Source of the DNA: Elusimicrobiota bacterium | GTDB lineage: Bacteria; Elusimicrobiota; Elusimicrobia; Elusimicrobiales; UBA9959 | Direction of reading: 5' to 3' | Length of the DNA stretch: 64,000 bases | Assembly: GCA_037137395.1 (NCBI GenBank) | Contig: JBAXKK010000001.1 | Coordinates: 29,904 to 93,903, forward strand | Shown here: in pieces, positions 1-64,000 of the stretch | Numbering within the stretch: position 1 is the first letter of the stretch | Layout of the letters: each line of letters starts with the position of its first letter | Position numbers and translations under genes: made by a program | Notes under the pieces: generated by a model | Seen by the model: only the letters and a program-made list of their open reading frames with translations | The model's database searches: none | Told to the model about the DNA's origin: nothing

Positions 1-400
1 AATTTTCCGACACATGTTCGCAGCCGTATAATATGTTCAATATTTTCTCGCTGCAGGCTGAAGCTGAGGCGCCGGAAGATATGAGAACGCTCCGGCGCGG
101 CCCCGGCCGGGAAAGAATGGCCTCCAGTTTTTTAAAAGCCGGATCGCCGCGTGACGGGACGACAAAAATATATTCGGCCTCACCGGGATAATCCTGTTCT
201 AAAATGGAGTTGATGTTGGATTCTAAATTTTCCGGGGATCCCTTGCAGGGAACAATAACCGACACGCGGGCGGGAGGATCGCGGAAAGGTTTTGCGGGCC
301 GGGGTCGGGCGCGAAAAAAGAAACGCAGGGTGATCAGCAACTGCGCTGTTCCGACCGCGAGACAAGCGGATAACATTTCAACAGAAGAGGGAACGATCAT
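1..400 (-). CDS. GT2 family glycosyltransferase, ceramide-glucosyltransferase/HpnI-like; runs off the window edge
   Basis: Not in the ORF track. Manual translation from ATG at 400 gives MIVPSSVEMLSACLAVGTAQLLITLRFFF...VSVIVPCKGSPENLESNINSILEQDYPGEAEYIFVV...CSEKILNILYG, i.e. an N-terminal TM followed by the GT2 VSVIVP..G / LEQDYP motifs. The frame is open to position 1. Confidence 0.8.
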   Translation of the reverse strand, partial: MIVPSSVEMLSACLAVGTAQLLITLRFFFRARPRPAKPFRDPPARVSVIVPCKGSPENLESNINSILEQDYPGEAEYIFVVPSRGDPAFKKLEAILSRPGPRRSVLISSGASASACSEKILNILYGCEHVSEN

Positions 401-603
401 ATATTGATCCCGCACTTTCCCGAAAGGGGGTGAGAAGCGGGGGTCACCGGCTTATTTCCTTTAAGCGCCGAGAATAATGTGCCTGCGCCTATAATACCAA
501 AAATGGTTTCCGAGCGCACGGCGCGCGCAGCGCATTAAACGCATCCCTGTTTTAAGTCCTGTAGAACAGGCTTGAAGGGTGGTTTCCGCGTATAATTCCG
601 TGG

Positions 604-1650
604 TTATTTTTGGAAGTATTCCGCGCCGGTGTTGTCTATGTAAAATACTTTGCCCTCAAACACGGCTTTGGCCGCGCCGTTTTTGAAGCCCGAGACCTGA
701 TCATACTTAAATGGTATAACTTCCTTGCCAGTTTTATCAATGAAACCCCATTTAGTTTTCTGAAGGTCGCAGGCCTTTGTTACGGTGCCTTTGCAGATAT
801 TGCCGCTGCGCGGCTTTAAGACCGGGGCTAATCCTTCGCTGAAAGATGCGCACATAAAATAAGAAAATGGTATTTTTTCAAGTCCTTCCGTGTCTATGTA
901 TCCGCATCGGCCGGATGCGTCCAGTTGTCTTTCCGCGTGCGCCAGACCTTCGGTATAAGGCCCGATGTTGAAAAATTCTTTTGCCTTGAAAGATTTTGTT
1001 TCCAGACTGATAAATCCGTACTGCACGCGCAGGCGGGCTGAAGCGAAACCATCCTGAAAAGAAAAAGCTTCTTCATATACGGGGGGAATGGCCTCAACGC
1101 CGGTTTTGTAGATGTATCCGTATAAGCCACCCGTCTTTACTCTGGCCAAGCCCTGGCTGAACTGAAAGATTTCATCATATTTTGTAGGAGTGAACCGTTT
1201 GGAAGTAATATCCAACACACCCCAGCGCCCGTCTTTTTTTGCCCCTGACAGGCCTTCGCTCACCTGCATAGCGCTTTCGTATTCAAAAGGGATCACGGTA
1301 CGCCCGGTCTTGTCTATATACCCCCATGCGCCTTTCAGTTTTACCGGGGCCAAACCTTCGCTGAATTCCCCGGCAGCCTGGTAGGATATTGGTGATATCA
1401 GTTTGCCGGCCGTGCCTATATAATTGTATCTGCCTCCGGATATCACCATGGCCAGGCCCTCACGGAATGGCCAGGCAAAATTAAAGCGCGGCCGGATAAT
1501 GACTTTTTTAGCTTTATCCGCGTAACCCCATAGGTGCCCGAATCTGTAGGGCATGAGAGGAGTGTCCGTTCCCTGGGCGTAAAGCACGGGCGTATAAGAA
1601 GATAGCAGGCAAATACAAAGGATGAGAGGTTTCATTTTGCGGCTCCCCAT
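604..1650 (-). CDS. Secreted WG-repeat (KWG-type) protein
   Basis: Signal peptide followed by repeated FSEGLA.V...WGYIDKTG..VIP units. Confidence 0.9.
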   Translation of the reverse strand: MGSRKMKPLILCICLLSSYTPVLYAQGTDTPLMPYRFGHLWGYADKAKKVIIRPRFNFAWPFREGLAMVISGGRYNYIGTAGKLISPISYQAAGEFSEGLAPVKLKGAWGYIDKTGRTVIPFEYESAMQVSEGLSGAKKDGRWGVLDITSKRFTPTKYDEIFQFSQGLARVKTGGLYGYIYKTGVEAIPPVYEEAFSFQDGFASARLRVQYGFISLETKSFKAKEFFNIGPYTEGLAHAERQLDASGRCGYIDTEGLEKIPFSYFMCASFSEGLAPVLKPRSGNICKGTVTKACDLQKTKWGFIDKTGKEVIPFKYDQVSGFKNGAAKAVFEGKVFYIDNTGAEYFQK

Positions 1651-1864
1651 TTTTACCAGAACATTGCTCCACCCGCGGCACCTCGCCGGATCCGCAGGCT
1701 GCTATTGGTGGAACTGATTTAATCTTATCACCTTTTCCCGGTATTATTCAAACTTCGGCATGCTATCATCCCCGCCGCGGCCGGCGCATTTTTGTATAAT
1801 GGATTTTCACCCCGATGCTTTGGCTTTCTTTGGAAAAAATGAGGGGGTTAAGTCAGGAGAACGC

Positions 1865-2350
1865 ATGAAAAAAAAGGTAGCCGTTTATCCGGGCAGTTTT
1901 GACCCCGTAACTTTCGGGCATCTTGATATTATAGATCGCGCCTCAAAGATCTTTGACCAGTTAATCGTAAGCGTTTTCGTGAACAGCGCGAAAAAACCGA
2001 TGTTCACGGTTGAGGAGCGCGTAGCCATGCTTAAGGCCGTGCTGAAAGGCAGAAAAAATGTGACAGTGGACTATTTTGAGGGGCTGCTGGTGGATTATGT
2101 ACGACGCAAAAAAACCAAGGTTGTAGTGCGGGGCCTGCGGGCTATCTCAGACCTTGAGCATGAGTTTCAGATAGCCGGAATCAACCGCACTCTTTACCGC
2201 GAAATAGAGACCGTGTTCTTCATGCCGCGACAGCGCTACTCCTACCTGTCATCAAGCGTGGTGCGCGACATCGCTCATTTTAAAGGCGACGTTTCAAAAC
2301 TGGCGCCGCCTTCCGTTGTTAAAGCCATCTCGGCTAAGAGAGCCGGATAA
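1865..2350 (+). CDS. coaD: Pantetheine-phosphate adenylyltransferase
   Basis: YPGSFDPVTFGHLDII, RGLRAISDLEHE and SSSVVR motifs. AGGAG precedes ATG 1865, so the start was shortened from 1760. Confidence 0.97.
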   Translation: MKKKVAVYPGSFDPVTFGHLDIIDRASKIFDQLIVSVFVNSAKKPMFTVEERVAMLKAVLKGRKNVTVDYFEGLLVDYVRRKKTKVVVRGLRAISDLEHEFQIAGINRTLYREIETVFFMPRQRYSYLSSSVVRDIAHFKGDVSKLAPPSVVKAISAKRAG

Positions 2351-2383
2351 AGGAAAGTCGGCGTCAGTCTTTTTGTCTAAGAA

Positions 2384-3031
2384 TTAATGATCAGTGCTGG
2401 CCGGCGGCCACTGGAACTCTGAAGCCTGCCAGCGACAGCGCGCATCCGGGGTTTCACATTCGGATTTTGTCAAACGATTAGAACAATAGGTAAGTTCGTG
2501 TCCGCCTGTATTGTCCACGCAGTTACCATTTACCGTCTCCCTTCTAAAGGGCTCCTGCGCGAAGCCTTTTAAAACAATTTCCCAGCTTGCCTTGGAAATA
2601 TCGCCGCCGGCGAAAGAATCTGGAACGCTAAATTGTTCACATGTTCTGAACGGGTGGTAATTCGCCTTATATCCTCCGTTATTATCCCACTCGGTCCGTA
2701 TGAAAAAGGCCATCTCCGCCTTTTTGGGGGATATGCCGGGATCGTTTGTCTTGAGCATATAGCCCGCTCCTGTATTCTTAAGAGGCAAAATCAAGGGGTT
2801 TGTCTCCACTCCCACCCAGGCGTTGATAACATCAGGGCCTTGTTTTGCCAGTTTACCGTTCGCGCGATAGCCGAACACTTTATACACGCTGTTGGCGTGC
2901 GTATTAACTTCAGCGTAGAATGATGGTCCGTCAGAGCAGGTTGTCACCGTCTGGTCTCCGGGGGCAAATTGCGCGCTTGCCGCGGAAATAGGCATGACGC
3001 AGAACAACAACAGGATCGCTTTCTTTTTCAT
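2384..3031 (-). CDS. Secreted hypothetical protein with Cys-rich C-terminus
   Basis: Signal peptide MKKKAILLLFCVMPISAASA; GGAGGAG RBS upstream; four Cys in the last ~45 aa. Confidence 0.7.
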   Translation of the reverse strand: MKKKAILLLFCVMPISAASAQFAPGDQTVTTCSDGPSFYAEVNTHANSVYKVFGYRANGKLAKQGPDVINAWVGVETNPLILPLKNTGAGYMLKTNDPGISPKKAEMAFFIRTEWDNNGGYKANYHPFRTCEQFSVPDSFAGGDISKASWEIVLKGFAQEPFRRETVNGNCVDNTGGHELTYCSNRLTKSECETPDARCRWQASEFQWPPASTDH

Positions 3032-3169
3032 ATACTCCTCCTCTGGGGATTTGACTACAAAAATATTATATCGCGGGAATTAAAAAATACGGTATCGCTA
3101 TATCCTCAAAAAATAATCCGGTGGGTTTGCGCAAAACAAAAGGCCTGCTTAATTGCTAGTATTGGAGAT

Positions 3170-4096
3170 ATGAACGCAACACCGGAACACAAATTAAAGT
3201 CCGTCTCTTCTAAGGACATATCTTTTCAGGCCGAAGGCCTGATAGTGGATGAATTTAAGGACCTTAAATCTTCATTGGGGATAGTTTATTACAAGGTAGG
3301 GCCTGATTTCGCGAGTTCGGAGGCTTTGCCGCGCCCAGCGCTCATATTCGCGAGATGTCATTCAATAATTGACGTCGCGATTCCCGGCTCCAATCCTCCC
3401 GTTCAGCTTGACGCGCTTGCGACCATGCTAATCCCCGCAGGAACCGGGATCCGATTGAAATCCGTAACCGAGATATCGCATTTGGCGGTATTATGCCCAA
3501 GTCGTGCGCTGATTAAAAAAACCGCGAAAATTTACAAGATCCCCGCCAAATCACTTCTTGCTGTTTTCGGCAAGACAAAAATAATTAAGCGGACGAACTG
3601 GCTCAATGAAATCGTCCATCGCTTTATCTTTGAGCGCATTGAGGCCGGCAACAGCGCCAATGAGGCGACCGCGTTTTTGGAGACGGAAATTTTGAAGGAA
3701 ATTTATTACATCGCGGAAACATTTAAACCGTCAAAGAATGTTTTTAATCTGGAGGCGGGCAGCTTGTATGATAATGTTCCGATACTTAAGCGGGCGTTAA
3801 ATTATATAGAAACCCATCTTTTTTCCGAGGTGACGATGACCGAGCTGGCAAAACACGCTCTTACCAGCGAGGCTACATTGCTAAGGGTTTTCAGCAAAGA
3901 ATTTTCGAAATCACCGTTTAACTATATCGCTGACCGGCGCCTTGATGAATCTCTGGCGCTGATCCGCAATAAAAAATATTCCGTCGGCGAAATTTCCGAC
4001 ATTGTCGGCTATAAAACAGTCAGCGGATTTATATCGGCTTTCAGGAAAAGATTTAAATCAACTCCTTTAGCGTGGCGAAACAGCCGAAAAAAATAA
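3170..4096 (+). CDS. AraC/XylS family transcriptional regulator
   Basis: C-terminal double HTH (LAKHALTSEATLLRVF...YSVGEISDIVGYKTVSGFISAFRKRFKSTP). GGAG precedes ATG 3170. Confidence 0.9.
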   Translation: MNATPEHKLKSVSSKDISFQAEGLIVDEFKDLKSSLGIVYYKVGPDFASSEALPRPALIFARCHSIIDVAIPGSNPPVQLDALATMLIPAGTGIRLKSVTEISHLAVLCPSRALIKKTAKIYKIPAKSLLAVFGKTKIIKRTNWLNEIVHRFIFERIEAGNSANEATAFLETEILKEIYYIAETFKPSKNVFNLEAGSLYDNVPILKRALNYIETHLFSEVTMTELAKHALTSEATLLRVFSKEFSKSPFNYIADRRLDESLALIRNKKYSVGEISDIVGYKTVSGFISAFRKRFKSTPLAWRNSRKK

Positions 4097-4117
4097 AAAA
4101 TGCGGAGAGCGCGGGGC

Positions 4118-5548
4118 TCACTTGCTCCACACGGCGTCGGTCCAGGTCACGAATTCATCCCACTGTGAGGCCCTGGAAAGCGCCAGGTCCGCGTACTTGG
4201 TTTGGGAGACGGCTGCCAGTTGAGGGGGCACGGGTTTTATTTTCATGGTCATATTGATGGCTATGCCTCCCACTTTACCGTAGTCGTAGCCGTTTACGGT
4301 GTCGCTGTTAAGGCCCAGGCTGCGTATCACAAGCTTGTTTTTTATGAAGGTCCGCAGGCTTTCGGCGGCCTGGCGGGTTTCCTGATTCTTAGCGTTAGCT
4401 CCCGTTATGCCGGCAAAGTCGTAAAGATCTGCGTAAGGGGCTATCATCTTCTTCTTGTCCTTCTTCGGATCGAGGCTGGCGAAGCGGATCGTTCCGGCTA
4501 TCGCGGTTTTTACGGCCTCAGTTTCGTTATTGCGCATGGCCGCTCCCGCGAAGGCGTCAAGGTAGGCCGGCAGGTCGTTAAGTGCAGCCGGGCGCAGGGT
4601 TGAAATGGTGGCTGTTATGGTATTAAGCGGCATATGCGCGAAGCCCACGCTGGCGCCTTCCGCGTAAAAATCGCGCTCCCAATTGATGAAGAAATCGCTT
4701 ATTTGCACGTTGTCGGCGCCGGTGTTGGCGTTCATAAAGTTCAGGAGTTTCTCGTAGTCAAAGCCGTAGGCCAGCATAGTCTCTTCAGAGGCTATTATCA
4801 GTCCGGTGTTATCCTTAACTTCATAGGCCACTTCGGCCATCTGCATCAGGCAGGCGTTCATGGCGAACACATCCACATATCCGCCCTGGCGCAGTATTTC
4901 GCCCAGTTCGCCGGTGCGGACATAGTTCTTGGTCTCATCATCAAAAAGTATGCCCTTGTCGGTAGTGGCGGTTCCGGCCCCCGGAATCTCCATCACCGGG
5001 TCTATCCAGCCGAGGCCGTGGTTCCAGAGGATGAGCATATATTTCCTGGAGGGGAAGGTTTGCTTGGACCATTTTACGAAGTCTATAACGCGCTTATAGT
5101 CCCCCATGTCGGCTTTGGGGTCCTGGCTGTAAACTTTTTCGCCGCTGGAGAAAAGGCCACCCTTGCCCACCAGCATGCGCTTTGAGCCCTTGCCCGTGGT
5201 GCCGAATTCCACTACCACGTTTACTTTGTCGGTGGTTCCGACTTTTTTCATTTCGGCTATATCTTTTTCGGCCCATTTGCCGGCAAGTCCAAACGCGGCG
5301 CTTTGGCTGAGGTTGTTTTTTGAATTCATAAAGACCATTATGGTCCACTCTTTCTGAATATCGGCCCTTGACGGGGCTATTTGTTTTTGGGAAGCGGGCG
5401 CGGCGAACCGATCAGCCGCGATAGCGGCCTTTATTTCATCCGCGTTTATTTCATTAAGGTTGAAAGAGTTCTGCGCCTTTAAACCTGAAACTATAAAAAA
5501 CAGGAAAGCCGGGGTGGCTATAGCGATTTTGCCGATAATTTTTTTCAT
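4118..5548 (-). CDS. Secreted clostripain-family (peptidase C11) cysteine protease, paralogue 1
   Basis: KEWTIMVFMNSKNNL, catalytic WNHG and NACLM, ASEE; signal peptide; GGAGG before ATG 5548. Confidence 0.9.
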   Translation of the reverse strand: MKKIIGKIAIATPAFLFFIVSGLKAQNSFNLNEINADEIKAAIAADRFAAPASQKQIAPSRADIQKEWTIMVFMNSKNNLSQSAAFGLAGKWAEKDIAEMKKVGTTDKVNVVVEFGTTGKGSKRMLVGKGGLFSSGEKVYSQDPKADMGDYKRVIDFVKWSKQTFPSRKYMLILWNHGLGWIDPVMEIPGAGTATTDKGILFDDETKNYVRTGELGEILRQGGYVDVFAMNACLMQMAEVAYEVKDNTGLIIASEETMLAYGFDYEKLLNFMNANTGADNVQISDFFINWERDFYAEGASVGFAHMPLNTITATISTLRPAALNDLPAYLDAFAGAAMRNNETEAVKTAIAGTIRFASLDPKKDKKKMIAPYADLYDFAGITGANAKNQETRQAAESLRTFIKNKLVIRSLGLNSDTVNGYDYGKVGGIAINMTMKIKPVPPQLAAVSQTKYADLALSRASQWDEFVTWTDAVWSK

Positions 5549-5576
5549 TTGATGCCTCCGCATTATTTATAAATAT

Positions 5577-5666
5577 AGTTTACCCGTTATTCCCGAGGGC
5601 CATAAGGGGCCAAAGGCCCAGAAAGGGCCGCTTTAGGACCCATGGCGGTGTGGGTCTTATGCCATA
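5577..5666 (-). promoter_or_regulatory. Clostripain-1 promoter: three quasi-palindromic 16-bp boxes plus TAAACT -10
   Basis: Boxes at 5651-5666, 5627-5642 and 5605-5620 (TGGGCCTTTGGCCCCT on minus); -10 TAAACT at 5582-5577. Same layout as at 34858-34947. Confidence 0.6.
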
Positions 5667-5784
5667 ATCTGAAAACGATTGGGAATGGGCGGCGCTTTGG
5701 CAATTTTACCAACTGATGAAATTAGGGCTATAATATAGACATTCGTTACGAATCATTCCAAGTCTTGGCGTAGATGGAGGACAT

Positions 5785-7746
5785 ATGGACGATAACGCTC
5801 CTGTTTTTGATTATACACCTGAGAGCATCAGGGCTTTGGCCGACAAGGTCATAAACGATTTTGAGTCCGGCGTAAAAGGTCTTGCTCTCCTCTCCAAAGA
5901 AAATCGGGATTTCAATAACACTGTGCTGGCTTTTGAGCGCGCGGTAAGCGATTTCAGCGAAGCTGTTAACATCCCAATAGCCATGGCTTATGTTTCGGAT
6001 AACGCCGAAGTGCGTAAAGCCGCGCAGGAGCTGGAGTTGAGGATCAGCCAATATTCGGTGGATATTTTTACCCGGGAGGATATTTTTAACGCTCTAAACG
6101 AATACGCCGCCAAAGGAGAGAAACTCGGGGAGGTTGAAAGCCGCCTGCTTTCAAAAACTCTGCTGGATTTTAAAAAGAACGGCCTCGGTCTGGAGCCCAA
6201 AAAAAAGAACAAGGTCAAAAAACTACTGAAGGAGCTTATAGAGCTGGAACTCAGTTTCTCCAAAAATTTGCGCGAAGTCAACGATAGCCTGCAACTGACC
6301 CTTGAAGAGCTGAAGGGGATGCCGGAAGACTTTATCAGCCGCCTTAAAAAAAATTCGGACGGCAAGTATCTCGTCACTATGAATTATCCGGATTATATCC
6401 CGTTCATGGACAACGCGGAATCGGACGGGGCCAGAAAGCGGTTGGAAGCCATGTTCAACGACCGCTGCGCTGCTGTCAATGTCAGGCTGATGGAAGACGC
6501 AATCGTCCTCAGGCGCAAGATCGCCGTGCTTATCGGCTATCCTAACTTCGCGGATTACATGCTGGACGACCGCATGGCCAAGAACAGCGCTAATGTAATA
6601 GAGTTTCTTGAACGCACCTGGGCCAAGCTCAGGAAGAAGGGCCGCAAAGAACTGCGCCAGCGGGCAAAGTTGAAGAACACGCGCGTCGGCGGGCTGGATA
6701 AGACACTGGACGCTTGGGAATGGCGCTATTATAACAACCAGCTCAAGAAAGAAAAGTACGCCCTGGACCACGAGAAGATAAAGGAATATTTTCCGCTGGA
6801 GACCGTAATCAAGGGGATGTTTGATGTTTTCGGGCGCGTGTTCGCCGTAAAGTTTGAGCCGGCGGATCTGCCCGTATGGCATAAGGACGCGCGCGCTTAC
6901 AAGGTGAAAAATGTTGACGGGTCCACGGCCGCCTATTTCTACTTTGACCTGTTCCCGCGCGACGGAAAGTACAAGCACGCCGCGTGCTTCGGGCTGCGCC
7001 ACGGCCGCGAAGACAAAGACGGAGCCTACATCGTGCCGGCCGCGGCTATCGTGGCTAATTTCCCCAGCCCATGCGCCGGCGCTCCTTCGCTGATGAAATT
7101 CGACGATCTGGTGACGCTGTTCCACGAATTCGGCCATGTCACGCATAATATTTTCACAAAGGCTAAATACGGCAAGTTCTCCGGCACCAGCGTCTCGCGC
7201 GATTTTGTGGAAGTGCCCTCCAAGATGCTGGAGAACTGGGCCTATTACGGCGAAGTTCTTAAGCAGGTCTCCGGGCATTATAAAAGGCCGGAAGAGAAAC
7301 TTCCGGACGGCCTCATAAAAAAAATCATAAGCACTAAAAACATGGACTCAGGGCTGGTTTATCTCAGACAGATCTTTTTCAGCATTCTTGACCTCAGGTA
7401 TCACACCGCTAAAGGAAAGGTGGACACCACCAGGCTTTATGAGAAGCTGATGAAAAAAATATCCCTCATCCCGATGAGTTCCGGCACGCACCCGGCCGCG
7501 AGTTTCGGCCACCTGATGGGCGGCTACGAGGCCGGCTATTACAGCTATCTCTGGTCTGAGTTGATCGCGGCGGACCTTTTCTCCGTTTTTGAGGAGAAAG
7601 GGATCATGGATCCCGCCACCGGCGCCCGCTACCGCGAACTTATACTCGCGCCGGGCAGAAGTTACGACGAGGCCGGCCAGGTGGAAAAGTTTCTGGGCCG
7701 ACCCGCCGCAGAAGAGGCGTTCCTGAGGAGCATAGACGCTGCGTAA
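5785..7746 (+). CDS. M3 family metallopeptidase (thimet oligopeptidase-like)
   Basis: FHEFGH zinc motif, DLFPRDGKYKHAA, DFVEVPS, FGHLMGGYEAGYYSYLWS; GGAGG RBS. Confidence 0.95.
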   Translation: MDDNAPVFDYTPESIRALADKVINDFESGVKGLALLSKENRDFNNTVLAFERAVSDFSEAVNIPIAMAYVSDNAEVRKAAQELELRISQYSVDIFTREDIFNALNEYAAKGEKLGEVESRLLSKTLLDFKKNGLGLEPKKKNKVKKLLKELIELELSFSKNLREVNDSLQLTLEELKGMPEDFISRLKKNSDGKYLVTMNYPDYIPFMDNAESDGARKRLEAMFNDRCAAVNVRLMEDAIVLRRKIAVLIGYPNFADYMLDDRMAKNSANVIEFLERTWAKLRKKGRKELRQRAKLKNTRVGGLDKTLDAWEWRYYNNQLKKEKYALDHEKIKEYFPLETVIKGMFDVFGRVFAVKFEPADLPVWHKDARAYKVKNVDGSTAAYFYFDLFPRDGKYKHAACFGLRHGREDKDGAYIVPAAAIVANFPSPCAGAPSLMKFDDLVTLFHEFGHVTHNIFTKAKYGKFSGTSVSRDFVEVPSKMLENWAYYGEVLKQVSGHYKRPEEKLPDGLIKKIISTKNMDSGLVYLRQIFFSILDLRYHTAKGKVDTTRLYEKLMKKISLIPMSSGTHPAASFGHLMGGYEAGYYSYLWSELIAADLFSVFEEKGIMDPATGARYRELILAPGRSYDEAGQVEKFLGRPAAEEAFLRSIDAA

Positions 7747-7763
7747 GCGGCTGTTCCAGCCGC

Positions 7764-7879
7764 GCTATAAGGCCGTAAGCCATAAGCAGAAAGACAGCGG
7801 TCAAAGAAGCTATACGTTCAGAGATAGCGCGACAGAGTATCTGATTTGAGGTTTCTGCGTATGGCATAACGCATATGGC
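7764..7879. repeat. Heptamer-periodic inverted-arm element (GCCATAA / TTATGGC type)
   Basis: Left gctataa-ggccgtaa-gccataa-gcagaaa (7764-7792); right tttctgc-gtatggc-ataacgc-atatggc (7852-7879). Confidence 0.65.
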
Positions 7880-7907
7880 GAGTGGCAAAAATGCCCGGCA
7901 TTTTTTT

Positions 7908-8906
7908 ATGAAAACCAAATTATCCATCATCGGCGGCCTGGTAATCAGCGCGGCATTACTTTATTTTGCCTTCAGGAATATTAATTTCAGCAAGCTGGCT
8001 GAAATATATTCGCGCGTCAATCCTCTGATCATAATACCGGCCTTTTTTGTTGTGCTGTTGGAGATGTCCCTTAGGGGGCTGAGGTGGAAACTTCTGCTTG
8101 ACCCGGCCAGGCCCGTGCGGTTCTGGGACGCGTTTCGGCTGGAAGCCGCGGGATTGGCTTTAAGCAATGTTCTGCCGCTGCGTCTGGGCGAAATAGTCCG
8201 CGGCACTTTCGGCGCCGGGCTTTTCGGTATCCCGGTAGTTACGGTTTTCGCCACGATCCTTGTTGAGCGCGCGCTGGATACCATCGTTCTGGTCATCCTC
8301 TTCGTGCTGGCGGCCAGATTAGGCGGCATTACCGGGGGTTTCATCAGCTACGGTGGCTATTTCTGGGTCCTGCTCGGGGGGCTTCTGGCCGGCCTGCTGA
8401 CACTGGTGTTTATAGATGAAATCATGACCCACCGGTTCTTTTCCGGATTTTTCAATAAATTTCCGCGCGTAACCAAAGGGCTGGGGCATCTGGCCCTGGG
8501 GGTCAGAGCCTTCCATTCCTTTAAGACCGCGGCCGCCGTGGTCGCGCTGGCGGCCGGGCAGTGGATGCTTGACGCGCTGAACTTCTACCTGGTGGCCCGC
8601 GCCTTCGGCATAAGCGACATAGTAAATGGTTTCAGGTGTGTGATCCTGCTTTTCAGCTCCGCGGTTGCGGTATCCATCCCCGGCATGCCGGGGTATTTCG
8701 GCAATTTTGAATTTGCCATCGCCAAAGTGGCCGGTTCCTGGGGAGTGAACCGGGAAGTGGCTTTCGCGTACGCCACCTTTGTGCATGTGCTTGGGTATAT
8801 TTTTGTCACCGTCGCCGGCATGATATTCGTTTACCAGATGGGCCAGTCGCTCGGCAAGGTGTGGGCGCAATTTTCGGGGAAAAAGATTGACGGGATTAAG
8901 GGTTAA
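7908..8906 (+). CDS. Lysylphosphatidylglycerol-synthase-TM / flippase-like (UPF0104) membrane protein
   Basis: LRGLRWKLLL, NVLPLRLGEIVR, ERALD and PGMPGYFGNFE motifs; multiple TM segments. Confidence 0.88.
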   Translation: MKTKLSIIGGLVISAALLYFAFRNINFSKLAEIYSRVNPLIIIPAFFVVLLEMSLRGLRWKLLLDPARPVRFWDAFRLEAAGLALSNVLPLRLGEIVRGTFGAGLFGIPVVTVFATILVERALDTIVLVILFVLAARLGGITGGFISYGGYFWVLLGGLLAGLLTLVFIDEIMTHRFFSGFFNKFPRVTKGLGHLALGVRAFHSFKTAAAVVALAAGQWMLDALNFYLVARAFGISDIVNGFRCVILLFSSAVAVSIPGMPGYFGNFEFAIAKVAGSWGVNREVAFAYATFVHVLGYIFVTVAGMIFVYQMGQSLGKVWAQFSGKKIDGIKG

Positions 8907-8938
8907 GGATCTATGCTCAGGGCTGACCCTACCGACTG

Positions 8939-10102
8939 TTGATTATGCTAGAGATAAAATCCGTTCTGATGCTGATACAGAGCTTTTCACCGGCCATCGG
9001 GGGCGCGGAAAAACAGGCGCTTGAATTATCGCGCTCGCTGGTTTCAAGGGGGATCCGGGTGACGGTTATTACCCGGCGTGTGGGAGATACCGCGGCTGAA
9101 GAAATGATGGGCGGCGTGCGAGTTGTAAGGTTGAAGGTTTTGGGTTCGGGATTTATGGACACCTGCTCTTTTATGGCCGGAAGTTTTTTTTATCTTCTAA
9201 AACATGCCGCGCAATACGATGTTGTGCATGTTCATATAGCCTCATCTCACACCGTAGCCGCGCTGCTGGCCGGGTGGTTTACCGGCAAAAAAACGCTGGT
9301 GAAACTTGCCGATGGGAAAGAACAAAATGAAATAACGCTGTCAAGAAAAAATATTCTGGGCCGCATGAAACTTAAATTTTTCCAGTTCTCCAAGCCGCGG
9401 CTTATGGTGCTGAACGGCGAAGTTTTCGACTGGCTGAGCGGAATGGAGGAGTTCAGAGGGCTGCGTCTGATCCGGTTCCGTAACGGGGTGAATACGCTTA
9501 AATACGCGCCGGTGTTGTATCAGGCAAAAATAAACGCCAAGACCGTGCTTGGCTTTGATAACGCTCCAATTTTCCTATTTGTGGGCCGGCTTGATCCTAA
9601 GAAAAGAATAAAGGAATTTGTTGAACTCTGGGCTGAGATATTTTCAGAAGCAATGCTGAAACCAAAAATACGCCTTGTGATAGTCGGGACCGGCCCGGAA
9701 GAAGGGCAGATACGAGATGCCGTCTCAAGCCTGGGGCTTAAAGAGAGCGTGACGCTGACGGGCGTGCAGCATGATTTGCTGCCGTATTACAGCGCCGCCG
9801 ACGTTTTTATCCTGCCGTCTATAGCGGAGGGGCTCTCTAATTCCATGCTGGAGGCGATGTCTTGCGGCCTGGCCATTATGGCTAGCCGGGTGGGCGGGGC
9901 CAGAGAAGCGGTTATAGAGGGAGAGAACGGATGTCTTTTTGATCCATTGAACCGTGGTGAGATAAAAGAGTGTTTGAGAAAATATATCGTCGACAGCAAT
10001 CTGGCGGTAAGAATGGGTGAAAAATCGCGTGAAATAGCCGTGAATACCTATTCCATGGCAAAAGTCACGGATGAGCTGATAGAGATATATAAAAGGCGCT
10101 AG
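8939..10102 (+). CDS. GT4 family glycosyltransferase
   Basis: GGAEKQ, FVGRL, DVFILPSIAEGLSNSMLEAMSCG. Confidence 0.93.
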   Translation: MIMLEIKSVLMLIQSFSPAIGGAEKQALELSRSLVSRGIRVTVITRRVGDTAAEEMMGGVRVVRLKVLGSGFMDTCSFMAGSFFYLLKHAAQYDVVHVHIASSHTVAALLAGWFTGKKTLVKLADGKEQNEITLSRKNILGRMKLKFFQFSKPRLMVLNGEVFDWLSGMEEFRGLRLIRFRNGVNTLKYAPVLYQAKINAKTVLGFDNAPIFLFVGRLDPKKRIKEFVELWAEIFSEAMLKPKIRLVIVGTGPEEGQIRDAVSSLGLKESVTLTGVQHDLLPYYSAADVFILPSIAEGLSNSMLEAMSCGLAIMASRVGGAREAVIEGENGCLFDPLNRGEIKECLRKYIVDSNLAVRMGEKSREIAVNTYSMAKVTDELIEIYKRR

Positions 10103-10169
10103 ACGCAAAGCAGTCTAGAGGCAAAGCACGTTAGCTTATGGGTTTTGCATCTAAACTGCTTTAGCGCTA
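10100..10169. repeat. 28-bp imperfect inverted repeat with a 16-nt internal direct repeat
   Basis: tagacgcaaagcagtctagaggcaaagc (10100-10127) versus gttttgcatctaaactgctttagcgcta (10142-10169). Confidence 0.7.
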
Positions 10170-10197
10170 CACTGGCTGATAAAAGGAAGTTGCTTAT

Positions 10198-12102
10198 ATG
10201 TGCGGAATCTGCGGAAAATATAATTACGCCGGCACTGAGCCCGTCACAAAGGAAGAGCTCAGAAAAATGAACGATCTTCTGGAGCACCGGGGGCCGGACG
10301 ACGAAGGCTTTCACTCCGAAGGCAATATCGGACTGGCCATGCGCCGGCTTTCCATTATAGACCTTGCCACGGGGCATCAGCCCATCTCCAACGAGGACGG
10401 TTCCATCTGGATAGTTTTCAACGGCGAAATCTATAATTTTCAGGAGCTGCACGAGCGGCTTATCCTCAAAGGGCATGTCTTCAAAACAAAGTCCGACACC
10501 GAGACCATTATCCATCTTTATGAGGAGATGGGGACAGATTTCGTCAAAGAGCTCCGGGGGATGTTCGCCATCGCGATCTGGGACAGCCGGAAAAAAAGGT
10601 TGGTGCTGACCCGGGACAGAGTGGGCAAGAAACCTCTTTTTTATTCCATGAACGGAACATTTCTCGCTTTCGCCTCGGAATTAAACGCGCTCCTGGCGGT
10701 CAAAGGCGTTTCCCGCGACATAGATCTGCGCGCCGTGGACGCCTACCTCACGCTCCAGTACATCCCAAGCCCGCTCAGCATCTTTAAAAGCGTGAAAAAA
10801 CTTGAGCCGGCGTCTATCCTGACGCTGGAGAACGGGAAAGTTACGATTGAAAGATATTGGGACCTGCCGCTCGGCGCCAATAAGCTGGATCTGCCGCTGG
10901 ATGAAGTAAAGGAAAAGCTTTATGACGAACTTCTTGAGGCCACCAAAATCAGGATGATATCTGAGGTTCCGCTTGGCGCCTTTCTGTCTGGCGGGATAGA
11001 TTCTTCAGTCGTAGTAGCGCTGATGGCCAGGAGCTCCGACCAGCCGGTAAAGACTTTTTCCATAGGTTTCAAGGAAGCCGGGTTTTCTGAACTCGGTTAC
11101 GCCCGACAGGTGGCTGAGATGTACGGCACTAAACACACGGAATTTATAGTCGAAGCAAATATGGCGGATATGCTGGAGAAGCTGGTGCGGCATTACGGTG
11201 AACCATACGCAGACGCCAGCGCGCTGCCTTCTTATTTCGTTTCCCGCGAGACCAGAAAAGCTGTGACCGTGGCCCTGAACGGAGACGGGGGGGACGAGGC
11301 CTTCGGCGGCTATTTGCGCTATGTCGCGATGAAGCTGGATTCTTATTGCGGCGTAATGCCGGCAATCTTTAAAAAAGGGCTTCTGAATTTTACACGGATT
11401 TTCCCCAAAAAGGCGCCGTACGGCGTTTTCTGGCGCGCAGGGAAATTTATGAAGGCTTCCCTATATGAAAATCTGCCTCTCAGTTATTTATCCACAGTCT
11501 CATTTTTCGGGCCGGATGAAAAACAGGGCCTGTTCACCCCGGCTTTTGAAAATGCGCTGGGCAAGGATATCCGCTACGGTGAAAGGTATATAACCGAACT
11601 ATTCAAGGCGCCGGCCGGACAGGACCTCATGGGCAAACTATCCTATGTTGATTTCAGATCTTATCTGCCGGAATGCCTGATGACCAAGATGGATATTGCC
11701 TCCATGGCAAATTCCCTTGAGACGCGGTCCCCGTTCCTTGATCATAAGGTGGTCGAGTTCGCGTATCGCCTGCCAAGCCATCTGAAGCTCAAGGGGATTA
11801 ACGGAACCAAGTGGATATTAAAAGAAACCTTTAAAGATATGTTGCCCAGACAGATATATAAAAGGGGTAAGATGGGTTTTGGAATACCGCTGGGGCCCTG
11901 GTTTAGGGGAGAGTTAAAGGATTATTGGGCGGGAACATGCCTTTCCGCCAAGGCGCTGGGGCGTGGCTATTTTAACAGGGAACACCTTTTTATGTTGTGG
12001 GACGAACACCAGAGCGGCGCGTGCGACCACGGGTACAAACTCTGGGCGCTCCTGATGCTTGAATTATGGCATAAGGAATTCGCGGATGATTTTAAACTGT
12101 AA
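10198..12102 (+). CDS. asnB: Asparagine synthase (glutamine-hydrolysing) family amidotransferase, probably glycan-modifying
   Basis: N-terminal MCGICG, HRGPD, RRLSIID, FNGEIYN, FLSGGIDSS, GDGGDE; follows the GT4 gene. Confidence 0.95.
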   Translation: MCGICGKYNYAGTEPVTKEELRKMNDLLEHRGPDDEGFHSEGNIGLAMRRLSIIDLATGHQPISNEDGSIWIVFNGEIYNFQELHERLILKGHVFKTKSDTETIIHLYEEMGTDFVKELRGMFAIAIWDSRKKRLVLTRDRVGKKPLFYSMNGTFLAFASELNALLAVKGVSRDIDLRAVDAYLTLQYIPSPLSIFKSVKKLEPASILTLENGKVTIERYWDLPLGANKLDLPLDEVKEKLYDELLEATKIRMISEVPLGAFLSGGIDSSVVVALMARSSDQPVKTFSIGFKEAGFSELGYARQVAEMYGTKHTEFIVEANMADMLEKLVRHYGEPYADASALPSYFVSRETRKAVTVALNGDGGDEAFGGYLRYVAMKLDSYCGVMPAIFKKGLLNFTRIFPKKAPYGVFWRAGKFMKASLYENLPLSYLSTVSFFGPDEKQGLFTPAFENALGKDIRYGERYITELFKAPAGQDLMGKLSYVDFRSYLPECLMTKMDIASMANSLETRSPFLDHKVVEFAYRLPSHLKLKGINGTKWILKETFKDMLPRQIYKRGKMGFGIPLGPWFRGELKDYWAGTCLSAKALGRGYFNREHLFMLWDEHQSGACDHGYKLWALLMLELWHKEFADDFKL

Positions 12103-12189
12103 CCGTAAACACTAAATCGGAAAGCGTGAATAGCGTAAGAGTTTAGCAGGCCTTAAAACTATTGCCGATTTGCGATTGCCGATTCACGA
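12101..12189. repeat. Heptamer-periodic inverted-arm element (AATCGTG / CGATTCA type)
   Basis: Left aaccgta-aacacta-aatcgga-aagcgtg-aatagcg; right ctattgc-cgatttg-cgattgc-cgattca-cga (12159-12189). Confidence 0.6.
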
Positions 12190-12194
12190 CCCTT

Positions 12195-12650
12195 ATGAAA
12201 ATTGTCCTTATCAATCCCGATATACCGTGGAACGCGGGCAATATAGGCCGCACCTGCGTGGCCACAGGCACTGAGCTGGTTTTTGTGGGTAAAATGGGGT
12301 TTGAGATAAATTCAAAGGAAATACGGCGTTCAGGCCTGGATTACTGGCAGTACCTGAAATACTCCATTCACGCAGATTTTGAAAGTTTTTTAAGAACCCT
12401 TGGTGAAAATCCGCCGCTTATTTTCCTTTCCACTCGCGGCAAAGCGGCTTACTGGGATGCTCCGTACCGGGAGGATTCCTGCCTTATATTCGGCAGCGAG
12501 GGGGCCGGTCTTCCTGATTTGATGTATGAAAAGTACGCCGATAATCTTTACCGCATACCAATGTGGTCCGACCATGTACGCTCGCTAAATCTTTCCACTT
12601 CCGCCGGAGTTGTTCTCTACGAAGCTCTAAGACAGATAAAACGGTTATAG
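12195..12650 (+). CDS. trmL: tRNA (cytidine/uridine(34)-2'-O)-methyltransferase, SPOUT family
   Basis: PDIPWNAGNIGRTC, RRSGLDYW, FGSE, RSLNLSTS. Confidence 0.93.
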   Translation: MKIVLINPDIPWNAGNIGRTCVATGTELVFVGKMGFEINSKEIRRSGLDYWQYLKYSIHADFESFLRTLGENPPLIFLSTRGKAAYWDAPYREDSCLIFGSEGAGLPDLMYEKYADNLYRIPMWSDHVRSLNLSTSAGVVLYEALRQIKRL

Positions 12651-12698
12651 CGGCCGCCATCCAGTAGTTCGGGCAGAAGGTCTGCTCAGGACTGCTTT

Positions 12699-13206
12699 TT
12701 ATATGCCGGGTTTTCCGTTTAAAAACTCTTTATTTATAAGCCGAAGGGAGCGGTTGATGTCCGAATAAACCCTCGGTCTTTTATGAAAGAATTTACGCCT
12801 TAACAGATCCATCAGGCCGGATACTCCATAGTGCCTTACAACTGTGTAGTATTTGAGCAGGAATTTTCTGACTCTCCTGGGAAACACGTTATAAATGGCC
12901 GCGTAATAAAACCGCTTTGATCTCTTGCAGTTTAAAACTTTCAGAATACCATGCTTGCGCAGGTAAGCGCAAAGCAATTCAAGGACGATGTAATCCTTCC
13001 AGTGCAACACCTCCTCCTTCTCATAATCCGTGAAATTTAAATAATGGGAAATTTCATTGGCAGCGGCCTCGTGCAGGCTCTTGATATATTCTTCCTCCCC
13101 GGAAAGAGAAGATTTAATTATCCCCAATAACTCGTGAAATGGCGACAGGGGGATAATCCGTGGGAGCGCGGCCGCTGGGTAGATTAATAAGTAAAACTCT
13201 AATCAT
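12699..13206 (-). pseudogene. Probable internally deleted B12-binding radical SAM gene (N-terminal 30 codons fused out of frame to the C-terminal ~140 codons)
   Basis: ATG 13206 overlaps the end of the upstream GT and reads MIRVLLINLPSGRAPTDYPPVAISRV, typical of a cobalamin-binding domain start, then stops at 13114. The 12699-13127 ORF is in another frame and has no CxxxCxxC. Confidence 0.6.
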
Positions 13207-14431
13207 TTGATTTAAAAATCACTTTTTTTAAAAAAGCTTTCGTAGCCGGGAACTTGTCAACTACTTCCTCTACGAAAAACGTGTAAAGCTGGGAAAGGTC
13301 TATTGTTCGCAACTTCAAAATTATAAAGAACTCTTCCAGGGCGAATGCGAATTGAAGGCGTTTGAGAAATTTTATTATATATAACATCCTGTATGAAGCG
13401 AAATTTTTTTTAAAAATGGCGTCTGCGTGTATCCCGGGCCATCCCGGCATCTTCTTCTGCCGACGGGCCTCGATTTCGGCCAGGAGTTTCGGGATCGCAA
13501 TGCTGATGTCGTAATCTTTAATGGCTCTCCGGTAACCGCGGTCCGCTATGGCTTCTCTTTCGGCACTGTTTGAAAGATAAAATTGTATTTTATCTAATAG
13601 CTCCGCTTTTGTGGAAAACACGGCCATCTCTTCGCCTGGAAGAAACATTTGTTCGATGTTTGGAGCGTATTCGGATAGCGCAAAAGATCCGCATAGGGCC
13701 ACTTCGGTTATTCTGCCCTTCAATTGCTTGCTGTTTGCGGGCATGCCGGTAGTTCTGTATAGGTGGGTGAGCGCGGTCGCACCCGTAAAATTAAGATTGA
13801 TTTTGCTTTTGTTGAAAATTTCAACCATTTGCCCCAGCGTAACCTGACCTCCGGGAGCGCCAAAACCGAAAACCTGGACATTAATACCGTTTTTGCAAAG
13901 ATAGTCAACATACGCGGCCCGATCTTTTCTTCCAAGGAACCCGCCTACGAAAGAAACATCAATTGTTTTTTCCCGGCTGGCTAATTTTAAATACTTCGCG
14001 CGGTCATACGCGCTTAAAAACATTAAAGCGTCTCCGCCCATTTTTTTAAAGGCGTGCAATGTTTCAAAAGAATCGTAAATGATGAATAAATCCATGATCC
14101 CGGCGTAGTATTTATCTCTGGGCTCAAAGTAATAAACCGTGTCACCAGCCATCATCGCCGTGAAAACATGGGATCTCAGCTCAGCGAAAAAAGCAAGTGG
14201 GAAATGAAATGAAATAGGGTCGGCCGCGAAGATTATGGTTTTAATATCTTTTTCTCGGATAAAATTACTTATAAACTTCTGGGAGCCATAGTGGCCATGC
14301 TTTAGGTATAACACGCGGTAGTCAAGGAAAAGAGCGCCATTTTTTTCGAATTCGCGCTGATAGCCATTGCCGACGTCATTCGGCGTGTCGGAGTTCTGAT
14401 GAGATAAGAGCAGCGTTTTCCCAGGTGTCAT
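13199..14431 (-). CDS. CgeB/YkvP-type glycosyltransferase (Glyco_trans_1_2)
   Basis: IDVSFVG, SKINLNF, KGRITEVALCGSFALSEY, ELLDKIQFYL..REAIA. Confidence 0.85.
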   Translation of the reverse strand: MTPGKTLLLSHQNSDTPNDVGNGYQREFEKNGALFLDYRVLYLKHGHYGSQKFISNFIREKDIKTIIFAADPISFHFPLAFFAELRSHVFTAMMAGDTVYYFEPRDKYYAGIMDLFIIYDSFETLHAFKKMGGDALMFLSAYDRAKYLKLASREKTIDVSFVGGFLGRKDRAAYVDYLCKNGINVQVFGFGAPGGQVTLGQMVEIFNKSKINLNFTGATALTHLYRTTGMPANSKQLKGRITEVALCGSFALSEYAPNIEQMFLPGEEMAVFSTKAELLDKIQFYLSNSAEREAIADRGYRRAIKDYDISIAIPKLLAEIEARRQKKMPGWPGIHADAIFKKNFASYRMLYIIKFLKRLQFAFALEEFFIILKLRTIDLSQLYTFFVEEVVDKFPATKAFLKKVIFKSND

Positions 14432-14517
14432 AGAATTACCTTTTTTGCTTTGCCCTGCAAAACATGTTCCCGGCGGATAGTGAAAAAGCATTTAATTCAT
14501 TAGGCATGATGGTTGTG

Positions 14518-16089
14518 TTATGTGGCGTCGGCGGGATTTGCGCGGAATCTTGTTTGTATAAGCTGATAAATTTTTAAGAACTCCGGGAGTCTGAAAAAAG
14601 CGGATATGGCAAGGAAAACTATAATTCCCGCGAGAACGGATGAGGCAAGAGTTATCGTCTGGCTTAAGATGGTGTTATCAAAAATACTGTGCATGCCGGA
14701 ATATGTGAAAAAAACAGCCATGCCAGATACAATGGCAAAAGCCGTTATTTTGGATAAAGATCTTAGGATTGATACACCGTGAAGGTTTGATATCCTCCTT
14801 TTCAGAATAACGAAGTAGAGCACGGCTGCGATAAATGAGCTTGCGGCGGTTGAAAGCGCGATACCGCATGCCGGCGTGCTCATTAGTTTCATCAAAACAA
14901 AATTTAAAACTATGGTTACAATTAGGGAGGTGATTACCACTTTGATAATATTTTTCATGTCCTGGAATGCAAACATGAGCCTCAACATTATCGCGACTGC
15001 GTAGTTGGAGAAAAGCTGGAGGCAGCAGAACACGAATATTTTAGAGGTTAACTCCGTGGCGGCCGCATCAAAGGCGCCCCGCTGAAATATAAGCTGTATG
15101 GAAGGTTTTGCCAAAATCATCATTGTGACAGCCAAGGGGATGAAAATGAATCCGGACATCCTTATGCTCAGAGAAATGGTGGCCTTGATATCCTCTATCT
15201 TGTTTTCCGCGGCCTGAGCGGATAAGAAGGGGTATATTGAGGCAGCAATAGCGCCAGAAAATATTATCAAAGGAACCTGCACCAGTTTGTCCGCATATGC
15301 GAGCGCCGTTATGCTTCCGCCCGGGAGCCAAGATGCCATAAACCTATTGACCACTGCGTTAAGCCCCCCCGAAATCGTGATTATCAGGAAAATGCCCGCC
15401 AGATTTAATGACCTTTGTATTTCGGGGTGGGTCAGGTCTAAAACGGCGGAATGACGGAATCCGTACTTTTTCGGGAAAGGCGCAAGGAATAAGAATTGAA
15501 GGATGGTGCCGGCAAGCAGGCCCCAACCCAGCACAAATATCCCCAAGCGGGCGGTGAAAAAGAGCATGAAAAAAATAGTGCTCAACGTTATAAATATCCC
15601 CGAAATCGCCGGCCATAAAAAATGCTCAAACGCGTTGATTATGCCTGACAAAATGTTCACCGCGCCTGTGAAAATTATTCCGGCGCTTATTATTCTGAGC
15701 ATTTTCGCCGCGTTCACAGCGGTGTCCGCGTCCAACCCGGGAGAAAAAAGGTTAATAACATGGCCAGAAAAAGAGAAGGTGAGAATAGCTGCGACTAAGA
15801 GGATAAGAATAATAATGTTTGAAACCGTGCTTATGATATGGTTCGCCTCCTCCATGTTTTTTAGCTTGTATTTGACTAGAACCGGGATGAATATTATTGC
15901 GAAAGGGGACAGAAAAACACTGTTTATCAGGTTCGGCACGGTCAGCGCCGCATAGAAGGAGTCCATGGCTCGTGAGACGCCAAAATAACTGGCGCCGAGC
16001 ATTTCCTTCACCATGGATAAGGCGTGGCCGAGTATGCTTGCGGCGACAAGTATCGTGTAGGCTTTTGCAATTTTTAGATTTGTGCTCAT
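14518..16089 (-). CDS. murJ: MurJ/MviN-like MOP flippase
   Basis: ASYFGVSRAMDSFYAALTVPN, FIPV, GSITALAYADKLVQVP, LIFQRGAFD; ~14 TM segments. It may be a glycan-specific paralogue rather than the lipid II flippase. Confidence 0.85.
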   Translation of the reverse strand: MSTNLKIAKAYTILVAASILGHALSMVKEMLGASYFGVSRAMDSFYAALTVPNLINSVFLSPFAIIFIPVLVKYKLKNMEEANHIISTVSNIIILILLVAAILTFSFSGHVINLFSPGLDADTAVNAAKMLRIISAGIIFTGAVNILSGIINAFEHFLWPAISGIFITLSTIFFMLFFTARLGIFVLGWGLLAGTILQFLFLAPFPKKYGFRHSAVLDLTHPEIQRSLNLAGIFLIITISGGLNAVVNRFMASWLPGGSITALAYADKLVQVPLIIFSGAIAASIYPFLSAQAAENKIEDIKATISLSIRMSGFIFIPLAVTMMILAKPSIQLIFQRGAFDAAATELTSKIFVFCCLQLFSNYAVAIMLRLMFAFQDMKNIIKVVITSLIVTIVLNFVLMKLMSTPACGIALSTAASSFIAAVLYFVILKRRISNLHGVSILRSLSKITAFAIVSGMAVFFTYSGMHSIFDNTILSQTITLASSVLAGIIVFLAISAFFRLPEFLKIYQLIQTRFRANPADAT

Positions 16090-16093
16090 TTTG

Positions 16094-16164
16094 CAGGATT
16101 CAGTATGCAGGATTAAGGATTAAGCTGTGCCCCTTAAACCATTACTGCTTACCACTTACTACTT
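16094..16164. repeat. Hybrid heptamer element with two non-complementary arrays (CAGGATT x4 and ACCACTT x4)
   Basis: caggatt-cagtatg-caggatt-aaggatt (16094-16121); accatt-actgctt-accactt-actactt (16138-16164). Confidence 0.65.
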
Positions 16165-17370
16165 GGTCGTCAGCTTAACCAGGATGTTTCGAATGACCCT
16201 TCTCATTCCCCCTGTAAACCCTGATAAGAAAATCATCAACCCATGCTTAAATAGAAGATGGAATGTTTCAAAGGCGGCTTTAAGCTTGCGATTCTTAGCC
16301 ATAACGCACATTGAGAAGGTAAGGCTGTTTATCTCTCTGATCTTAAAATTTCTGCTGAGATATATTTTATCCGCTTTGGCATTTGCTCCGCCCGCGTTTG
16401 AGAGACAGCACGCCATATTTTCCAACATCCTTGGTATATAAATTTCCTCGCGGTAGTTTTTGACTGCGTACTCATGCGCGGCCAAAGCCAGGGCCTCTCT
16501 TTTTTCAGGGTTGGCGAGATAAAATCTCACCTTTTCAAGGAGTTCCGCTTTATCGCGGAAAAAATCCATCTCTTCTCCAAGCTTGAACACTGTCTCCAGA
16601 GCGGGAGAATATTCTGAAAGGCAGAACGAACCTGTTAGGGCTATTTCCCTCGGTCTGCCGGTGTTCTGGCGCACTCTGTTTAATAGCGGTTCATCCGCAT
16701 TTCTCCACTCTAAGTCCCCGAGTCGGCTGAAATTAAGATTAATCCTGCTTCTGCAGAAATATTCCGATATTTTTTCAACAGGAAGATAGCCGTTACTTGA
16801 TCCCTGCCCGTAAACCGTCACAGCTACCCCGGCATTCCTGAGGAATTCAACATATTCCCGCCTGCCGCGCTTGCTCATATCGCCGATAAAACAGACATCT
16901 ATGTCTTTGTTAATTTTAACGGGGAAGTATTTGTTGCTGGCGGTTAAATCCTGGCACACCAAGGCCTGTATCTCCAGCCTTTTGTATGCGAATGAGGCAA
17001 AATAATCCGCGGTTATGACTGCGTCCGCAGTCTGCGCATAATACCTGTTGTAGCTCTCAAAGTAGGTCGGGTCGTCCGCGAACCAGAAAACCGTTGTTAG
17101 TTTTTTTCGCAGGGAACTGTAAAAATCAACGGAAAGCTGGTAATCGCTGGCAAAAGGGCAGCATAGTGTGATGTCTATTTTTTTTTCGGTTATGATGTTG
17201 CGTATGCGCCGCTCGGTGTTCTTTATCCCTTCGGTGTGGCAGGTCTGGGCGTAATTTAACAGGTGTACTGATCTGAAATATCTCTTAAGGGGCGTGAACC
17301 GCATGGGAAAACCGCTGTTCTCCGCCGGATAAAGCGCCAGGATGTTTTTATCCTTAAAAAAGTCTGTCAT
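16159..17370 (-). CDS. CgeB/YkvP-type glycosyltransferase
   Basis: WFADD, DIDVCFIG, SRINLNF, GRPREIALTGSFCLSEY; paralogue of 13199-14431. Confidence 0.85.
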   Translation of the reverse strand: MTDFFKDKNILALYPAENSGFPMRFTPLKRYFRSVHLLNYAQTCHTEGIKNTERRIRNIITEKKIDITLCCPFASDYQLSVDFYSSLRKKLTTVFWFADDPTYFESYNRYYAQTADAVITADYFASFAYKRLEIQALVCQDLTASNKYFPVKINKDIDVCFIGDMSKRGRREYVEFLRNAGVAVTVYGQGSSNGYLPVEKISEYFCRSRINLNFSRLGDLEWRNADEPLLNRVRQNTGRPREIALTGSFCLSEYSPALETVFKLGEEMDFFRDKAELLEKVRFYLANPEKREALALAAHEYAVKNYREEIYIPRMLENMACCLSNAGGANAKADKIYLSRNFKIREINSLTFSMCVMAKNRKLKAAFETFHLLFKHGLMIFLSGFTGGMRRVIRNILVKLTTK

Positions 17371-17396
17371 AATCGATAATTCCGGGGTGCGGCGTG

Positions 17397-17425
17397 TTGT
17401 AAACGCACGGATTAAATTATACTAT
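17397..17425 (+). promoter_or_regulatory. Sigma70-like promoter of the sugar-biosynthesis operon
   Basis: TTGTAA-17 nt-TACTAT in the AT-rich divergent gap. Confidence 0.5.
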
Positions 17426-17478
17426 ATGAAAATAATAACAAATATATATCATTGTTCGTACGCTAAGAGGTTGTAGAT

Positions 17479-18432
17479 ATGAAAAGATCTGCCAAAAAAA
17501 CGAAAGTTGTTGTAACCGGGGGAGCCGGATACATCGGGTCCATCCTTGTTCCAACCCTTCTCAGGGAAGGGTATAGAGTGCGCGTTCTGGATAGTTTTAT
17601 GTTTGGGCAGACATCCCTGTTGGAATGCTGCTCCTCGCCTGATTTTGAAATAACACGGGGGGATGCCCGCGATGAGAGGCTGATAAAAGCGTGCGTGGCG
17701 GACGCTGACTATATTATTCCGCTCGCCTGTCTTACCGGAGCTCCCATTTGTGACCGCAATCCGGGCGAGGCCAGAGGCGTTATTCTGGACGCGTTGGATG
17801 TTATTCTAAAATTCCGTTCGAAAGAACAGCGGCTGATATACCCGACCACCAACAGCGGCTACGGCCTGGGGGAAAAGGGTCGTTTCTGCACCGAGGCTAC
17901 GCCTCTGCGCCCGGTTTCACTTTACGGCCAGCTTAAAAACGCTGCGGAGGAAAAAATATTGTCTGCCGGTAATTCCGTCTCCTTCCGTCTTGCCACGGCT
18001 TTCGGCGTAAGCCCCCGCATGCGCCTGGACCTGCTGGTTAATGATTTTACCTACCGGGCGGTTACAGACAGGTTTATTGTGTTATTTGAAGCTCATTTTA
18101 AACGGAACTTTATACATGTGCGTGATGTCGCAAAGGCGTTTCTCCATGCCATGGATAATTTTGACAGGATGAAGGGGGAAATGTTCAACCTGGGCCTGAG
18201 CGACGCGAACCTGAGCAAAATGGAACTCTGTAAAGAGATACAAAAACAGCTCCCTGATTTCTATTTTTCCGAGTCAGCTATCGGTAAGGATCCAGACAAG
18301 CGGGATTATATCGTCAGCAACGCCAAGATAGAGAAGACAGGTTTTAAACCCGATGTTTCTCTGCAAAATGGGATAACAGAACTGATAAAAGGATTTCGCA
18401 TAATCAGGCGTAACCAGTATTCTAATGTCTAG
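17479..18432 (+). CDS. NAD-dependent epimerase/dehydratase/reductase (extended SDR)
   Basis: TGGAGYIGS, YGQLK, RMRLDLLVNDF. Confidence 0.92.
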   Translation: MKRSAKKTKVVVTGGAGYIGSILVPTLLREGYRVRVLDSFMFGQTSLLECCSSPDFEITRGDARDERLIKACVADADYIIPLACLTGAPICDRNPGEARGVILDALDVILKFRSKEQRLIYPTTNSGYGLGEKGRFCTEATPLRPVSLYGQLKNAAEEKILSAGNSVSFRLATAFGVSPRMRLDLLVNDFTYRAVTDRFIVLFEAHFKRNFIHVRDVAKAFLHAMDNFDRMKGEMFNLGLSDANLSKMELCKEIQKQLPDFYFSESAIGKDPDKRDYIVSNAKIEKTGFKPDVSLQNGITELIKGFRIIRRNQYSNV

Positions 18433-18461
18433 TTTGGATAGACTGACGCGGGAAGGGGAAA

Positions 18462-19280
18462 GTGAAAAAAGATCTCTTAGCTGAACTTCGGCGGCAGGCC
18501 TCGCGGGTCAGGCGGGAAACATTACGCCTGCATAAACTGGCGCCTGAAACCCGCGTCGCGTCCTCTCTTTCTGACGTCGAGGTGTTTGTGGCCCTGTACT
18601 ACGGCGGCCTCCTTAAATTTAATCCATCAAATTTCCGGGACGAAGGCCGGGACCGCATGATAGTCAGCAAGGGGCATGGTGGCATATCGCTGTATCCCAT
18701 ATTGGCCGATTTGGGTTTTTTTGACAAGGCGGAATTGGGCAGAATCGGAAAACACGGTTCGCTCCTCGGCGGCATCCCTGACGACATCCCGGGCTTTGAG
18801 ACAATAAATGGCTCGCTCGGTCACGGCCTGGGAGTTGGCTGCGGGATGGCGCTAGCGCTTAAACACAAGGGCTCCGCGGCTAATGTGGTCGTGCTTGTCG
18901 GTGACGGCGAATTGTTTGAAGGCGCCGTTTGGGAGGCGGTCATGTTCGCCGGGCATCACCGGCTGGACAATGTGACGCTAATAGTTGATAGAAATAAAAT
19001 TTCTATGCTGGGGCTGACCAGAGAAATATTGGATTTAAGCCCGTTAGCTGTCAAGTTCCGGTCTTTTGGTTGGGCGGACAGCGTCGCTGATGGCCATGAC
19101 ATTGGAACCATATACGGGGCTCTTGCCAGGATTATCCCTGCCCGCGGCGGTAAGCCGAAGGTTTTAATCGCGGAAACGGTTAAGGGTAAAGGCGTGCCCT
19201 TGCTCGAAGAGGACACGCTTTGTCATATTCGCACGCTTACTCCAAATCAAGTGGACGCGTTGATGGAGAAACATAAATGA
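18462..19280 (+). CDS. Transketolase-like, N-terminal ThDP-binding subunit
   Basis: RDRMIVSKGH, GSLGHG, GDGE..EG..WEA...DRN. Confidence 0.92.
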   Translation: MKKDLLAELRRQASRVRRETLRLHKLAPETRVASSLSDVEVFVALYYGGLLKFNPSNFRDEGRDRMIVSKGHGGISLYPILADLGFFDKAELGRIGKHGSLLGGIPDDIPGFETINGSLGHGLGVGCGMALALKHKGSAANVVVLVGDGELFEGAVWEAVMFAGHHRLDNVTLIVDRNKISMLGLTREILDLSPLAVKFRSFGWADSVADGHDIGTIYGALARIIPARGGKPKVLIAETVKGKGVPLLEEDTLCHIRTLTPNQVDALMEKHK

Positions 19281-20251
19281 CCGCTACAAGCACGGAAAAA
19301 AAATCCATGCGCGATGTTTTTATCGGTAGCGTTCTTAAAGCTATGGCGTCCAGGCCCGACCTTTATTTCCTCTCTGCTGATTTCGGGGCTCCGCTGTTGG
19401 ATGAGATTAGAACACGCTTTCCCCGCCAATTTATTAATGTCGGCATAGCAGAACAGAACCTCATTAATGTCTCCGCCGGAATGGCTTTTGAGGGTATGAC
19501 TGTTCACGCTTACGCCATTTCTTCATTCCTGGCAACCCGGGCGTTTGAACAAGTTAAGATAAACCTTTCTCTTCACTCTCAGATTCGGAAGTTTAACGTT
19601 AACCTGGTGGGCGTCGGAGCGGGTTTGAGCTATGATATTTCCGGACCCACCCACCATTGCCTCGAGGACATATGTGTCGTGAATTCCCTGCCGGGAATAA
19701 CTTTATTTTCCCCCAGCGACTGGGTTCTTGTGGAAAAATTCCACGATTACGCTTTGAGGCATAAATGCCCCAAATACCTGCGTCTTGACAGCAAGCCGGT
19801 CTCGGCGCTGTACGACAAGCGCCGCGGGGTAAAAATAGCGGATTGTTTTTGCGAATTAGAGAAGGGCAAGGATGTCTGCATTGTTTCCACCGGCTTTATG
19901 ACGCATGTTGCCCTCGACGCTGTTAAGCTTGCCGCAAAAAAAGGTCTGCGGCCGGGACTGATAGATCTCTTTCTGCTGAAACCTCTGAGCGGGCGCGGCC
20001 TGGCCAAGGCGCTTTCCCGCTATAAAAAGGTTATAACTGTTGAGGAAGGTTTTGTCGGCAAGGGCGGCATGGATTCCATCGTGTCGAATCTTATTAATGA
20101 ATACTGCCCGGCCGTTAAAATGAAAGCCCTGGGTTTCAGGGATAGATACGTTTTTGAACGCGGAGACAGGGCGTATCTGCATAAACTTTACGGGATAGAT
20201 GCCGGCAGTATCTCCGGGTTGGTTTCGCGCCTCGCGGGGGGCGGCAAATGA
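19277..20251 (+). CDS. Transketolase-like, C-terminal subunit
   Basis: NVGIAEQN, GPTHH..ED, TVEE; ATGA overlap with the previous gene. Confidence 0.92.
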   Translation: MTATSTEKKSMRDVFIGSVLKAMASRPDLYFLSADFGAPLLDEIRTRFPRQFINVGIAEQNLINVSAGMAFEGMTVHAYAISSFLATRAFEQVKINLSLHSQIRKFNVNLVGVGAGLSYDISGPTHHCLEDICVVNSLPGITLFSPSDWVLVEKFHDYALRHKCPKYLRLDSKPVSALYDKRRGVKIADCFCELEKGKDVCIVSTGFMTHVALDAVKLAAKKGLRPGLIDLFLLKPLSGRGLAKALSRYKKVITVEEGFVGKGGMDSIVSNLINEYCPAVKMKALGFRDRYVFERGDRAYLHKLYGIDAGSISGLVSRLAGGGK

Positions 20252-21732
20252 ACGGACAGGCCGTGGATCTGCTTATAGTCAAACCTGGAAGCGGTAGAAA
20301 GCAATACGGAGCCTTCAGTTCTACGCTGTCCGCCGTAGAGCCGCCGCTGTGGGGAATAATGCTCGCGGCCTGCGCGCGGGAAAAGGGCTTTTCCGTGCGG
20401 GTTTTAGACGCCGAGGCCGAGAATATAACTCCGGAAGAAGCGGTTGAGATAATTGTTTCCCTTAAACCTGTCCTGTGCGGAATTATCGCGGCAGGATCCA
20501 ATCTTTCAGCCTCTACGCAGGCCATGCCTGGAGCCGGACAGTTGCTGGGTCTGCTAAAATCCATCGCTCCGGAAATTAAAACTTTTATTTGGGGCCTTCA
20601 TCCTTCGGCTTTGCCGGAACGGACACTGGAAGAGGAAAAAGTGGATTTTCTAATTCAGGGGGAAGGGTTTTCCGAAGTTCCGGAACTTTTATCCCGGCTT
20701 AAATCAGACTCGGGTTGCTTAAAGTACGATATCTCTGGCATATGGTTTAAAGAGGGCGCTCAGGTTCGTTCAAATCCCAGGGCGGAACTTGAGGCAAACC
20801 TTGATAAACTGCCGATGGCGGCATGGGACCTCCTGCCGATGTCTAAATACCGCGCGCACAACTGGCATTGCTTTGACGACCTTGATAAAAGATCTCCGTA
20901 CGCCGTCATATACACAAGCCTCGGATGCCCGTATAATTGCCATTTTTGCGCCCTTAAGGCGCTGTTCGGGAAGCCGCAGGTTCGCTATCGGAGCCCGGAA
21001 AGCGTGATAGCTGAAATAGATGTGCTGGTTAATCATTACGGGGTGCGGAATATAAAAATCCTGGATGAATGCTTTGTGTTAAATGCGGCGCATGTCGGGA
21101 AGATCTGTGAGCTTATTATAGCGCGGAAATACGATCTGAATATCTGGGCCTATGCCAGGGTGGATACCGTAAATCCGGATTTGCTGTCTAAACTTAAACA
21201 GGCCGGGGTTAATTGGCTTGCGCTAGGGATAGAATCCGGAAGCAAGAAAGTACGAGACAGTGAAAAACAGCGCAACTACGGACAGGAAAAAATATTTGAG
21301 GCTATTAATCAGATACATGGCGCAGGTATTCATGTGTGTGCCAACTTTATTTTCGGCCTTCCCGAAGATACAAATGAAACCATGGCGGAAACATTTGAAA
21401 TGGCGTCGGAATTGAACTGCGAATACACCAATTTTTATGTGGCGATAGCGTACCCTGGCTCGGACCTTTATAATGAAGCTCTTGCGAACAATATCCCGCT
21501 GCCTGAAACATGGCTTGGCTACGCGCAGTTCAGCGAAGATACTTTGCCTTTGCCTACCCGGCACATTTCCAGTGCTGAGGTTCTGGCCTTCCGCGATAAG
21601 GCTTTTTCGGACTATCACGGCAGCGTTAAATATCTTGAGATGATAAAGGATAAATTCGGCGGGAAAACGGTGGAGCATATAACGGAAATGCTAAAACTGA
21701 AAATAAAGCGCAAGTACGGGGAGAAAGTATGA
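20248..21732 (+). CDS. Cobalamin-dependent radical SAM enzyme (class B methyltransferase-like)
   Basis: EPPLW B12-binding domain, CPYNCHFC, GIESG, NFIFGLP. Confidence 0.93.
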   Translation: MNGQAVDLLIVKPGSGRKQYGAFSSTLSAVEPPLWGIMLAACAREKGFSVRVLDAEAENITPEEAVEIIVSLKPVLCGIIAAGSNLSASTQAMPGAGQLLGLLKSIAPEIKTFIWGLHPSALPERTLEEEKVDFLIQGEGFSEVPELLSRLKSDSGCLKYDISGIWFKEGAQVRSNPRAELEANLDKLPMAAWDLLPMSKYRAHNWHCFDDLDKRSPYAVIYTSLGCPYNCHFCALKALFGKPQVRYRSPESVIAEIDVLVNHYGVRNIKILDECFVLNAAHVGKICELIIARKYDLNIWAYARVDTVNPDLLSKLKQAGVNWLALGIESGSKKVRDSEKQRNYGQEKIFEAINQIHGAGIHVCANFIFGLPEDTNETMAETFEMASELNCEYTNFYVAIAYPGSDLYNEALANNIPLPETWLGYAQFSEDTLPLPTRHISSAEVLAFRDKAFSDYHGSVKYLEMIKDKFGGKTVEHITEMLKLKIKRKYGEKV

Positions 21733-22712
21733 TAATAAGCAAGACGCCGTATCGGATCTCGTTTTTCGGCGGAGGAACGGATTATCCCTGCTGGTACAAT
21801 GAGAATAAGGGACAGGTGCTTACCACATCCATTGATAAGTACTGTTATATTACCTGCCGGCCTTTGCCACCATTTTTCAAGCACAAACACCGGATAGTGT
21901 ATTCAAAAATAGAAGATGTGCGGAGCATTTCAGAAATACAGCATCCTTCGGTCAGGGCCTGCATGCAGTTTATGCGCATAACAGAAGGTCTTGAAATACA
22001 CCATGACGGCGATTTGCCGGCCCGCTCGGGGCTCGGTTCCAGTTCAGCTTTTACAGTGGGGCTTCTCAACGCGCTTTATGCCTTAAAAGGGAAAATTGTT
22101 TCTCCCGCACAGCTTGCCTCCGATGCTATACATGTGGAGCAGGAGCTGCTCAGAGAAAATGTGGGGTCTCAGGACCAGGTTATTGCCGCCCACGGGGGGT
22201 GCAATATCGTGACTTTTGGAGAAAAGAACCACCTCCAGGTCCGTCCGCTTACACTGTCCACTGCCCGGCTGGAAGAGCTTCAGAGTTGTCTGATGCTCTT
22301 TTACACCGGAATAGTTCGCACCGCCTCCGATATAGCCGGTGCGCAGATAAAAAAAACGCCAGCGCGCGGAAAAGAGCTTTCGGCGATGTACGATATGGTG
22401 GACCGTGCCGTGAAAATTATAGGCGGCAGGACGGATATTTCCGAATTCGGCAGGCTGATGAATGAGAACTGGAAGATAAAAAGAAGCCTTACTGATAAAA
22501 TAACCAGCCCGGTTATAGACGAGGTATATTCTTCCGCGATGAAAAGCGGGGCTCTCGGCGGGAAAATTCTGGGCGCCGGTGGCGGCGGGTTCATGCTGCT
22601 TTTTGCCGAGCCTGGCGTGCAGCCTAAAATACGGGCGGCGCTTAAAAAACTACTGCATGTTCCGTTTAAATTTGATTATTCAGGCAGCTCGATAATATTT
22701 TACCGGCCATGA
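21729..22712 (+). CDS. hddA: GHMP kinase, D-glycero-D-manno-heptose-7-phosphate kinase-like
   Basis: PYRISFFGGGTD, PARSGLGSSS, GSQDQ, GGKILGAGGGGF. Confidence 0.88.
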   Translation: MIISKTPYRISFFGGGTDYPCWYNENKGQVLTTSIDKYCYITCRPLPPFFKHKHRIVYSKIEDVRSISEIQHPSVRACMQFMRITEGLEIHHDGDLPARSGLGSSSAFTVGLLNALYALKGKIVSPAQLASDAIHVEQELLRENVGSQDQVIAAHGGCNIVTFGEKNHLQVRPLTLSTARLEELQSCLMLFYTGIVRTASDIAGAQIKKTPARGKELSAMYDMVDRAVKIIGGRTDISEFGRLMNENWKIKRSLTDKITSPVIDEVYSSAMKSGALGGKILGAGGGGFMLLFAEPGVQPKIRAALKKLLHVPFKFDYSGSSIIFYRP

Positions 22713-23419
22713 GCGACACTGTTATGGATGCTGTGGTTTTGTGCGGCGGAAAGGGAACCAGGCTTAAAAGCGTGGTTCCAGATTTGCCTAAGCCGATGGC
22801 CGCGCTTAATGACAAACCTTTTATTCAGGTGCTGATGGAATACGCCGCCGCTTTCGGGGTTAAAAGATTTATCCTGGCGGCAGGGTACATGGGCGATGTG
22901 ATAGAGAAGTATTTTTCAGATAAGTCGCTTGGTTTTGAAGTAGTTGTTTGCCGCGAAACGGACCCGCTGGACACCGCCGGCGCCCTTAAGAACGCTTCCG
23001 GTTTGATACGGACCGACCAATTTCTGGTTATGAACGGTGACTCCATTTGCCGGATAGACCTGAGGGCTTTCATGGATTTTCATTTTTCAAGGAAGGGACT
23101 GGCCTCGGTCGCTGTGGCCAAAGTTGCCGATGCCGGAAGTTCGGGCTCCGTAACAAAGGATGCCGGTGACAAAATATTATCTTTCAGGGAAAAGGCTGTA
23201 GCCGGGCCCGGTTATGTGAACGCCGGTATCTATATACTGGATAAGACAACGCTGGATACCGTTCCGCCGGGTGTCAGATATTCCATGGAGCGGGATCTTT
23301 TGCCGGCTTTGATAAACGGCGGAGAGGTGTACGGGTATGCTACCGAGAGCCGTCTTTTTGACATAGGCACGCCGGAAGGATATAGGCGCCTTCGCGAAGA
23401 GGGAGAAAAATTAAAATGA
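22709..23419 (+). CDS. hddC: Sugar-1-phosphate nucleotidyltransferase, HddC-like
   Basis: LCGGKGTRL..PKPM, NGD, VNAGIY, DIGTPE; adjacent to the hddA-like kinase. Confidence 0.8.
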   Translation: MSDTVMDAVVLCGGKGTRLKSVVPDLPKPMAALNDKPFIQVLMEYAAAFGVKRFILAAGYMGDVIEKYFSDKSLGFEVVVCRETDPLDTAGALKNASGLIRTDQFLVMNGDSICRIDLRAFMDFHFSRKGLASVAVAKVADAGSSGSVTKDAGDKILSFREKAVAGPGYVNAGIYILDKTTLDTVPPGVRYSMERDLLPALINGGEVYGYATESRLFDIGTPEGYRRLREEGEKLK

Positions 23420-24624
23420 AAATACCATTCGGCACCATCGCCGTCACCAAAAAATCGCGCAGGTTTATAGACGAAGCTCTCGATACGCTCAAACTCTCCA
23501 GCGGCCGGATGGTGCGGGAGTTTGAGTCCGGTTTCGCCGGGCTTATAGGCGTAAAAGAGGCGGTCGCGGTAAGCACCGGAACCGACGCCGATATTCTGGC
23601 TTTGGCGGTGCTTCATGATTTCGGGGCCAAAAGGGGCGACGAGGTTATTATTCCAGCTCTTTCTTTTGTGGCCACCGGCAACGCCGTGCTGCACGCGGGT
23701 TTTAAGCCGGTTTTTGTAGATGTTGAGCGCCATACATTGAATATCAATCCTAAGAAGATAGAGAAGGCTATAACTGCCCGGACCAGGGCTATCATGCCTG
23801 TGCATCTCATGGGTAAACCGGCCGACATGGACGCCATAAACCGGATAGCTAAAAAACACGGCCTTTTTGTTGTCGAGGATGCCGCTGAAGCTCATGGCGC
23901 CGTGTATAAAGGCAGAAATGTGGGAAGCCTGGGTGACATGGCCGCTTACAGCCTTTACATAGCTCACATTATAACCACCATAGAGGGCGGAATTGTTACA
24001 ACCAATCGTCCGGACTTCGCGGAAGTGCTGCGCTCTTTGAGAAGTCATGGCCGCGCATGCAAATGCAAGGTTTGCGTAGTGAATACCTGTAACGCCTATT
24101 GCGAAAAGAGATTTAAGTATGGTGAAGGCTCGGATATCAGGTTTGTTTTTGAGCGCATAGGATATTCCTGCAAGATGAACGAATTGGAGGCCGCGGTGGG
24201 ATTGGGCAGTTTGGACACATATAAAAAAATAATCGACAAGCGCCGTAAGAACCTGCTGGCGATGATCGCTAAGTTCCAAAAATTCGGGCCCTGGCTTACA
24301 ACAATAAAAGAAGAGAAACACGAGCAGATAGGCCCGCACGCGTTTGCTGTTATTCTGGGAGAAAAAGCGCCCTTTTCAAGGAATGATCTCGGTATTTATC
24401 TTGAAAAGAATGGAATAGAAACGCGGCATCTGTTCTCGTCCATGCCTACGCAGTGCCCCGGCTTCGCTTTTTTGAAGCATAAGCTTGGGGATTTCCCCGA
24501 AGCGGAATACATCGGAAATAATGGCCTGCACATCGGAGTGCATCAGGATTTGGGAATGAAGCATGTGAATTATTTTATCGGAAAAGTGGCGGAGTTCTTG
24601 GGCGAAAAAGGCGTAAAGCTGTAA
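23416..24624 (+). CDS. DegT/DnrJ-fold PLP/PMP enzyme, probably an E1(RfbH)/ColD-type sugar 3-dehydratase
   Basis: EDAAEAHG; SLYIAHIITTIEGG has His at the usual PLP-Lys position; Cys-rich insert GRACKCKVC..NTC...C. Confidence 0.85.
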   Translation: MKIPFGTIAVTKKSRRFIDEALDTLKLSSGRMVREFESGFAGLIGVKEAVAVSTGTDADILALAVLHDFGAKRGDEVIIPALSFVATGNAVLHAGFKPVFVDVERHTLNINPKKIEKAITARTRAIMPVHLMGKPADMDAINRIAKKHGLFVVEDAAEAHGAVYKGRNVGSLGDMAAYSLYIAHIITTIEGGIVTTNRPDFAEVLRSLRSHGRACKCKVCVVNTCNAYCEKRFKYGEGSDIRFVFERIGYSCKMNELEAAVGLGSLDTYKKIIDKRRKNLLAMIAKFQKFGPWLTTIKEEKHEQIGPHAFAVILGEKAPFSRNDLGIYLEKNGIETRHLFSSMPTQCPGFAFLKHKLGDFPEAEYIGNNGLHIGVHQDLGMKHVNYFIGKVAEFLGEKGVKL

Positions 24625-24650
24625 AAGTGCGTCAAAAAAAGGAAGTTGCC

Positions 24651-25580
24651 TTATAGCGGTCTTGCTGATATGTTGTTTTTGCCGGTGACCGCGGAGCCGA
24701 AAATATATTTTAGCGAAAGGTTGAAGTATGGCGCCCCGCCTATATTAACCTTCTCATGGTTGTCGGCGTAAGTGGTCCCTCTGTAATAATTACCCTTGAA
24801 AAAATATCCCAGCGCGCCGGCCAGGCGCAAATCCTTACATAGCCGAAAAGACGGTTTAACTGCCGCGGTGTAGCGCTGGTAGTAGAACCGTTCGCTTTTG
24901 TCGGTGCGGCGCGCCAACAGGAACTGGTCCAGCTCGCCGCCGACCTCAAGGTCAGCGTGGAAATCCGGCCAGGCCTGATAGCGCAGGGATGCTTTCAGGT
25001 TTTTGACCGGGAAGTAGGTGAGGCTGAGCGAAGTTTTTTCTGAAAGTTTGAAGCGGTACAGGAAGGGGAAGATCATGAAAAAATCCCCGCTCTGGTAGCG
25101 GTAGATAATAAACGGGATAGGAATATTGCGCGCGAAGCTCCGCTGGGAGGAGTAATTAAGGCCGCCGAGCAGCGAGTGGCCCTTTTTTTCGCTCAGCGTG
25201 AAAGTGTAGGTGAAGTCAAAGTTTATCGTGTCCAAACCATAGAAGGGGATGTCGGAGTTGGAATCAAAACCCATTTTAAAGCTCCGGCCCCCGTTTTCCG
25301 CCATGATTTCCGCGCCGCCCTTATAGAGTTCGCCGGGGGCGGAGAGTGTGTCCGTAACCGACAGGCGCGAGAAGTTGGCCGCGGACCTGAAGGTGTAATT
25401 CCCGGCTTTGCCCAGAGGCAGTTCCAGCTTGGAGAAAACCTCGCTGGTCCGGAACCCGGCAGGTTCGCTCAGCTGGAACCCTGATTCTACCGAAGGACCG
25501 GTTGCGAGGGGCGGTCTTTGGGCCTGCGCGGCGGGCGTAAGGAGGACTGACAGCAGACATGGCAGGAAAAGATATTTCAT
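24651..25580 (-). CDS. Probable outer-membrane beta-barrel protein
   Basis: Signal peptide, alternating aromatic beta-strands, near-terminal YFNLSLKYIF. Confidence 0.6.
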   Translation of the reverse strand: MKYLFLPCLLSVLLTPAAQAQRPPLATGPSVESGFQLSEPAGFRTSEVFSKLELPLGKAGNYTFRSAANFSRLSVTDTLSAPGELYKGGAEIMAENGGRSFKMGFDSNSDIPFYGLDTINFDFTYTFTLSEKKGHSLLGGLNYSSQRSFARNIPIPFIIYRYQSGDFFMIFPFLYRFKLSEKTSLSLTYFPVKNLKASLRYQAWPDFHADLEVGGELDQFLLARRTDKSERFYYQRYTAAVKPSFRLCKDLRLAGALGYFFKGNYYRGTTYADNHEKVNIGGAPYFNLSLKYIFGSAVTGKNNISARPL

Positions 25581-26335
25581 TTATTTGATTTAAGAACCAG
25601 CAGAGTCTCAATGCCGTCCCGTGCGATAAGATACAGGCTCCAGAATATAATCGCGGAGCCGGTCAGGAATATGGCTTTAGCCGTGGCTGGAGTATGGGCT
25701 ATAAGGTGCGTTACCGTGAGCAGGTAAGTCCAATCGTGCTCTCCGCCGCCGACCAGCGGTAGGGCTTGGTTTATCGCGTCGCCAGCGTAAATGCTGATAT
25801 TTAACAGGCTTTCACCGAACCAAAATACGCAGAGCTGCCAGCCGGTACGGTTATCCTGACGCCATAGATGGACCGCGCAAACCGCGGGTATTATCAGTTG
25901 GAATATGGTTCCGCCCAGCATCATGATGAAGCGGCCGAAGAATCCCAGGAACAGATGTCCTGCTTCATGGAAAGCCAGGTTTATGAAATCCAGAAATGAA
26001 AAATAGTTCTCTTTTCTTATCCATTGAAGATAAAAAATGAACAGTCCGGCGACCAGCGCGAAACGGCCCCAGGATGCTAAGCATGAAGGACTTAAGATTC
26101 CGGATTCAAGATTGCGGATTGGGTGAGATTCCTTTTCAGTCTTGAATCCTTGATCTGGAATCTTAATTCCCGCATCTTGAATCTTGGATCCTGAATCTTG
26201 GCTCTCAAATCTTGAATCTTCAATCTTGGTTCTTAAATTTTTATAGCAGGCCCAGCAGAACTCACTTTCCTGGAAATTTGCTTCGCCGCAATAAGGGCAT
26301 TTTGGTTTTTCAACCCGGGCCGCTGTATCTGTCAT
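25577..26335 (-). CDS. Zinc-ribbon plus membrane HExxH (M50-like) protein carrying an in-frame heptamer-repeat insert
   Basis: CPYCG..N.....FCWAC; FHEAGH, GGT..Q and HDW motifs. Confidence 0.8.
   Translation of the reverse strand: MTDTAARVEKPKCPYCGEANFQESEFCWACYKNLRTKIEDSRFESQDSGSKIQDAGIKIPDQGFKTEKESHPIRNLESGILSPSCLASWGRFALVAGLFIFYLQWIRKENYFSFLDFINLAFHEAGHLFLGFFGRFIMMLGGTIFQLIIPAVCAVHLWRQDNRTGWQLCVFWFGESLLNISIYAGDAINQALPLVGGGEHDWTYLLTVTHLIAHTPATAKAIFLTGSAIIFWSLYLIARDGIETLLVLKSNK
26088..26227. repeat. Heptamer-periodic inverted-arm element (AAGATTC / GAATCTT) inside a CDS
   Basis: On the minus strand ~13 AAGATTC-like units (26227-26137) are followed by ~5 AATCTTG-like units (26130-26088). 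Confidence 0.85.
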
Positions 26336-26473
26336 ATGTAAATTATATAAAAGCCGCGGCGTAAAATATTGAAGCTCAAGCCGGAATATAATGATATGGA
26401 TCTGCCATCGTCGGGGGAATGGTTATAAGCAGAGAAGGCTTGTGCGTGAAGGCTTCGGGGACAGAGCGCGGGG

Positions 26474-27433
26474 TCAGACCTTTACGGACTGAATAAGCGC
26501 CCCGGAAACCGTTAAATCATCTTCAGACAAATGCCTGAATTTGCGCGACAGTTGCCCGGTCTTAAGGCGGGACGCGGATAGAACTTTTTGCACCGATATG
26601 ATTTTGAAGCCAGCTTCTTTTTGAAGGGCGATATGCGCTGATAGTGGCTCACGATTTATTAAATATGGTTTTCTGCCTTTTATCAATTTCCACATAAGGG
26701 CGGAATATCCCCAATGGCCGTTCCAGTCAGCTGCGGTGCCGTGGCTGCGGAAATCTATCTGGTGCGACATAAAGCCGCCAGGCTTAAGCCATTTGTAAAG
26801 ATTGCCATAGATTTCGCCAAGGGGCTCCGCATGCTCCATCACGGCCTGCGTGTATATCATGTCAACCGCTGACAGCTTTATGTTGCCCGCGTCATTCCAG
26901 GGCGCGAAGTAGTGTATCTGCCGGGTTTGAGACAGGTGTTCCTGGCCCAGGCTGATAAGGTCTGCACGCAGTTGCGCGATGCGCTCCGGGGCCAGCGCTT
27001 TTTTGAGAAGTTCTTCTGAAAGTATATGCCTGGGGAAAGCGTAGGATTTTAATATTGGTTTTATCTGGGGGAATTCATTCTCGTCCGGTATGGGCGCCCT
27101 AGCCTGGAAGAGGCCGACAAGCTCGTCAAAAGTTTCAAGATTACGGTTATCGCGGCAGTATCTGACGATATCCAATCCGTAGTACGTATAAGCTCCTGAA
27201 ATAAGCCCTGCAAGCCCTGTCCCCAGCGAGTTTCCAGGCCCCAGTTCTGCAATAGTTTGCGGAAAAACAGGAATTAGTCCGCTTTCATGAGCGGCCAGCA
27301 GATGCCGCAGCCAGACGCTATAGCAATACCTCGCGTTCGCGTAAGATATGTTTTTTTTCGCCAGCAGATAATGCGCGATCTGCGAGCCCGGCAGCAGGCT
27401 TAAAATCCCGGTAATCAAAGGTCGTATGAGCAT
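26474..27433 (-). CDS. Class I SAM-dependent methyltransferase
   Basis: AELGPG motif I; DMIYTQAVMEH; LKPGG..SHQIDF..H. Confidence 0.85.
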   Translation of the reverse strand: MLIRPLITGILSLLPGSQIAHYLLAKKNISYANARYCYSVWLRHLLAAHESGLIPVFPQTIAELGPGNSLGTGLAGLISGAYTYYGLDIVRYCRDNRNLETFDELVGLFQARAPIPDENEFPQIKPILKSYAFPRHILSEELLKKALAPERIAQLRADLISLGQEHLSQTRQIHYFAPWNDAGNIKLSAVDMIYTQAVMEHAEPLGEIYGNLYKWLKPGGFMSHQIDFRSHGTAADWNGHWGYSALMWKLIKGRKPYLINREPLSAHIALQKEAGFKIISVQKVLSASRLKTGQLSRKFRHLSEDDLTVSGALIQSVKV

Positions 27434-27556
27434 AAATGGGTCTATTGTCCGCTCCGTCTATACAAGTATGATTATATAAAAGTTGCGGTGTAAATATCAG
27501 TTACAGGTTTACCCGAGGTTATTCAAAACTTGGTTAAGATTTTGTAACATTCAACT

Positions 27557-28309
27557 ATGCCTGATAGAAATCCCGGAACGATCAAGTTTAAAAAAATGAT
27601 AAACAGGCAGCGGATATCTCCCCGCCTTTGGGACTATTCCTGCCCGGTTATGAAGTCGCATCTTTCTGCTTTCCTTTTTTTCAGGGACCTTGTGCTCAAC
27701 GAGGGGCGGGCGCGGGTGCTTGATATTGGCTGCGGATTTAAACCCTGGCTGGAACTTTTTCCAAAGGGGCGGTTGGAATACGTGGGGATAGACTTTGATC
27801 TTGAGCGCTCTGACGCTGATGTAGCCGGTTCTGCGGAAGCGCTGCCGTTTGGTGAAGGGGAATTTGACGCTGTTATCTGTTCTGAAGTGCTGGAACATGT
27901 GGCTGATGTGCAAAAAGCCCTGGCCGAACTGAGAAGAGTCTCTAAGAACGGGGCGCTTGTTTATATAACTTCACCGTTCATGTTTCCGAATCACGGCGTC
28001 CCGCACGACTATCAGCGGTTTACCAGATATTTTTATCTCAGCGCTTTTTCCGCTGACGAAGTTCTTTGGCTAAAGGAAACAAATTCTTCAGCCGCCACCA
28101 TGTTTTTAATGCCTAATTTTTTTCTGGAAAGCTCGCCTTTCTGGGCCATGAAAGGGGTTAAATCCATTTGCTATGCTTTAATGAATTCTCTGGCGTGGCT
28201 GGCCGATAGGGCGACTGAAGCGGCGATCCGGCTGCTGGGTTCGAGATTTAGAGAGTCTTTCTATCGTATGCCGGCGGGATATTCCCTGGTGATCAGATTG
28301 AAAAAATAG
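27557..28309 (+). CDS. Class I SAM-dependent methyltransferase (Methyltransf_11)
   Basis: VLDIGCG, FDAVICSEVLEHV, HGVPHDYQRFT. Confidence 0.9.
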   Translation: MPDRNPGTIKFKKMINRQRISPRLWDYSCPVMKSHLSAFLFFRDLVLNEGRARVLDIGCGFKPWLELFPKGRLEYVGIDFDLERSDADVAGSAEALPFGEGEFDAVICSEVLEHVADVQKALAELRRVSKNGALVYITSPFMFPNHGVPHDYQRFTRYFYLSAFSADEVLWLKETNSSAATMFLMPNFFLESSPFWAMKGVKSICYALMNSLAWLADRATEAAIRLLGSRFRESFYRMPAGYSLVIRLKK

Positions 28310-28349
28310 CATTTTCACGGAACTGCCATTTCCCCCTGTTTTTTTGGCG

Positions 28350-29246
28350 TCATCCCTTATTCACTAGGTCCGAAAAAAGTGTGGAACTCATGTAAGGCAG
28401 CAGTTCGTGGCTGTTGAGCTCTTCGCGCAGGATGAGAACGCCGCCCTGCTTCTGAAGCGCCAGGTACGCTTCTCCATCCCTATATTTTTCATGATTCTGC
28501 GAGATGAATATCCAGCCGGAGTCTTTAAGATTTTTGGAAAGGTTCTCCATGGCCAGTTTTGCCTCTTGCGGGGAAAAATAAACGCTATTAAGCACATTCG
28601 CGCATTTGATGATATCGGCCTTAAAGTTTAGAGTGCCGGAAAAAACATCAAACTGTTGTATTCCGGCCGCGCCTAGTTTTTCGCTGATGAGAGGGTTCAG
28701 AAGAGATATTTGCCCCGCGGTTGCCGGCGCGGCGCCGGTTTTTACGCCCGTGCAGATATAGAAGAAGAGGAATTTGAACGAAAGACAGAAGTCTTCCTTG
28801 TTGTAGAAGATTCGGGCCGGTCCGAAATCCTTGTAGAGAAAAGAGATCTGGATATCGGTCAATATCACTTTCTTGTTCCCGGCATTAGCCAGGAGGCCGA
28901 AGGCCGATATGCCGTCCGAGACCCCGGTTTCGCATATGATATCTCCGGCTTTAGACTTAGAGAGGATGGCGCGATCTGTAAGCGGGCTGCGCCCGGCCGC
29001 AGTTGTCTTATAGGAGGGGCCGCTTCGAAAAAGGGTCATTACTTCCGAGAAAAGGGAGCTTTTTTTATCCAGAGGAAGCGCCGATAGGCGGATGTTTTCC
29101 AGTATATCCGGGCTGAATTTTATACGCAGGGCGATCAAAAGGGGTCTCAGGACCGGGTTTTTCAGCGCGGACAGATAAAACCTGAGAAAGCGCGCATTGT
29201 CCACGCAAAATCCGCTTCTGAAGATGAGTTTTTTAATTTCCAGCAT
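28350..29246 (-). CDS. Hypothetical protein with a methyltransferase-like fold
   Basis: ETGVSDG (motif I-like) and ADIIKCANVLN..YF...LKDSG (resembles CheR-type motifs II/III). Confidence 0.6.
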   Translation of the reverse strand: MLEIKKLIFRSGFCVDNARFLRFYLSALKNPVLRPLLIALRIKFSPDILENIRLSALPLDKKSSLFSEVMTLFRSGPSYKTTAAGRSPLTDRAILSKSKAGDIICETGVSDGISAFGLLANAGNKKVILTDIQISFLYKDFGPARIFYNKEDFCLSFKFLFFYICTGVKTGAAPATAGQISLLNPLISEKLGAAGIQQFDVFSGTLNFKADIIKCANVLNSVYFSPQEAKLAMENLSKNLKDSGWIFISQNHEKYRDGEAYLALQKQGGVLILREELNSHELLPYMSSTLFSDLVNKG

Positions 29247-29272
29247 ATTTTTACGCCGCGTCAGCGTGCTAA

Positions 29273-29468
29273 CCTGAATTCCGCAGTTCGACGTGTTTTT
29301 TATTGCGGAAATCAGGGAACAGAATTATTCTGCGGAATTCCCCGCGAAGCGGGCGGAGGGCCCAGTGCTATGCGCGCCAGACCCGAAGAAGTGTATGCCT
29401 CCCGAAGGGCGCCCGCTATGCGGACGGAAAACTTCAACTGAAGTTTTCAGGCTAAACACGCCGCAGAA
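29273..29468 (-). ncRNA. Candidate ~190-nt structured RNA or leader, family unidentified
   Basis: Has its own promoter (29500-29471) and many nested stems, including GAAAACTTCA/TGAAGTTTTC, AGCGGGCG/CGCCCGCT, CCC-TTC-GGG and CGGCGTGTTT/AAACACGTCG. Confidence 0.45.
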
Positions 29469-29470
29469 AT

Positions 29471-29500
29471 ATTATCACACATTGAGCTTGTTGGGGTCAA
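29471..29500 (-). promoter_or_regulatory. Sigma70-like promoter
   Basis: TTGACC-18 nt-GATAAT with an extended TGn. Confidence 0.6.
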
Positions 29501-29682
29501 TCTTTGAACATCGGATAAAACACAGGCTCTTGAACTGATATTATACAATTGACCGCCGCGTTTTAAGCGACCGCCACCCTTTGGGCGGCTCCTATTGAGT
29601 AGTGAAGGACTATTTTGGCACAATATAGTTACATGGCTATTTGCCGCCTACAAATAATTTGGCGTATTCGCTGAAGGATATT

Positions 29683-32331
29683 ATGCTTAAAAGACTTGTT
29701 GAATCACTCATCGGCTCTAAAAGCGAACGCGATTTAAAGAAGATCCACCCCATCGTGGATCAGATAAACGCTTTTGAAGACGAGTTCTCAAAGCTCTCCG
29801 ACGGACAGCTCAGCGCTAAAACCACGGAATTCCGGGAGCGCCTCGCCAAGGGTGCAACGCTGGACGATTTGCTGCCGGAAGCTTTTGCCGTTGTTCGCGA
29901 ATCAGCCAAAAGGACGCTTAAGATGCGTCATTACGATGTGCAGATGGTGGGCGGCATAATCCTGCACAAGGGCAAGATCGCCGAGATGCGCACCGGAGAG
30001 GGAAAAACTCTGGTGGCAACCCTGGCCGCGTATCTTAACGCCCTTACGGGAAAGGGTGTACATGTTGTAACGGTTAACGATTATCTGGCCAAACGCGACC
30101 GCTTCTGGATAGGTCCCGTGCACGAGTTTCTGGGTCTCACAGTCGGATCCGTGCAGCACGACATGCGCAACGAAGAACGCCGGGCCATGTACAACTGCGA
30201 CATTACCTATGTCACTAATAACGAGATCGGCTTTGATTACCTGCGCGACAACATGGTTATGGATAAGTCCGAGCGCGTCATGCGCGAGCGCAACTACGCT
30301 ATCGTGGACGAAGTGGACTCCATTCTTGTGGACGAGGCCCGGACTCCGCTGATCATCTCCGGCCCGGCGGAAGAGTCCACCGACAAATATTACATTGTCA
30401 ATCGTGTCATTCCGCTTCTGAACGTTCGCTTTATAACCGAGAAAGAGGAGATTGACGCTAAGCGCGAGGGTACTGATCTCGGCGTGGGGTATGACGCCGT
30501 CATAGATGAGAAGAACCATTCCGTAATTCTAACCGAAGAGGGAGTGAAAAAGGCCGAAAAAATACTTAGTGTCGGTAATATTTACGATGATGTCGGCGCC
30601 GAATGGGTGCACCATTTGAATCAGGCACTGCGCGCCTACCACCTGTTCAAGAAAGACGTGGAATATGTGGTGAAAGAAGGTGAGATCATCATCGTGGATG
30701 AGTTCACCGGACGCTTGATGCCGGGCCGCCGCTGGTCGGACGGCCTTCACCAGGCCATAGAAGCCAAGGAAAACCTGCGCATAAAGGAAGAGAACCAGAC
30801 CCTGGCCACTATAACTTTCCAGAACTATTTCAAGCTGTACAACAAGCTTTCCGGCATGACCGGTACGGCTCTGACCGAAGCCGACGAGTTCTGGGAGATC
30901 TACAAGCTGGATGTGGTTGAGATACCGCCGAACCGTCCCATGGTGCGACAGGATTCTCCGGATCGGATATACCGGACCGAGCGCGAGAAGAACGCCGCCA
31001 TAGTCGCCGAGATAGAGGAGCGCTGGAAGAAGGGTCAGCCGATGCTTGTGGGCACCCGTTCCATAGATAAATCGGAGAAGCTGTCCACGATGCTGCGCCA
31101 CAAAGGCGTGCCGCATGAAGTTTTGAACGCCAAATACCATGAGATGGAGGCCCAGATCATCGCCCAGGCAGGCCGAAAGAACCAGGTGACAATCGCCACC
31201 AACATGGCGGGTCGCGGCACCGATATCATTTTAGGCGGCAACCCTCCGGATGAGGCTAACCACCAGTATGTCGCCTCAGTGGGCGGCCTGCATGTTATGG
31301 GCACCGAGCGCCACGAGTCGCGCCGTATAGATAACCAGCTGCGCGGCCGCTGCGCCAGGCAGGGAGACTCCGGTTCTTCCGTTTTTTATGTGTCGTTGGA
31401 GGACGAATTGATGCGCCTGTTCGGTTCGGACAGGATCTCCATGATCATGGAGAAGCTGGGCATGGAAGAAGGCGAGGTTATAGAGTCCGCTATGGTCAGC
31501 CGCCAGATAGAGGGCGCTCAGAAGCGGGTGGAGGGCATGAACTTTGACGCCCGCAAACAGCTTTTGGATTACGACAACGTGATGAATAAGCAGCGCATGG
31601 CCATCTATGAATTGCGCAATGTTATTCTGGACGGGGCCGACGTTACCGTTCGCGTGAAGAGCATGATTCAGGAAGGAGTAGAGGAGCAGATAGACTTTTG
31701 CGCGCCGGCCGATCAGTCCTCCCAGCTCTGGAACATGGAGAACCTGAATATTTATCTGGCCAAGACCTTCGGTTTCACGCTCGAATACACTAAAGATCAA
31801 CTGCATAGTATGCAGCAGGCTGAACTGAAGAAAGAGCTGCACGAAAGAGTGGAAAAGGGCTATGATAACCGCGTCCGTGAATTTGCGGAGCGCGGCGTGA
31901 ATTTTAACGATATGCAGCGCGTGCTGCTGCTCCAGATCATAGACCATATCTGGAAGAACCATCTCTACGATCTCGACCACCTTAAGAAGGGCGTGGGCCT
32001 GCGCGCTTACGGCCAGAAAGATCCGCTCATAGAATATCAGAAAGAATCCTATGCCATGTTCGAGAAAATGCTTGGGCGCGTCAGGGATGAGATGGTTGAA
32101 TATGTTTTCAGGATACAGCTTCCGCCCGTGGCTGCGGCAAAGCCTCATGTAACCCGGGAAGAGGGCGCTGAACCAGAAGCCGACGGTATGGTGAAAGCAG
32201 GCGCGGAGCAGGTTGGTAATTTGGCGACCAAGAAAAAACCGCAGGAAAAGTATGTCAATCTCAAAACAGGCAGAAACGACCCCTGCCCCTGCGGCTCCGG
32301 CAAAAAATACAAGAAATGTCACGGGGCGTAG
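29683..32331 (+). CDS. secA: Preprotein translocase ATPase SecA
   Basis: [38 protein letters not shown]-terminal [23 protein letters not shown]; AAGGA before ATG 29683. Confidence 0.99.
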
Positions 32332-32523
32332 GGGATTTAAGATTTAAGATTGTCAGATTTAAGATTCAAGATTTAGGATTCAGGATTGAAGATTTAGGGG
32401 TTAAGATTGGTGAGTTGGGGCTGCGATGGAGATGGGCGGTAAATAGAAAATGGGGTCTAAATCAAAATCTCAGCGATTCGGATTCCGTAATCTTAAATCT
32501 GGAATCTTGAATTTTGAATCCGC
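32332..32523. repeat. Heptamer-periodic inverted-arm element (AAGATTY / RAATCTT)
   Basis: 11 units at 32332-32409 directly after the secA stop; ~6 complementary units at 32482-32523. Confidence 0.88.
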
Positions 32524-33940
32524 AACCACCCTGCTTCTGCCAGCGCTCACAGCACTGCTTCTTATCTTCAGCTATCCAAAGTTTAATCAAGGGTGGTTGG
32601 CGTGGCTGGCCCTGGCCCCGCTCACGGTCTCACTCTGGAAAGTTAAAAGCCTCAAACAAGCCCTGATAGCCGGTCTCGTGGCCGGTTTCTTTTTTTACGC
32701 CGGCATCCTTTATTGGATCTATCCAACCATGCGCGCCGGAGGGGTTATCCCGGTTGTTTCCGCTTTCGGTCTGGCGGCTTTAAGCCTGTTGATGGCGTGC
32801 GAGTTCATTCTTATCGCCGGTTTCGGCTTTTATCTGAAAAGGATAGGGCCCCGGATCTGGCCTTGTGTTTTTGCCCTGGGTTGGGCTCTGCTGGAATATG
32901 GCAAGATTTACCTAAGCCTTAAGGCGGTATGGTTTCCCTGGTTCATGCTTGGTTATACGCAGTGGGAGTACACGCCCATCATCCAACTTGCCTCCCTGAC
33001 CGGAGTTTACGGCCTTAGCGCGGCAATCTGTTTCACCGGCGCGCTGGCTGGAAGTATTTTAGTCGCGGATATCACCACTCTTAAAAAATTTTTGCGCTTT
33101 ATCCCCGCTCCGGCTCTGATAGGTTTGATATTTTTTTACGGAGGTCGGGAACTTAAAACAGCCGACAATGCCGTGGCACCAAAATCGTTTAATGTCGCCA
33201 TACTGCAGCCATCCATAGACCTTTACGCGAAATGGGACGCGGCTCAGGCTCGTAATATTCGCGCAGACATGGAGGGGCTGGCTGCCGCGGCCAAAAACTC
33301 TGATCTGGTCGTCTGGCCGGAAAACGCTCTGCCGTGCTGGATAGATGAGCCCGAATGCTATGCCTGGCTTAAAGCCGCGACGCTCCGCCCCGCCGGCGTG
33401 AGTATCGTGGGATCCGTGTCTAAGGGGGACGGACGCCATGTGTCCGCGTTCCTGCTGGATGAGAAGGGTGAAATAAAAGGTTCTTATGATAAACGCCAAC
33501 TGGTGCCTTTCGGGGAGTATGTGCCACTGCGGGGTTTGCTGGGAAGATATATTAAGCCCGTGGCCGCGCTGGGGGAATTTCTGCCGGGTGCTCCTGCTCA
33601 GGGGCTTATGACATTCGGTGATTTTAAAATAGGCGCGGCCATTTGTTACGAATCGGTTTTCCCTTACCTGTTTGCCGGCGACACCCTGGCCGGCGCCGAA
33701 GTCTTTGTTAATATCACCAACGATGGCTGGTATCTGGATACCGCCGCGCCGTATCAGCATTTTCTTGTTAACATTTTTCGGGCGGTTGAAACCCGAAGAC
33801 CGGTAATCCGCGCGGCCAATAACGGCATCTCGGCGGTTATAGATCCCTGGGGCCGAGTGTTGGTCAGGAAAGATCTGAACGAGCGCGGCGTTCTGAAGGT
33901 GAAGGTTCCCGTTTATTCCGATCTCGGCCTCAGCTTTTAA
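32450..33940 (+). CDS. lnt: Apolipoprotein N-acyltransferase
   Basis: FPWFMLGYTQ, WPE, KRQLVPFGEYVP, ICYES, NITNDGW, RAANNGIS. The start is uncertain because it lies inside the repeat element. Confidence 0.95.
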   Translation: MGSKSKSQRFGFRNLKSGILNFESATTLLLPALTALLLIFSYPKFNQGWLAWLALAPLTVSLWKVKSLKQALIAGLVAGFFFYAGILYWIYPTMRAGGVIPVVSAFGLAALSLLMACEFILIAGFGFYLKRIGPRIWPCVFALGWALLEYGKIYLSLKAVWFPWFMLGYTQWEYTPIIQLASLTGVYGLSAAICFTGALAGSILVADITTLKKFLRFIPAPALIGLIFFYGGRELKTADNAVAPKSFNVAILQPSIDLYAKWDAAQARNIRADMEGLAAAAKNSDLVVWPENALPCWIDEPECYAWLKAATLRPAGVSIVGSVSKGDGRHVSAFLLDEKGEIKGSYDKRQLVPFGEYVPLRGLLGRYIKPVAALGEFLPGAPAQGLMTFGDFKIGAAICYESVFPYLFAGDTLAGAEVFVNITNDGWYLDTAAPYQHFLVNIFRAVETRRPVIRAANNGISAVIDPWGRVLVRKDLNERGVLKVKVPVYSDLGLSF

Positions 33941-33959
33941 AAAGGCAGCATCAGTTTAT

Positions 33960-34874
33960 ATGAAAATTGTTTTTTCAAGCGATTATACGGTAAGTAATTG
34001 CCGGCATATTTTCAGGACCGATAAATTTTCGGCGGTCCTGAAGTTGCTTTTGGAAGAGGGGTTGGTCACAAAAAAAGAAATTATTGAGCCAAAGCCTCCA
34101 TCCAGGGCCGACCTTATGCTGGCTCATACGCCGGCATGGGTTGATAAGAATCTGCGCTTTAAATTCACGCCGCTGGACAGCGCCAGGGCGGAGCTTGATA
34201 TAACCCGCGGCGTGGCGCGCGCGCACCTTATGAATGTCGGCGGCACTATCGCAGCCGCCAGGCTGGCGCTTGAAACCGGCCTGGGGATAAACTGCGGCGG
34301 CGGCTCGCATCACGCCTTTAAAGGCCACGGCGAGGGCTTTTGTCTTTTAAATGACGTCGCCGTAGCGGTTAAAAAACTTCAGGCGGAAAAGAGTATAAAG
34401 CGCGCGCTTATCGTGGACCTGGATGTTCATCAGGGCAATGGCACAGCCTCTGTTTTTAAAAAGGATAAAAATATTTTCACTTTTTCAATGCACCAGCGGG
34501 ATATATACCCGAAAGTGAGAGAAAAAAGCTCGTTTGATCTGGAGCTGCCCGCCGGAACCGGAGACGCGGAGTATTTAAAAATTTTGCGCAATATCCTGCC
34601 TGAGATATTTAATAAGGCCCGAGCAGATGTTGTTGTTTACAATTCCGGCGCAGACATTTATGAGCATGACATGTTGGGGGGGCTGAAATTGACCATGGCG
34701 GGAGTGGCTGCGCGGGATAAGATGGTATTCTCGGAGTGCTTTGGAAGGAAGACGCCTGTCATCCTTGTTCTAAGCGGCGGCTATGCCCGGAAATTTTCCG
34801 ATACCGTACGGCTGCACGCCAACACGATCATAACAGCTGTGGCGTTGTGGAAAAACATAGGTCTTAAGACCTAA
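33960..34874 (+). CDS. Histone-deacetylase-family Zn amidohydrolase
   Basis: GGSHHA, GFC..ND, DLDVHQGNGT, GAD....D.LG, GGY. Confidence 0.93.
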   Translation: MKIVFSSDYTVSNCRHIFRTDKFSAVLKLLLEEGLVTKKEIIEPKPPSRADLMLAHTPAWVDKNLRFKFTPLDSARAELDITRGVARAHLMNVGGTIAAARLALETGLGINCGGGSHHAFKGHGEGFCLLNDVAVAVKKLQAEKSIKRALIVDLDVHQGNGTASVFKKDKNIFTFSMHQRDIYPKVREKSSFDLELPAGTGDAEYLKILRNILPEIFNKARADVVVYNSGADIYEHDMLGGLKLTMAGVAARDKMVFSECFGRKTPVILVLSGGYARKFSDTVRLHANTIITAVALWKNIGLKT

Positions 34875-34947
34875 TTTGGCATAGGCCCTAAGACCCTCTG
34901 CGGTGTGGGCCTTTTGGCCTTGATAATCATCAATAGTGATGTAAACT
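34858..34947 (+). promoter_or_regulatory. Clostripain-2 promoter: three 16-bp boxes at 24-bp period plus TTGATA-16-TAAACT
   Basis: TAGGTCTTAAGACCTA (34858, perfect palindrome), TAGGCCCTAAGACCCT (34882), TGGGCCTTTTGGCCTT (34906). Confidence 0.7.
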
Positions 34948-34989
34948 ATATGACATGCCGCATGGCAGGTAAATAAAAAGTAGGAGGAA

Positions 34990-36249
34990 GTGCAGATGCT
35001 TAAAAAACTCGTGATGACAGCCGTTGCACTGTCGATGTCGGCCTCGCTTTACGCCGGGATCAATTTCGACAATCCCAAAGCCAATAACTTCAAAGAAGAG
35101 ATTTCAAATGTGGAGCTCGCAGCCCCCGCCACGGCCTCTCCTGAGATAGTGACGGCTGATAAAGCCAAAGAATGGACCATTATGGTCTTCGTCAACGGCA
35201 AAAACAATCTGGAACAATACGCACTTAAAGACATGAACGAGATGGAGATGATAGGCTCCTCCGACCAGGTAAACATCGTCACCGAAGTGGGCCGTATATC
35301 CGGATACGATTCCTCCGATGGCGACTGGAAAACCGCCCGACGCTATCTTATAAAGAAAGATAGTAACATTAACAAAATAACCTCTCCCGTTGTGCAGGAG
35401 TTGGGAAAGGTGGATATGGGTGACTACAAACATCTTGCGGACTTCGCTAACTGGGCCAAGACCACCTACCCCGCCAAAAAATACATGCTTATAGTCTGGA
35501 ATCATGGCGCCGGCTGGGTCAAATCCCGTGAACTTGGCAATAAAGGCATTTCATACGATGATGAGACGGGTAATCATATAGACACCCCGCAGCTTGGCTT
35601 GGCCCTGAAAGCCATCGGCAAAATCGATGTCTACGGCTCAGACGCCTGCCTTATGCAGATGCCTGAAGTGAACTATGAGATCAAAGATTATGTTGACTAT
35701 ATCGTGGGCTCGGAAGAGACCGAACCCGGCGACGGCTACACCTATAATCTGCTGCTTGGGCCCCTCGTTGCCAAGCCCGCTATGGGAGCGGAAGAACTGG
35801 GCAAGCTGGCAGTGGATGCCTACAGCGACCATTACCAGTCCATCGGAGAGGGGTCTACCCAGAGCCTTGTGAAAGCCTCCGCGCTGAACGGCTTCATACC
35901 TGTGGTTAATGACTTCGTCGCGGCTTCCATCGCCTCCGGAGAGAAAGCCCTGGTGAAAACGGCTTTAAATGGAGCGCAGAGCTACGCTTACGCAGAAAAT
36001 AAGGACATGTCGCACTTCCTTACCCTCTACATGGCTTCCAGCAAGAACGCCGAGGTTAAGGCTAAGGGCAAGATCCTGCAGGACTATCTGCTGAACACGC
36101 TGGTGATCCATAACCGCGTTAACGGCACATACGGAGACTCCAAGGGCCTTGCGATATACATGCCAAGTTATTCCAACTCCACCTACAACGAACTGGCCTG
36201 GGCCAAAGCGTCGCAGTGGGATGAGTTTATCGGCTGGTACACTAAGTAA
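34990..36249 (+). CDS. Secreted clostripain-family (C11) protease, paralogue 2
   Basis: AGGAGG RBS; signal peptide; KEWTIMVFVNGKNNL, WNHG, DACLM, GSEE. Confidence 0.92.
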   Translation: MQMLKKLVMTAVALSMSASLYAGINFDNPKANNFKEEISNVELAAPATASPEIVTADKAKEWTIMVFVNGKNNLEQYALKDMNEMEMIGSSDQVNIVTEVGRISGYDSSDGDWKTARRYLIKKDSNINKITSPVVQELGKVDMGDYKHLADFANWAKTTYPAKKYMLIVWNHGAGWVKSRELGNKGISYDDETGNHIDTPQLGLALKAIGKIDVYGSDACLMQMPEVNYEIKDYVDYIVGSEETEPGDGYTYNLLLGPLVAKPAMGAEELGKLAVDAYSDHYQSIGEGSTQSLVKASALNGFIPVVNDFVAASIASGEKALVKTALNGAQSYAYAENKDMSHFLTLYMASSKNAEVKAKGKILQDYLLNTLVIHNRVNGTYGDSKGLAIYMPSYSNSTYNELAWAKASQWDEFIGWYTK

Positions 36250-36271
36250 TATTAATTCTTAATTAACAACA

Positions 36272-36308
36272 CGGGCCGTCTGCCTTGGGCAGACGGCCCG
36301 CTTGTTTT
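36272..36308 (+). terminator. Rho-independent terminator
   Basis: 13-bp stem CGGGCCGTCTGCC/GGCAGACGGCCCG followed by CTTGTTTT. Confidence 0.85.
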
Positions 36309-36375
36309 ATAACCTTTATGCCCAAAGTCGCATAGGTCTTACGTCTCTTGTAATATTTGGCAGATCTTATAGTAT
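36309..36375 (+). promoter_or_regulatory. Clostripain-3 promoter: two degenerate boxes plus TTGTAA-16-TAGTAT
   Basis: ATAACCTTTATGCCCA (36309) and TAGGTCTTACGTCTCT (36333), 24 bp apart. Confidence 0.5.
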
Positions 36376-36414
36376 ATATGTAGTCGATGATATCAACCTG
36401 CTGAGAGCCATAAA

Positions 36415-37710
36415 ATGTTTAAAAAAACTTTAACTTATGCGGTCATGCTGGTTTCCATTGCTTCTTTTTCCATGGCGGCTGTGAACTTCGACAATCCTGA
36501 GGCTAACAGCTTTGCTGATGAAATAAAAAATATTACCATCGATATGCCCGCCCCCGGAGGGGTGCCCAATAAGATGGCCGAAAAGCCAAAAGAATGGACC
36601 ATTATGGTTTTCGTTAACGGCAGAAACAATCTGGAGGAAAACGCCCTCAAGGATATTAACGAAATGGAAATGGTGGGTTCTTCAGACCAGGTCAATATCG
36701 TCGTTCAGGTCGCCCGCATAGTCGGGTACAATTCTTCTGATGGCGACTGGACAACCGCCCGACGCTACCTCATTACTAAAGACAATAATGTTGACAGAAT
36801 AAGTTCTCCCATTCTGAAGGACCTTGGCAAGGTGGATATGGGGGATTATCGGAATGTGATAGCTTTCGGCAAATGGGCAAAAGCCGCCTATCCTGCCAGA
36901 AAAACCATGCTTATCATCTGGGACCATGGCACGGGCTGGGTAAAAAGCAGCGGGAGCATCACAAAAGGTATCTCCTACGACTCGGAGAGTCGCCACTATA
37001 TTAACACTCCGCAAATGGCGGCCATTCTTAAAGGTGTCGGCGGCGTTGATGTTTACGGTTCCGACGCCTGCCTGATGCAGATGGCGGAAGTCGTGTACGA
37101 GATAAAAGATTATGTTAAATTCATCGTGGGCTCGGAAGAGGCCGCACCCGGAGACGGATACGCCTATAATGACCTCCTGGCCCAGTTGGTCGCTAAACCC
37201 GGCATGGACGCGGAAGCGCTCGCCAGGGTGGCGGTTGAGTCTTACGCCAATTACTACCAGGCCAAGAGAGAAGGTTCAACCCAGAGCTATGTCCGCTCCG
37301 CTGCTATTCCCGGTTTTCTGAAAGCGGTTAATGAATTCGCCAGTGCCATCACAACTGCCGGTGAAAAAAGCCTCACCGGGAAGGCCAGGGTCGCGGCACA
37401 GGCCTATAGGGACACCGATAATAAAGATCTATATCACTTCGCGCAGCTTATAGCAGCCGGGAGCAATGACCCCTCAGTAAAAGAGAAGTCCGCAGCGCTG
37501 ATGGCATACATGGAAAAAGTGCTTATAGGTTATAATCGGGCCAATAACGGTTCCGGCGGCAGCTACTGGCTTCCCCCCGTCAATCACTTAAACTCTCACG
37601 GAATCTCCATATATCTGCCGTCTGCGGCCCCGGCCTCCGGCTATGAAGATCTTCAGTGGTCCAAGTATTCCAACTGGGATGAGTTTATAAAATGGTACCA
37701 GCTGCCGTAA
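36415..37710 (+). CDS. Secreted clostripain-family (C11) protease, paralogue 3 (tandem duplicate of paralogue 2)
   Basis: WDHG, DACLM, GSEE; long stretches near-identical to 34990-36249. Confidence 0.92.
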   Translation: MFKKTLTYAVMLVSIASFSMAAVNFDNPEANSFADEIKNITIDMPAPGGVPNKMAEKPKEWTIMVFVNGRNNLEENALKDINEMEMVGSSDQVNIVVQVARIVGYNSSDGDWTTARRYLITKDNNVDRISSPILKDLGKVDMGDYRNVIAFGKWAKAAYPARKTMLIIWDHGTGWVKSSGSITKGISYDSESRHYINTPQMAAILKGVGGVDVYGSDACLMQMAEVVYEIKDYVKFIVGSEEAAPGDGYAYNDLLAQLVAKPGMDAEALARVAVESYANYYQAKREGSTQSYVRSAAIPGFLKAVNEFASAITTAGEKSLTGKARVAAQAYRDTDNKDLYHFAQLIAAGSNDPSVKEKSAALMAYMEKVLIGYNRANNGSGGSYWLPPVNHLNSHGISIYLPSAAPASGYEDLQWSKYSNWDEFIKWYQLP

Positions 37711-37736
37711 GTACGGTAATAAGGTGAGTTTTTGAG

Positions 37737-37766
37737 AAGGGCCGGCGTAAATGCCGGCCCTTTTTT
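37737..37766 (+). terminator. Rho-independent terminator
   Basis: AAGGGCCGGC/GCCGGCCCTT stem followed by a T tract. Confidence 0.88.
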
Positions 37767-37822
37767 ATGTTTCGGTTTGTGTGAACGCCGGCTTTTAGTC
37801 TTAAGCGATAAGCATGAGCATA

Positions 37823-37964
37823 AAGGGAAAGTGGTTAGTGGACAGTGAATAGTGGCTAGTAGTTAATGGTTGGTGTCCGCCGCGCTGAGTAATGACCAAT
37901 AAATAGTGATTGATGGATGCGGATCATTTACCACTTATCACTAACCACTATCCACTAATCACTG
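37823..37964. repeat. Heptamer-periodic inverted-arm element (AGTGGTT / AACCACT type)
   Basis: Left agtggtt-agtggac-agtgaat-agtggct-agtagtt-aatggtt; right atcattt-accactt-atcacta-accacta-tccacta-atcactg. Confidence 0.88.
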
Positions 37965-37969
37965 GCGGG

Positions 37970-38899
37970 CTACACCCGGGATTTAAAATAGGCCACTGTT
38001 TTCTTAAGGCCTTCCTCAAGCGAAACTTTGGGCTGCCACTTTAGTTCCTTTTTAGCGCGGGTTATGTCGGGCTTGCGCACCTTGGGGTCGTCCTCAGGCA
38101 AGGGTTGGAAAATTATTTTTGACTTGCTGCCGGCGGCCGTCTTGACCATTTGAGCCAGCTCCAGGAGCGTAAGTTCGCGAGGGTTACCGATGTTTACCGG
38201 TTCGTTTATGCCGCTGTTCAGCAGACGGTATATCCCTTCGATCAGGTCGGAAACATAGCACAGGCTGCGGGTCTGGAGGCCGTCGCCGTAGACGGTGATG
38301 GGTTTATTCTTTAGCGCCTGCACCATGAAATTCGGGACGGCGCGTCCGTCTTCCAGGCGCATGTTGGGGCCGTAGGTATTGAAGATGCGCAGTATGCGCA
38401 CCTGCATACCATGGTAGCGGTGGTAGGCCATGGTCATCGCTTCGGCGAAGCGCTTGGCCTCGTCATACACGCCGCGCGGGCCTATCGGATTAACATTGCC
38501 CCAATAGCTTTCGTGCTGGGGATTTATAAGCGGATCGCCGTACACCTCTGAGGTCGAGGCGATCATGAAAATGGCGTTCTTGGCCTTGGCCAGGCCCAGC
38601 GCTTTATGTGTGCCCAGGGCTCCGACTTTCAGCGTCGGTATCGGGTATTTTAGGTAATCTATGGGAGAGGCAGGGCTGGCGAAATGCAAGACCGCGTCCA
38701 ATTTCCCCGGCACATGCAGGTAGTTCGTCACGTCATATTTTACGAACTCGAATTTGCCGTTTTTGAACAGGTCTTGTATATTATCGACGTTGCCGGTTAT
38801 AAAGTTGTCCAGCCCCACCACCGAATGCCCCTTGCCCAGCAGATATCTCGATAGATGGCTCCCCAAAAAACCGGCGGCGCCGGTAACTAAAATTCTCAT
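37970..38899 (-). CDS. UDP-glucuronate decarboxylase (UDP-xylose synthase)
   Basis: [53 protein letters not shown]. Confidence 0.95.
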
Positions 38900-38920
38900 G
38901 ATATAACTCCTAATGATTTA

Positions 38921-39016
38921 TCGTAAAGCGTAAAGCGTGAAGCGTAAAGAGCGAGAACCAAACAGCAAATTTTTAAGAGCCGTGGCCCTTCACGCTTTAC
39001 GCTTTACTCTTTACGT
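38921..39016. repeat. Heptamer-periodic inverted-arm element (GCGTAAA / TTTACGC)
   Basis: 4 units at 38921-38948 and 4 complementary units at 38989-39016. Confidence 0.9.
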
Positions 39017-39019
39017 CCG

Positions 39020-40351
39020 TTATTGTCTGCCGACAGACTTATATATAAATCCCAGTTCCCGCATTTTGGCCGGGTTATAAAGGTTGCGGCCGTCTATCAT
39101 GATCGGGTGCTTAAGCAGGGACAGCATCTTTTTCATGTCCAGCCTTGCGAATTCGGCCCATTCTGTGATAAGGCAGACGCAGTCCGCTCCGGCTACGCAG
39201 TCGTAGGCGTCTTTGGCAAAATAGATGCCTTTTGCCAGACCCTTGGCGTTCTCCTGTGAAACCGGGTCGTATCCGCGCACTTTGGCGCCGAGCTTTTTAA
39301 ATTCAGCAATAATGTCAAGGCTCGGGGCGAAGCGCATATCGTCGGTTTCGGGTTTGAAAGCCAGGCCCAGCAGGGCCACGGTTTTGCCTTCCAGATTCCA
39401 CAGTTCATCCTGAACTTTTTTTACCAGCCACATCTTGGCGGCTTCGTTAATGTCTTTAACGGACTTCAGCAGCTCAAAATCATAACCCTTGCGGTGGCTG
39501 AGCCAATAAAATGCCTCCAGATCTTTTGGAAAGCAAAATCCGCCGAAGCCGATACCGGCTTTCAGAAAGCTCATGCCTATGCGCTTGTCCATGCCCATTC
39601 CGCGCGCCACCATCTCAACATCGGCGCCGGTCTTTTCACAGACTTGTGCCACTGCGTTGATAAATGAGATCTTGGTAGAGAGGAAAGAGTTGGAGGCGTG
39701 CTTTATCAGTTCGGCGCTTTTTACGTCGGTCACCAGCAGGGGAGCGCCCTTCATACGCTTATAGATCCTGCGCATCACGGCTTCGCACTGCCTGGTGGGG
39801 CAGCCCAGAACCACGCGGTCCGGTTTTAAGAAATCTCCCACAGCAGTGCCCTCACGCAGAAATTCCGGATTGGAGGCGACGTCAAAGGGTATGTGCTTTT
39901 TGTTATGTCGCACCACGGTCTTATTGATCCACTCGCAGGTTTCAACAGGCACGGTGGACTTTTCAACGATAACGGTATAGTCGGTCATGTTGAGGGCGAT
40001 CTCTTCCGCCACTTTTTCCACGGCGGAAAGGTCGGCTGAGCCGTCTTCGCGCGGAGGGGTTCCCACAGCTATAAATATCGCTTCGGCCCTTTGGCCGCCG
40101 TGGTGCATGCCTTCTTTTATTGACCGGGTGAAAAACAGCCGTCCTGCCTTCACATTGCGTTTCACCACAGTTTCAAGGTTCTCCTCATAAATAGGCATCA
40201 CGCCTTTTTCAAGCAGCGCTATTTTTTTAGGATCGGAATCCACGCATACCACGCGGTGGCCGATCTCGGCCAGGCATGCCCCGGATACCAGTCCCACATA
40301 GCCGGCCCCTATAATGCAGATGTTAACTTTTTCATTATTTGTTTTTTTCAT
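39020..40351 (-). CDS. ugd: UDP-glucose 6-dehydrogenase
   Basis: GAGYVG, KSTVP, SNPEFLREG, GFGGFCFPKD, FKPETDDMR. Confidence 0.96.
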   Translation of the reverse strand: MKKTNNEKVNICIIGAGYVGLVSGACLAEIGHRVVCVDSDPKKIALLEKGVMPIYEENLETVVKRNVKAGRLFFTRSIKEGMHHGGQRAEAIFIAVGTPPREDGSADLSAVEKVAEEIALNMTDYTVIVEKSTVPVETCEWINKTVVRHNKKHIPFDVASNPEFLREGTAVGDFLKPDRVVLGCPTRQCEAVMRRIYKRMKGAPLLVTDVKSAELIKHASNSFLSTKISFINAVAQVCEKTGADVEMVARGMGMDKRIGMSFLKAGIGFGGFCFPKDLEAFYWLSHRKGYDFELLKSVKDINEAAKMWLVKKVQDELWNLEGKTVALLGLAFKPETDDMRFAPSLDIIAEFKKLGAKVRGYDPVSQENAKGLAKGIYFAKDAYDCVAGADCVCLITEWAEFARLDMKKMLSLLKHPIMIDGRNLYNPAKMRELGFIYKSVGRQ

Positions 40352-40393
40352 GGTTTCTCCAATATGTGATGCGAATAGCGCTTATGGCGGTTG

Positions 40394-41617
40394 TTATTTC
40401 GCCGGCGCGCAAACTATTTCTGAATCGCTCTCAGGTTCAACCTCGTGCGTCTTAGCCAGTTCACAGGCACGCTTCTTTTCTGCCAGACTTAGGAAATAGA
40501 TGGCGATGAATATTACCACCAGGCCTATCCAGTCTTCCGGCTTGGGAGGTTTGGCGGTCATCAGGAAGAAGACGACCAGCGTGGCAATGGTGCCGGCGAT
40601 GAGCGAGGTCAGGCGGTTGACCAGGCCTGAGAAGGTGGCGGTGCGGCCCTTGAACATAAAAAGGAATACTGAGAAGAACGCCCCTATGCCGTATGGTATG
40701 CCCGCCAGCGCGGCTTTAAACCACTGCGCGTGCGGCATGTTGAAACTGCTCTGGAAGTTGGCGACGAAATCTTTCGGATTCGCCGCGTCGGGGGCCATGA
40801 GAAAGACTACGGCGCACGCGGCGAGTATCATCGTAGCGCTTGCGGAAAGTTGCTCAATTGCGAAGAATCCTTTATTATCGTAGGGTACGCCCTTCGTCCG
40901 CGTGTTCTTAAAATAATTCATTATATAGATGCGGATGGCATAGGCGATGATGTAGCTTGTCAGAATGGTCATGGCCGTTACATTAGTTATGAATGCGAAA
41001 TTATTGGGGTCGAACACGAATAGCTGTTTAAATGAGGCTGTCAGCCCGGCCGCGGCTCGTGAGAAAGCGATAGCTCCCTTAAAGTTCAGCAACTGCAGTG
41101 CCACCGCGAAAAGCGCGAAGGCTACTGCCACATTTTCTTCCCAGTAAACCGTCTTGGTCAGTATGCCCTGGCGTATCTGGATTGAATCTATTATGCGGCT
41201 TATTATGATAATGCTGGCCCGCATGATTATCATCGCCACCATTACCGAGATGGGCAGCAGGTACATCAGCGTGGTCGTGGGGATAACTACGGCGGTGCAT
41301 ACTCCGGAAGGGATGATGTAAAGGAATTCTTTCGGGAAGGTCAGGCCCATGACCGTGATCCTGCCCTGCGATTGGAACTTGTACCACTTCCAGGCTATGA
41401 CAAGGCTGACGCAGAAGAGGCTGGAAAACAGCGTGGAGTAGACCATGTATTGAACATCGTTCATCGCCGGGTAGCCGGGCGCGGTGTTCATGAAATATTT
41501 AGGGAAGATGCCGGTAAGTATGTAGGTGCCGAAGTAGGCCAGCGCTAGCTGGAGCAGCCGTTCGGTCGTGCCGTCGTGGGTTTTTTGTGTAAAAACAACG
41601 CGCATCAACTTAAGCAT
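40394..41617 (-). CDS. 10-TM membrane protein, probable DMT-superfamily transporter
   Basis: Ten hydrophobic segments in a 5+5 arrangement; lies 42 bp upstream of ugd on the same strand. Confidence 0.65.
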   Translation of the reverse strand: MLKLMRVVFTQKTHDGTTERLLQLALAYFGTYILTGIFPKYFMNTAPGYPAMNDVQYMVYSTLFSSLFCVSLVIAWKWYKFQSQGRITVMGLTFPKEFLYIIPSGVCTAVVIPTTTLMYLLPISVMVAMIIMRASIIIISRIIDSIQIRQGILTKTVYWEENVAVAFALFAVALQLLNFKGAIAFSRAAAGLTASFKQLFVFDPNNFAFITNVTAMTILTSYIIAYAIRIYIMNYFKNTRTKGVPYDNKGFFAIEQLSASATMILAACAVVFLMAPDAANPKDFVANFQSSFNMPHAQWFKAALAGIPYGIGAFFSVFLFMFKGRTATFSGLVNRLTSLIAGTIATLVVFFLMTAKPPKPEDWIGLVVIFIAIYFLSLAEKKRACELAKTHEVEPESDSEIVCAPAK

Positions 41618-41781
41618 GTGATCCCCTTTTGCCGATTCAGCCTATATGTTATAAATTTAAATCCCGCGCCGCAATTCTCAATTTTCTTCCAGATTCCCCC
41701 GGTTTCTCCGGACTCGCAATTTCCGGCCGCATAGATTGCGTTGCAAATCGGCAATCAAAACTCTTTTAAAAGGAAGCAGGT

Positions 41782-42537
41782 TTACTTCGTCGCGCCCAGA
41801 ATCTGGCATTTGAAAGTGCCGCGCGTGGAGGGAAGGTAAAAAATCTTTCCGAATCCGTAGAGTTGGTGCCTGGCGATAAAATCCTGTATCTCGCTCACCT
41901 GGGCTGAGCTTTCAAGCGGGATCAGGCGATGCGGCTGTTTTATCGCGCTCAAGAGAGGCCCAACTTTTTGGAAGTCATAAGTCTCTATAATCTTGACCAC
42001 GCCATCTCTTTCGCTCTTAATCTGGAATTCCTTTAGCGCGGTTCCCGAGAGCGTTTCGGAGATCAGGAACCCCTTGAGTTTGTTCTCGTCCGGCATCTTG
42101 GACGCGGCTTTTTTTGCTTCGCCAAAAGCGTGGGAGAAAGCCTCGCCGAAATTGTTAAGCGGAGCCTCCATGCGCTTCAATTCGCCACTGATATAGGCAG
42201 AAATATTTAAAAGTTCGCCTTTGTAAAAAACCAGCTTATTCTCCGTGTAACTGTGCGAGGCGAGGATTTCCGAGTTTTCTATCTCGCGGAGAAAGTCTTT
42301 GGCCAGCTGGGGGGATATTTTGCCGCGCTTAACCGTGATGGCGTTTTTTGTTTCGGTCCGGGTGATTGCCGCCCCGTCCGCCGCGACTTCCATATAATAC
42401 TGCTGGCCTGTTTTTAATGACGAGACTGTCATCCAGCTGGCCCTGAGTTCGGCGCTTTTGGAGTAGGGGCGGAAAGCGTGGGCGACCGCGCCGGAGAAAA
42501 TTAGAAGCAGTGAAAGTGCCGCGAGCTTTTTAACCAT
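41782..42537 (-). CDS. Secreted hypothetical protein
   Basis: Signal peptide ending AHA; overlaps the DoxX gene stop. Confidence 0.7.
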   Translation of the reverse strand: MVKKLAALSLLLIFSGAVAHAFRPYSKSAELRASWMTVSSLKTGQQYYMEVAADGAAITRTETKNAITVKRGKISPQLAKDFLREIENSEILASHSYTENKLVFYKGELLNISAYISGELKRMEAPLNNFGEAFSHAFGEAKKAASKMPDENKLKGFLISETLSGTALKEFQIKSERDGVVKIIETYDFQKVGPLLSAIKQPHRLIPLESSAQVSEIQDFIARHQLYGFGKIFYLPSTRGTFKCQILGATK

Positions 42538-42991
42538 GCTTTTCCACCACCGAGTCTATGGAGATCCTTCCGCCGTATTTCCAGGCGAGGGCGGCCAGCG
42601 CCAGCAGCAGCAGGTTTTGGGAGAACTCATAGCCGAGCGAACTATTCATGGAGGCGCCGAAACAGCCGCAGGAGGTGACAGGTAGTTTCCTTACAATGGC
42701 CTGGAGCAGGAGCCCCTCAAAAGCGAGGATCATTGCGCAGACGGAGAGAGCGGAGTAGCGAGTGAAAACGCCTGCGGCCAGAAACACGCCCAGGTAAATT
42801 TCTATCCAGGGTACGGCCAGGGCTGTAAACATGGTCAAACCGGCCGGGATTGTTCTATAGGTCTCTATAGCGTAGGCGAATTCTTCCGCCGGCGCGGCGG
42901 CCTTTAGGAATCCGGCATAAATAAACACGCCGCCGGCTAAAAGTCTGGCCAGAAACCCTATAATCTCCATGGTCTCAATTTTTTTATTCAT
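42530..42991 (-). CDS. DoxX/MauE family membrane protein
   Basis: ARLLAGGVFIYAG..K, PWIE, CGCFG. Confidence 0.88.
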   Translation of the reverse strand: MNKKIETMEIIGFLARLLAGGVFIYAGFLKAAAPAEEFAYAIETYRTIPAGLTMFTALAVPWIEIYLGVFLAAGVFTRYSALSVCAMILAFEGLLLQAIVRKLPVTSCGCFGASMNSSLGYEFSQNLLLLALAALAWKYGGRISIDSVVEKHG

Positions 42992-43043
42992 ACGCGCGAT
43001 TTAACGCTAAGCATCGTCACTTTCCGGGCCAGATCGCAAGTTT

Positions 43044-43682
43044 TTAGTCTTTAATTCTGCTGAGTAAAATATCAAATTTTTTAACCTGGTCCAGGAACTG
43101 GGCTCCGCCGACGGCCCTTTTACCGTTTATGAAAAAGGTGGGGGTGGCGTTTACGCCCCGAAGGTCGCCTTCGGCAATGTCCAGTTTTACGCGGCGGGCG
43201 GTCTCAGGGTCGGCGGCGCATGCTTCCAGCGCCGGGAGGTTGAGCTTCAGCAGGGCGGCGGCAGCCGCGAATTCCCCGGGTTTTTCTCGGGCCTGAGCCC
43301 ACTTCTCCTGATTCTCAAAAAGCAGTCCGGCATATTCCGTGAATTTGCCTTGCGTGCCGGCGCAGTCGGCGTATGACGCCGCCAGGAAGGACCAGGGGTG
43401 GATGGCGGAAAGAGGATAATGTTTAAAGTTGACCCGCACCGCGCCTTTATAAAGCTGCAGGCTTTTCTTCAGATGGGCCTCCGCCGATCTGCAGGCGGGG
43501 CAGGCGAAGTCGGTGTATTCGTAAATCTGTATAGGGGCGTCCTTCGGGCCAAAAGCGCGGAAGTCCGGAGAAGGTCTGGCCGGGGCCAGGCTGGACTGTC
43601 GTAGCATTAAGACGGCCATGGTGGCCCCGAATACGAGCAGGACCGCTATTAAACCTTTTCTCGCGGTTGTTCGGCTTAACAT
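43044..43682 (-). CDS. DsbA/Com1-family thioredoxin-fold protein
   Basis: EYTDFACPAC, FKHYPL..H, GVNATPTFFING. Confidence 0.92.
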   Translation of the reverse strand: MLSRTTARKGLIAVLLVFGATMAVLMLRQSSLAPARPSPDFRAFGPKDAPIQIYEYTDFACPACRSAEAHLKKSLQLYKGAVRVNFKHYPLSAIHPWSFLAASYADCAGTQGKFTEYAGLLFENQEKWAQAREKPGEFAAAAALLKLNLPALEACAADPETARRVKLDIAEGDLRGVNATPTFFINGKRAVGGAQFLDQVKKFDILLSRIKD

Positions 43683-43785
43683 AAGTCTAATTATACAATA
43701 CTACGCGCACAGCGAAGCGGGGACGTTGCGAAATCAAAGAATAGGTCAGCGTTGAGACAGACCTCTTCCCTATTTCGCCATAGCG

Positions 43786-44004
43786 TTATATAATCCTAAC
43801 TATTTTGGCGGGGCTGCGGGCTCCTTTGACCAGCAGTATCCGCTTGCGGTCGGTATGGATCTCGGCGGCCAGCAACCCCAGGGCGGCGGCGTTGGCTCTG
43901 CCGCGTTCGGCCGGAGCCTTGATCCATATCTCAAAAGAGTCCGGCCCTTTTTTATTTATTTTATTTTCTTTCGCGTCAGGGTGGACTTTTAGTTTGTAGA
44001 ACAT
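43786..44004 (-). CDS. DUF167 (YggU) family protein
   Basis: KVHP.AK, APAERGRAN, GARSPAK. Confidence 0.85.
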   Translation of the reverse strand: MFYKLKVHPDAKENKINKKGPDSFEIWIKAPAERGRANAAALGLLAAEIHTDRKRILLVKGARSPAKIVRII

Positions 44005-44018
44005 AAAGGTTAAATGAT

Positions 44019-44091
44019 GCCATAGGCCTTAAGCCATAGGCCATAAGTTGCAAAGATCTCCTTAAAAAGCCTAAAGCCTAAAGCTTATGGC
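44019..44091. repeat. Heptamer-periodic inverted-arm element (GCCATAG / CTAAAGC type)
   Basis: gccatag-gccttaa-gccatag-gccataa (44019-44046); aagccta-aagccta-aagctta-tggc (44067-44091). Confidence 0.8.
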
Positions 44092-44096
44092 GTCTC

Positions 44097-45665
44097 TTAT
44101 TGCTTCGCAATAAGAGACTGGGAGGTCATATCCGCAGGCTGCGGCAGGCCCAGGATTTCCAGCACCGTGGGGGCCACATCTGAGAGTATGCCGTGAGGCC
44201 GCAGTTTCAGGCCGGCGGCGCCCTTCGCGACATATATAAACTCTACGGGATCGGTGGTGTGCGCGGTTTTAGCCATATTTATCTTGTAATCCCACATTTC
44301 TTCGGCGTTGCCGTGGTCGGAGGTGATGAGGGCAGTGTAGCCTTTCTTCAACGCCTCTTCCGTAAGCGCGCCGACGCTCGCGTCAACTATCTCTATGGCC
44401 TTTACGGCGGCTGTGAAGTTGCCGGTGTGCCCCACCATGTCGCCGTTGGCGAAGTTGACCAGTATAAAATCGTAATTCTGAGCGTCGATTTCTTTCGCCA
44501 CCCTTGCGGCCACCTCCGGGGCGTTCATTTCAGGATGCTCGCCGTAGCTGGACGGGTCAAAGGTGCCCGCTATCTCCACCTGATCCTCGCCTTTATAAGG
44601 CTCTATGCGTTTGCCGTTGAAAAAAGAAGTGACATGCTTAAACTTCTGCGTCTCGGCGATACGGAGCTGCTTTAAGCCGTGCTCGGCTATTACCTGGCCC
44701 AAAAGGTTGTTCATGCTGCCGCCCTCATCCATGGGTGGCAGAGCGCTGAATCTGAAGGCGTCATAATAGCGCGTAAGGCCGCAATAGACGATATTGAGTT
44801 TTTTCCAGCGCGAGCCGGAGTAATGGGGCTCCACAAAAGCCTTGGTGAGCTGTATCGCGCGGTCCTGGCGGAAGTTGGTGTGTATGACTGAGTCGCCTTC
44901 TCTCACGCCTTTATAATCCCCGATTATCGCAGGTGGTATGTACTCGTCTACGATCGGCTCGCCGTTTGGGTTTTTAAGTTCGCTGTAGGCGGTCTCAATG
45001 GCCTCCAGAGCGCTGTCAACGGGGGTGCCTTCGGCCCCGGTTATGGCGTTATAGGCCTGGTCAGTCAGAGCCCACTTTTCACCGCGGTCCATGGCGTAGT
45101 AGCGGCCCATTACGGTGGCGATCCTCGCTACTGGCACTTCTTTGATAACCTCCTCAAGCATCTTTAAAAAGCTGAGCGCGCTGCGGGGCGGCGTGTCGCG
45201 TCCATCGGCGAAGAAGTGGATGCGAATGCTTTTTACGCCGGCCTTGGCGGCATGGCGCATAATGGCGTACATATGGTCCTGATGGGCGTGGACTCCTTCA
45301 TCTTGGACCAGGCCCATGATATGGAGAGTGGACTTTTTGTTTACGGCGTTATCTATGGCGTTCTTGAGGGCCGGGGAATTGAAAAAAGTTCCGTCCTCTA
45401 TCATATCCATGATGCGTTTTAGCTCCTGTATGACTATTCTGCCGGCGCCCATATTGAGATGGCCGACTTCAGAGGAGCCCTGATAGCCTTTAGGGAGACC
45501 GACGGCCTCACCCGCCGGTTCAAGGACAGTATTCGGGTATTCTTTGAGGTAGCGGTCTATGTTGGGCTTTTTGGCGTTATAGACGGCGTTGAATTTATCT
45601 GGTTTGGCTATGCCCCACCCGTCGCGTATTATCAGCAGAACTTTTTTCTTATCCATTATTTTCAT
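44097..45665 (-). CDS. gpmI: 2,3-bisphosphoglycerate-independent phosphoglycerate mutase
   Basis: DGWG, GSSEVGH, DGRDTPP, GRYYAMDR, DMVGHTG, DHGNAE. Confidence 0.97.
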   Translation of the reverse strand: MKIMDKKKVLLIIRDGWGIAKPDKFNAVYNAKKPNIDRYLKEYPNTVLEPAGEAVGLPKGYQGSSEVGHLNMGAGRIVIQELKRIMDMIEDGTFFNSPALKNAIDNAVNKKSTLHIMGLVQDEGVHAHQDHMYAIMRHAAKAGVKSIRIHFFADGRDTPPRSALSFLKMLEEVIKEVPVARIATVMGRYYAMDRGEKWALTDQAYNAITGAEGTPVDSALEAIETAYSELKNPNGEPIVDEYIPPAIIGDYKGVREGDSVIHTNFRQDRAIQLTKAFVEPHYSGSRWKKLNIVYCGLTRYYDAFRFSALPPMDEGGSMNNLLGQVIAEHGLKQLRIAETQKFKHVTSFFNGKRIEPYKGEDQVEIAGTFDPSSYGEHPEMNAPEVAARVAKEIDAQNYDFILVNFANGDMVGHTGNFTAAVKAIEIVDASVGALTEEALKKGYTALITSDHGNAEEMWDYKINMAKTAHTTDPVEFIYVAKGAAGLKLRPHGILSDVAPTVLEILGLPQPADMTSQSLIAKQ

Positions 45666-45822
45666 CCTCGCGGAATCATGTTGAAAACTATCACCTCTGT
45701 ATTTTAGAAAATAAGGAGGCTGTTATGATATGGCCCTCTACGGCCGGAGCTTTCACTCAGGGATAAGGAAATTTTAGCCGCCTGCCAAAAGAGCGGAATG
45801 CCGGCCGATTCCAAAAAAGACC

Positions 45823-47121
45823 TTACAGTGTAATGTCCAGCGCGGCGGCTGCCGACTGACCGGCCAGGCAGCCGGTGGAAAAAGCCTCCTGCAAATTATA
45901 GCCGCCGGTAATCCCGTCAAGATCCAGCACCTCTCCGCAAAAATAAAGCCCGCGCACTATGCGCGACTCCATAGTCCTGGGGTGTATTTCAGCCAGATTT
46001 ACGCCCCCGCGCGTGACAGTCGCTTCCTGTATGGGGCGCGGCCTGGTTATGTGGATCCGGAAATCTCCGAACAGCTCCGCTATTTTTTTGCGCTCGGCGC
46101 CGGTTATTGAGGCGCACTGCCTGCCGCGGGCAATACCGCTCAGCCGCTCAAACACTGAGGCAAGAGAGTCCGGTAAAGCCGCTTTGAGATAAGTTGAAAA
46201 CATTTTGGCGCCGTTATCGGCAAAATACTTCTGGGTAGCAGCGGCTAATTCGGCGGGCGTCCGCTCCGGCGCCAGATTCACGGATAGCTCCACCCTGTTT
46301 CCGCGCTCAAGCAGGGCGTCCACCGCGACCCCGCTCATGATAAGGAGTTTGGGGCCGGAAACGCCAAAATGCGTGAATAATAATTCGCCTTTTTCCGTTG
46401 CCGCCGTCCTGCCGTTGATTAAAACCGAAAGCGCTACGCCTTTAAGCGTCAGCCCCTGCAGATCTTTTATAAACGAATCATCGGATTCAAGGGCGGTAAG
46501 CCCCGGCCTTAGCGGGACGATGGTGTGCCCGCATTGCTTTGCCAGGGAGTAACCGTCCCCCGTGGAACCGGTTTTAGGATAGGACATCCCGCCGGCGGCG
46601 ATAATTATTTTTTTGCCGCGGATAACTCCGCCGCCCGGGAGTTTTACGCCCTCTATTTGTGAGCCGTTGCGAATCAAAATGCCTGCGGCCTGCGAACCGC
46701 AGGCGATACTGACTTTGCTGTCTTTCAGGTAGCCGATCAGCGCGGCCAAAACGCTGCGCGCTTTGTCATCTGAGGGGAAGATCTTTCCATCCGGATCCGC
46801 GCGGGTCGGCACTCCGCGCGAATTGAAAAAGGCTATCAGGTCTTCGTTTGAGAATACGCTCAGGGCCCTGTGCAGGAAGTTCCCATTTTTGCCGAAAGCC
46901 GCGATAAATTCTTTTAAGTCCGCGCTGTTGGTCAGGTTGCACCGGCCGCCGCCGGTAAGCAGCAGCTTCACTCCAAGGCCCGGATTTTTTTCAATAAGCG
47001 TGGTTTTGGCGCCCGACTCCCCCGCGCGGCCCGCCGCCATAATCCCGGCTGGCCCGCCCCCGATGACGAGTATGTCCGCGCTGTCGTGGTTCGCGTGATA
47101 GTTTCCCATATCCATTTTCAT
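45823..47121 (-). CDS. HI0933/BaiN (YhiN) family flavoprotein
   Basis: GGGPAG, TGGGRCNLTN, GGMSYPKTGSTGDG, FTHFGVSGP, GGYNLQEA. Confidence 0.93.
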   Translation of the reverse strand: MKMDMGNYHANHDSADILVIGGGPAGIMAAGRAGESGAKTTLIEKNPGLGVKLLLTGGGRCNLTNSADLKEFIAAFGKNGNFLHRALSVFSNEDLIAFFNSRGVPTRADPDGKIFPSDDKARSVLAALIGYLKDSKVSIACGSQAAGILIRNGSQIEGVKLPGGGVIRGKKIIIAAGGMSYPKTGSTGDGYSLAKQCGHTIVPLRPGLTALESDDSFIKDLQGLTLKGVALSVLINGRTAATEKGELLFTHFGVSGPKLLIMSGVAVDALLERGNRVELSVNLAPERTPAELAAATQKYFADNGAKMFSTYLKAALPDSLASVFERLSGIARGRQCASITGAERKKIAELFGDFRIHITRPRPIQEATVTRGGVNLAEIHPRTMESRIVRGLYFCGEVLDLDGITGGYNLQEAFSTGCLAGQSAAAALDITL

Positions 47122-47138
47122 ATTTAAGCAGGTAGCCT

Positions 47139-47167
47139 ATTATAGCGGCCCCGGAGTATTTTTGCAA
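47139..47167 (-). promoter_or_regulatory. Sigma70 promoter of the BaiN-family gene
   Basis: TTGCAA-17 nt-TATAAT on the minus strand. Confidence 0.7.
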
Positions 47168-47177
47168 CTTTGGGAAA

Positions 47178-47523
47178 CCCTAATCCTCCGTTAAGTATGC
47201 GGCCATATAGGAAACCAGATTTCACCTAATGGGTGAAATGGGCTTCACTTTCAGTTGTAATCTTCAGGTTTGCGGGGCTGTCGGGGGCCTGGAACGCGAA
47301 ACCAGTGTCGGCCACACCGTGGCCGCACTTCCGGATCGGACCCAGTGTCGCAGGGCTCCACCCGCTCGGCGCGCTTATGCAAGCGCCGAACGAAAGTAGT
47401 GTCCGTAGCAAACCTCTGGTAGCCCAGTCCACTCCGGTACGGTTTCGCTAACCCAGATCCCCCGGCGCCCGCTCCGATATTGCATCTGTCTTGATTTTAC
47501 ATTTACTTAGCGGAGGATTTGGG
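47178..47523 (+). ncRNA. Candidate ~345-nt structured RNA or cis-regulatory leader closed by a 16-20-bp inverted repeat
   Basis: AATCCTCCGTTAAGTA (47182-47197) pairs with TACTTAGCGGAGGATT (47504-47519); nested internal stems; mismatches are G-U on the + strand. Confidence 0.5.
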
Positions 47524-47589
47524 AAATGCAAATTAAACTATTTATCTCGCCGGGGATAAAAAACAGGGCCGGATATCGTATTATTTATC

Positions 47590-49173
47590 ATGCCTATGGA
47601 ACTGATCGTGGCTGGGTTGCTCATTCCCGTTGAGAAAGACGGGGCTGATGAATATTTGAAAGCCGCCGCGCGCAAGTTGAATATCCAGGAAACGGGGTTA
47701 AGCGCCGGCAGGATTCTTTCAAAATCATTGGAGACCGGCGACAGACGGCAGTTCTACTATAAAGTTTCGCTGGTCGTCAGCGTTCCTTCCGGCTATAAGA
47801 ATAAAGAAAATTTTCAGCTATACTCCGAAAAGCCGGCCTCGCTTCATAAGGTGGCGCCGGCCGGTCAGAGGCCCGTTATAATCGGTTTCGGCCCAGCCGG
47901 GATGTTCGCCGCGCTGGAGCTTATCGAGTACGGGCTTAAGCCGCTGATTTTTGAAAGGGGCAAAAGGCTGGAAGATCGCCACATTGACGTGCAGAGATTT
48001 ATAAGCGACCGGACGCTGTGTCCCGAGTCAAACATCCAGTTTGGAGAAGGCGGCGCCGGCGCTTATTCCGACGGAAAGCTGTTTTCAAGGCGTAATAATT
48101 CTATTTACGTCAGCAAGGTTTTGGACACTTTTATTAAATTTGGCGCGCCGGCGGAAATAGGGTATATCGCCAAGCCCCATCTGGGGACCGAGGTCCTGCG
48201 CAGGATAGTGGCCAATATCAGGAACCACATTCTTGAGCGGGGCGGCGAGATACAATACGGCGCAAAAATGACGGACATCATCATCTTTGAGGGTAAAGCT
48301 GAGGGCGTTGTAATAAATGATTCTGCGCGCTACCTTTGTTCGGGCGTGTACCTGGCTATCGGCCATTCTGCGCGCGACACCTTTGAGCTGCTGCATAAAA
48401 AAAGCGTCAGCCTTGAGGCTAAGCCCATCTCGGTCGGAGTGAGAGTTGAGCACCCGGCCGCGACTATTAACCTTATCAGATACGGCGACAAATATAGGGA
48501 CTTTCCCGGCATAGGGGCCGCCACCTATTCTTTTAACTGCACGAACCGTAAAACAGGCCGGGGCGCGTACACCTTCTGCATGTGCCCCGGCGGCGAGGTC
48601 GTGAACGCGTCCTCCGAGGAAGGCGGGCTTGCGCTGAACGGCATGAGTTACTCGGCAAGAGACTCGGCATTCTCAAACTCCGCCATCGCTGTAACCTGTC
48701 GCGTGGCGGATTATGGATCGGCGCATCCGCTGGCTGGTATTGAATTCCAGAAGGATATTGAGCGTAAAGCCTTCGCGGCGGGCGGGGGAAACTGGAAAGC
48801 GCCGGCGCAGAACCTTAGGGATTTCTTAAAAGGAACAATTTCGGCCGCGCTAAATAATAATTCCTGCAAAATGGGGACGCAGAGCGCTGACATCAGCGCT
48901 ATCTTTCCGGACTTCATCGGCGAAACGCTCCGCGCCGCTTTTAGTCAGTGGGAAACAGAATGCCCCTTATTCGCGGGTGATGACGCGATACTGATGGGGC
49001 CGGAAACAAGAACCTCCTCGCCCGTAAGACTGAGGCGGAGGAAAAATTTTGAATCTTTAAATATACGAAACCTCTACCCGATCGGAGAAGGGTCGGGGTA
49101 TAGCGGGGGGATAACCAGCTCCGCCGCGGACGCAATAAAAGCCGTGGAGACCGCGCTGTATTCTTTGAATTGA
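47590..49173 (+). CDS. Uncharacterised FAD-dependent oxidoreductase (COG2509-like)
   Basis: GFGPAG, FGEGGAGAYSDGKL, FCMCPGG, ETRTSSP, GEGSGYSGGI.S.A.D. Confidence 0.92.
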   Translation: MPMELIVAGLLIPVEKDGADEYLKAAARKLNIQETGLSAGRILSKSLETGDRRQFYYKVSLVVSVPSGYKNKENFQLYSEKPASLHKVAPAGQRPVIIGFGPAGMFAALELIEYGLKPLIFERGKRLEDRHIDVQRFISDRTLCPESNIQFGEGGAGAYSDGKLFSRRNNSIYVSKVLDTFIKFGAPAEIGYIAKPHLGTEVLRRIVANIRNHILERGGEIQYGAKMTDIIIFEGKAEGVVINDSARYLCSGVYLAIGHSARDTFELLHKKSVSLEAKPISVGVRVEHPAATINLIRYGDKYRDFPGIGAATYSFNCTNRKTGRGAYTFCMCPGGEVVNASSEEGGLALNGMSYSARDSAFSNSAIAVTCRVADYGSAHPLAGIEFQKDIERKAFAAGGGNWKAPAQNLRDFLKGTISAALNNNSCKMGTQSADISAIFPDFIGETLRAAFSQWETECPLFAGDDAILMGPETRTSSPVRLRRRKNFESLNIRNLYPIGEGSGYSGGITSSAADAIKAVETALYSLN

Positions 49174-49179
49174 TATAAT
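49171..49179 (+). promoter_or_regulatory. Extended -10 promoter (TGATATAAT)
   Basis: Consensus TGn-TATAAT overlapping the upstream stop codon. Confidence 0.5.
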
Positions 49180-49200
49180 TAAGATCCGTATGAAAGCCTT

Positions 49201-50250
49201 ATGAAAGCCTTCCGCGTTTTTGCCGTGCCGGTTCTCCTGCTGCCCGTGGTTTTCGCGGTGACGCTCCTGCTGTCTTTACAATGGGAAAGAGAGTTTGTTG
49301 TTTATCCTGCGGGGCCGGATCTGCCCCGCTTTCAGTCCGCAGATGAAGAGGAAGCGGGAGAGGTTGACGGATCAGAGGCGGCGGAAGAAGAAAGCTCTGT
49401 ACAGAACAGAGAAGAAAAGGGAACGGCGCAGAGGATACGACGCGCGAGCGGTAAGCTGGAGGCTACATATCGTTTTCTCAATTTTAACAAAGACAAACTT
49501 AATATCTCTTTTTCCATGGCCGAGGAGGAATACCGTGAGTATCTGTCCGGCTACGGTTACTCCGACGATAAACTGTCAAACCTGAACCAATGGCGGGAGA
49601 GCGCCCGCCGTAAGGAATGGGACAAAGCCGTAAAAAAGGGCGGGGAGGCAGCGGGTAAAGAGGCGTTGAAGGCGGTGGAATGGGAATATAAAGTCCGATT
49701 AAATGAATTTTTTAATTCCCGCGGATTTGCGCTTCTGCCCGGCAATATTATTGTCTGCGACATCCCGGCCATTGTAAAGCGCAACATTCCGTTTTTAAAA
49801 CCCATGGCCCTGGCTTTTCAGAAGATATCAGAGGCCAGGGGGTATGGACCCGAGGAGACGGTTGGGGCGGTTCTCTCAATGGCGCAGACGGCCCTGCTCT
49901 ATAAAATACCGGCGATGATGGAGGGCGGCCTTCACACCGGCGGCTTATTGCCCCCGGGCAGAGCGCTGCTCAGCGGCTGGGGGGACTGCGACACCAAAAC
50001 AGCGCTGGCGGCTTCAATTCTCGGGAGCTGGAGCGGGATGCGCCTGGTTGGGGTTTCCGTGCCGGGCCACTACCTTATGGCAATAAGAAGAATCCCGGCC
50101 AAAGGCGACTTGTTTGTAAGATATGACGGACTTGAATATGTGCTGATAGAGCCGGCGGGTCCCGCGTGGCTTGAGCCGGGCACAGTGGGAAGAAACACCT
50201 CCGCGCTGTTGCAAGGGGCGGAGGGATATAAAATTGAGCCATTTTTTTAA
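49201..50250 (+). CDS. Membrane-anchored transglutaminase-like cysteine protease-fold protein
   Basis: N-terminal TM; GDCDTK...PGHYLMAI...LIEPAG (putative Cys-His-Glu triad). Confidence 0.7.
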   Translation: MKAFRVFAVPVLLLPVVFAVTLLLSLQWEREFVVYPAGPDLPRFQSADEEEAGEVDGSEAAEEESSVQNREEKGTAQRIRRASGKLEATYRFLNFNKDKLNISFSMAEEEYREYLSGYGYSDDKLSNLNQWRESARRKEWDKAVKKGGEAAGKEALKAVEWEYKVRLNEFFNSRGFALLPGNIIVCDIPAIVKRNIPFLKPMALAFQKISEARGYGPEETVGAVLSMAQTALLYKIPAMMEGGLHTGGLLPPGRALLSGWGDCDTKTALAASILGSWSGMRLVGVSVPGHYLMAIRRIPAKGDLFVRYDGLEYVLIEPAGPAWLEPGTVGRNTSALLQGAEGYKIEPFF

Positions 50251-50306
50251 AAGCGACTGACGCGAATCCGGCGGCCTTTCGCGCCGGCCGCGCAAATGGA
50301 GGAAGC

Positions 50307-50846
50307 ATGTTTAACACAAGAGTGATAGTCAGCCTGTTTGAATTCGCGCTCGCGGTGGCGATGTCCGGGTTGATAATAGCCCTGACTTACAAGGTGTTTA
50401 TAAGGGCAAATCCGGACTTTGACATGGAGGCAGAAATAAAAAAAGGCAACACCGCGGTAGGCGCGCTGATGGCGGCGATACTTTTATCAGCCTCCATGAT
50501 AGTTCAGAAGGGTATGGGCGCCGTGGTCAGTATGTTTCGTCTCTATATTTCCGCTCCCGGCGAGAGCCAGTTCGGATTGGGGAAACTGACGCTGCTCTGT
50601 CTCGGCCATCTTGGCATTTCAATGCTGCTTGCCGTGATCACTATTTCGGTCACGCTGAGGCTTTTCGGCAGGTTGGATAAAAGCCTGCATGCCGGCAAAG
50701 AACTCCAGAAGGGAAACCTGGCGGTGGGAATACTGCTCGCGGGCGTCGTGTTGGTGGCAGCGCTTTACGTGGGGGAGGGAGTCAGTTCCATTTCAAAAGC
50801 CATGGTCCCACAGCCGTCTATAGGCCGCATAGAGATAATGAAATAG
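50307..50846 (+). CDS. DUF350-like membrane protein
   Basis: Duplicated E(I/L).KGN.AVG motif; 4 TM segments; GGAGG RBS. Confidence 0.8.
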   Translation: MFNTRVIVSLFEFALAVAMSGLIIALTYKVFIRANPDFDMEAEIKKGNTAVGALMAAILLSASMIVQKGMGAVVSMFRLYISAPGESQFGLGKLTLLCLGHLGISMLLAVITISVTLRLFGRLDKSLHAGKELQKGNLAVGILLAGVVLVAALYVGEGVSSISKAMVPQPSIGRIEIMK

Positions 50847-50891
50847 CGGGCGCGGCCGCTTTGTCTTAAATACTTTACCCCGGAGGCATAA

Positions 50892-51404
50892 ATGGAGCAG
50901 ATTATATTGGACGTCAGAGAGCAGGACGAATTCGCGGCCGAGCATATCCCGGGGTCTATCTGGGTGCCGCTCTCTCAATTCGGCCATACTGCCCCTGGTG
51001 TCCTGCAGTCAATGCTGGGCAGGAAAATAATTATTATGTGCCGGAGCGGGAGCAGAGCGAAGCTCGCCCTTGAACAGATTTCGCAACTGGGCTTCGGCGC
51101 CCAGCTCTCAGCTGAGGTTTATGCCGGCGGAATACTGGAGTGGGCCAGGCAGGGGCGGCCGCTGGTGACTAGTAGGAGCGCGCGCCTGCCTATCATGCGG
51201 CAGGTGCAGGTAGCCGCGGGTTTTGGGGTGCTGGCGTCCGTGCTGCTTGGTTTCAGCGTGGACCAGCGGCTGGCCTGGGTGGCCGCTTTTATCGGGGCCG
51301 GGCTAATATTCGCGGGGATAACCGGTTTCTGCGGGTTGGCGAAGCTGCTCGCGCTCATGCCCTGGAATAAAACGGGGTCATCGCAGGATTGCAGCTGCGG
51401 ATAA
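50892..51404 (+). CDS. Rhodanese plus DUF2892 membrane protein (YgaP-like)
   Basis: DVREQDEF...HIPG, CRSGSR, RQVQ..AG, GFCGLA..L..MPWN. Confidence 0.9.
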   Translation: MEQIILDVREQDEFAAEHIPGSIWVPLSQFGHTAPGVLQSMLGRKIIIMCRSGSRAKLALEQISQLGFGAQLSAEVYAGGILEWARQGRPLVTSRSARLPIMRQVQVAAGFGVLASVLLGFSVDQRLAWVAAFIGAGLIFAGITGFCGLAKLLALMPWNKTGSSQDCSCG

Positions 51405-51438
51405 GCTGGTAAAGTTTATATATTTCAGAAGAGACGCG

Positions 51439-51472
51439 CCGCCGGGATCGTACGCCCGGCGGTTTTTGTTTT
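51439..51472 (+). terminator. Rho-independent terminator
   Basis: CCGCCGGG/CCCGGCGG stem followed by TTTTTGTTTT. Confidence 0.8.
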
Positions 51473-51525
51473 CAGGGTGAGGGTAAAAATATTTATCGCG
51501 GAAAGCTGTAACTGCAGCTTTCAGG

Positions 51526-52590
51526 CTAGCGGGTTATCTTTTGGTCCGCGCCGAAGATGTGGGCTATGAGCGCGGCCCTGGCCCACATGCCGTTGCGCTC
51601 CTGCCGCCAGAAAACGGCCCGCGGATCCGCGTCCACCGATATCTCTATCTCGTTTCTTCTGGGCAGGGGATGCATTATGACGCAGGTCTTTTTGATAAGC
51701 TTCAGGTGCTCGGACCTGAAATAAAAAGGTGAGTAGTCCACGGCTTTGGATTCGCCGGAGTGGTCGTGCTCGTCCTGAATGCGGGTCATGTAGATGGCGT
51801 CGGCTTCGCCCATGACAGATCTGAAGTCCCCGGTTTCCGTAAAAGGAATATGGTGGCGCTTCAGAAACTCCAGGATATCAGGCTCCATGCGGAACTCCTC
51901 GGGGGAAACAAAAGCCAGCGAGATATTCTTATAGTTCTTCATCAGATAAGTGAGCGAACGCACGGTCCTGCCGCGCTTCAGATCTCCGACCATTACTATC
52001 TTCTTGTTATCCATGTCTCCGTTGAAGCTGCGGTAAAGCGTGTAAGAGTCCAGAAGGGCCTGGGTGGGATGCTGGTCCTTGCCTGAGCCGCCGTTTATTA
52101 TGGGGACGGGCCGGTTGGTGAGGTTCATCAGCCACGCGGTTTTTTCTACGAAGCCGGGGGTGGGATGGCGCATTATTATCATGTCCACGTAACTGGAGAA
52201 GGTGCGCACGGTGTCTTCCGGACTTTCGCCTTTAACCTCTGAGGAGGTGGAGGTGTCCCGTATCTCGGAAGTTTTTACGCCGAGTATGTGGCAGGCGTTC
52301 AGGAACGAGAGGAAAGTTCTGGTGGACGGCTGGACGAAATAAAGCATGGCGCGCGTGTGCGAGAGAAGGCTGCCGGCGTGATCCATGCCTTCTTTTTTTT
52401 GCGTTATATCCCTTAGCGTGTCGGCGGTTTTGAAAAGGCTGGTCAGAAGTTTCCGGTCAAACTGCTGGGCGAAAAGACAATCATAAAGCCGGCCGTCCCG
52501 GCTGAAGAAAGGGATCTTCTCGGACACATTCTTTTTATAGAAATCGTCCCAGTTCGCGTTCACGCTGGTCATTTTCAGAGTTCTTTCCAT
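51526..52590 (-). CDS. pyrB: Aspartate carbamoyltransferase catalytic subunit
   Basis: PSTRT..SF, KGES..DT, HPTQALLD, GDLKRGRTVRSL, TRIQ, MHPLPR; GAAGGA before ATG 52590. Confidence 0.95.
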   Translation of the reverse strand: MERTLKMTSVNANWDDFYKKNVSEKIPFFSRDGRLYDCLFAQQFDRKLLTSLFKTADTLRDITQKKEGMDHAGSLLSHTRAMLYFVQPSTRTFLSFLNACHILGVKTSEIRDTSTSSEVKGESPEDTVRTFSSYVDMIIMRHPTPGFVEKTAWLMNLTNRPVPIINGGSGKDQHPTQALLDSYTLYRSFNGDMDNKKIVMVGDLKRGRTVRSLTYLMKNYKNISLAFVSPEEFRMEPDILEFLKRHHIPFTETGDFRSVMGEADAIYMTRIQDEHDHSGESKAVDYSPFYFRSEHLKLIKKTCVIMHPLPRRNEIEISVDADPRAVFWRQERNGMWARAALIAHIFGADQKITR

Positions 52591-52607
52591 ATGGTCCTTC
52601 CGGTGAT

Positions 52608-53144
52608 TTAATTTTCGTCTTTTTTGAGCAAAGCTTCGATGTGCAGGTTGTTCGCCCTGTCGAGCTTGACCTTTGCCGTTACCGAGCCGCTGCGCGCGTC
52701 CTTGAGCGGGTCGTTCTCGTTCAGGAAGAATTTCTCGATGCCGTAATATATGCGCGGGCCGCGCCAGGAGTCCGCCTGGACTCTGCCGCGGGCCCATAGG
52801 CTGTCCGGGGAGGACGGCGGGCGGGGCGCGCAGTTAGCGGCCTCGTAGATCGGCAGGACTTTGCCCTGCGCAGTTACGGTCCGGGTGCTTTTCCGCAGGT
52901 TGACGTAGAGGGTTTCCCAGCCCTGAATTTTCAATAAGTCCCGGCAGTCGCCGGTCTGAGGGTCCCCTATGGCGTAATTCAGGGCCACATAGGTGCCGCT
53001 AAGGAGGTCGCGTGGGTCCACGGGTTCGGTCTCAAGATATATTTCATCGGGGCCGGCGGTCTTGTCCATGGTGAGCAGATAGCCGCCCCAGATCGTGAAG
53101 AACGCAAGTTGTATTATAAGCGCCGCGCGGAGTTTGCTCGTCAT
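52608..53144 (-). CDS. GDYXXLXY-domain protein
   Basis: PVDPRDLLSGTYVALNY, YGIEKFF; typical partner of DUF2157. Confidence 0.85.
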   Translation of the reverse strand: MTSKLRAALIIQLAFFTIWGGYLLTMDKTAGPDEIYLETEPVDPRDLLSGTYVALNYAIGDPQTGDCRDLLKIQGWETLYVNLRKSTRTVTAQGKVLPIYEAANCAPRPPSSPDSLWARGRVQADSWRGPRIYYGIEKFFLNENDPLKDARSGSVTAKVKLDRANNLHIEALLKKDEN

Positions 53145-54511
53145 TTTTTCACCGCCGCGTCTATCAGGGCTTTCCTGCCCTTATTCATGATATAGGCCAG
53201 GCCGGCGAACGCGAGCCCCGCCGTTATGAAGGCCACGCCGCTCCTCAGCAGGTTGCCGAAAATATCCACGAACCTCGTGACTATTATAAGGAAGATCAGC
53301 GCCACGCCGGAGTTTATCCGCTTTTCATTCGAGCCGCCTGAGCCGTCCGTGATCAGGGCCAGGCCGGTTAGCAGGAGCAGCAGGTTGGCGCCCACCGCTA
53401 TTATTTTAGCGCTGGATTCGCTGGCGTCAAAGAGGAGGAAGACCATGACCATAGAGGCCACCAGTCCCGTTTTAGCGGCGGTTTCACGCCAGGTTTCCCC
53501 GCCGAAGATCTTGAAAGGCAGGCCCACAGTAAGCGTCACGGCCGCGGCGAAGACCAGCCAGACTCCCGCCACCCCCGCCGCGGCGTCGTTGTGATAGGCG
53601 ACTTCGTGCGACGAGTAGTGCCAGAAAAAAGTCATGGCGTAGACTGCCGCGATCCAGGCCAGGGCCGGGAGCCTGGAGCCGCCCTCGTCATCCTGGCTTA
53701 AAGTCAGCCAGATCACGGTCAAGGAGATGAGGGCCAGCATTACGAAAACCAGGCTCTTGAGCTGGAGGGTCGTGGGGCTTATGAAAGCGAAGAACAGCCA
53801 GGCAAGCGCCAGGCCGGTGAGGCGGGCCAGCCCTCCAGTTTTGATCTTGTAAAAATACATGGCGAACGCGGTGCCGAGGAGCAAAGGCGGCCAGCACCAG
53901 TGTAGAAGCGGGGCTTCGGCTGAGCCGCGCGCGTAGGATCCTACCAGGGAGATCATGTTAACAGAGTTGAAGCTGCCGTAATACAGGATAACGAAGGAAA
54001 GGATAGAAGCCAGTACGGCATAGATCCTGCGGGGCGAGAAAATGGCAAGCGGCAGGACCAGGGCCAGCCAGACCAGGTAGGGCTTTACGGGGTCTCCGCT
54101 GAGGTTGAAGATCTGGGCGTAAAGGCCTATGCCTATCACAGGCATGAAGAACCACAGGACTCCGGCGGGCATAGAAACGGCAGGCTTATCCTCGCAGCGG
54201 ATGGCGGCTTCCGCTACGGCGGCGAAAACCGCCAGGTAGGCCAGCATCTTGGCGGCCGCGCCGATCTTGTCCCAGTTGGAGGCCACTACCAGCGAGATGC
54301 CGGTGGATATCATGAGCCCGGCCATGAGGCCTATCCAGTGGGCGGCTTTGAAAGAGGCGAACAGGCGTTTGGAATAGATATTTTCGTAAAGAGCGTCCGA
54401 TTGCTGCGGAGTGATGAGTCCGTCGGCGGAGGCCGCGGCCAGATCTGTTTTAAGGCGTTTATAATATGAAGCCATTGCGTGTGCAGGTGCCGTATCTGGA
54501 GCTGCGCTCAA
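53141..54511 (-). CDS. DUF2157 family membrane protein
   Basis: GLITPQQ, VASNWDKI....K, AQIFNLSG. Confidence 0.85.
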   Translation of the reverse strand: MSAAPDTAPAHAMASYYKRLKTDLAAASADGLITPQQSDALYENIYSKRLFASFKAAHWIGLMAGLMISTGISLVVASNWDKIGAAAKMLAYLAVFAAVAEAAIRCEDKPAVSMPAGVLWFFMPVIGIGLYAQIFNLSGDPVKPYLVWLALVLPLAIFSPRRIYAVLASILSFVILYYGSFNSVNMISLVGSYARGSAEAPLLHWCWPPLLLGTAFAMYFYKIKTGGLARLTGLALAWLFFAFISPTTLQLKSLVFVMLALISLTVIWLTLSQDDEGGSRLPALAWIAAVYAMTFFWHYSSHEVAYHNDAAAGVAGVWLVFAAAVTLTVGLPFKIFGGETWRETAAKTGLVASMVMVFLLFDASESSAKIIAVGANLLLLLTGLALITDGSGGSNEKRINSGVALIFLIIVTRFVDIFGNLLRSGVAFITAGLAFAGLAYIMNKGRKALIDAAVKK

Positions 54512-54610
54512 CGGACGGCCATGTTTCCCCTTATACTATGGATTATATTAATTATTATCAAATATTACTAAAGATTGTGAACACGCCTGATGTTTTATAG
54601 AATCTAGGCC

Positions 54611-56380
54611 GTGAATATCGATAAAGAACGACTGCGGAAGATGGGGTGGTTCGCGGGGTTTGCCCTGGCTTTATCGGCTTTTTTTTTACCTGTCATCAAT
54701 CCTGACATCTTCTGGCACTTTTCAGCCGCCCGCTATATTACTGAACATTTGAGCGTGCCGCGTACCGATTTTCTGGCCTGGACTATGCCGGGCAGGGAGT
54801 GGGTGGATTTTGAATGGCTGAGCCAGCTTATACTGTACGCTCTGTACAAACTTGGCGGGTTCAGGTTGTTGGTGCTGTTTAAAGGCGCGCTGCTGGCCGC
54901 GACTGCGGTTATCTCCTGGCGCACCGCCGCCTTAGGCGGCCGGAACAGAGGGGCCTGGCTTTATATGCCGCTCTTCGCCGCTGGTATAATAACCAACAGC
55001 GATCTGCGGCCGGAGAACTTCTCGCTGCTCTTTTTCGCTTTACTGCTTTACAGGCTGGAGCGCGAGCGGGTGTGTGGCGCGCCCCGGTTTAATTTTCGCG
55101 ACGGGGCCCTGACCGCTCTTTTCTTCTCCGTCTGGACCAACCTGCACGCCGGCTATCTATACGGGCTGGTGCTGCTGGCTATTTACTTCCTGGGAGGGTT
55201 TGCAAGCGCGGCCCTGCCCTTTATACAAGGCCGGGGCGCCGGCCTCCTGCCGGGGCGGTATAGCGCGTATCTGAAATACGCCATCATAGGCCTGGCCGCC
55301 ACCCTGGTTAACCCTTACGGCTGGAGGATATACGGCGTCATCCTCAACCATCAGAAATATATCGGACTGCTGCAGGATTATATACAAGAGTGGAATACTT
55401 TTGACCTGACCAATCTTTACCAGGCGCCCTATATCATAACCCTCGCGGGAGTATTTGGGCTTTTCCTGTGGCGTTTCATCAGGACCAGGGAGATAGTTTA
55501 CGAGCACTTCGGGGCGCTTATCTTCTTCGCCTACGCCTCGTCTAATCATTCCAGGCATATCCCGTTCTTTATGATGACCGCGCTGCCGTATTCCGTGGCG
55601 ATGCTCAGTCCGGACGCGGTGGAAGGCATGCGTAAATATTCGCTGCGCGCGTTTCAGTCCTTGGCTATGGTTGCGGTAATTCTTTACTACAACGCCCTGA
55701 TCTGGCCCCGGTACACCGGCGGCTCCACGATGTTTGAATCATATTCAGAAGGGGTTTCCGATTTTCTTAAAGCCAATAAAGTCCGGCTTTCGGGCCTGCG
55801 GCTCTTCAATTATTGGGGCTGGGGGGGATTTCTGGGCTATAAACTCTATCCTGACTATAAGGTTTTTATAGACGGACGGTATCTTTTTCACGAGAAGCTT
55901 GAGGAGGCTGTTAGCGTGGGATCTTCTCCCGAATTGTGGGGAAAGTTTATTGAAAAATATAAATTTGACCTCGCGGTAATCACTCTCGATAATAATAAGA
56001 TCACGGTCAAACGCAAACTGCCCGGCGGTCGCGAGGTCATCTTCTGGCGTCCGGCTTATCTTTTTTACCTCCCTAAAAAAGAGTGGGCCGTAATCTACTG
56101 GGATTACCGCGCGGCCGTTCTGGTGCGCAGGCAGGCGGTGGACCCGGTCTGGCTCTCGGGTATGGAATACAGGTATTTCAGGCCCGCTGATTCAGTGAAT
56201 ATCGTCCTGCCGGTACTTGAAGGTGAGATCCGCCTTTCCGAGCTGGATACGGAGATAAGGCGCTATCTTAAAAGCAATACTGTTTACCACGAGCAGAGCA
56301 GCGTAACCGCGGAGGTTCTGAAGTATCAGAACGCCATAAAGAAGCTCTGCAGGGAGAATACCGCAAAATGCCGGCCCTGA
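54611..56380 (+). CDS. Multi-pass membrane protein, probable GT-C fold
   Basis: PDIFWH, EWLSQ, RPE, WTNLHAG, NPYG, IQEW, WGGFL, FIDGR. Confidence 0.7.
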   Translation: MNIDKERLRKMGWFAGFALALSAFFLPVINPDIFWHFSAARYITEHLSVPRTDFLAWTMPGREWVDFEWLSQLILYALYKLGGFRLLVLFKGALLAATAVISWRTAALGGRNRGAWLYMPLFAAGIITNSDLRPENFSLLFFALLLYRLERERVCGAPRFNFRDGALTALFFSVWTNLHAGYLYGLVLLAIYFLGGFASAALPFIQGRGAGLLPGRYSAYLKYAIIGLAATLVNPYGWRIYGVILNHQKYIGLLQDYIQEWNTFDLTNLYQAPYIITLAGVFGLFLWRFIRTREIVYEHFGALIFFAYASSNHSRHIPFFMMTALPYSVAMLSPDAVEGMRKYSLRAFQSLAMVAVILYYNALIWPRYTGGSTMFESYSEGVSDFLKANKVRLSGLRLFNYWGWGGFLGYKLYPDYKVFIDGRYLFHEKLEEAVSVGSSPELWGKFIEKYKFDLAVITLDNNKITVKRKLPGGREVIFWRPAYLFYLPKKEWAVIYWDYRAAVLVRRQAVDPVWLSGMEYRYFRPADSVNIVLPVLEGEIRLSELDTEIRRYLKSNTVYHEQSSVTAEVLKYQNAIKKLCRENTAKCRP

Positions 56381-57597
56381 TCACCGAGCTGAAAAAACAT
56401 CCGCTGGCCCTCTTCGCCGATTTCAGGCGGCTGTTCGCCGGCCGCGTCGTTTCGGCCGTGGGGGATAAGTTTTTTTCAATAGCTATAGCCTGGTGGGTTC
56501 TGACGAAAGCGGGTGAAGATTCCAGATTCCAACTTGGTCTTATAATGGCGGTTAATGTCATTCCTGTCATTATTTTCGGACCCTTCCTGGGAACGCTGGC
56601 TGATCGTTCCGACAAGCGGCGCGTTATGCTGGCGGCCGACGCCGCGCGCGCGGCGCTGATGCTGGTCCTGGCCGGATTTTTATGGGCGGACCGGCTTACG
56701 CTCGGCTGGCTTTACGCTCTTTGTTTTTTAATTTCGGCTTTCGGGCCGCTTTTTGAGTCCGCGGTGGCCGCGTCTATCGCGCGCCTCACCTCTCCTGAGA
56801 AGCTGCCGGCTGCGGTGGCGGCGGATTCCTCTGTGATGCAGCTGTCAAACGTCGTGGGTTCGGCTTTGGGCAGCATCCTGATGGCCGCGGCCGGCGTGGC
56901 CGGGGCTTTCTTTTTTAACGCCGCTTCTTATCTGGTTTCTTTCGGGGCGGTGTGGATGGTTAAAACTCCGCTGACGCCTGAGCCGCGCGGCGGAGCGACC
57001 TTCGCGGATGAATTCCGCGGGGGGCTGGCGTATATCTTCGGCAATAAGCCGGTCAGGGCGCTTATACTTGCCTTTGCCGCTTTTAATTTTTTTGTGGGGC
57101 CGATCCTTATTCTGATACCTATGATAGTCAGATTCACGCTTAACGAGTCGGTAACCTGGCTTGCGGTGTTCGAGACTTTTTTCGCTCTGGGTTCGGCCGC
57201 CCTGGCTGTCGGTCTGAGTTTTAAAAAGGAGTATGGAAATATTTACGGGTGGTTCTTCGCTTCGCTGCTGATGGTGGGGTTTTCTTTCGGAGGACTTTAT
57301 TTCACCGTTAATAAAACTCTTATCTGCGCGCTGCTTTTCGCCGCCGGAGCGGCGCTGGGGGCGGGCAACGCGGTCGCGCTGACGCTGTTCCAGTCTACTG
57401 TGCCAGAAAAAATGAAGGGGCGCTTCTTCGCGGTGCTAACCACGCTGGCCTACGCAGTCCTGCCTTTGACCTTTATGCTTAACGGCGCGCTGGCGGAAAA
57501 ATTCTCCATCGGGTTCTCGATAGCGCTCAACGCCTCGGCGGTTCTGGCGCTTTCCTTCGCAGTTCTGCTGCTTCCCAGAATAGAGTATAAAAGTTGA
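56368..57597 (+). CDS. MFS transporter (DHA3/MefA-like)
   Basis: 12 TM segments; G.LADR..KRRVM..AD..R; P...KGR. Confidence 0.92.
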   Translation: MPALITELKKHPLALFADFRRLFAGRVVSAVGDKFFSIAIAWWVLTKAGEDSRFQLGLIMAVNVIPVIIFGPFLGTLADRSDKRRVMLAADAARAALMLVLAGFLWADRLTLGWLYALCFLISAFGPLFESAVAASIARLTSPEKLPAAVAADSSVMQLSNVVGSALGSILMAAAGVAGAFFFNAASYLVSFGAVWMVKTPLTPEPRGGATFADEFRGGLAYIFGNKPVRALILAFAAFNFFVGPILILIPMIVRFTLNESVTWLAVFETFFALGSAALAVGLSFKKEYGNIYGWFFASLLMVGFSFGGLYFTVNKTLICALLFAAGAALGAGNAVALTLFQSTVPEKMKGRFFAVLTTLAYAVLPLTFMLNGALAEKFSIGFSIALNASAVLALSFAVLLLPRIEYKS

Positions 57598-57608
57598 GGA
57601 TTAAGGAA

Positions 57609-58508
57609 CTACCACGAGGATGTTGAAATTGAAATAGCCTCAAAACCATTTAATATCTCCTGGCGCCACTTTTCCCCCCAGCCGTCGATAGATGACAATA
57701 CTTTCCCGTTTCTCATGAAGTAAAAGTATGGGGAAATGGTGAAATTAAATTCCGGGAGCCTGCTTGCCTTATAGGCGATATATATATTGCGAAAATTAAA
57801 CTGCTCGCGCCATCTTAAAACTCCCATAACATCGAACTTAACCGTTAATAATACTCCATTCTTCTTAAATACGGGGGCCAATTCGGGGTCGGCCAAAATT
57901 GCTTTCATCGCGCGCTCGGCTATGGGGCAACCCGCAGATATTGAAACAATTACTTTTGGCCCGGCTTCAAGATGGAGCTCTTTAAGTTCGATTTTTTTCC
58001 CCTCTTCAAAAACATCATAAACGGGCCACCTGGCCGTCGCGGTTTCCGTATCGATGGCTATCACTTCGGGGACAGCGGGGTAATTCGCTGCGGGGAACCG
58101 CTCACGAATCTCCGCAGCCCTGTCAAACATTCTTGTGTTGATGTAAGCCCAGTGCATATCCGAAATGTTGTGATCGGTGAAGTCGTTTCGCCGCGCCTTT
58201 TCATTAAAAGTGTTTTGTTCCCATTCGATATAGTTCTGGTTTTCAGGGAAGTAAAAAGTAAGACTTTCGGAGACATTGTACAGTAGATTAAGCGTTTTAA
58301 GAGAATACTTCTTAAGCCGCTTTTCCGAAAAATATTCTCCCTGTAAATTTCCGGGCAAAAAGCCTGCCTTTCTTGTCCCAAAGCCCCGCTGCGACACTTC
58401 TTTATAGACTTCATCGGCAATTTTAACCGTCCTGATTTCCGATCGGGAACACCCGACCAGCGTTGCGGCGCAAAAAATATGAAAGCAGAAAAATAATTTA
58501 TTTTTCAT
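57609..58508 (-). CDS. Hypothetical lipoprotein with a thioredoxin-like C-terminal domain
   Basis: Lipobox TLVG-C; SAGCP and SPYFYFMRNGKV...GW. Confidence 0.6.
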   Translation of the reverse strand: MKNKLFFCFHIFCAATLVGCSRSEIRTVKIADEVYKEVSQRGFGTRKAGFLPGNLQGEYFSEKRLKKYSLKTLNLLYNVSESLTFYFPENQNYIEWEQNTFNEKARRNDFTDHNISDMHWAYINTRMFDRAAEIRERFPAANYPAVPEVIAIDTETATARWPVYDVFEEGKKIELKELHLEAGPKVIVSISAGCPIAERAMKAILADPELAPVFKKNGVLLTVKFDVMGVLRWREQFNFRNIYIAYKASRLPEFNFTISPYFYFMRNGKVLSSIDGWGEKWRQEILNGFEAISISTSSW

Positions 58509-58513
58509 TGATT

Positions 58514-59266
58514 CTATACCGGGTTCGGGATGTCTATGAATTCCGTCTTTACATTGAATTTAGAGCGCGCAAGTTTTTCGAGCGCCCGGACGCCGGGCTT
58601 TTCGGTGTTGTAATGGCCGGCCGAGATAAAATTGGCGCCGTGCTCCCGCGCCGTTTCCTGCACGAATTCGGAAACCTCTCCGGTGATATAAAGATCCAGT
58701 CCGGCCGCTATGGCCTGGTCGAACATCCGCTGCCCGCCGCCGCTGATGACGCCGACCGTTTTTATCTTCTTTGTCCCGAAATTGAAAGAGAGTATATCTG
58801 CTGAAAGCTCGTTCTGGAGAATTTTTATCACCTCCGCTACGGTTTTGGGCCGGCGGAACGAGCCTTTGAAACCGATGGTTTCTCCGTCATAAGTCCCGAA
58901 AGGCCGCGGATTTACGGCCTCTAAAAAATTAAGGATCCGGGCGTTGTTGCCCGCGGTCCGGTGTTTATCCAGCGGCAGATGCCAGGCGGCCAGCGTCATG
59001 CCGCTATCCAGCAGGGTTTCCAATTTTTTCTTGAAAGGGCCCCTCACAGGCTCCGAGCGGCCCCAGAGCAGGCCGTGATGCACGATCGCCATGTCGGCGC
59101 CGGACGCGGCCGCGCGTTTTAAAAACTCAAGCGAAGCGGAAACGCCGAACGCGATTTTTTTCACTTCAGCCTTCCCTTCCACCTGCAGCCCGTTCTGGGA
59201 CGCGTCCTTTATGTTCCCGGAGTCCAGATAGTTGTTTATAAATTCTATTATCTTATCTCTTTGCAT
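58514..59266 (-). CDS. Nif3-like dinuclear metal centre protein (YbgI family)
   Basis: NGLQVEG, VHHG, HLPLD.H...GNN, ITGE, AGHYNTE. Confidence 0.95.
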   Translation of the reverse strand: MQRDKIIEFINNYLDSGNIKDASQNGLQVEGKAEVKKIAFGVSASLEFLKRAAASGADMAIVHHGLLWGRSEPVRGPFKKKLETLLDSGMTLAAWHLPLDKHRTAGNNARILNFLEAVNPRPFGTYDGETIGFKGSFRRPKTVAEVIKILQNELSADILSFNFGTKKIKTVGVISGGGQRMFDQAIAAGLDLYITGEVSEFVQETAREHGANFISAGHYNTEKPGVRALEKLARSKFNVKTEFIDIPNPV

Positions 59267-59336
59267 TTGAATATTCCTTAATGGTTACGAGATTCAAATT
59301 CGCGGATATGCCGCCCTGTCTGCAGGATCGCCGCTT

Positions 59337-61022
59337 CTATTTTTTTCCGGGCCGGACGGCGTAATAATAACCGTTGGAGAAGTCTTCCGCCAGGAAGTCC
59401 GATATTGAGAAAGTTTTATTGTCGGGCGTGTGCAGCATAAACGCGCAGTAGCTCCACAGCATCGGATTGCCACGGAGCGCTGTCCTTGGCACGCGCACGA
59501 TGAAAGCTCCGTTTTCAAAGTTGGTCTTCAGGGCCGCCGTTTCCTGCGGGCCCTTGGCTGTGGCGGTGTAGAGCGTCGCTGTTTTGGGGGACGCTTCTAA
59601 CGCGTATTCCCAGGCGTTGTCGGGGAATATCCTGCCGGCGCGGCCGTTCAGGAGCCTGGTCGAGCCGGCTCTTGGACGGTTGTTGATGTCTATGTACAGG
59701 TCAAAGCGGGTTTCGGATAAGGCTGCGTTCGCGGCCGGCCCCGCGGCTTCCAGCGGCGCGAAAGAAAAAAATATGTCGCTGTCCGTCCATGAGACATCCA
59801 GCCGCGCCAGCTTCCAGAGTTTATAAGGGCCCGTTCCTTTAGCGGCAGCCGGCGCTCCGTCAGGTGGCAGGGGTTGTCGGATCGTGTTGTTGAGCGTGAA
59901 AGAGGAGGAACTTTTTTTTACGATTATCTTATCGGCGCCTTCCGCTTCCTCTTTCATGTCGGATAAAGTGGAGAAAAGCCAGCCCGGCGGAGCCTTTTCC
60001 ATCAGCCGGTAAGCGTTGACCAGGGCGCCCTGTATTTCTATTTCCGTTTCTTTAGCTGTTTCCTGGTCAGGGTCGGCAAGTTTAAGCAGCTTTGGCCCGG
60101 ATTCCACTGAGAAGTATTCCGCGAAAGCGGCTTTGGCGGCTTTATAATCACCCTGCTTGGTGTTGAGGTAAGCCATGAGTTCGGCACGGGTCCTGGCGAA
60201 AGCTGTCAGCGTGCCAGCCTGAGTCGGCAATCCGGCCCATGGCGTATAATCTCCGCTCCAGGGAACTGTGAGCTGAGCGGCCTGGGCCGCCGGCATAGAG
60301 GTGGAGACGGCGCTGGCAAGCGCCTCGGACACAGTCAGGTATGGCTGAGCCGTCCCGTCCGAAAGGAACTTGAGTAAAGCGGCCCTTGAATCCGCCCCGG
60401 AGAGGCCCAGCGTTTCGTCAAAGATTAAAAATTGCGGGGCTTCGGACCGCGCTGCCTCGGCCGGGGCAAAGGAAAAGGGGATAAGCGTGACGCCTTCGGC
60501 GTTTATGACGCTAAACGGCGCGGTGGAGACAAGCGGTCCGGCCGCCAGCCACTTAAACCCCAGCGCTTTAGCCAGTGGGATATATTCCGGAGTTATTCCG
60601 CCCGGCGCGCAGGCGAAACTTATAGGCGGCCGCTTGAAGTTTTTAGCGTAAGAGTCGCGGGCGTCGCTCATTCTGAGAGCGATGAAAAAAGGGTCGCCGG
60701 TAAAAGCGGCGCTGGAGGGTTTATTCTGCCAGATCACCGTGTCGTGAACGGCATAGTAGAAAAGCGGGATAAGGGGATCTCCGGCTGGCCTTGCCGCCAG
60801 TTCCAGGCGTCCTTTGGATTCAAGGTCCTTTATTCTTTCCGCCAGCGGGGCGGGAAGCTCGCCGAGGGCAGCGGTTAATTTAAGATCTTTGTCATCCTCA
60901 AGGCGCGCAATCACGTCGTCTATCGGCGCATGCTCGCGCGGGATCCAGAGCGGCGCCGTGCCGGCGCGCAGCGGGCTCGCGGACAGAATCAAAAGCAGAT
61001 TTAATATTAGTATCCGGGGCAT
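59337..61022 (-). CDS. Secreted degenerate GH57-like protein with a glucodextranase/DOMON-like C-terminal domain
   Basis: Signal peptide; GRLEL....DPLIPL, GFKW, IFDE, WSGDYTPWAG; DLYID...G...LL.GR......AWEYAL. Confidence 0.6.
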   Translation of the reverse strand: MPRILILNLLLILSASPLRAGTAPLWIPREHAPIDDVIARLEDDKDLKLTAALGELPAPLAERIKDLESKGRLELAARPAGDPLIPLFYYAVHDTVIWQNKPSSAAFTGDPFFIALRMSDARDSYAKNFKRPPISFACAPGGITPEYIPLAKALGFKWLAAGPLVSTAPFSVINAEGVTLIPFSFAPAEAARSEAPQFLIFDETLGLSGADSRAALLKFLSDGTAQPYLTVSEALASAVSTSMPAAQAAQLTVPWSGDYTPWAGLPTQAGTLTAFARTRAELMAYLNTKQGDYKAAKAAFAEYFSVESGPKLLKLADPDQETAKETEIEIQGALVNAYRLMEKAPPGWLFSTLSDMKEEAEGADKIIVKKSSSSFTLNNTIRQPLPPDGAPAAAKGTGPYKLWKLARLDVSWTDSDIFFSFAPLEAAGPAANAALSETRFDLYIDINNRPRAGSTRLLNGRAGRIFPDNAWEYALEASPKTATLYTATAKGPQETAALKTNFENGAFIVRVPRTALRGNPMLWSYCAFMLHTPDNKTFSISDFLAEDFSNGYYYAVRPGKK

Positions 61023-61058
61023 ATTATTTCAGGATGGATGGTATGTCCAAGCGTAACT

Positions 61059-61526
61059 CTATTTAACAAGAACGACCGAAACTTTTTTGTCGCCGAGCAT
61101 GGCCGTGTCGGGGTTGAGCGGGTCCAGCATCAGCTGGCCGTCTATGTTGTAAAGATATTGATATGTTCCGGGTGGCAGGGGTACAATGGTTCCCCAGATA
61201 TTGGTGTCGCGTTTTATAAGCCCGAGTGAGTCCACGCTCCACTTGTTGAAATCCCCGGCCAGCCTGACCGTTTTGGCGTTAGCTATTTTGACCGTGAATT
61301 TTACGAAGCGCAATTCCGGCTGGGGATTGTCCGCTCTCTGCGCCGAAGTCCGGGGGTGCATCGGCGGAAGCTGGGCGTTTCGCGATGGCCGAACGGCGGC
61401 CACGTTCCAGTTTCCCATAAAGTTGATGTATCTTGAAAGCGCTGTGTGGAATAGTACGCTGGGAACGCTGACAAAGATCAGCGCCGCGAGCGCGATAGCC
61501 GTCAGAACGGATTTTTTTTCCATCAT
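61059..61526 (-). CDS. Membrane-anchored CBM48/AMPK-beta-type glycogen-binding protein
   Basis: AKTVRLAGDFNKW...W...LPPGTYQYLYNIDG...DPLNP. Confidence 0.88.
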   Translation of the reverse strand: MMEKKSVLTAIALAALIFVSVPSVLFHTALSRYINFMGNWNVAAVRPSRNAQLPPMHPRTSAQRADNPQPELRFVKFTVKIANAKTVRLAGDFNKWSVDSLGLIKRDTNIWGTIVPLPPGTYQYLYNIDGQLMLDPLNPDTAMLGDKKVSVVLVK

Positions 61527-61528
61527 GT

Positions 61529-62173
61529 TTATATTTCCAGCCTCGCCCGTATCCTGGTTTTAACGCCAAGTTCTTTGGCCAGGGCTTCAAATTTTACAAT
61601 GTCCACGCCGGCGCCGTCTATGGCGGTCACAACCGTTTCCGGTATGACCCTGGCGGCGCCGCGCACGAATTCAAGCACGCTGTTAAAAGCTTTTTGCTCA
61701 TATTCCGGTTTAGGCCGCATCAGGGCCAGCCATTGGAGCGGGTCCGGAGTATTGAGGCTTACGTGCACCGCGTCCACCAGACCTTTAAGCCGGGGGACGA
61801 TATCTGTCCCGTTCACGAGTCCGCCCAGACCGTTGGTGTTCAGGCGCACGCGCAAACCCGCCGGTACAGGAGCCAGAGCGCCGGTTTTTACGGCTTTGGC
61901 TATGGCGATCAGCGTATCCAGCCGCATGGTCGGTTCACCATAACCGCAGAAAACGAGTTCATCAAAAGGCGTCAGTGTCCATTCCGTTTTTATCAGCGAT
62001 GTAACGGTTTTGGCGTCCGGTTCTGCGCCGCCCAGGTCCAGATTGCTACCCCGGTAGGCCATCTTCCATTTGCTCTTTATGCAGAAGACGCAAGCGGTCG
62101 GGCAGCAGTTTGTAAGGTTAACATAAAGTCCCGTTTTATAGCGATAAACTATTTCTGGTTTTGGAAATTCCAT
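61529..62173 (-). CDS. TatD-associated-type radical SAM protein
   Basis: LYVNLTNCCPTACVFC, ELVFCGYGEP, RLNTNG, VSLN. Confidence 0.88.
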   Translation of the reverse strand: MEFPKPEIVYRYKTGLYVNLTNCCPTACVFCIKSKWKMAYRGSNLDLGGAEPDAKTVTSLIKTEWTLTPFDELVFCGYGEPTMRLDTLIAIAKAVKTGALAPVPAGLRVRLNTNGLGGLVNGTDIVPRLKGLVDAVHVSLNTPDPLQWLALMRPKPEYEQKAFNSVLEFVRGAARVIPETVVTAIDGAGVDIVKFEALAKELGVKTRIRARLEI

Positions 62174-62185
62174 GTTTTTCTTACT

Positions 62186-62255
62186 TCGTAAAGCGGAGAA
62201 AAGTAAAACATTCAAGTCTGCTGTTCACTTTTTACTAACCGCTATTCGCTACGCG
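62186..62255. repeat. Degenerate heptamer element (CTATTCG type)
   Basis: ctgttca-cttttta-ctaaccg-ctattcg-ctacgcg (62221-62255) with a weak complementary arm at 62186-62210. Confidence 0.45.
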
Positions 62256-62281
62256 GCCTCTCATTATTCTATCATTTAGAA

Positions 62282-63433
62282 ATGCGGATTTTAATAGCGC
62301 CTAACGCGTTTAAGGGGACTTTAGGGCCTTTGGCGGCGGCGCGGGCGATGGCGCGCGCTGTCAGGGCGGTTGTGCCGGGCGCGGAGATTGACTTGTTTCC
62401 TGTATCGGACGGAGGGGACGGGCTGTTGGAAGCTTTCATGTTCCACGGACACGGCAGTTACAGGGCGCTTACTGTCCCGGGACCGGTGTTTAAACCTGTG
62501 CGCGCCAGGTGGGTTATGGCCGGGGACAACGCGGTCATAGAGATGGCGCAGGCTTCAGGGCTCAAATATTTGTCCAAAAGCAGGCTTACTCCCCTCGATG
62601 CCGCCACATTTGGCGTTGGCCGCCTGATCCGGGCCGCCGCGCGCTCCGGCGCCCGGTCGGTGCTGGTCGGTTTAGGTGGCAGCGCCTCCAGCGACGGAGG
62701 AGCGGGCTGCGCCGAAGGTTTTGGTTACAGGCTTCTGGACAAGGCAGGCGCTCCTGTGCCGCCCGGAGCCAGGGGACTTCTAAAGCTTGAAAGGATAGTT
62801 CCGCCTCTTTTTTTAAAATCAAACAGGCGGGAGCGGACTGGAATAAAGATCACTGCTTTAACGGATGTTGATAATCCGCTTACGGGACCGCGCGGTTCGG
62901 CTATTGTTTACGGCCCACAGAAAGGCGCGGGCCCGGCCGAGGTTGCCGTCATGGAGAGAGCGCTGATCCATTACGCCCGCGTAATTAAAAGGGAACTTGG
63001 GGTTGATGTAAGAAATATGAAAGGCGGCGCGGCGGCCGGGGGGCTTGGAGCGGGGCTTCACGCTTTTTTCGGGGCGGAACTGGTCCGCGGCGCCGCTTTC
63101 GTGCTTGAACGGTTGGGTTTTGAGGCCGCATTAAAAAGGTCCGATTTCATTATTACGGGGGAAGGACGGTTCGACCAGCAAAGTTTCTACGGCAAGGCGC
63201 CGGTAGCGGTCGCGCGGCTGGCCATGCGCCATAAAAAACCGACGCTTCTGGTATGCGGTTCCTGCGGTCTTAAAGACAGGCGCCGGTTCGCGGCGAACGG
63301 TATAAGCGGGGTCATAGCCCTGGATGAAGTCCTTCCTCTCGCTGAGCTTCTTGAGACGCCGGCCAAGGCGCTGACTAAGGGGCTGATGCTCTCAAGTGAA
63401 ACGCTTTCCAGTTTCCTCGAATCGCGCCGATGA
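62282..63433 (+). CDS. glxK: Glycerate kinase
   Basis: APNAFKGTL, SDGGDG, GLGGSASSDGG, DVDNPL.G, YGPQKGA, ITGEG.FD.QS..GK. Confidence 0.94.
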   Translation: MRILIAPNAFKGTLGPLAAARAMARAVRAVVPGAEIDLFPVSDGGDGLLEAFMFHGHGSYRALTVPGPVFKPVRARWVMAGDNAVIEMAQASGLKYLSKSRLTPLDAATFGVGRLIRAAARSGARSVLVGLGGSASSDGGAGCAEGFGYRLLDKAGAPVPPGARGLLKLERIVPPLFLKSNRRERTGIKITALTDVDNPLTGPRGSAIVYGPQKGAGPAEVAVMERALIHYARVIKRELGVDVRNMKGGAAAGGLGAGLHAFFGAELVRGAAFVLERLGFEAALKRSDFIITGEGRFDQQSFYGKAPVAVARLAMRHKKPTLLVCGSCGLKDRRRFAANGISGVIALDEVLPLAELLETPAKALTKGLMLSSETLSSFLESRR

Positions 63434-63657
63434 TCTGCCGGGCCCAGGATGTAAATCGGGCAAAAAGTTGGACTAAACCTTCAATTTTTAATAGTATATA
63501 CAAGCGGGCGAGTATAGGGATAAGCATCAAGGGTTTCGCCATGGCGCGCTTCTTGATGAATATTGCGGCGCAACACGGCATCCGGGGCCTGTAGTCATCA
63601 GACAGCCTGACGGCCTTCAGCCTGAACAATCTTGCTAATTACCGCAAAGGACATTTA

Positions 63658-64000
63658 ATGAGTTCGCATCCAAACCAGATAACTTTCGGCACGGACGGGT
63701 TTCGGGGCGTAATTTCACGCGATTTCACTTATGAAGCCGTGCGCAAGATAGCTCAGGGCCTGGCGGATTATATCGCCTATAAGAATATGCGCGTGGCAGA
63801 AAAGCCCAATGTTATTGTCGGCTATGACCGCCGCTTTATGTCAGACCGTTTCGCGGCCGCGGTTGCCGATGTGCTCACCGCAAACGGTATTGTGTGCGTG
63901 GTTTCCGATTCTCCCCTGCCCACGCAGGCGGTAAGCTGGCTCACCGCTTCCAAATTCGGGCTGGGCGTCATGATAACAGCTAGCCATAATAAATATTTCT
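63658..64000 (+). CDS. Phosphoglucomutase/phosphomannomutase family protein; runs off the window edge
   Basis: Not in the ORF track. Manual translation gives MSSHPNQITFGTDGFRG...VGYDRRF.S...PTQA...VMITASHN; AAGGA RBS. Confidence 0.93.
   Translation, partial: MSSHPNQITFGTDGFRGVISRDFTYEAVRKIAQGLADYIAYKNMRVAEKPNVIVGYDRRFMSDRFAAAVADVLTANGIVCVVSDSPLPTQAVSWLTASKFGLGVMITASHNKYF

Follow-up and report, generated by a model that had tools for sequence, protein, structure and literature searches.

The 64,000-nt window, by which we mean the whole stretch of Elusimicrobiota DNA analyzed here, holds nine candidate hairpin elements scattered among genes that include asnB, murJ, secA, lnt, ugd, uxs and gpmI (Table 1). 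A sequence-only reading had proposed that about nine elements share one architecture, with heptamer units forming one arm and reverse-complement units the other, except at 16094. Folding of each element was compared with that of dinucleotide shuffles. The elements at 26094, 32331, 37826, 38917 and 44019 beat the shuffles, and for these five the proposal stands; the other four (7763, 12103, 16094 and 62186) are decayed or marginal, and by eye they look like decayed GCCATAA, CGTAAAG and AAGTGGT copies. TRF reported arrays of period 7, 14 or 21 at 12161, 16109, 26094-26238, 32333-32520, 37826-37963, 38922-39015 and 44019-44084, and none at 7764 or 62186. The loops range from ∼17 to 120 nt and, as had been claimed, none of the nine contains a gene. 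The window copies are accordingly filed as gene-less relatives of the PF05635/TIGR02436 cassette described below, not as full members. Neither rRNA nor any other Rfam family was found in the window, and a 23S rRNA intervening sequence was rejected as the class of these elements, since their sites lie between protein-coding genes and no rRNA is present.

Table 1. Hairpin elements of the window, with z scores from folding against shuffled sequence (folded interval in parentheses)
Position	Strand	Element	Folding and pairing	Surroundings
7763..7881	.	Decayed GCCATAA-type hairpin element	Pairing 7763-7785 with 7860-7881; z -1.5 (7755-7885)	Upstream stop ends at 7746; T-rich stretch, then next gene
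12103..12189	.	Decayed element, asnB to trmL-like SpoU methylase	z -0.7 (12095-12195); right arm seen by TRF at 12161-12184	asnB stop ends at 12102; ATG of trmL-like gene at 12196
16094..16164	.	Marginal element, GT gene to murJ	z -0.6 (16085-16170)	GT stop at 16159-16161; murJ start at 16089
26094..26238	.	AAGATTC-type element	TRF array; z -2.7 (26085-26240)	Lies within a called gene
32331..32521	.	Strong AAGATTT/AAGATTC-type hairpin	dG -64.4; z -6.4 (32328-32525)	First arm begins at secA stop (ends 32331)
37826..37963	.	Strong AGTGGTT-type hairpin	z -5.1 (37815-37970)	Convergent spacer; adjoins canonical terminator 37734-37765
38917..39016	.	Strong CGTAAAG-type hairpin	z -7.1 (38915-39020)	ugd stop to uxs SD/ATG
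44019..44091	.	Strong GCCATAG/AAAGCCT-type hairpin	z -6.2 (44010-44100)	gpmI upstream, DUF167 gene downstream
62186..62255	.	Marginal decayed CGTAAAG-like inverted stretch	z -0.2 (62175-62262)	Divergent spacer; overlaps called start of radical-SAM gene

Several elements begin directly behind a stop codon, as had been noted from the sequence: the distance is 0 nt for asnB and secA, 4 nt for ugd, 5 nt for gpmI and 6 nt for the uxs-like gene, and the stop of the GT gene falls within the first unit. The element placed at 26088 does not fit this description, being internal to an open frame (25577-26335, minus strand). That frame has no Pfam match, and the element separates a Cys-rich N-terminal stretch from a hydrophobic segment. 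At secA-lnt, the pyrimidine-rich arm lies within a 5' extension of the lnt frame, in which LNT_N begins at ORF residue 35. Between the pyrimidine-rich arm end at 12189 and the trmL-like ATG, ∼6 nt apart, there is no purine-rich Shine–Dalgarno (SD) element. The element before murJ combines AAGTGGT-type units in one arm with GGATTAA-type units in the other, and hence its arms show little complementarity. The gene upstream of the 7764 element encodes an M3 peptidase.

The architecture extends across the genome. A scan for strict tandem arrays found 236 of period 7, compared to 26 of period 6 and 22 of period 8. Among 555 leniently called arrays, 152 have a reverse-complement partner (within 300 nt, score ≥24), whereas two controls gave 2 and 7; the pattern exceeds chance. 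Paired arrays define 143 hairpin elements. When inverted repeats between genes were searched without regard to period, 57 were strongly periodic, and 49 of these have period 7. The sequence-only reading held that period and symmetry are conserved rather than sequence. Period 7 does dominate, yet sequence is less free than this implies, in that a few unit families recur many times (CGTAAAG is the commonest with 50 TRF rows, GCCATAA has 30) and also occur in other genera. None of the main units (CGTAAAG, GCCATAA, AACCACT, AAGATTC) contains a G-tract of three or more. Most loops are unrelated to one another, which means that plain copying and pasting of entire elements is probably not the main mode.

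Elements occupy transcribed spacers. Co-directional spacers hold 98 elements, convergent spacers 12 and divergent spacers 4, corresponding to 0.49, 0.41 and 0.07 per kb (tandem versus divergent, Fisher test, P = 2.5e-5). Elements are also present between genes of the S8-L6-L18 ribosomal row, and the median share of a spacer occupied is 76%. Polarity is nearly fixed: the purine-richer, stop-rich arm comes first in 119 of 143 elements, with 0.093 stop triplets per nt in the first arm versus 0.037 in the second. The suspected enrichment near stop codons is real but modest given the small spacers, with a stop ≤8 nt away in 49/98 elements versus the 35% expected when each element is slid within its own spacer; 61 elements lie closer to the stop and 36 closer to the start. 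Behind the 3' arm, 7.1% of the 98 elements have a T-run of ≥4, and so do 7.0% of random spacer positions. This extends the early remark that U-tracts are missing to the whole genome, and on this ground the intrinsic terminator class was rejected. Canonical stem-plus-T-tract terminators are present in the genome (e.g. 36272-36300, 37734-37765).

One element of this genome, outside the window, is filled. Its loop contains a TIGR02436/PF05635 gene (G000:C76:12027-12347; 121 bits to TIGR02436, 126 bits to PF05635), exactly flanked by CGTAAAG and CTTTACG arms. Hence the same unit family is found in the filled copy, in the commonest arrays of the genome and in the empty window element at 38917-39016. 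The product, a four-helix bundle, is related to Avd and to the protein of 23S rRNA intervening sequences. PF05635 is a large family; to our knowledge it has been noted only in rRNA intervening sequences and for its kinship with Avd, a DGR protein. This single filled copy compares with at least 143 empty ones. Most of the unit families lack a cognate gene, and CGTAAAG is the only one seen on a filled copy in this assembly. A search of loops for remnants of the cargo gene found none (2 matches of 7 candidates).

The link between heptamer arms and cargo holds well beyond this genome. Inverted arms flank 25 of 30 TIGR02436 loci in relatives (3/30 in the control) and 66 of 72 loci in a sample from Nitrospirota, Acidobacteriota, Bacteroidota, Xanthomonadales, Burkholderiales and others (4/72 in the control). 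Of the 61 arms in this cross-phylum set that were long enough to score, 54 fit period 7 best, 6 period 8 and 1 period 9; purine-first polarity is seen in 61/66 filled elements. At five Xanthomonas TIGR02436 loci the arms are made of the GGGAATC unit. Genes for GxxExxY (PF13366), a PD-(D/E)XK protein, have inverted tandem-repeat arms at both of the two testable loci in relatives. These data support the suggestion that the window elements are empty, non-autonomous members of a cassette system, one whose copies at other sites house TIGR02436 or GxxExxY genes. Because two unrelated cargo families have the same design, neither protein is likely to specify the arms. Arrays also track the gene: 13 relatives without TIGR02436 have 2 strict arrays in 375 kb, while 10 relatives with it have 41 in 356 kb, based on 19-80 kb per genome and on genomes that are related and hence non-independent. 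In three same-genus genomes carrying TIGR02436, no array was present in the 20 kb sampled from each. No transposase-like partner of the elements was found. A REP/REPIN-RAYT system was also considered and rejected, as no heptamer array lies beside any of the four Y1 transposase (PF01797) matches in this genome. The genome does encode RNase III.

Comparison with relatives revealed presence/absence differences and turnover. The filled element is present in G000 (this genome) and G001, while G004, G006 and G009 hold only ∼10–20 nt at that junction. It is therefore an insertion, a single 431-nt unit that entered a site bare until then. At this, the one insertion examined, the signs of a target-site duplication are ambiguous at most, and the first unit shares bases with the ancestral stop region. 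At the secA-lnt and ugd-uxs junctions, unit families vary among relatives and are sometimes missing altogether; the former is bare in G004 and G011, the latter in G005. Comparison of these orthologous junctions had been suggested, and it showed clear presence/absence and replacement. In contigs from other runs, too, elements are replaced between strains ∼95% identical. A hairpin of some family reappears at one junction across several genera. Smaller changes are also seen, namely a 14-nt (two-unit) deletion in one arm of the 38917-39016 element, in contigs of two other runs, and a one-unit difference in array length between G000 and G001. One 140–158-nt element, loop included, is common to three loci at 84–92% identity and is inverted at one of them.

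Several known systems resemble these elements in part. REP/BIME/REPIN sequences, which spread with RAYT transposases, and MITEs are short multi-copy non-coding hairpins in transcribed spacers with rare protein-coding relatives. The elements described here are likewise short, multi-copy, hairpin-forming, non-coding and located in transcribed spacers. Unlike the one conserved palindrome of REP/REPIN-RAYT systems, their arms are tandem repeats of varied sequence, and the insertion examined has no clear target-site duplication. Cyanobacterial STRRs are heptamer arrays lying between genes of heterocystous species; tandem heptamers also make up the arrays here. According to the available portion of PMC4990558, the 23S intervening sequence of Coxiella burnetii has an S23p ORF and 28 bp terminal inverted repeats that form a long stem, which in ORF-bearing cases is cut by RNase III in vitro; such sequences are regarded there as selfish elements of unknown mobility, with Leptospira cited likewise as ORF-bearing. 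Long-stem inverted repeats with a small PF05635-family ORF in the loop are thus a shared design. But the elements described here sit in mRNA spacers between protein genes, the window copies are gene-less, and the arms are tandem heptamers of fixed purine-first polarity.

Heptamer arrays described elsewhere are also intergenic and tandem. The accessible text of PMC4692102 describes 70-75 convergent pairs of Xanthomonas GGGAATC repeats able to form stem-loops, read as G-quadruplex formers and mostly conserved in place between two species with variable length, and mentions GGGGA(C/T)T repeats in Nostoc/Anabaena; in that text we found no mention of S23 or an intervening sequence. The genome studied here differs in having many unit families without G-tracts. 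In marine Beggiatoaceae, as described in the part of PMC4679880 available to us, TAACTGA arrays are abundant and intergenic, have stop triplets within the unit and are found in scattered phyla, as ours are; but they are direct repeats of one unit just upstream of starts, with 1 of 170 sets inverted, whereas those studied here form inverted pairs behind stops and use many units.

We think it probable that the window elements are gene-less copies of a hairpin-built DNA insertion element, the full form of which carries a PF05635/TIGR02436 gene. Such an element would consist of a purine-rich tandem heptamer array, a loop and a reverse-complement array, with the small four-helix-bundle gene, or sometimes a GxxExxY gene instead, in the loop of the full form. 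Its sites are transcribed spacers, in the gap from a stop codon to the following ribosome-binding site. It would do little harm there, as many stop triplets lie in the first arm and the SD of the next gene is left free. Turnover is quick: 7-nt units are gained and lost in the arms, probably by slippage, and whole elements are replaced or lost between close strains, with some copied to new sites. The data directly show the architecture, polarity, location in operon spacers, link to the cargo, insertion polymorphism and turnover. RNase III might cut the long stem on polycistronic mRNA, as in 23S intervening sequences, and thereby uncouple the flanking cistrons. The cargo protein may help in spread or upkeep.

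An alternative, which we consider unlikely, is that the host selects these structures as intercistronic mRNA hairpins for protection of upstream 3' ends, as processing sites or for stop-start coupling. The strong bias towards transcribed spacers, with depletion from divergent, promoter-bearing ones, would be expected in that case, as would the lean towards stops (61 versus 36) and the presence of some hairpin at the same junction in several genera. Yet those same junctions are bare in close relatives and elements are replaced between strains ∼95% identical, while the 13 sampled relatives without the cargo gene have the same operons and nearly no arrays. The trmL-like gene and murJ, which start a few nt behind a second arm without an SD, would suit coupling, but theirs are the weakest hairpins. 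Moreover, G-U mismatches on the sense strand are in no excess over A-C (97 versus 98), although the power of this test is unproven, as ordinary hairpins gave 354 versus 333.

It seems quite improbable that the arrays are purely mutational by-products, made by slippage favoring 7-nt units and by template switching at quasi-palindromes with no mobile element or cargo protein. Changes of one and two units fit slippage, an idea that, according to the accessible part of PMC4679880, has been cited together with a prokaryotic excess of heptanucleotide repeats; the overlap of the first unit with the ancestral stop region also fits. But the ugd-uxs junction did not bear out the idea that units are seeded from the stop context nearby. 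Nor does such an origin account for the recurrence of the same unit families across many unrelated loci and more than one genus, the arrival of the filled element as a single unit, the three-copy family that is alike in loop as well as arms, or the cross-phylum link to two small gene families. There is only a very slim chance that the hairpins are unusual Rho-independent terminators lacking a U-tract, or G-quadruplex repeats. Their position behind stop codons, and the G-quadruplex interpretation of the Xanthomonas pairs (PMC4692102, available portion), would favor such roles. However, T-runs are not enriched after the second arm, the genome uses canonical terminators, elements lie within operons including the ribosomal gene row, and CGTAAAG, GCCATAA and AAGATTC have no G-tracts.

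If the preferred reading, a mobile hairpin with small cargo genes, applies broadly, heptamer-armed hairpins might form a single pan-bacterial class of mobile element, with these proteins aiding its spread or maintenance. We offer this tentatively, as a doubtful but possible extension. Were it true, one mechanism would account for the prokaryotic excess of 7-nt repeats, STRRs, the Xanthomonas GGGAATC pairs and ORF-bearing rRNA intervening sequences, and the fixed polarity (pyrimidine-rich strand 3'-outward at both ends) would be a footprint of arm synthesis. The elements may help account for the frequency of 7-base repeats in bacteria: many bacteria have no long simple repeat commoner than tandem arrays of this period, for which there is no accepted explanation, as cited in the accessible part of PMC4679880. 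We found no description of the cargo-heptamer link in the literature on TIGR02436, PF05635/intervening-sequence proteins or heptamer repeats, with partial coverage of subscription journals, such that an earlier mention is possible. Tying heptamer repeats to PF05635 yields hypotheses testable in tractable bacteria such as Xanthomonas, and the tie rests on copies without a gene, which occupy operon spacers, change from strain to strain and follow the presence of the gene. There is also a consequence for annotation. Elements extend or interrupt reading frames, as in the 5' extension of lnt, the ORF at 25577-26335 and, in a relative, read-through into a propeller gene, and they also break assemblies.

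Heptamer arrays recur throughout the 2.70-Mb assembly (G000; 174 contigs, 52% G+C), in which the window occupies C1:29904–93903. TRF returned 489 rows at period 7, 181 at period 14 and 56 at period 21, compared with 66 at period 6 and 153 at period 8, and our own strict detector found 236 arrays of period 7 versus 26 and 22 of periods 6 and 8. Several unit families recurred among the TRF rows: CGTAAAG (50), GCCATAA (30), AACCACT (21), AGGCCAT (21) and AAGGATT (17). The sequence-only reading had described such arrays as inverted arms, and this design extends to the whole genome: 152 of 555 lenient arrays had a reverse-complement partner within 300 nt (score at least 24), whereas the reversed and complemented controls gave 2 and 7. 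Merging gave 143 elements, with a median arm of 23 nt and a median loop of 43 nt; these calls are lower bounds, with false pairs at perhaps 5–8%, judged from the same controls. A period-blind search for intergenic inverted repeats found 203, of which 57 had strongly periodic arms (49 of period 7, 6 of period 8). Units of 8 nt form a minority in this genome (AGCGCGGC, 12 rows; AAGACAGC, 7; AATCCTCT, 7), and loci from other phyla that carry a TIGR02436 gene (see below) include six period-8 arm sets (L075, L084, L098, L103, L144 and L146) and one locus of period 9. Period 7 is thus preferred, not absolute.

The two arms are not equivalent. The purine-richer arm leads in 119 of the 143 elements (mean purine content 62% versus 37%), and stop triplets are 2.5 times as dense in the first arm as in the second. 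An inverted repeat of this kind reads purine-first on either strand, so the polarity belongs to the element itself and does not reflect which way transcription runs.

To place the elements relative to genes, we used a crude, home-made map of codon-scored long ORFs (2182 genes, 87% coding; start codons unreliable). Co-directional spacers held 98 elements, convergent spacers 12 and divergent spacers 4, corresponding to 0.49, 0.41 and 0.07 elements per kb of spacer; five more lay at contig ends. For tandem versus divergent spacers of at least 60 nt, the odds ratio was 5.8 (Fisher test, p=2.5e-5). The midpoints of 24 elements fell in a gene call, yet most of these crossed a boundary of a longest-ORF call (15 at its 5' end, 3 at its 3' end), leaving only 6 internal. 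Co-directional spacers had a median length of 119.5 nt, of which the element occupied a median of 76%. In these spacers, a stop was overlapped or lay within 8 nt for 49 of the 98 elements, versus 35% (maximum 47% in 1000 trials) when elements were slid within their own spacers, so the proximity to stops noticed in the window holds up genome-wide as a modest enrichment. Sixty-one elements were closer to the stop and 36 closer to the called start. The element, then, prefers or tolerates transcribed spacers behind stops. T-runs after the second arm occurred at chance frequency, in agreement with the earlier remark that no U-tract is present. Two canonical stem-plus-T-tract terminators were seen in the window (see table); the organism thus has ordinary intrinsic terminators beside the heptamer hairpins.

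Within the window, TRF placed arrays of period 7, 14 or 21 at seven of the nine positions listed earlier. The view that about nine elements share one architecture stood in part: five fold strongly, whereas four fold no better than shuffled sequence and look like decayed copies. Pfam agreed with the neighbors named earlier (asnB, a glycosyltransferase, murJ, a SpoU/TrmL-type methylase, secA, a uxs-like epimerase, ugd and gpmI) and identified the gene preceding element 7764 as an M3 peptidase. Six arms had been said to begin directly after stops. Five do, 0–6 nt past the stops of asnB, secA, ugd, uxs and gpmI; the stop of the glycosyltransferase gene lies within the first unit. Unlike the stop-adjacent elements, the one at 26094–26238 lies within an open frame of 252 codons that spans the entire hairpin. 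Through the hairpin, this ORF joins a hydrophobic segment to a Cys-rich N-terminal stretch (CPYC...CWAC). Pfam gives no match for it, and its coding score is low. The hairpin may have been adopted as a linker, or the ORF call may be wrong. In the lnt frame, the pyrimidine-rich arm encodes part of a 34-residue extension that precedes the LNT_N domain, and in the relative G002 the corresponding arm is likewise in frame with lnt. An Rfam scan of the window returned zero families.

Located features in the window and elsewhere (folding by ViennaRNA, each of nine stretches against 100 dinucleotide shuffles)
Location	Feature	dG	z
Window 7755-7885	Fold same as shuffles		-1.5
Window 12095-12195	Fold same as shuffles		-0.7
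Window 16085-16170	Fold same as shuffles		-0.6
Window 26085-26240	Strong hairpin		-2.7
Window 32328-32525	Strong hairpin	-64.4	-6.4
Window 37815-37970	Strong hairpin		-5.1
Window 38915-39020	Strong hairpin		-7.1
Window 44010-44100	Strong hairpin		-6.2
Window 62175-62262	Fold same as shuffles		-0.2
Window 25577-26335, minus strand	ORF spanning hairpin		
Window 32450-32555	Extended lnt frame		
Window 36272-36300	Terminator, usable from either strand		
Window 37734-37765	Terminator		
G000:C76:12027-12347	TIGR02436 gene		
G000:C52:12174-15470 (L002)	DGR-like locus		
G000:C3:4489-4517 and 6076-6100 (L016)	Heptamer arrays by ribosomal protein genes		
G000:C84:9415-9571	Gene-less copy		
G000:C92:6843-6999	Gene-less copy		
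G000:C33:21033-21171	Gene-less copy		
G002:C11, ~1500-1900 (L052)	Long TIGR02436 frame		

Some elements carry a gene in the loop. The assembly has one clear gene for a TIGR02436/PF05635 four-helix-bundle protein (121 bits; PF05635, 126 bits), whose nearest solved structure is 2GSC from Xanthomonas and whose match to Avd falls under the family cut-off. This gene lies exactly between four CGTAAAG-type and four CTTTACG-type units, and its flanking genes are co-directional. TIGR02436 occurs in 15 of 31 genomes (30 relatives and this one): 12 of 18 relatives from the same family, both from a second and none of 10 from a third. Inverted arms (score at least 24) surrounded the gene at 25 of 30 loci from relatives, versus 3 of 30 in the control, and the arm unit differed in nearly every copy. 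Searching species genomes with a five-protein alignment gave 592 relatives, the best 80 of which were kept, 72 with enough flank. Flanking inverted arms were present at 66 of these 72 loci (control, 4). Period 7 scored best in 54, period 8 in 6 and period 9 in 1, with the purine-rich arm leading in 61 of the 66. Armed loci came from Nitrospirota, Acidobacteriota, Bacteroidota, Xanthomonadales, Burkholderiales, deltaproteobacteria, Spirochaetes, Fibrobacter, Ignavibacteria, Atribacterota, Omnitrophota and others. GxxExxY (TIGR04256 = PF13366, PD-(D/E)XK fold) was above cut-off in three relatives, and both loci with two flanks had inverted arms of tandem repeats: heptamers at one, units of about 10 nt at the other. 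These results support the flanking of both gene families by such arrays, as mentioned in the sequence-only reading. Strict arrays numbered 2 in 375 kb from 13 relatives without TIGR02436 versus 41 in 356 kb from 10 relatives with it, in small samples (19–80 kb each) of 23 genomes that are kin. The cargo gene was co-oriented with the upstream gene at 23 of 28 loci of relatives, as judged by a crude ORF test. The full form of the element carries a small gene read in the direction of the operon.

At one locus of G002 (L052), the TIGR02436 frame continues through the pyrimidine-rich arm, which there encodes a Leu/Phe/Ser/Pro-rich, signal-peptide-like stretch, into a downstream PQQ-like propeller gene. 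Similar long open frames were seen in G006, G008, G012 and G022.

Comparisons of orthologous junctions show how readily the elements change. The junction of the filled element is filled in this genome and in G001, whereas G004, G006 and G009 have ∼10–20 nt from stop to ATG; the 431-nt filled element therefore arrived as a unit. The C-terminal end of the upstream protein now lies within the first arm. G011 has an unrelated insert of ∼1 kb at this junction, encoding a repeat protein that is ankyrin-like by eye. At secA-lnt and ugd-uxs, the junctions proposed for comparison in the sequence-only reading, relatives carry different unit families, or none, at the same site. Among 17 relatives compared at secA-lnt, G002 shares the AAGATTC-type arms of this genome, G007 has CGTAAAG, and G016, G010, G012 and G022 have four other units; arms are degenerate in G001 and G003, and G004, G011 and G018 have short array-free spacers. 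G020 has 0.9 kb of inserted sequence here, including an open frame; with the G011 insert, it shows that other insertions share these operon junctions. At ugd-uxs, a single genus shows CGTAAAG arms in this genome and G001 (one unit apart and differently ordered), a related unit in G006, AAGATTC in G002, a different insert of 381 nt in G003 and no array in G005; G008, of another genus, has GCCATAA. In contigs of two other freshwater/lake runs, element 38917–39016 has lost 14 nt from one arm, and joints in one run swap this element and the secA-lnt element for other sequence. What emerges is an insertion element, shaped as a hairpin and armed with heptamers, that has a fixed polarity and turns over fast.

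Three gene-less copies of 140–158 nt, 84–92% identical and with a shared loop, lie in unrelated co-directional spacers, one of them inverted. We rejected loop similarity as proof of copy-and-paste, since a real loop is common only to this family; the other loops are unrelated, and the 53 matching pairs among 112 loops of at least 25 nt are nearly all short array fragments. Arm pairs 0.25–2.5 kb apart (score at least 28) numbered 27, versus 1 in the control. These were rejected as cassettes because the enclosed genes are ordinary (S8/L6/L18, NADH dehydrogenase, CorA, sucD, ExbD/TonB, RlmN and glycosyltransferases), alongside some toxin-antitoxin-like genes; we read the pairs as adjacent elements sharing one unit family. 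Even the conserved ribosomal gene row has heptamer arrays, in the spacers on either side of S8-L6-L18.

The elements had originally been viewed either as empty members of a cassette system or as mRNA hairpins. In a comparison meant to reveal selection on the sense RNA, mismatches were as often G-U (97) as A-C (98); ordinary control hairpins were equally unbiased (354 versus 333), so the balance carries no weight either way. A stop-rich first arm, together with a free SD past the second arm, would make insertion sites nearly harmless, and this would account for the distribution without a host function. On mRNA, a stem of 20–60 bp would be a likely substrate of RNase III, by analogy with the Coxiella intervening sequence; the RNase III gene is present in this genome. 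Arms may vary through 7-nt slippage, which a repeat-built stem tolerates because any register pairs. RAYT-like mobilization was rejected, as Y1 transposases are not associated with the elements. So was a link to reverse transcriptase: the single such gene (PF00078, 72.6 bits) lies in a separate DGR-like locus with no heptamer element near. There it sits beside a weak Avd/TIGR02436 match, and a repeated stretch flanking both sides could be template and variable repeats. Copying of units from the local stop-codon context was suggested by the filled locus and some secA-lnt junctions, but was not seen at ugd-uxs; a statistical test of it would be circular, because arms overlap the stops.

Our literature search found no paper joining heptamer repeats and intervening sequences through PF05635 cargo. 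PMC4990558 describes ORF-bearing intervening sequences as selfish hairpins and the stem of the ORF-bearing Coxiella example as an RNase III substrate in vitro. PMC4679880 describes direct TAACTGA heptamers in Beggiatoaceae, as well as a general excess of heptanucleotide repeats. The Xanthomonas heptamer repeats, interpreted in PMC4692102 as G-quadruplex formers, occur in inverted pairs, like the elements described here.
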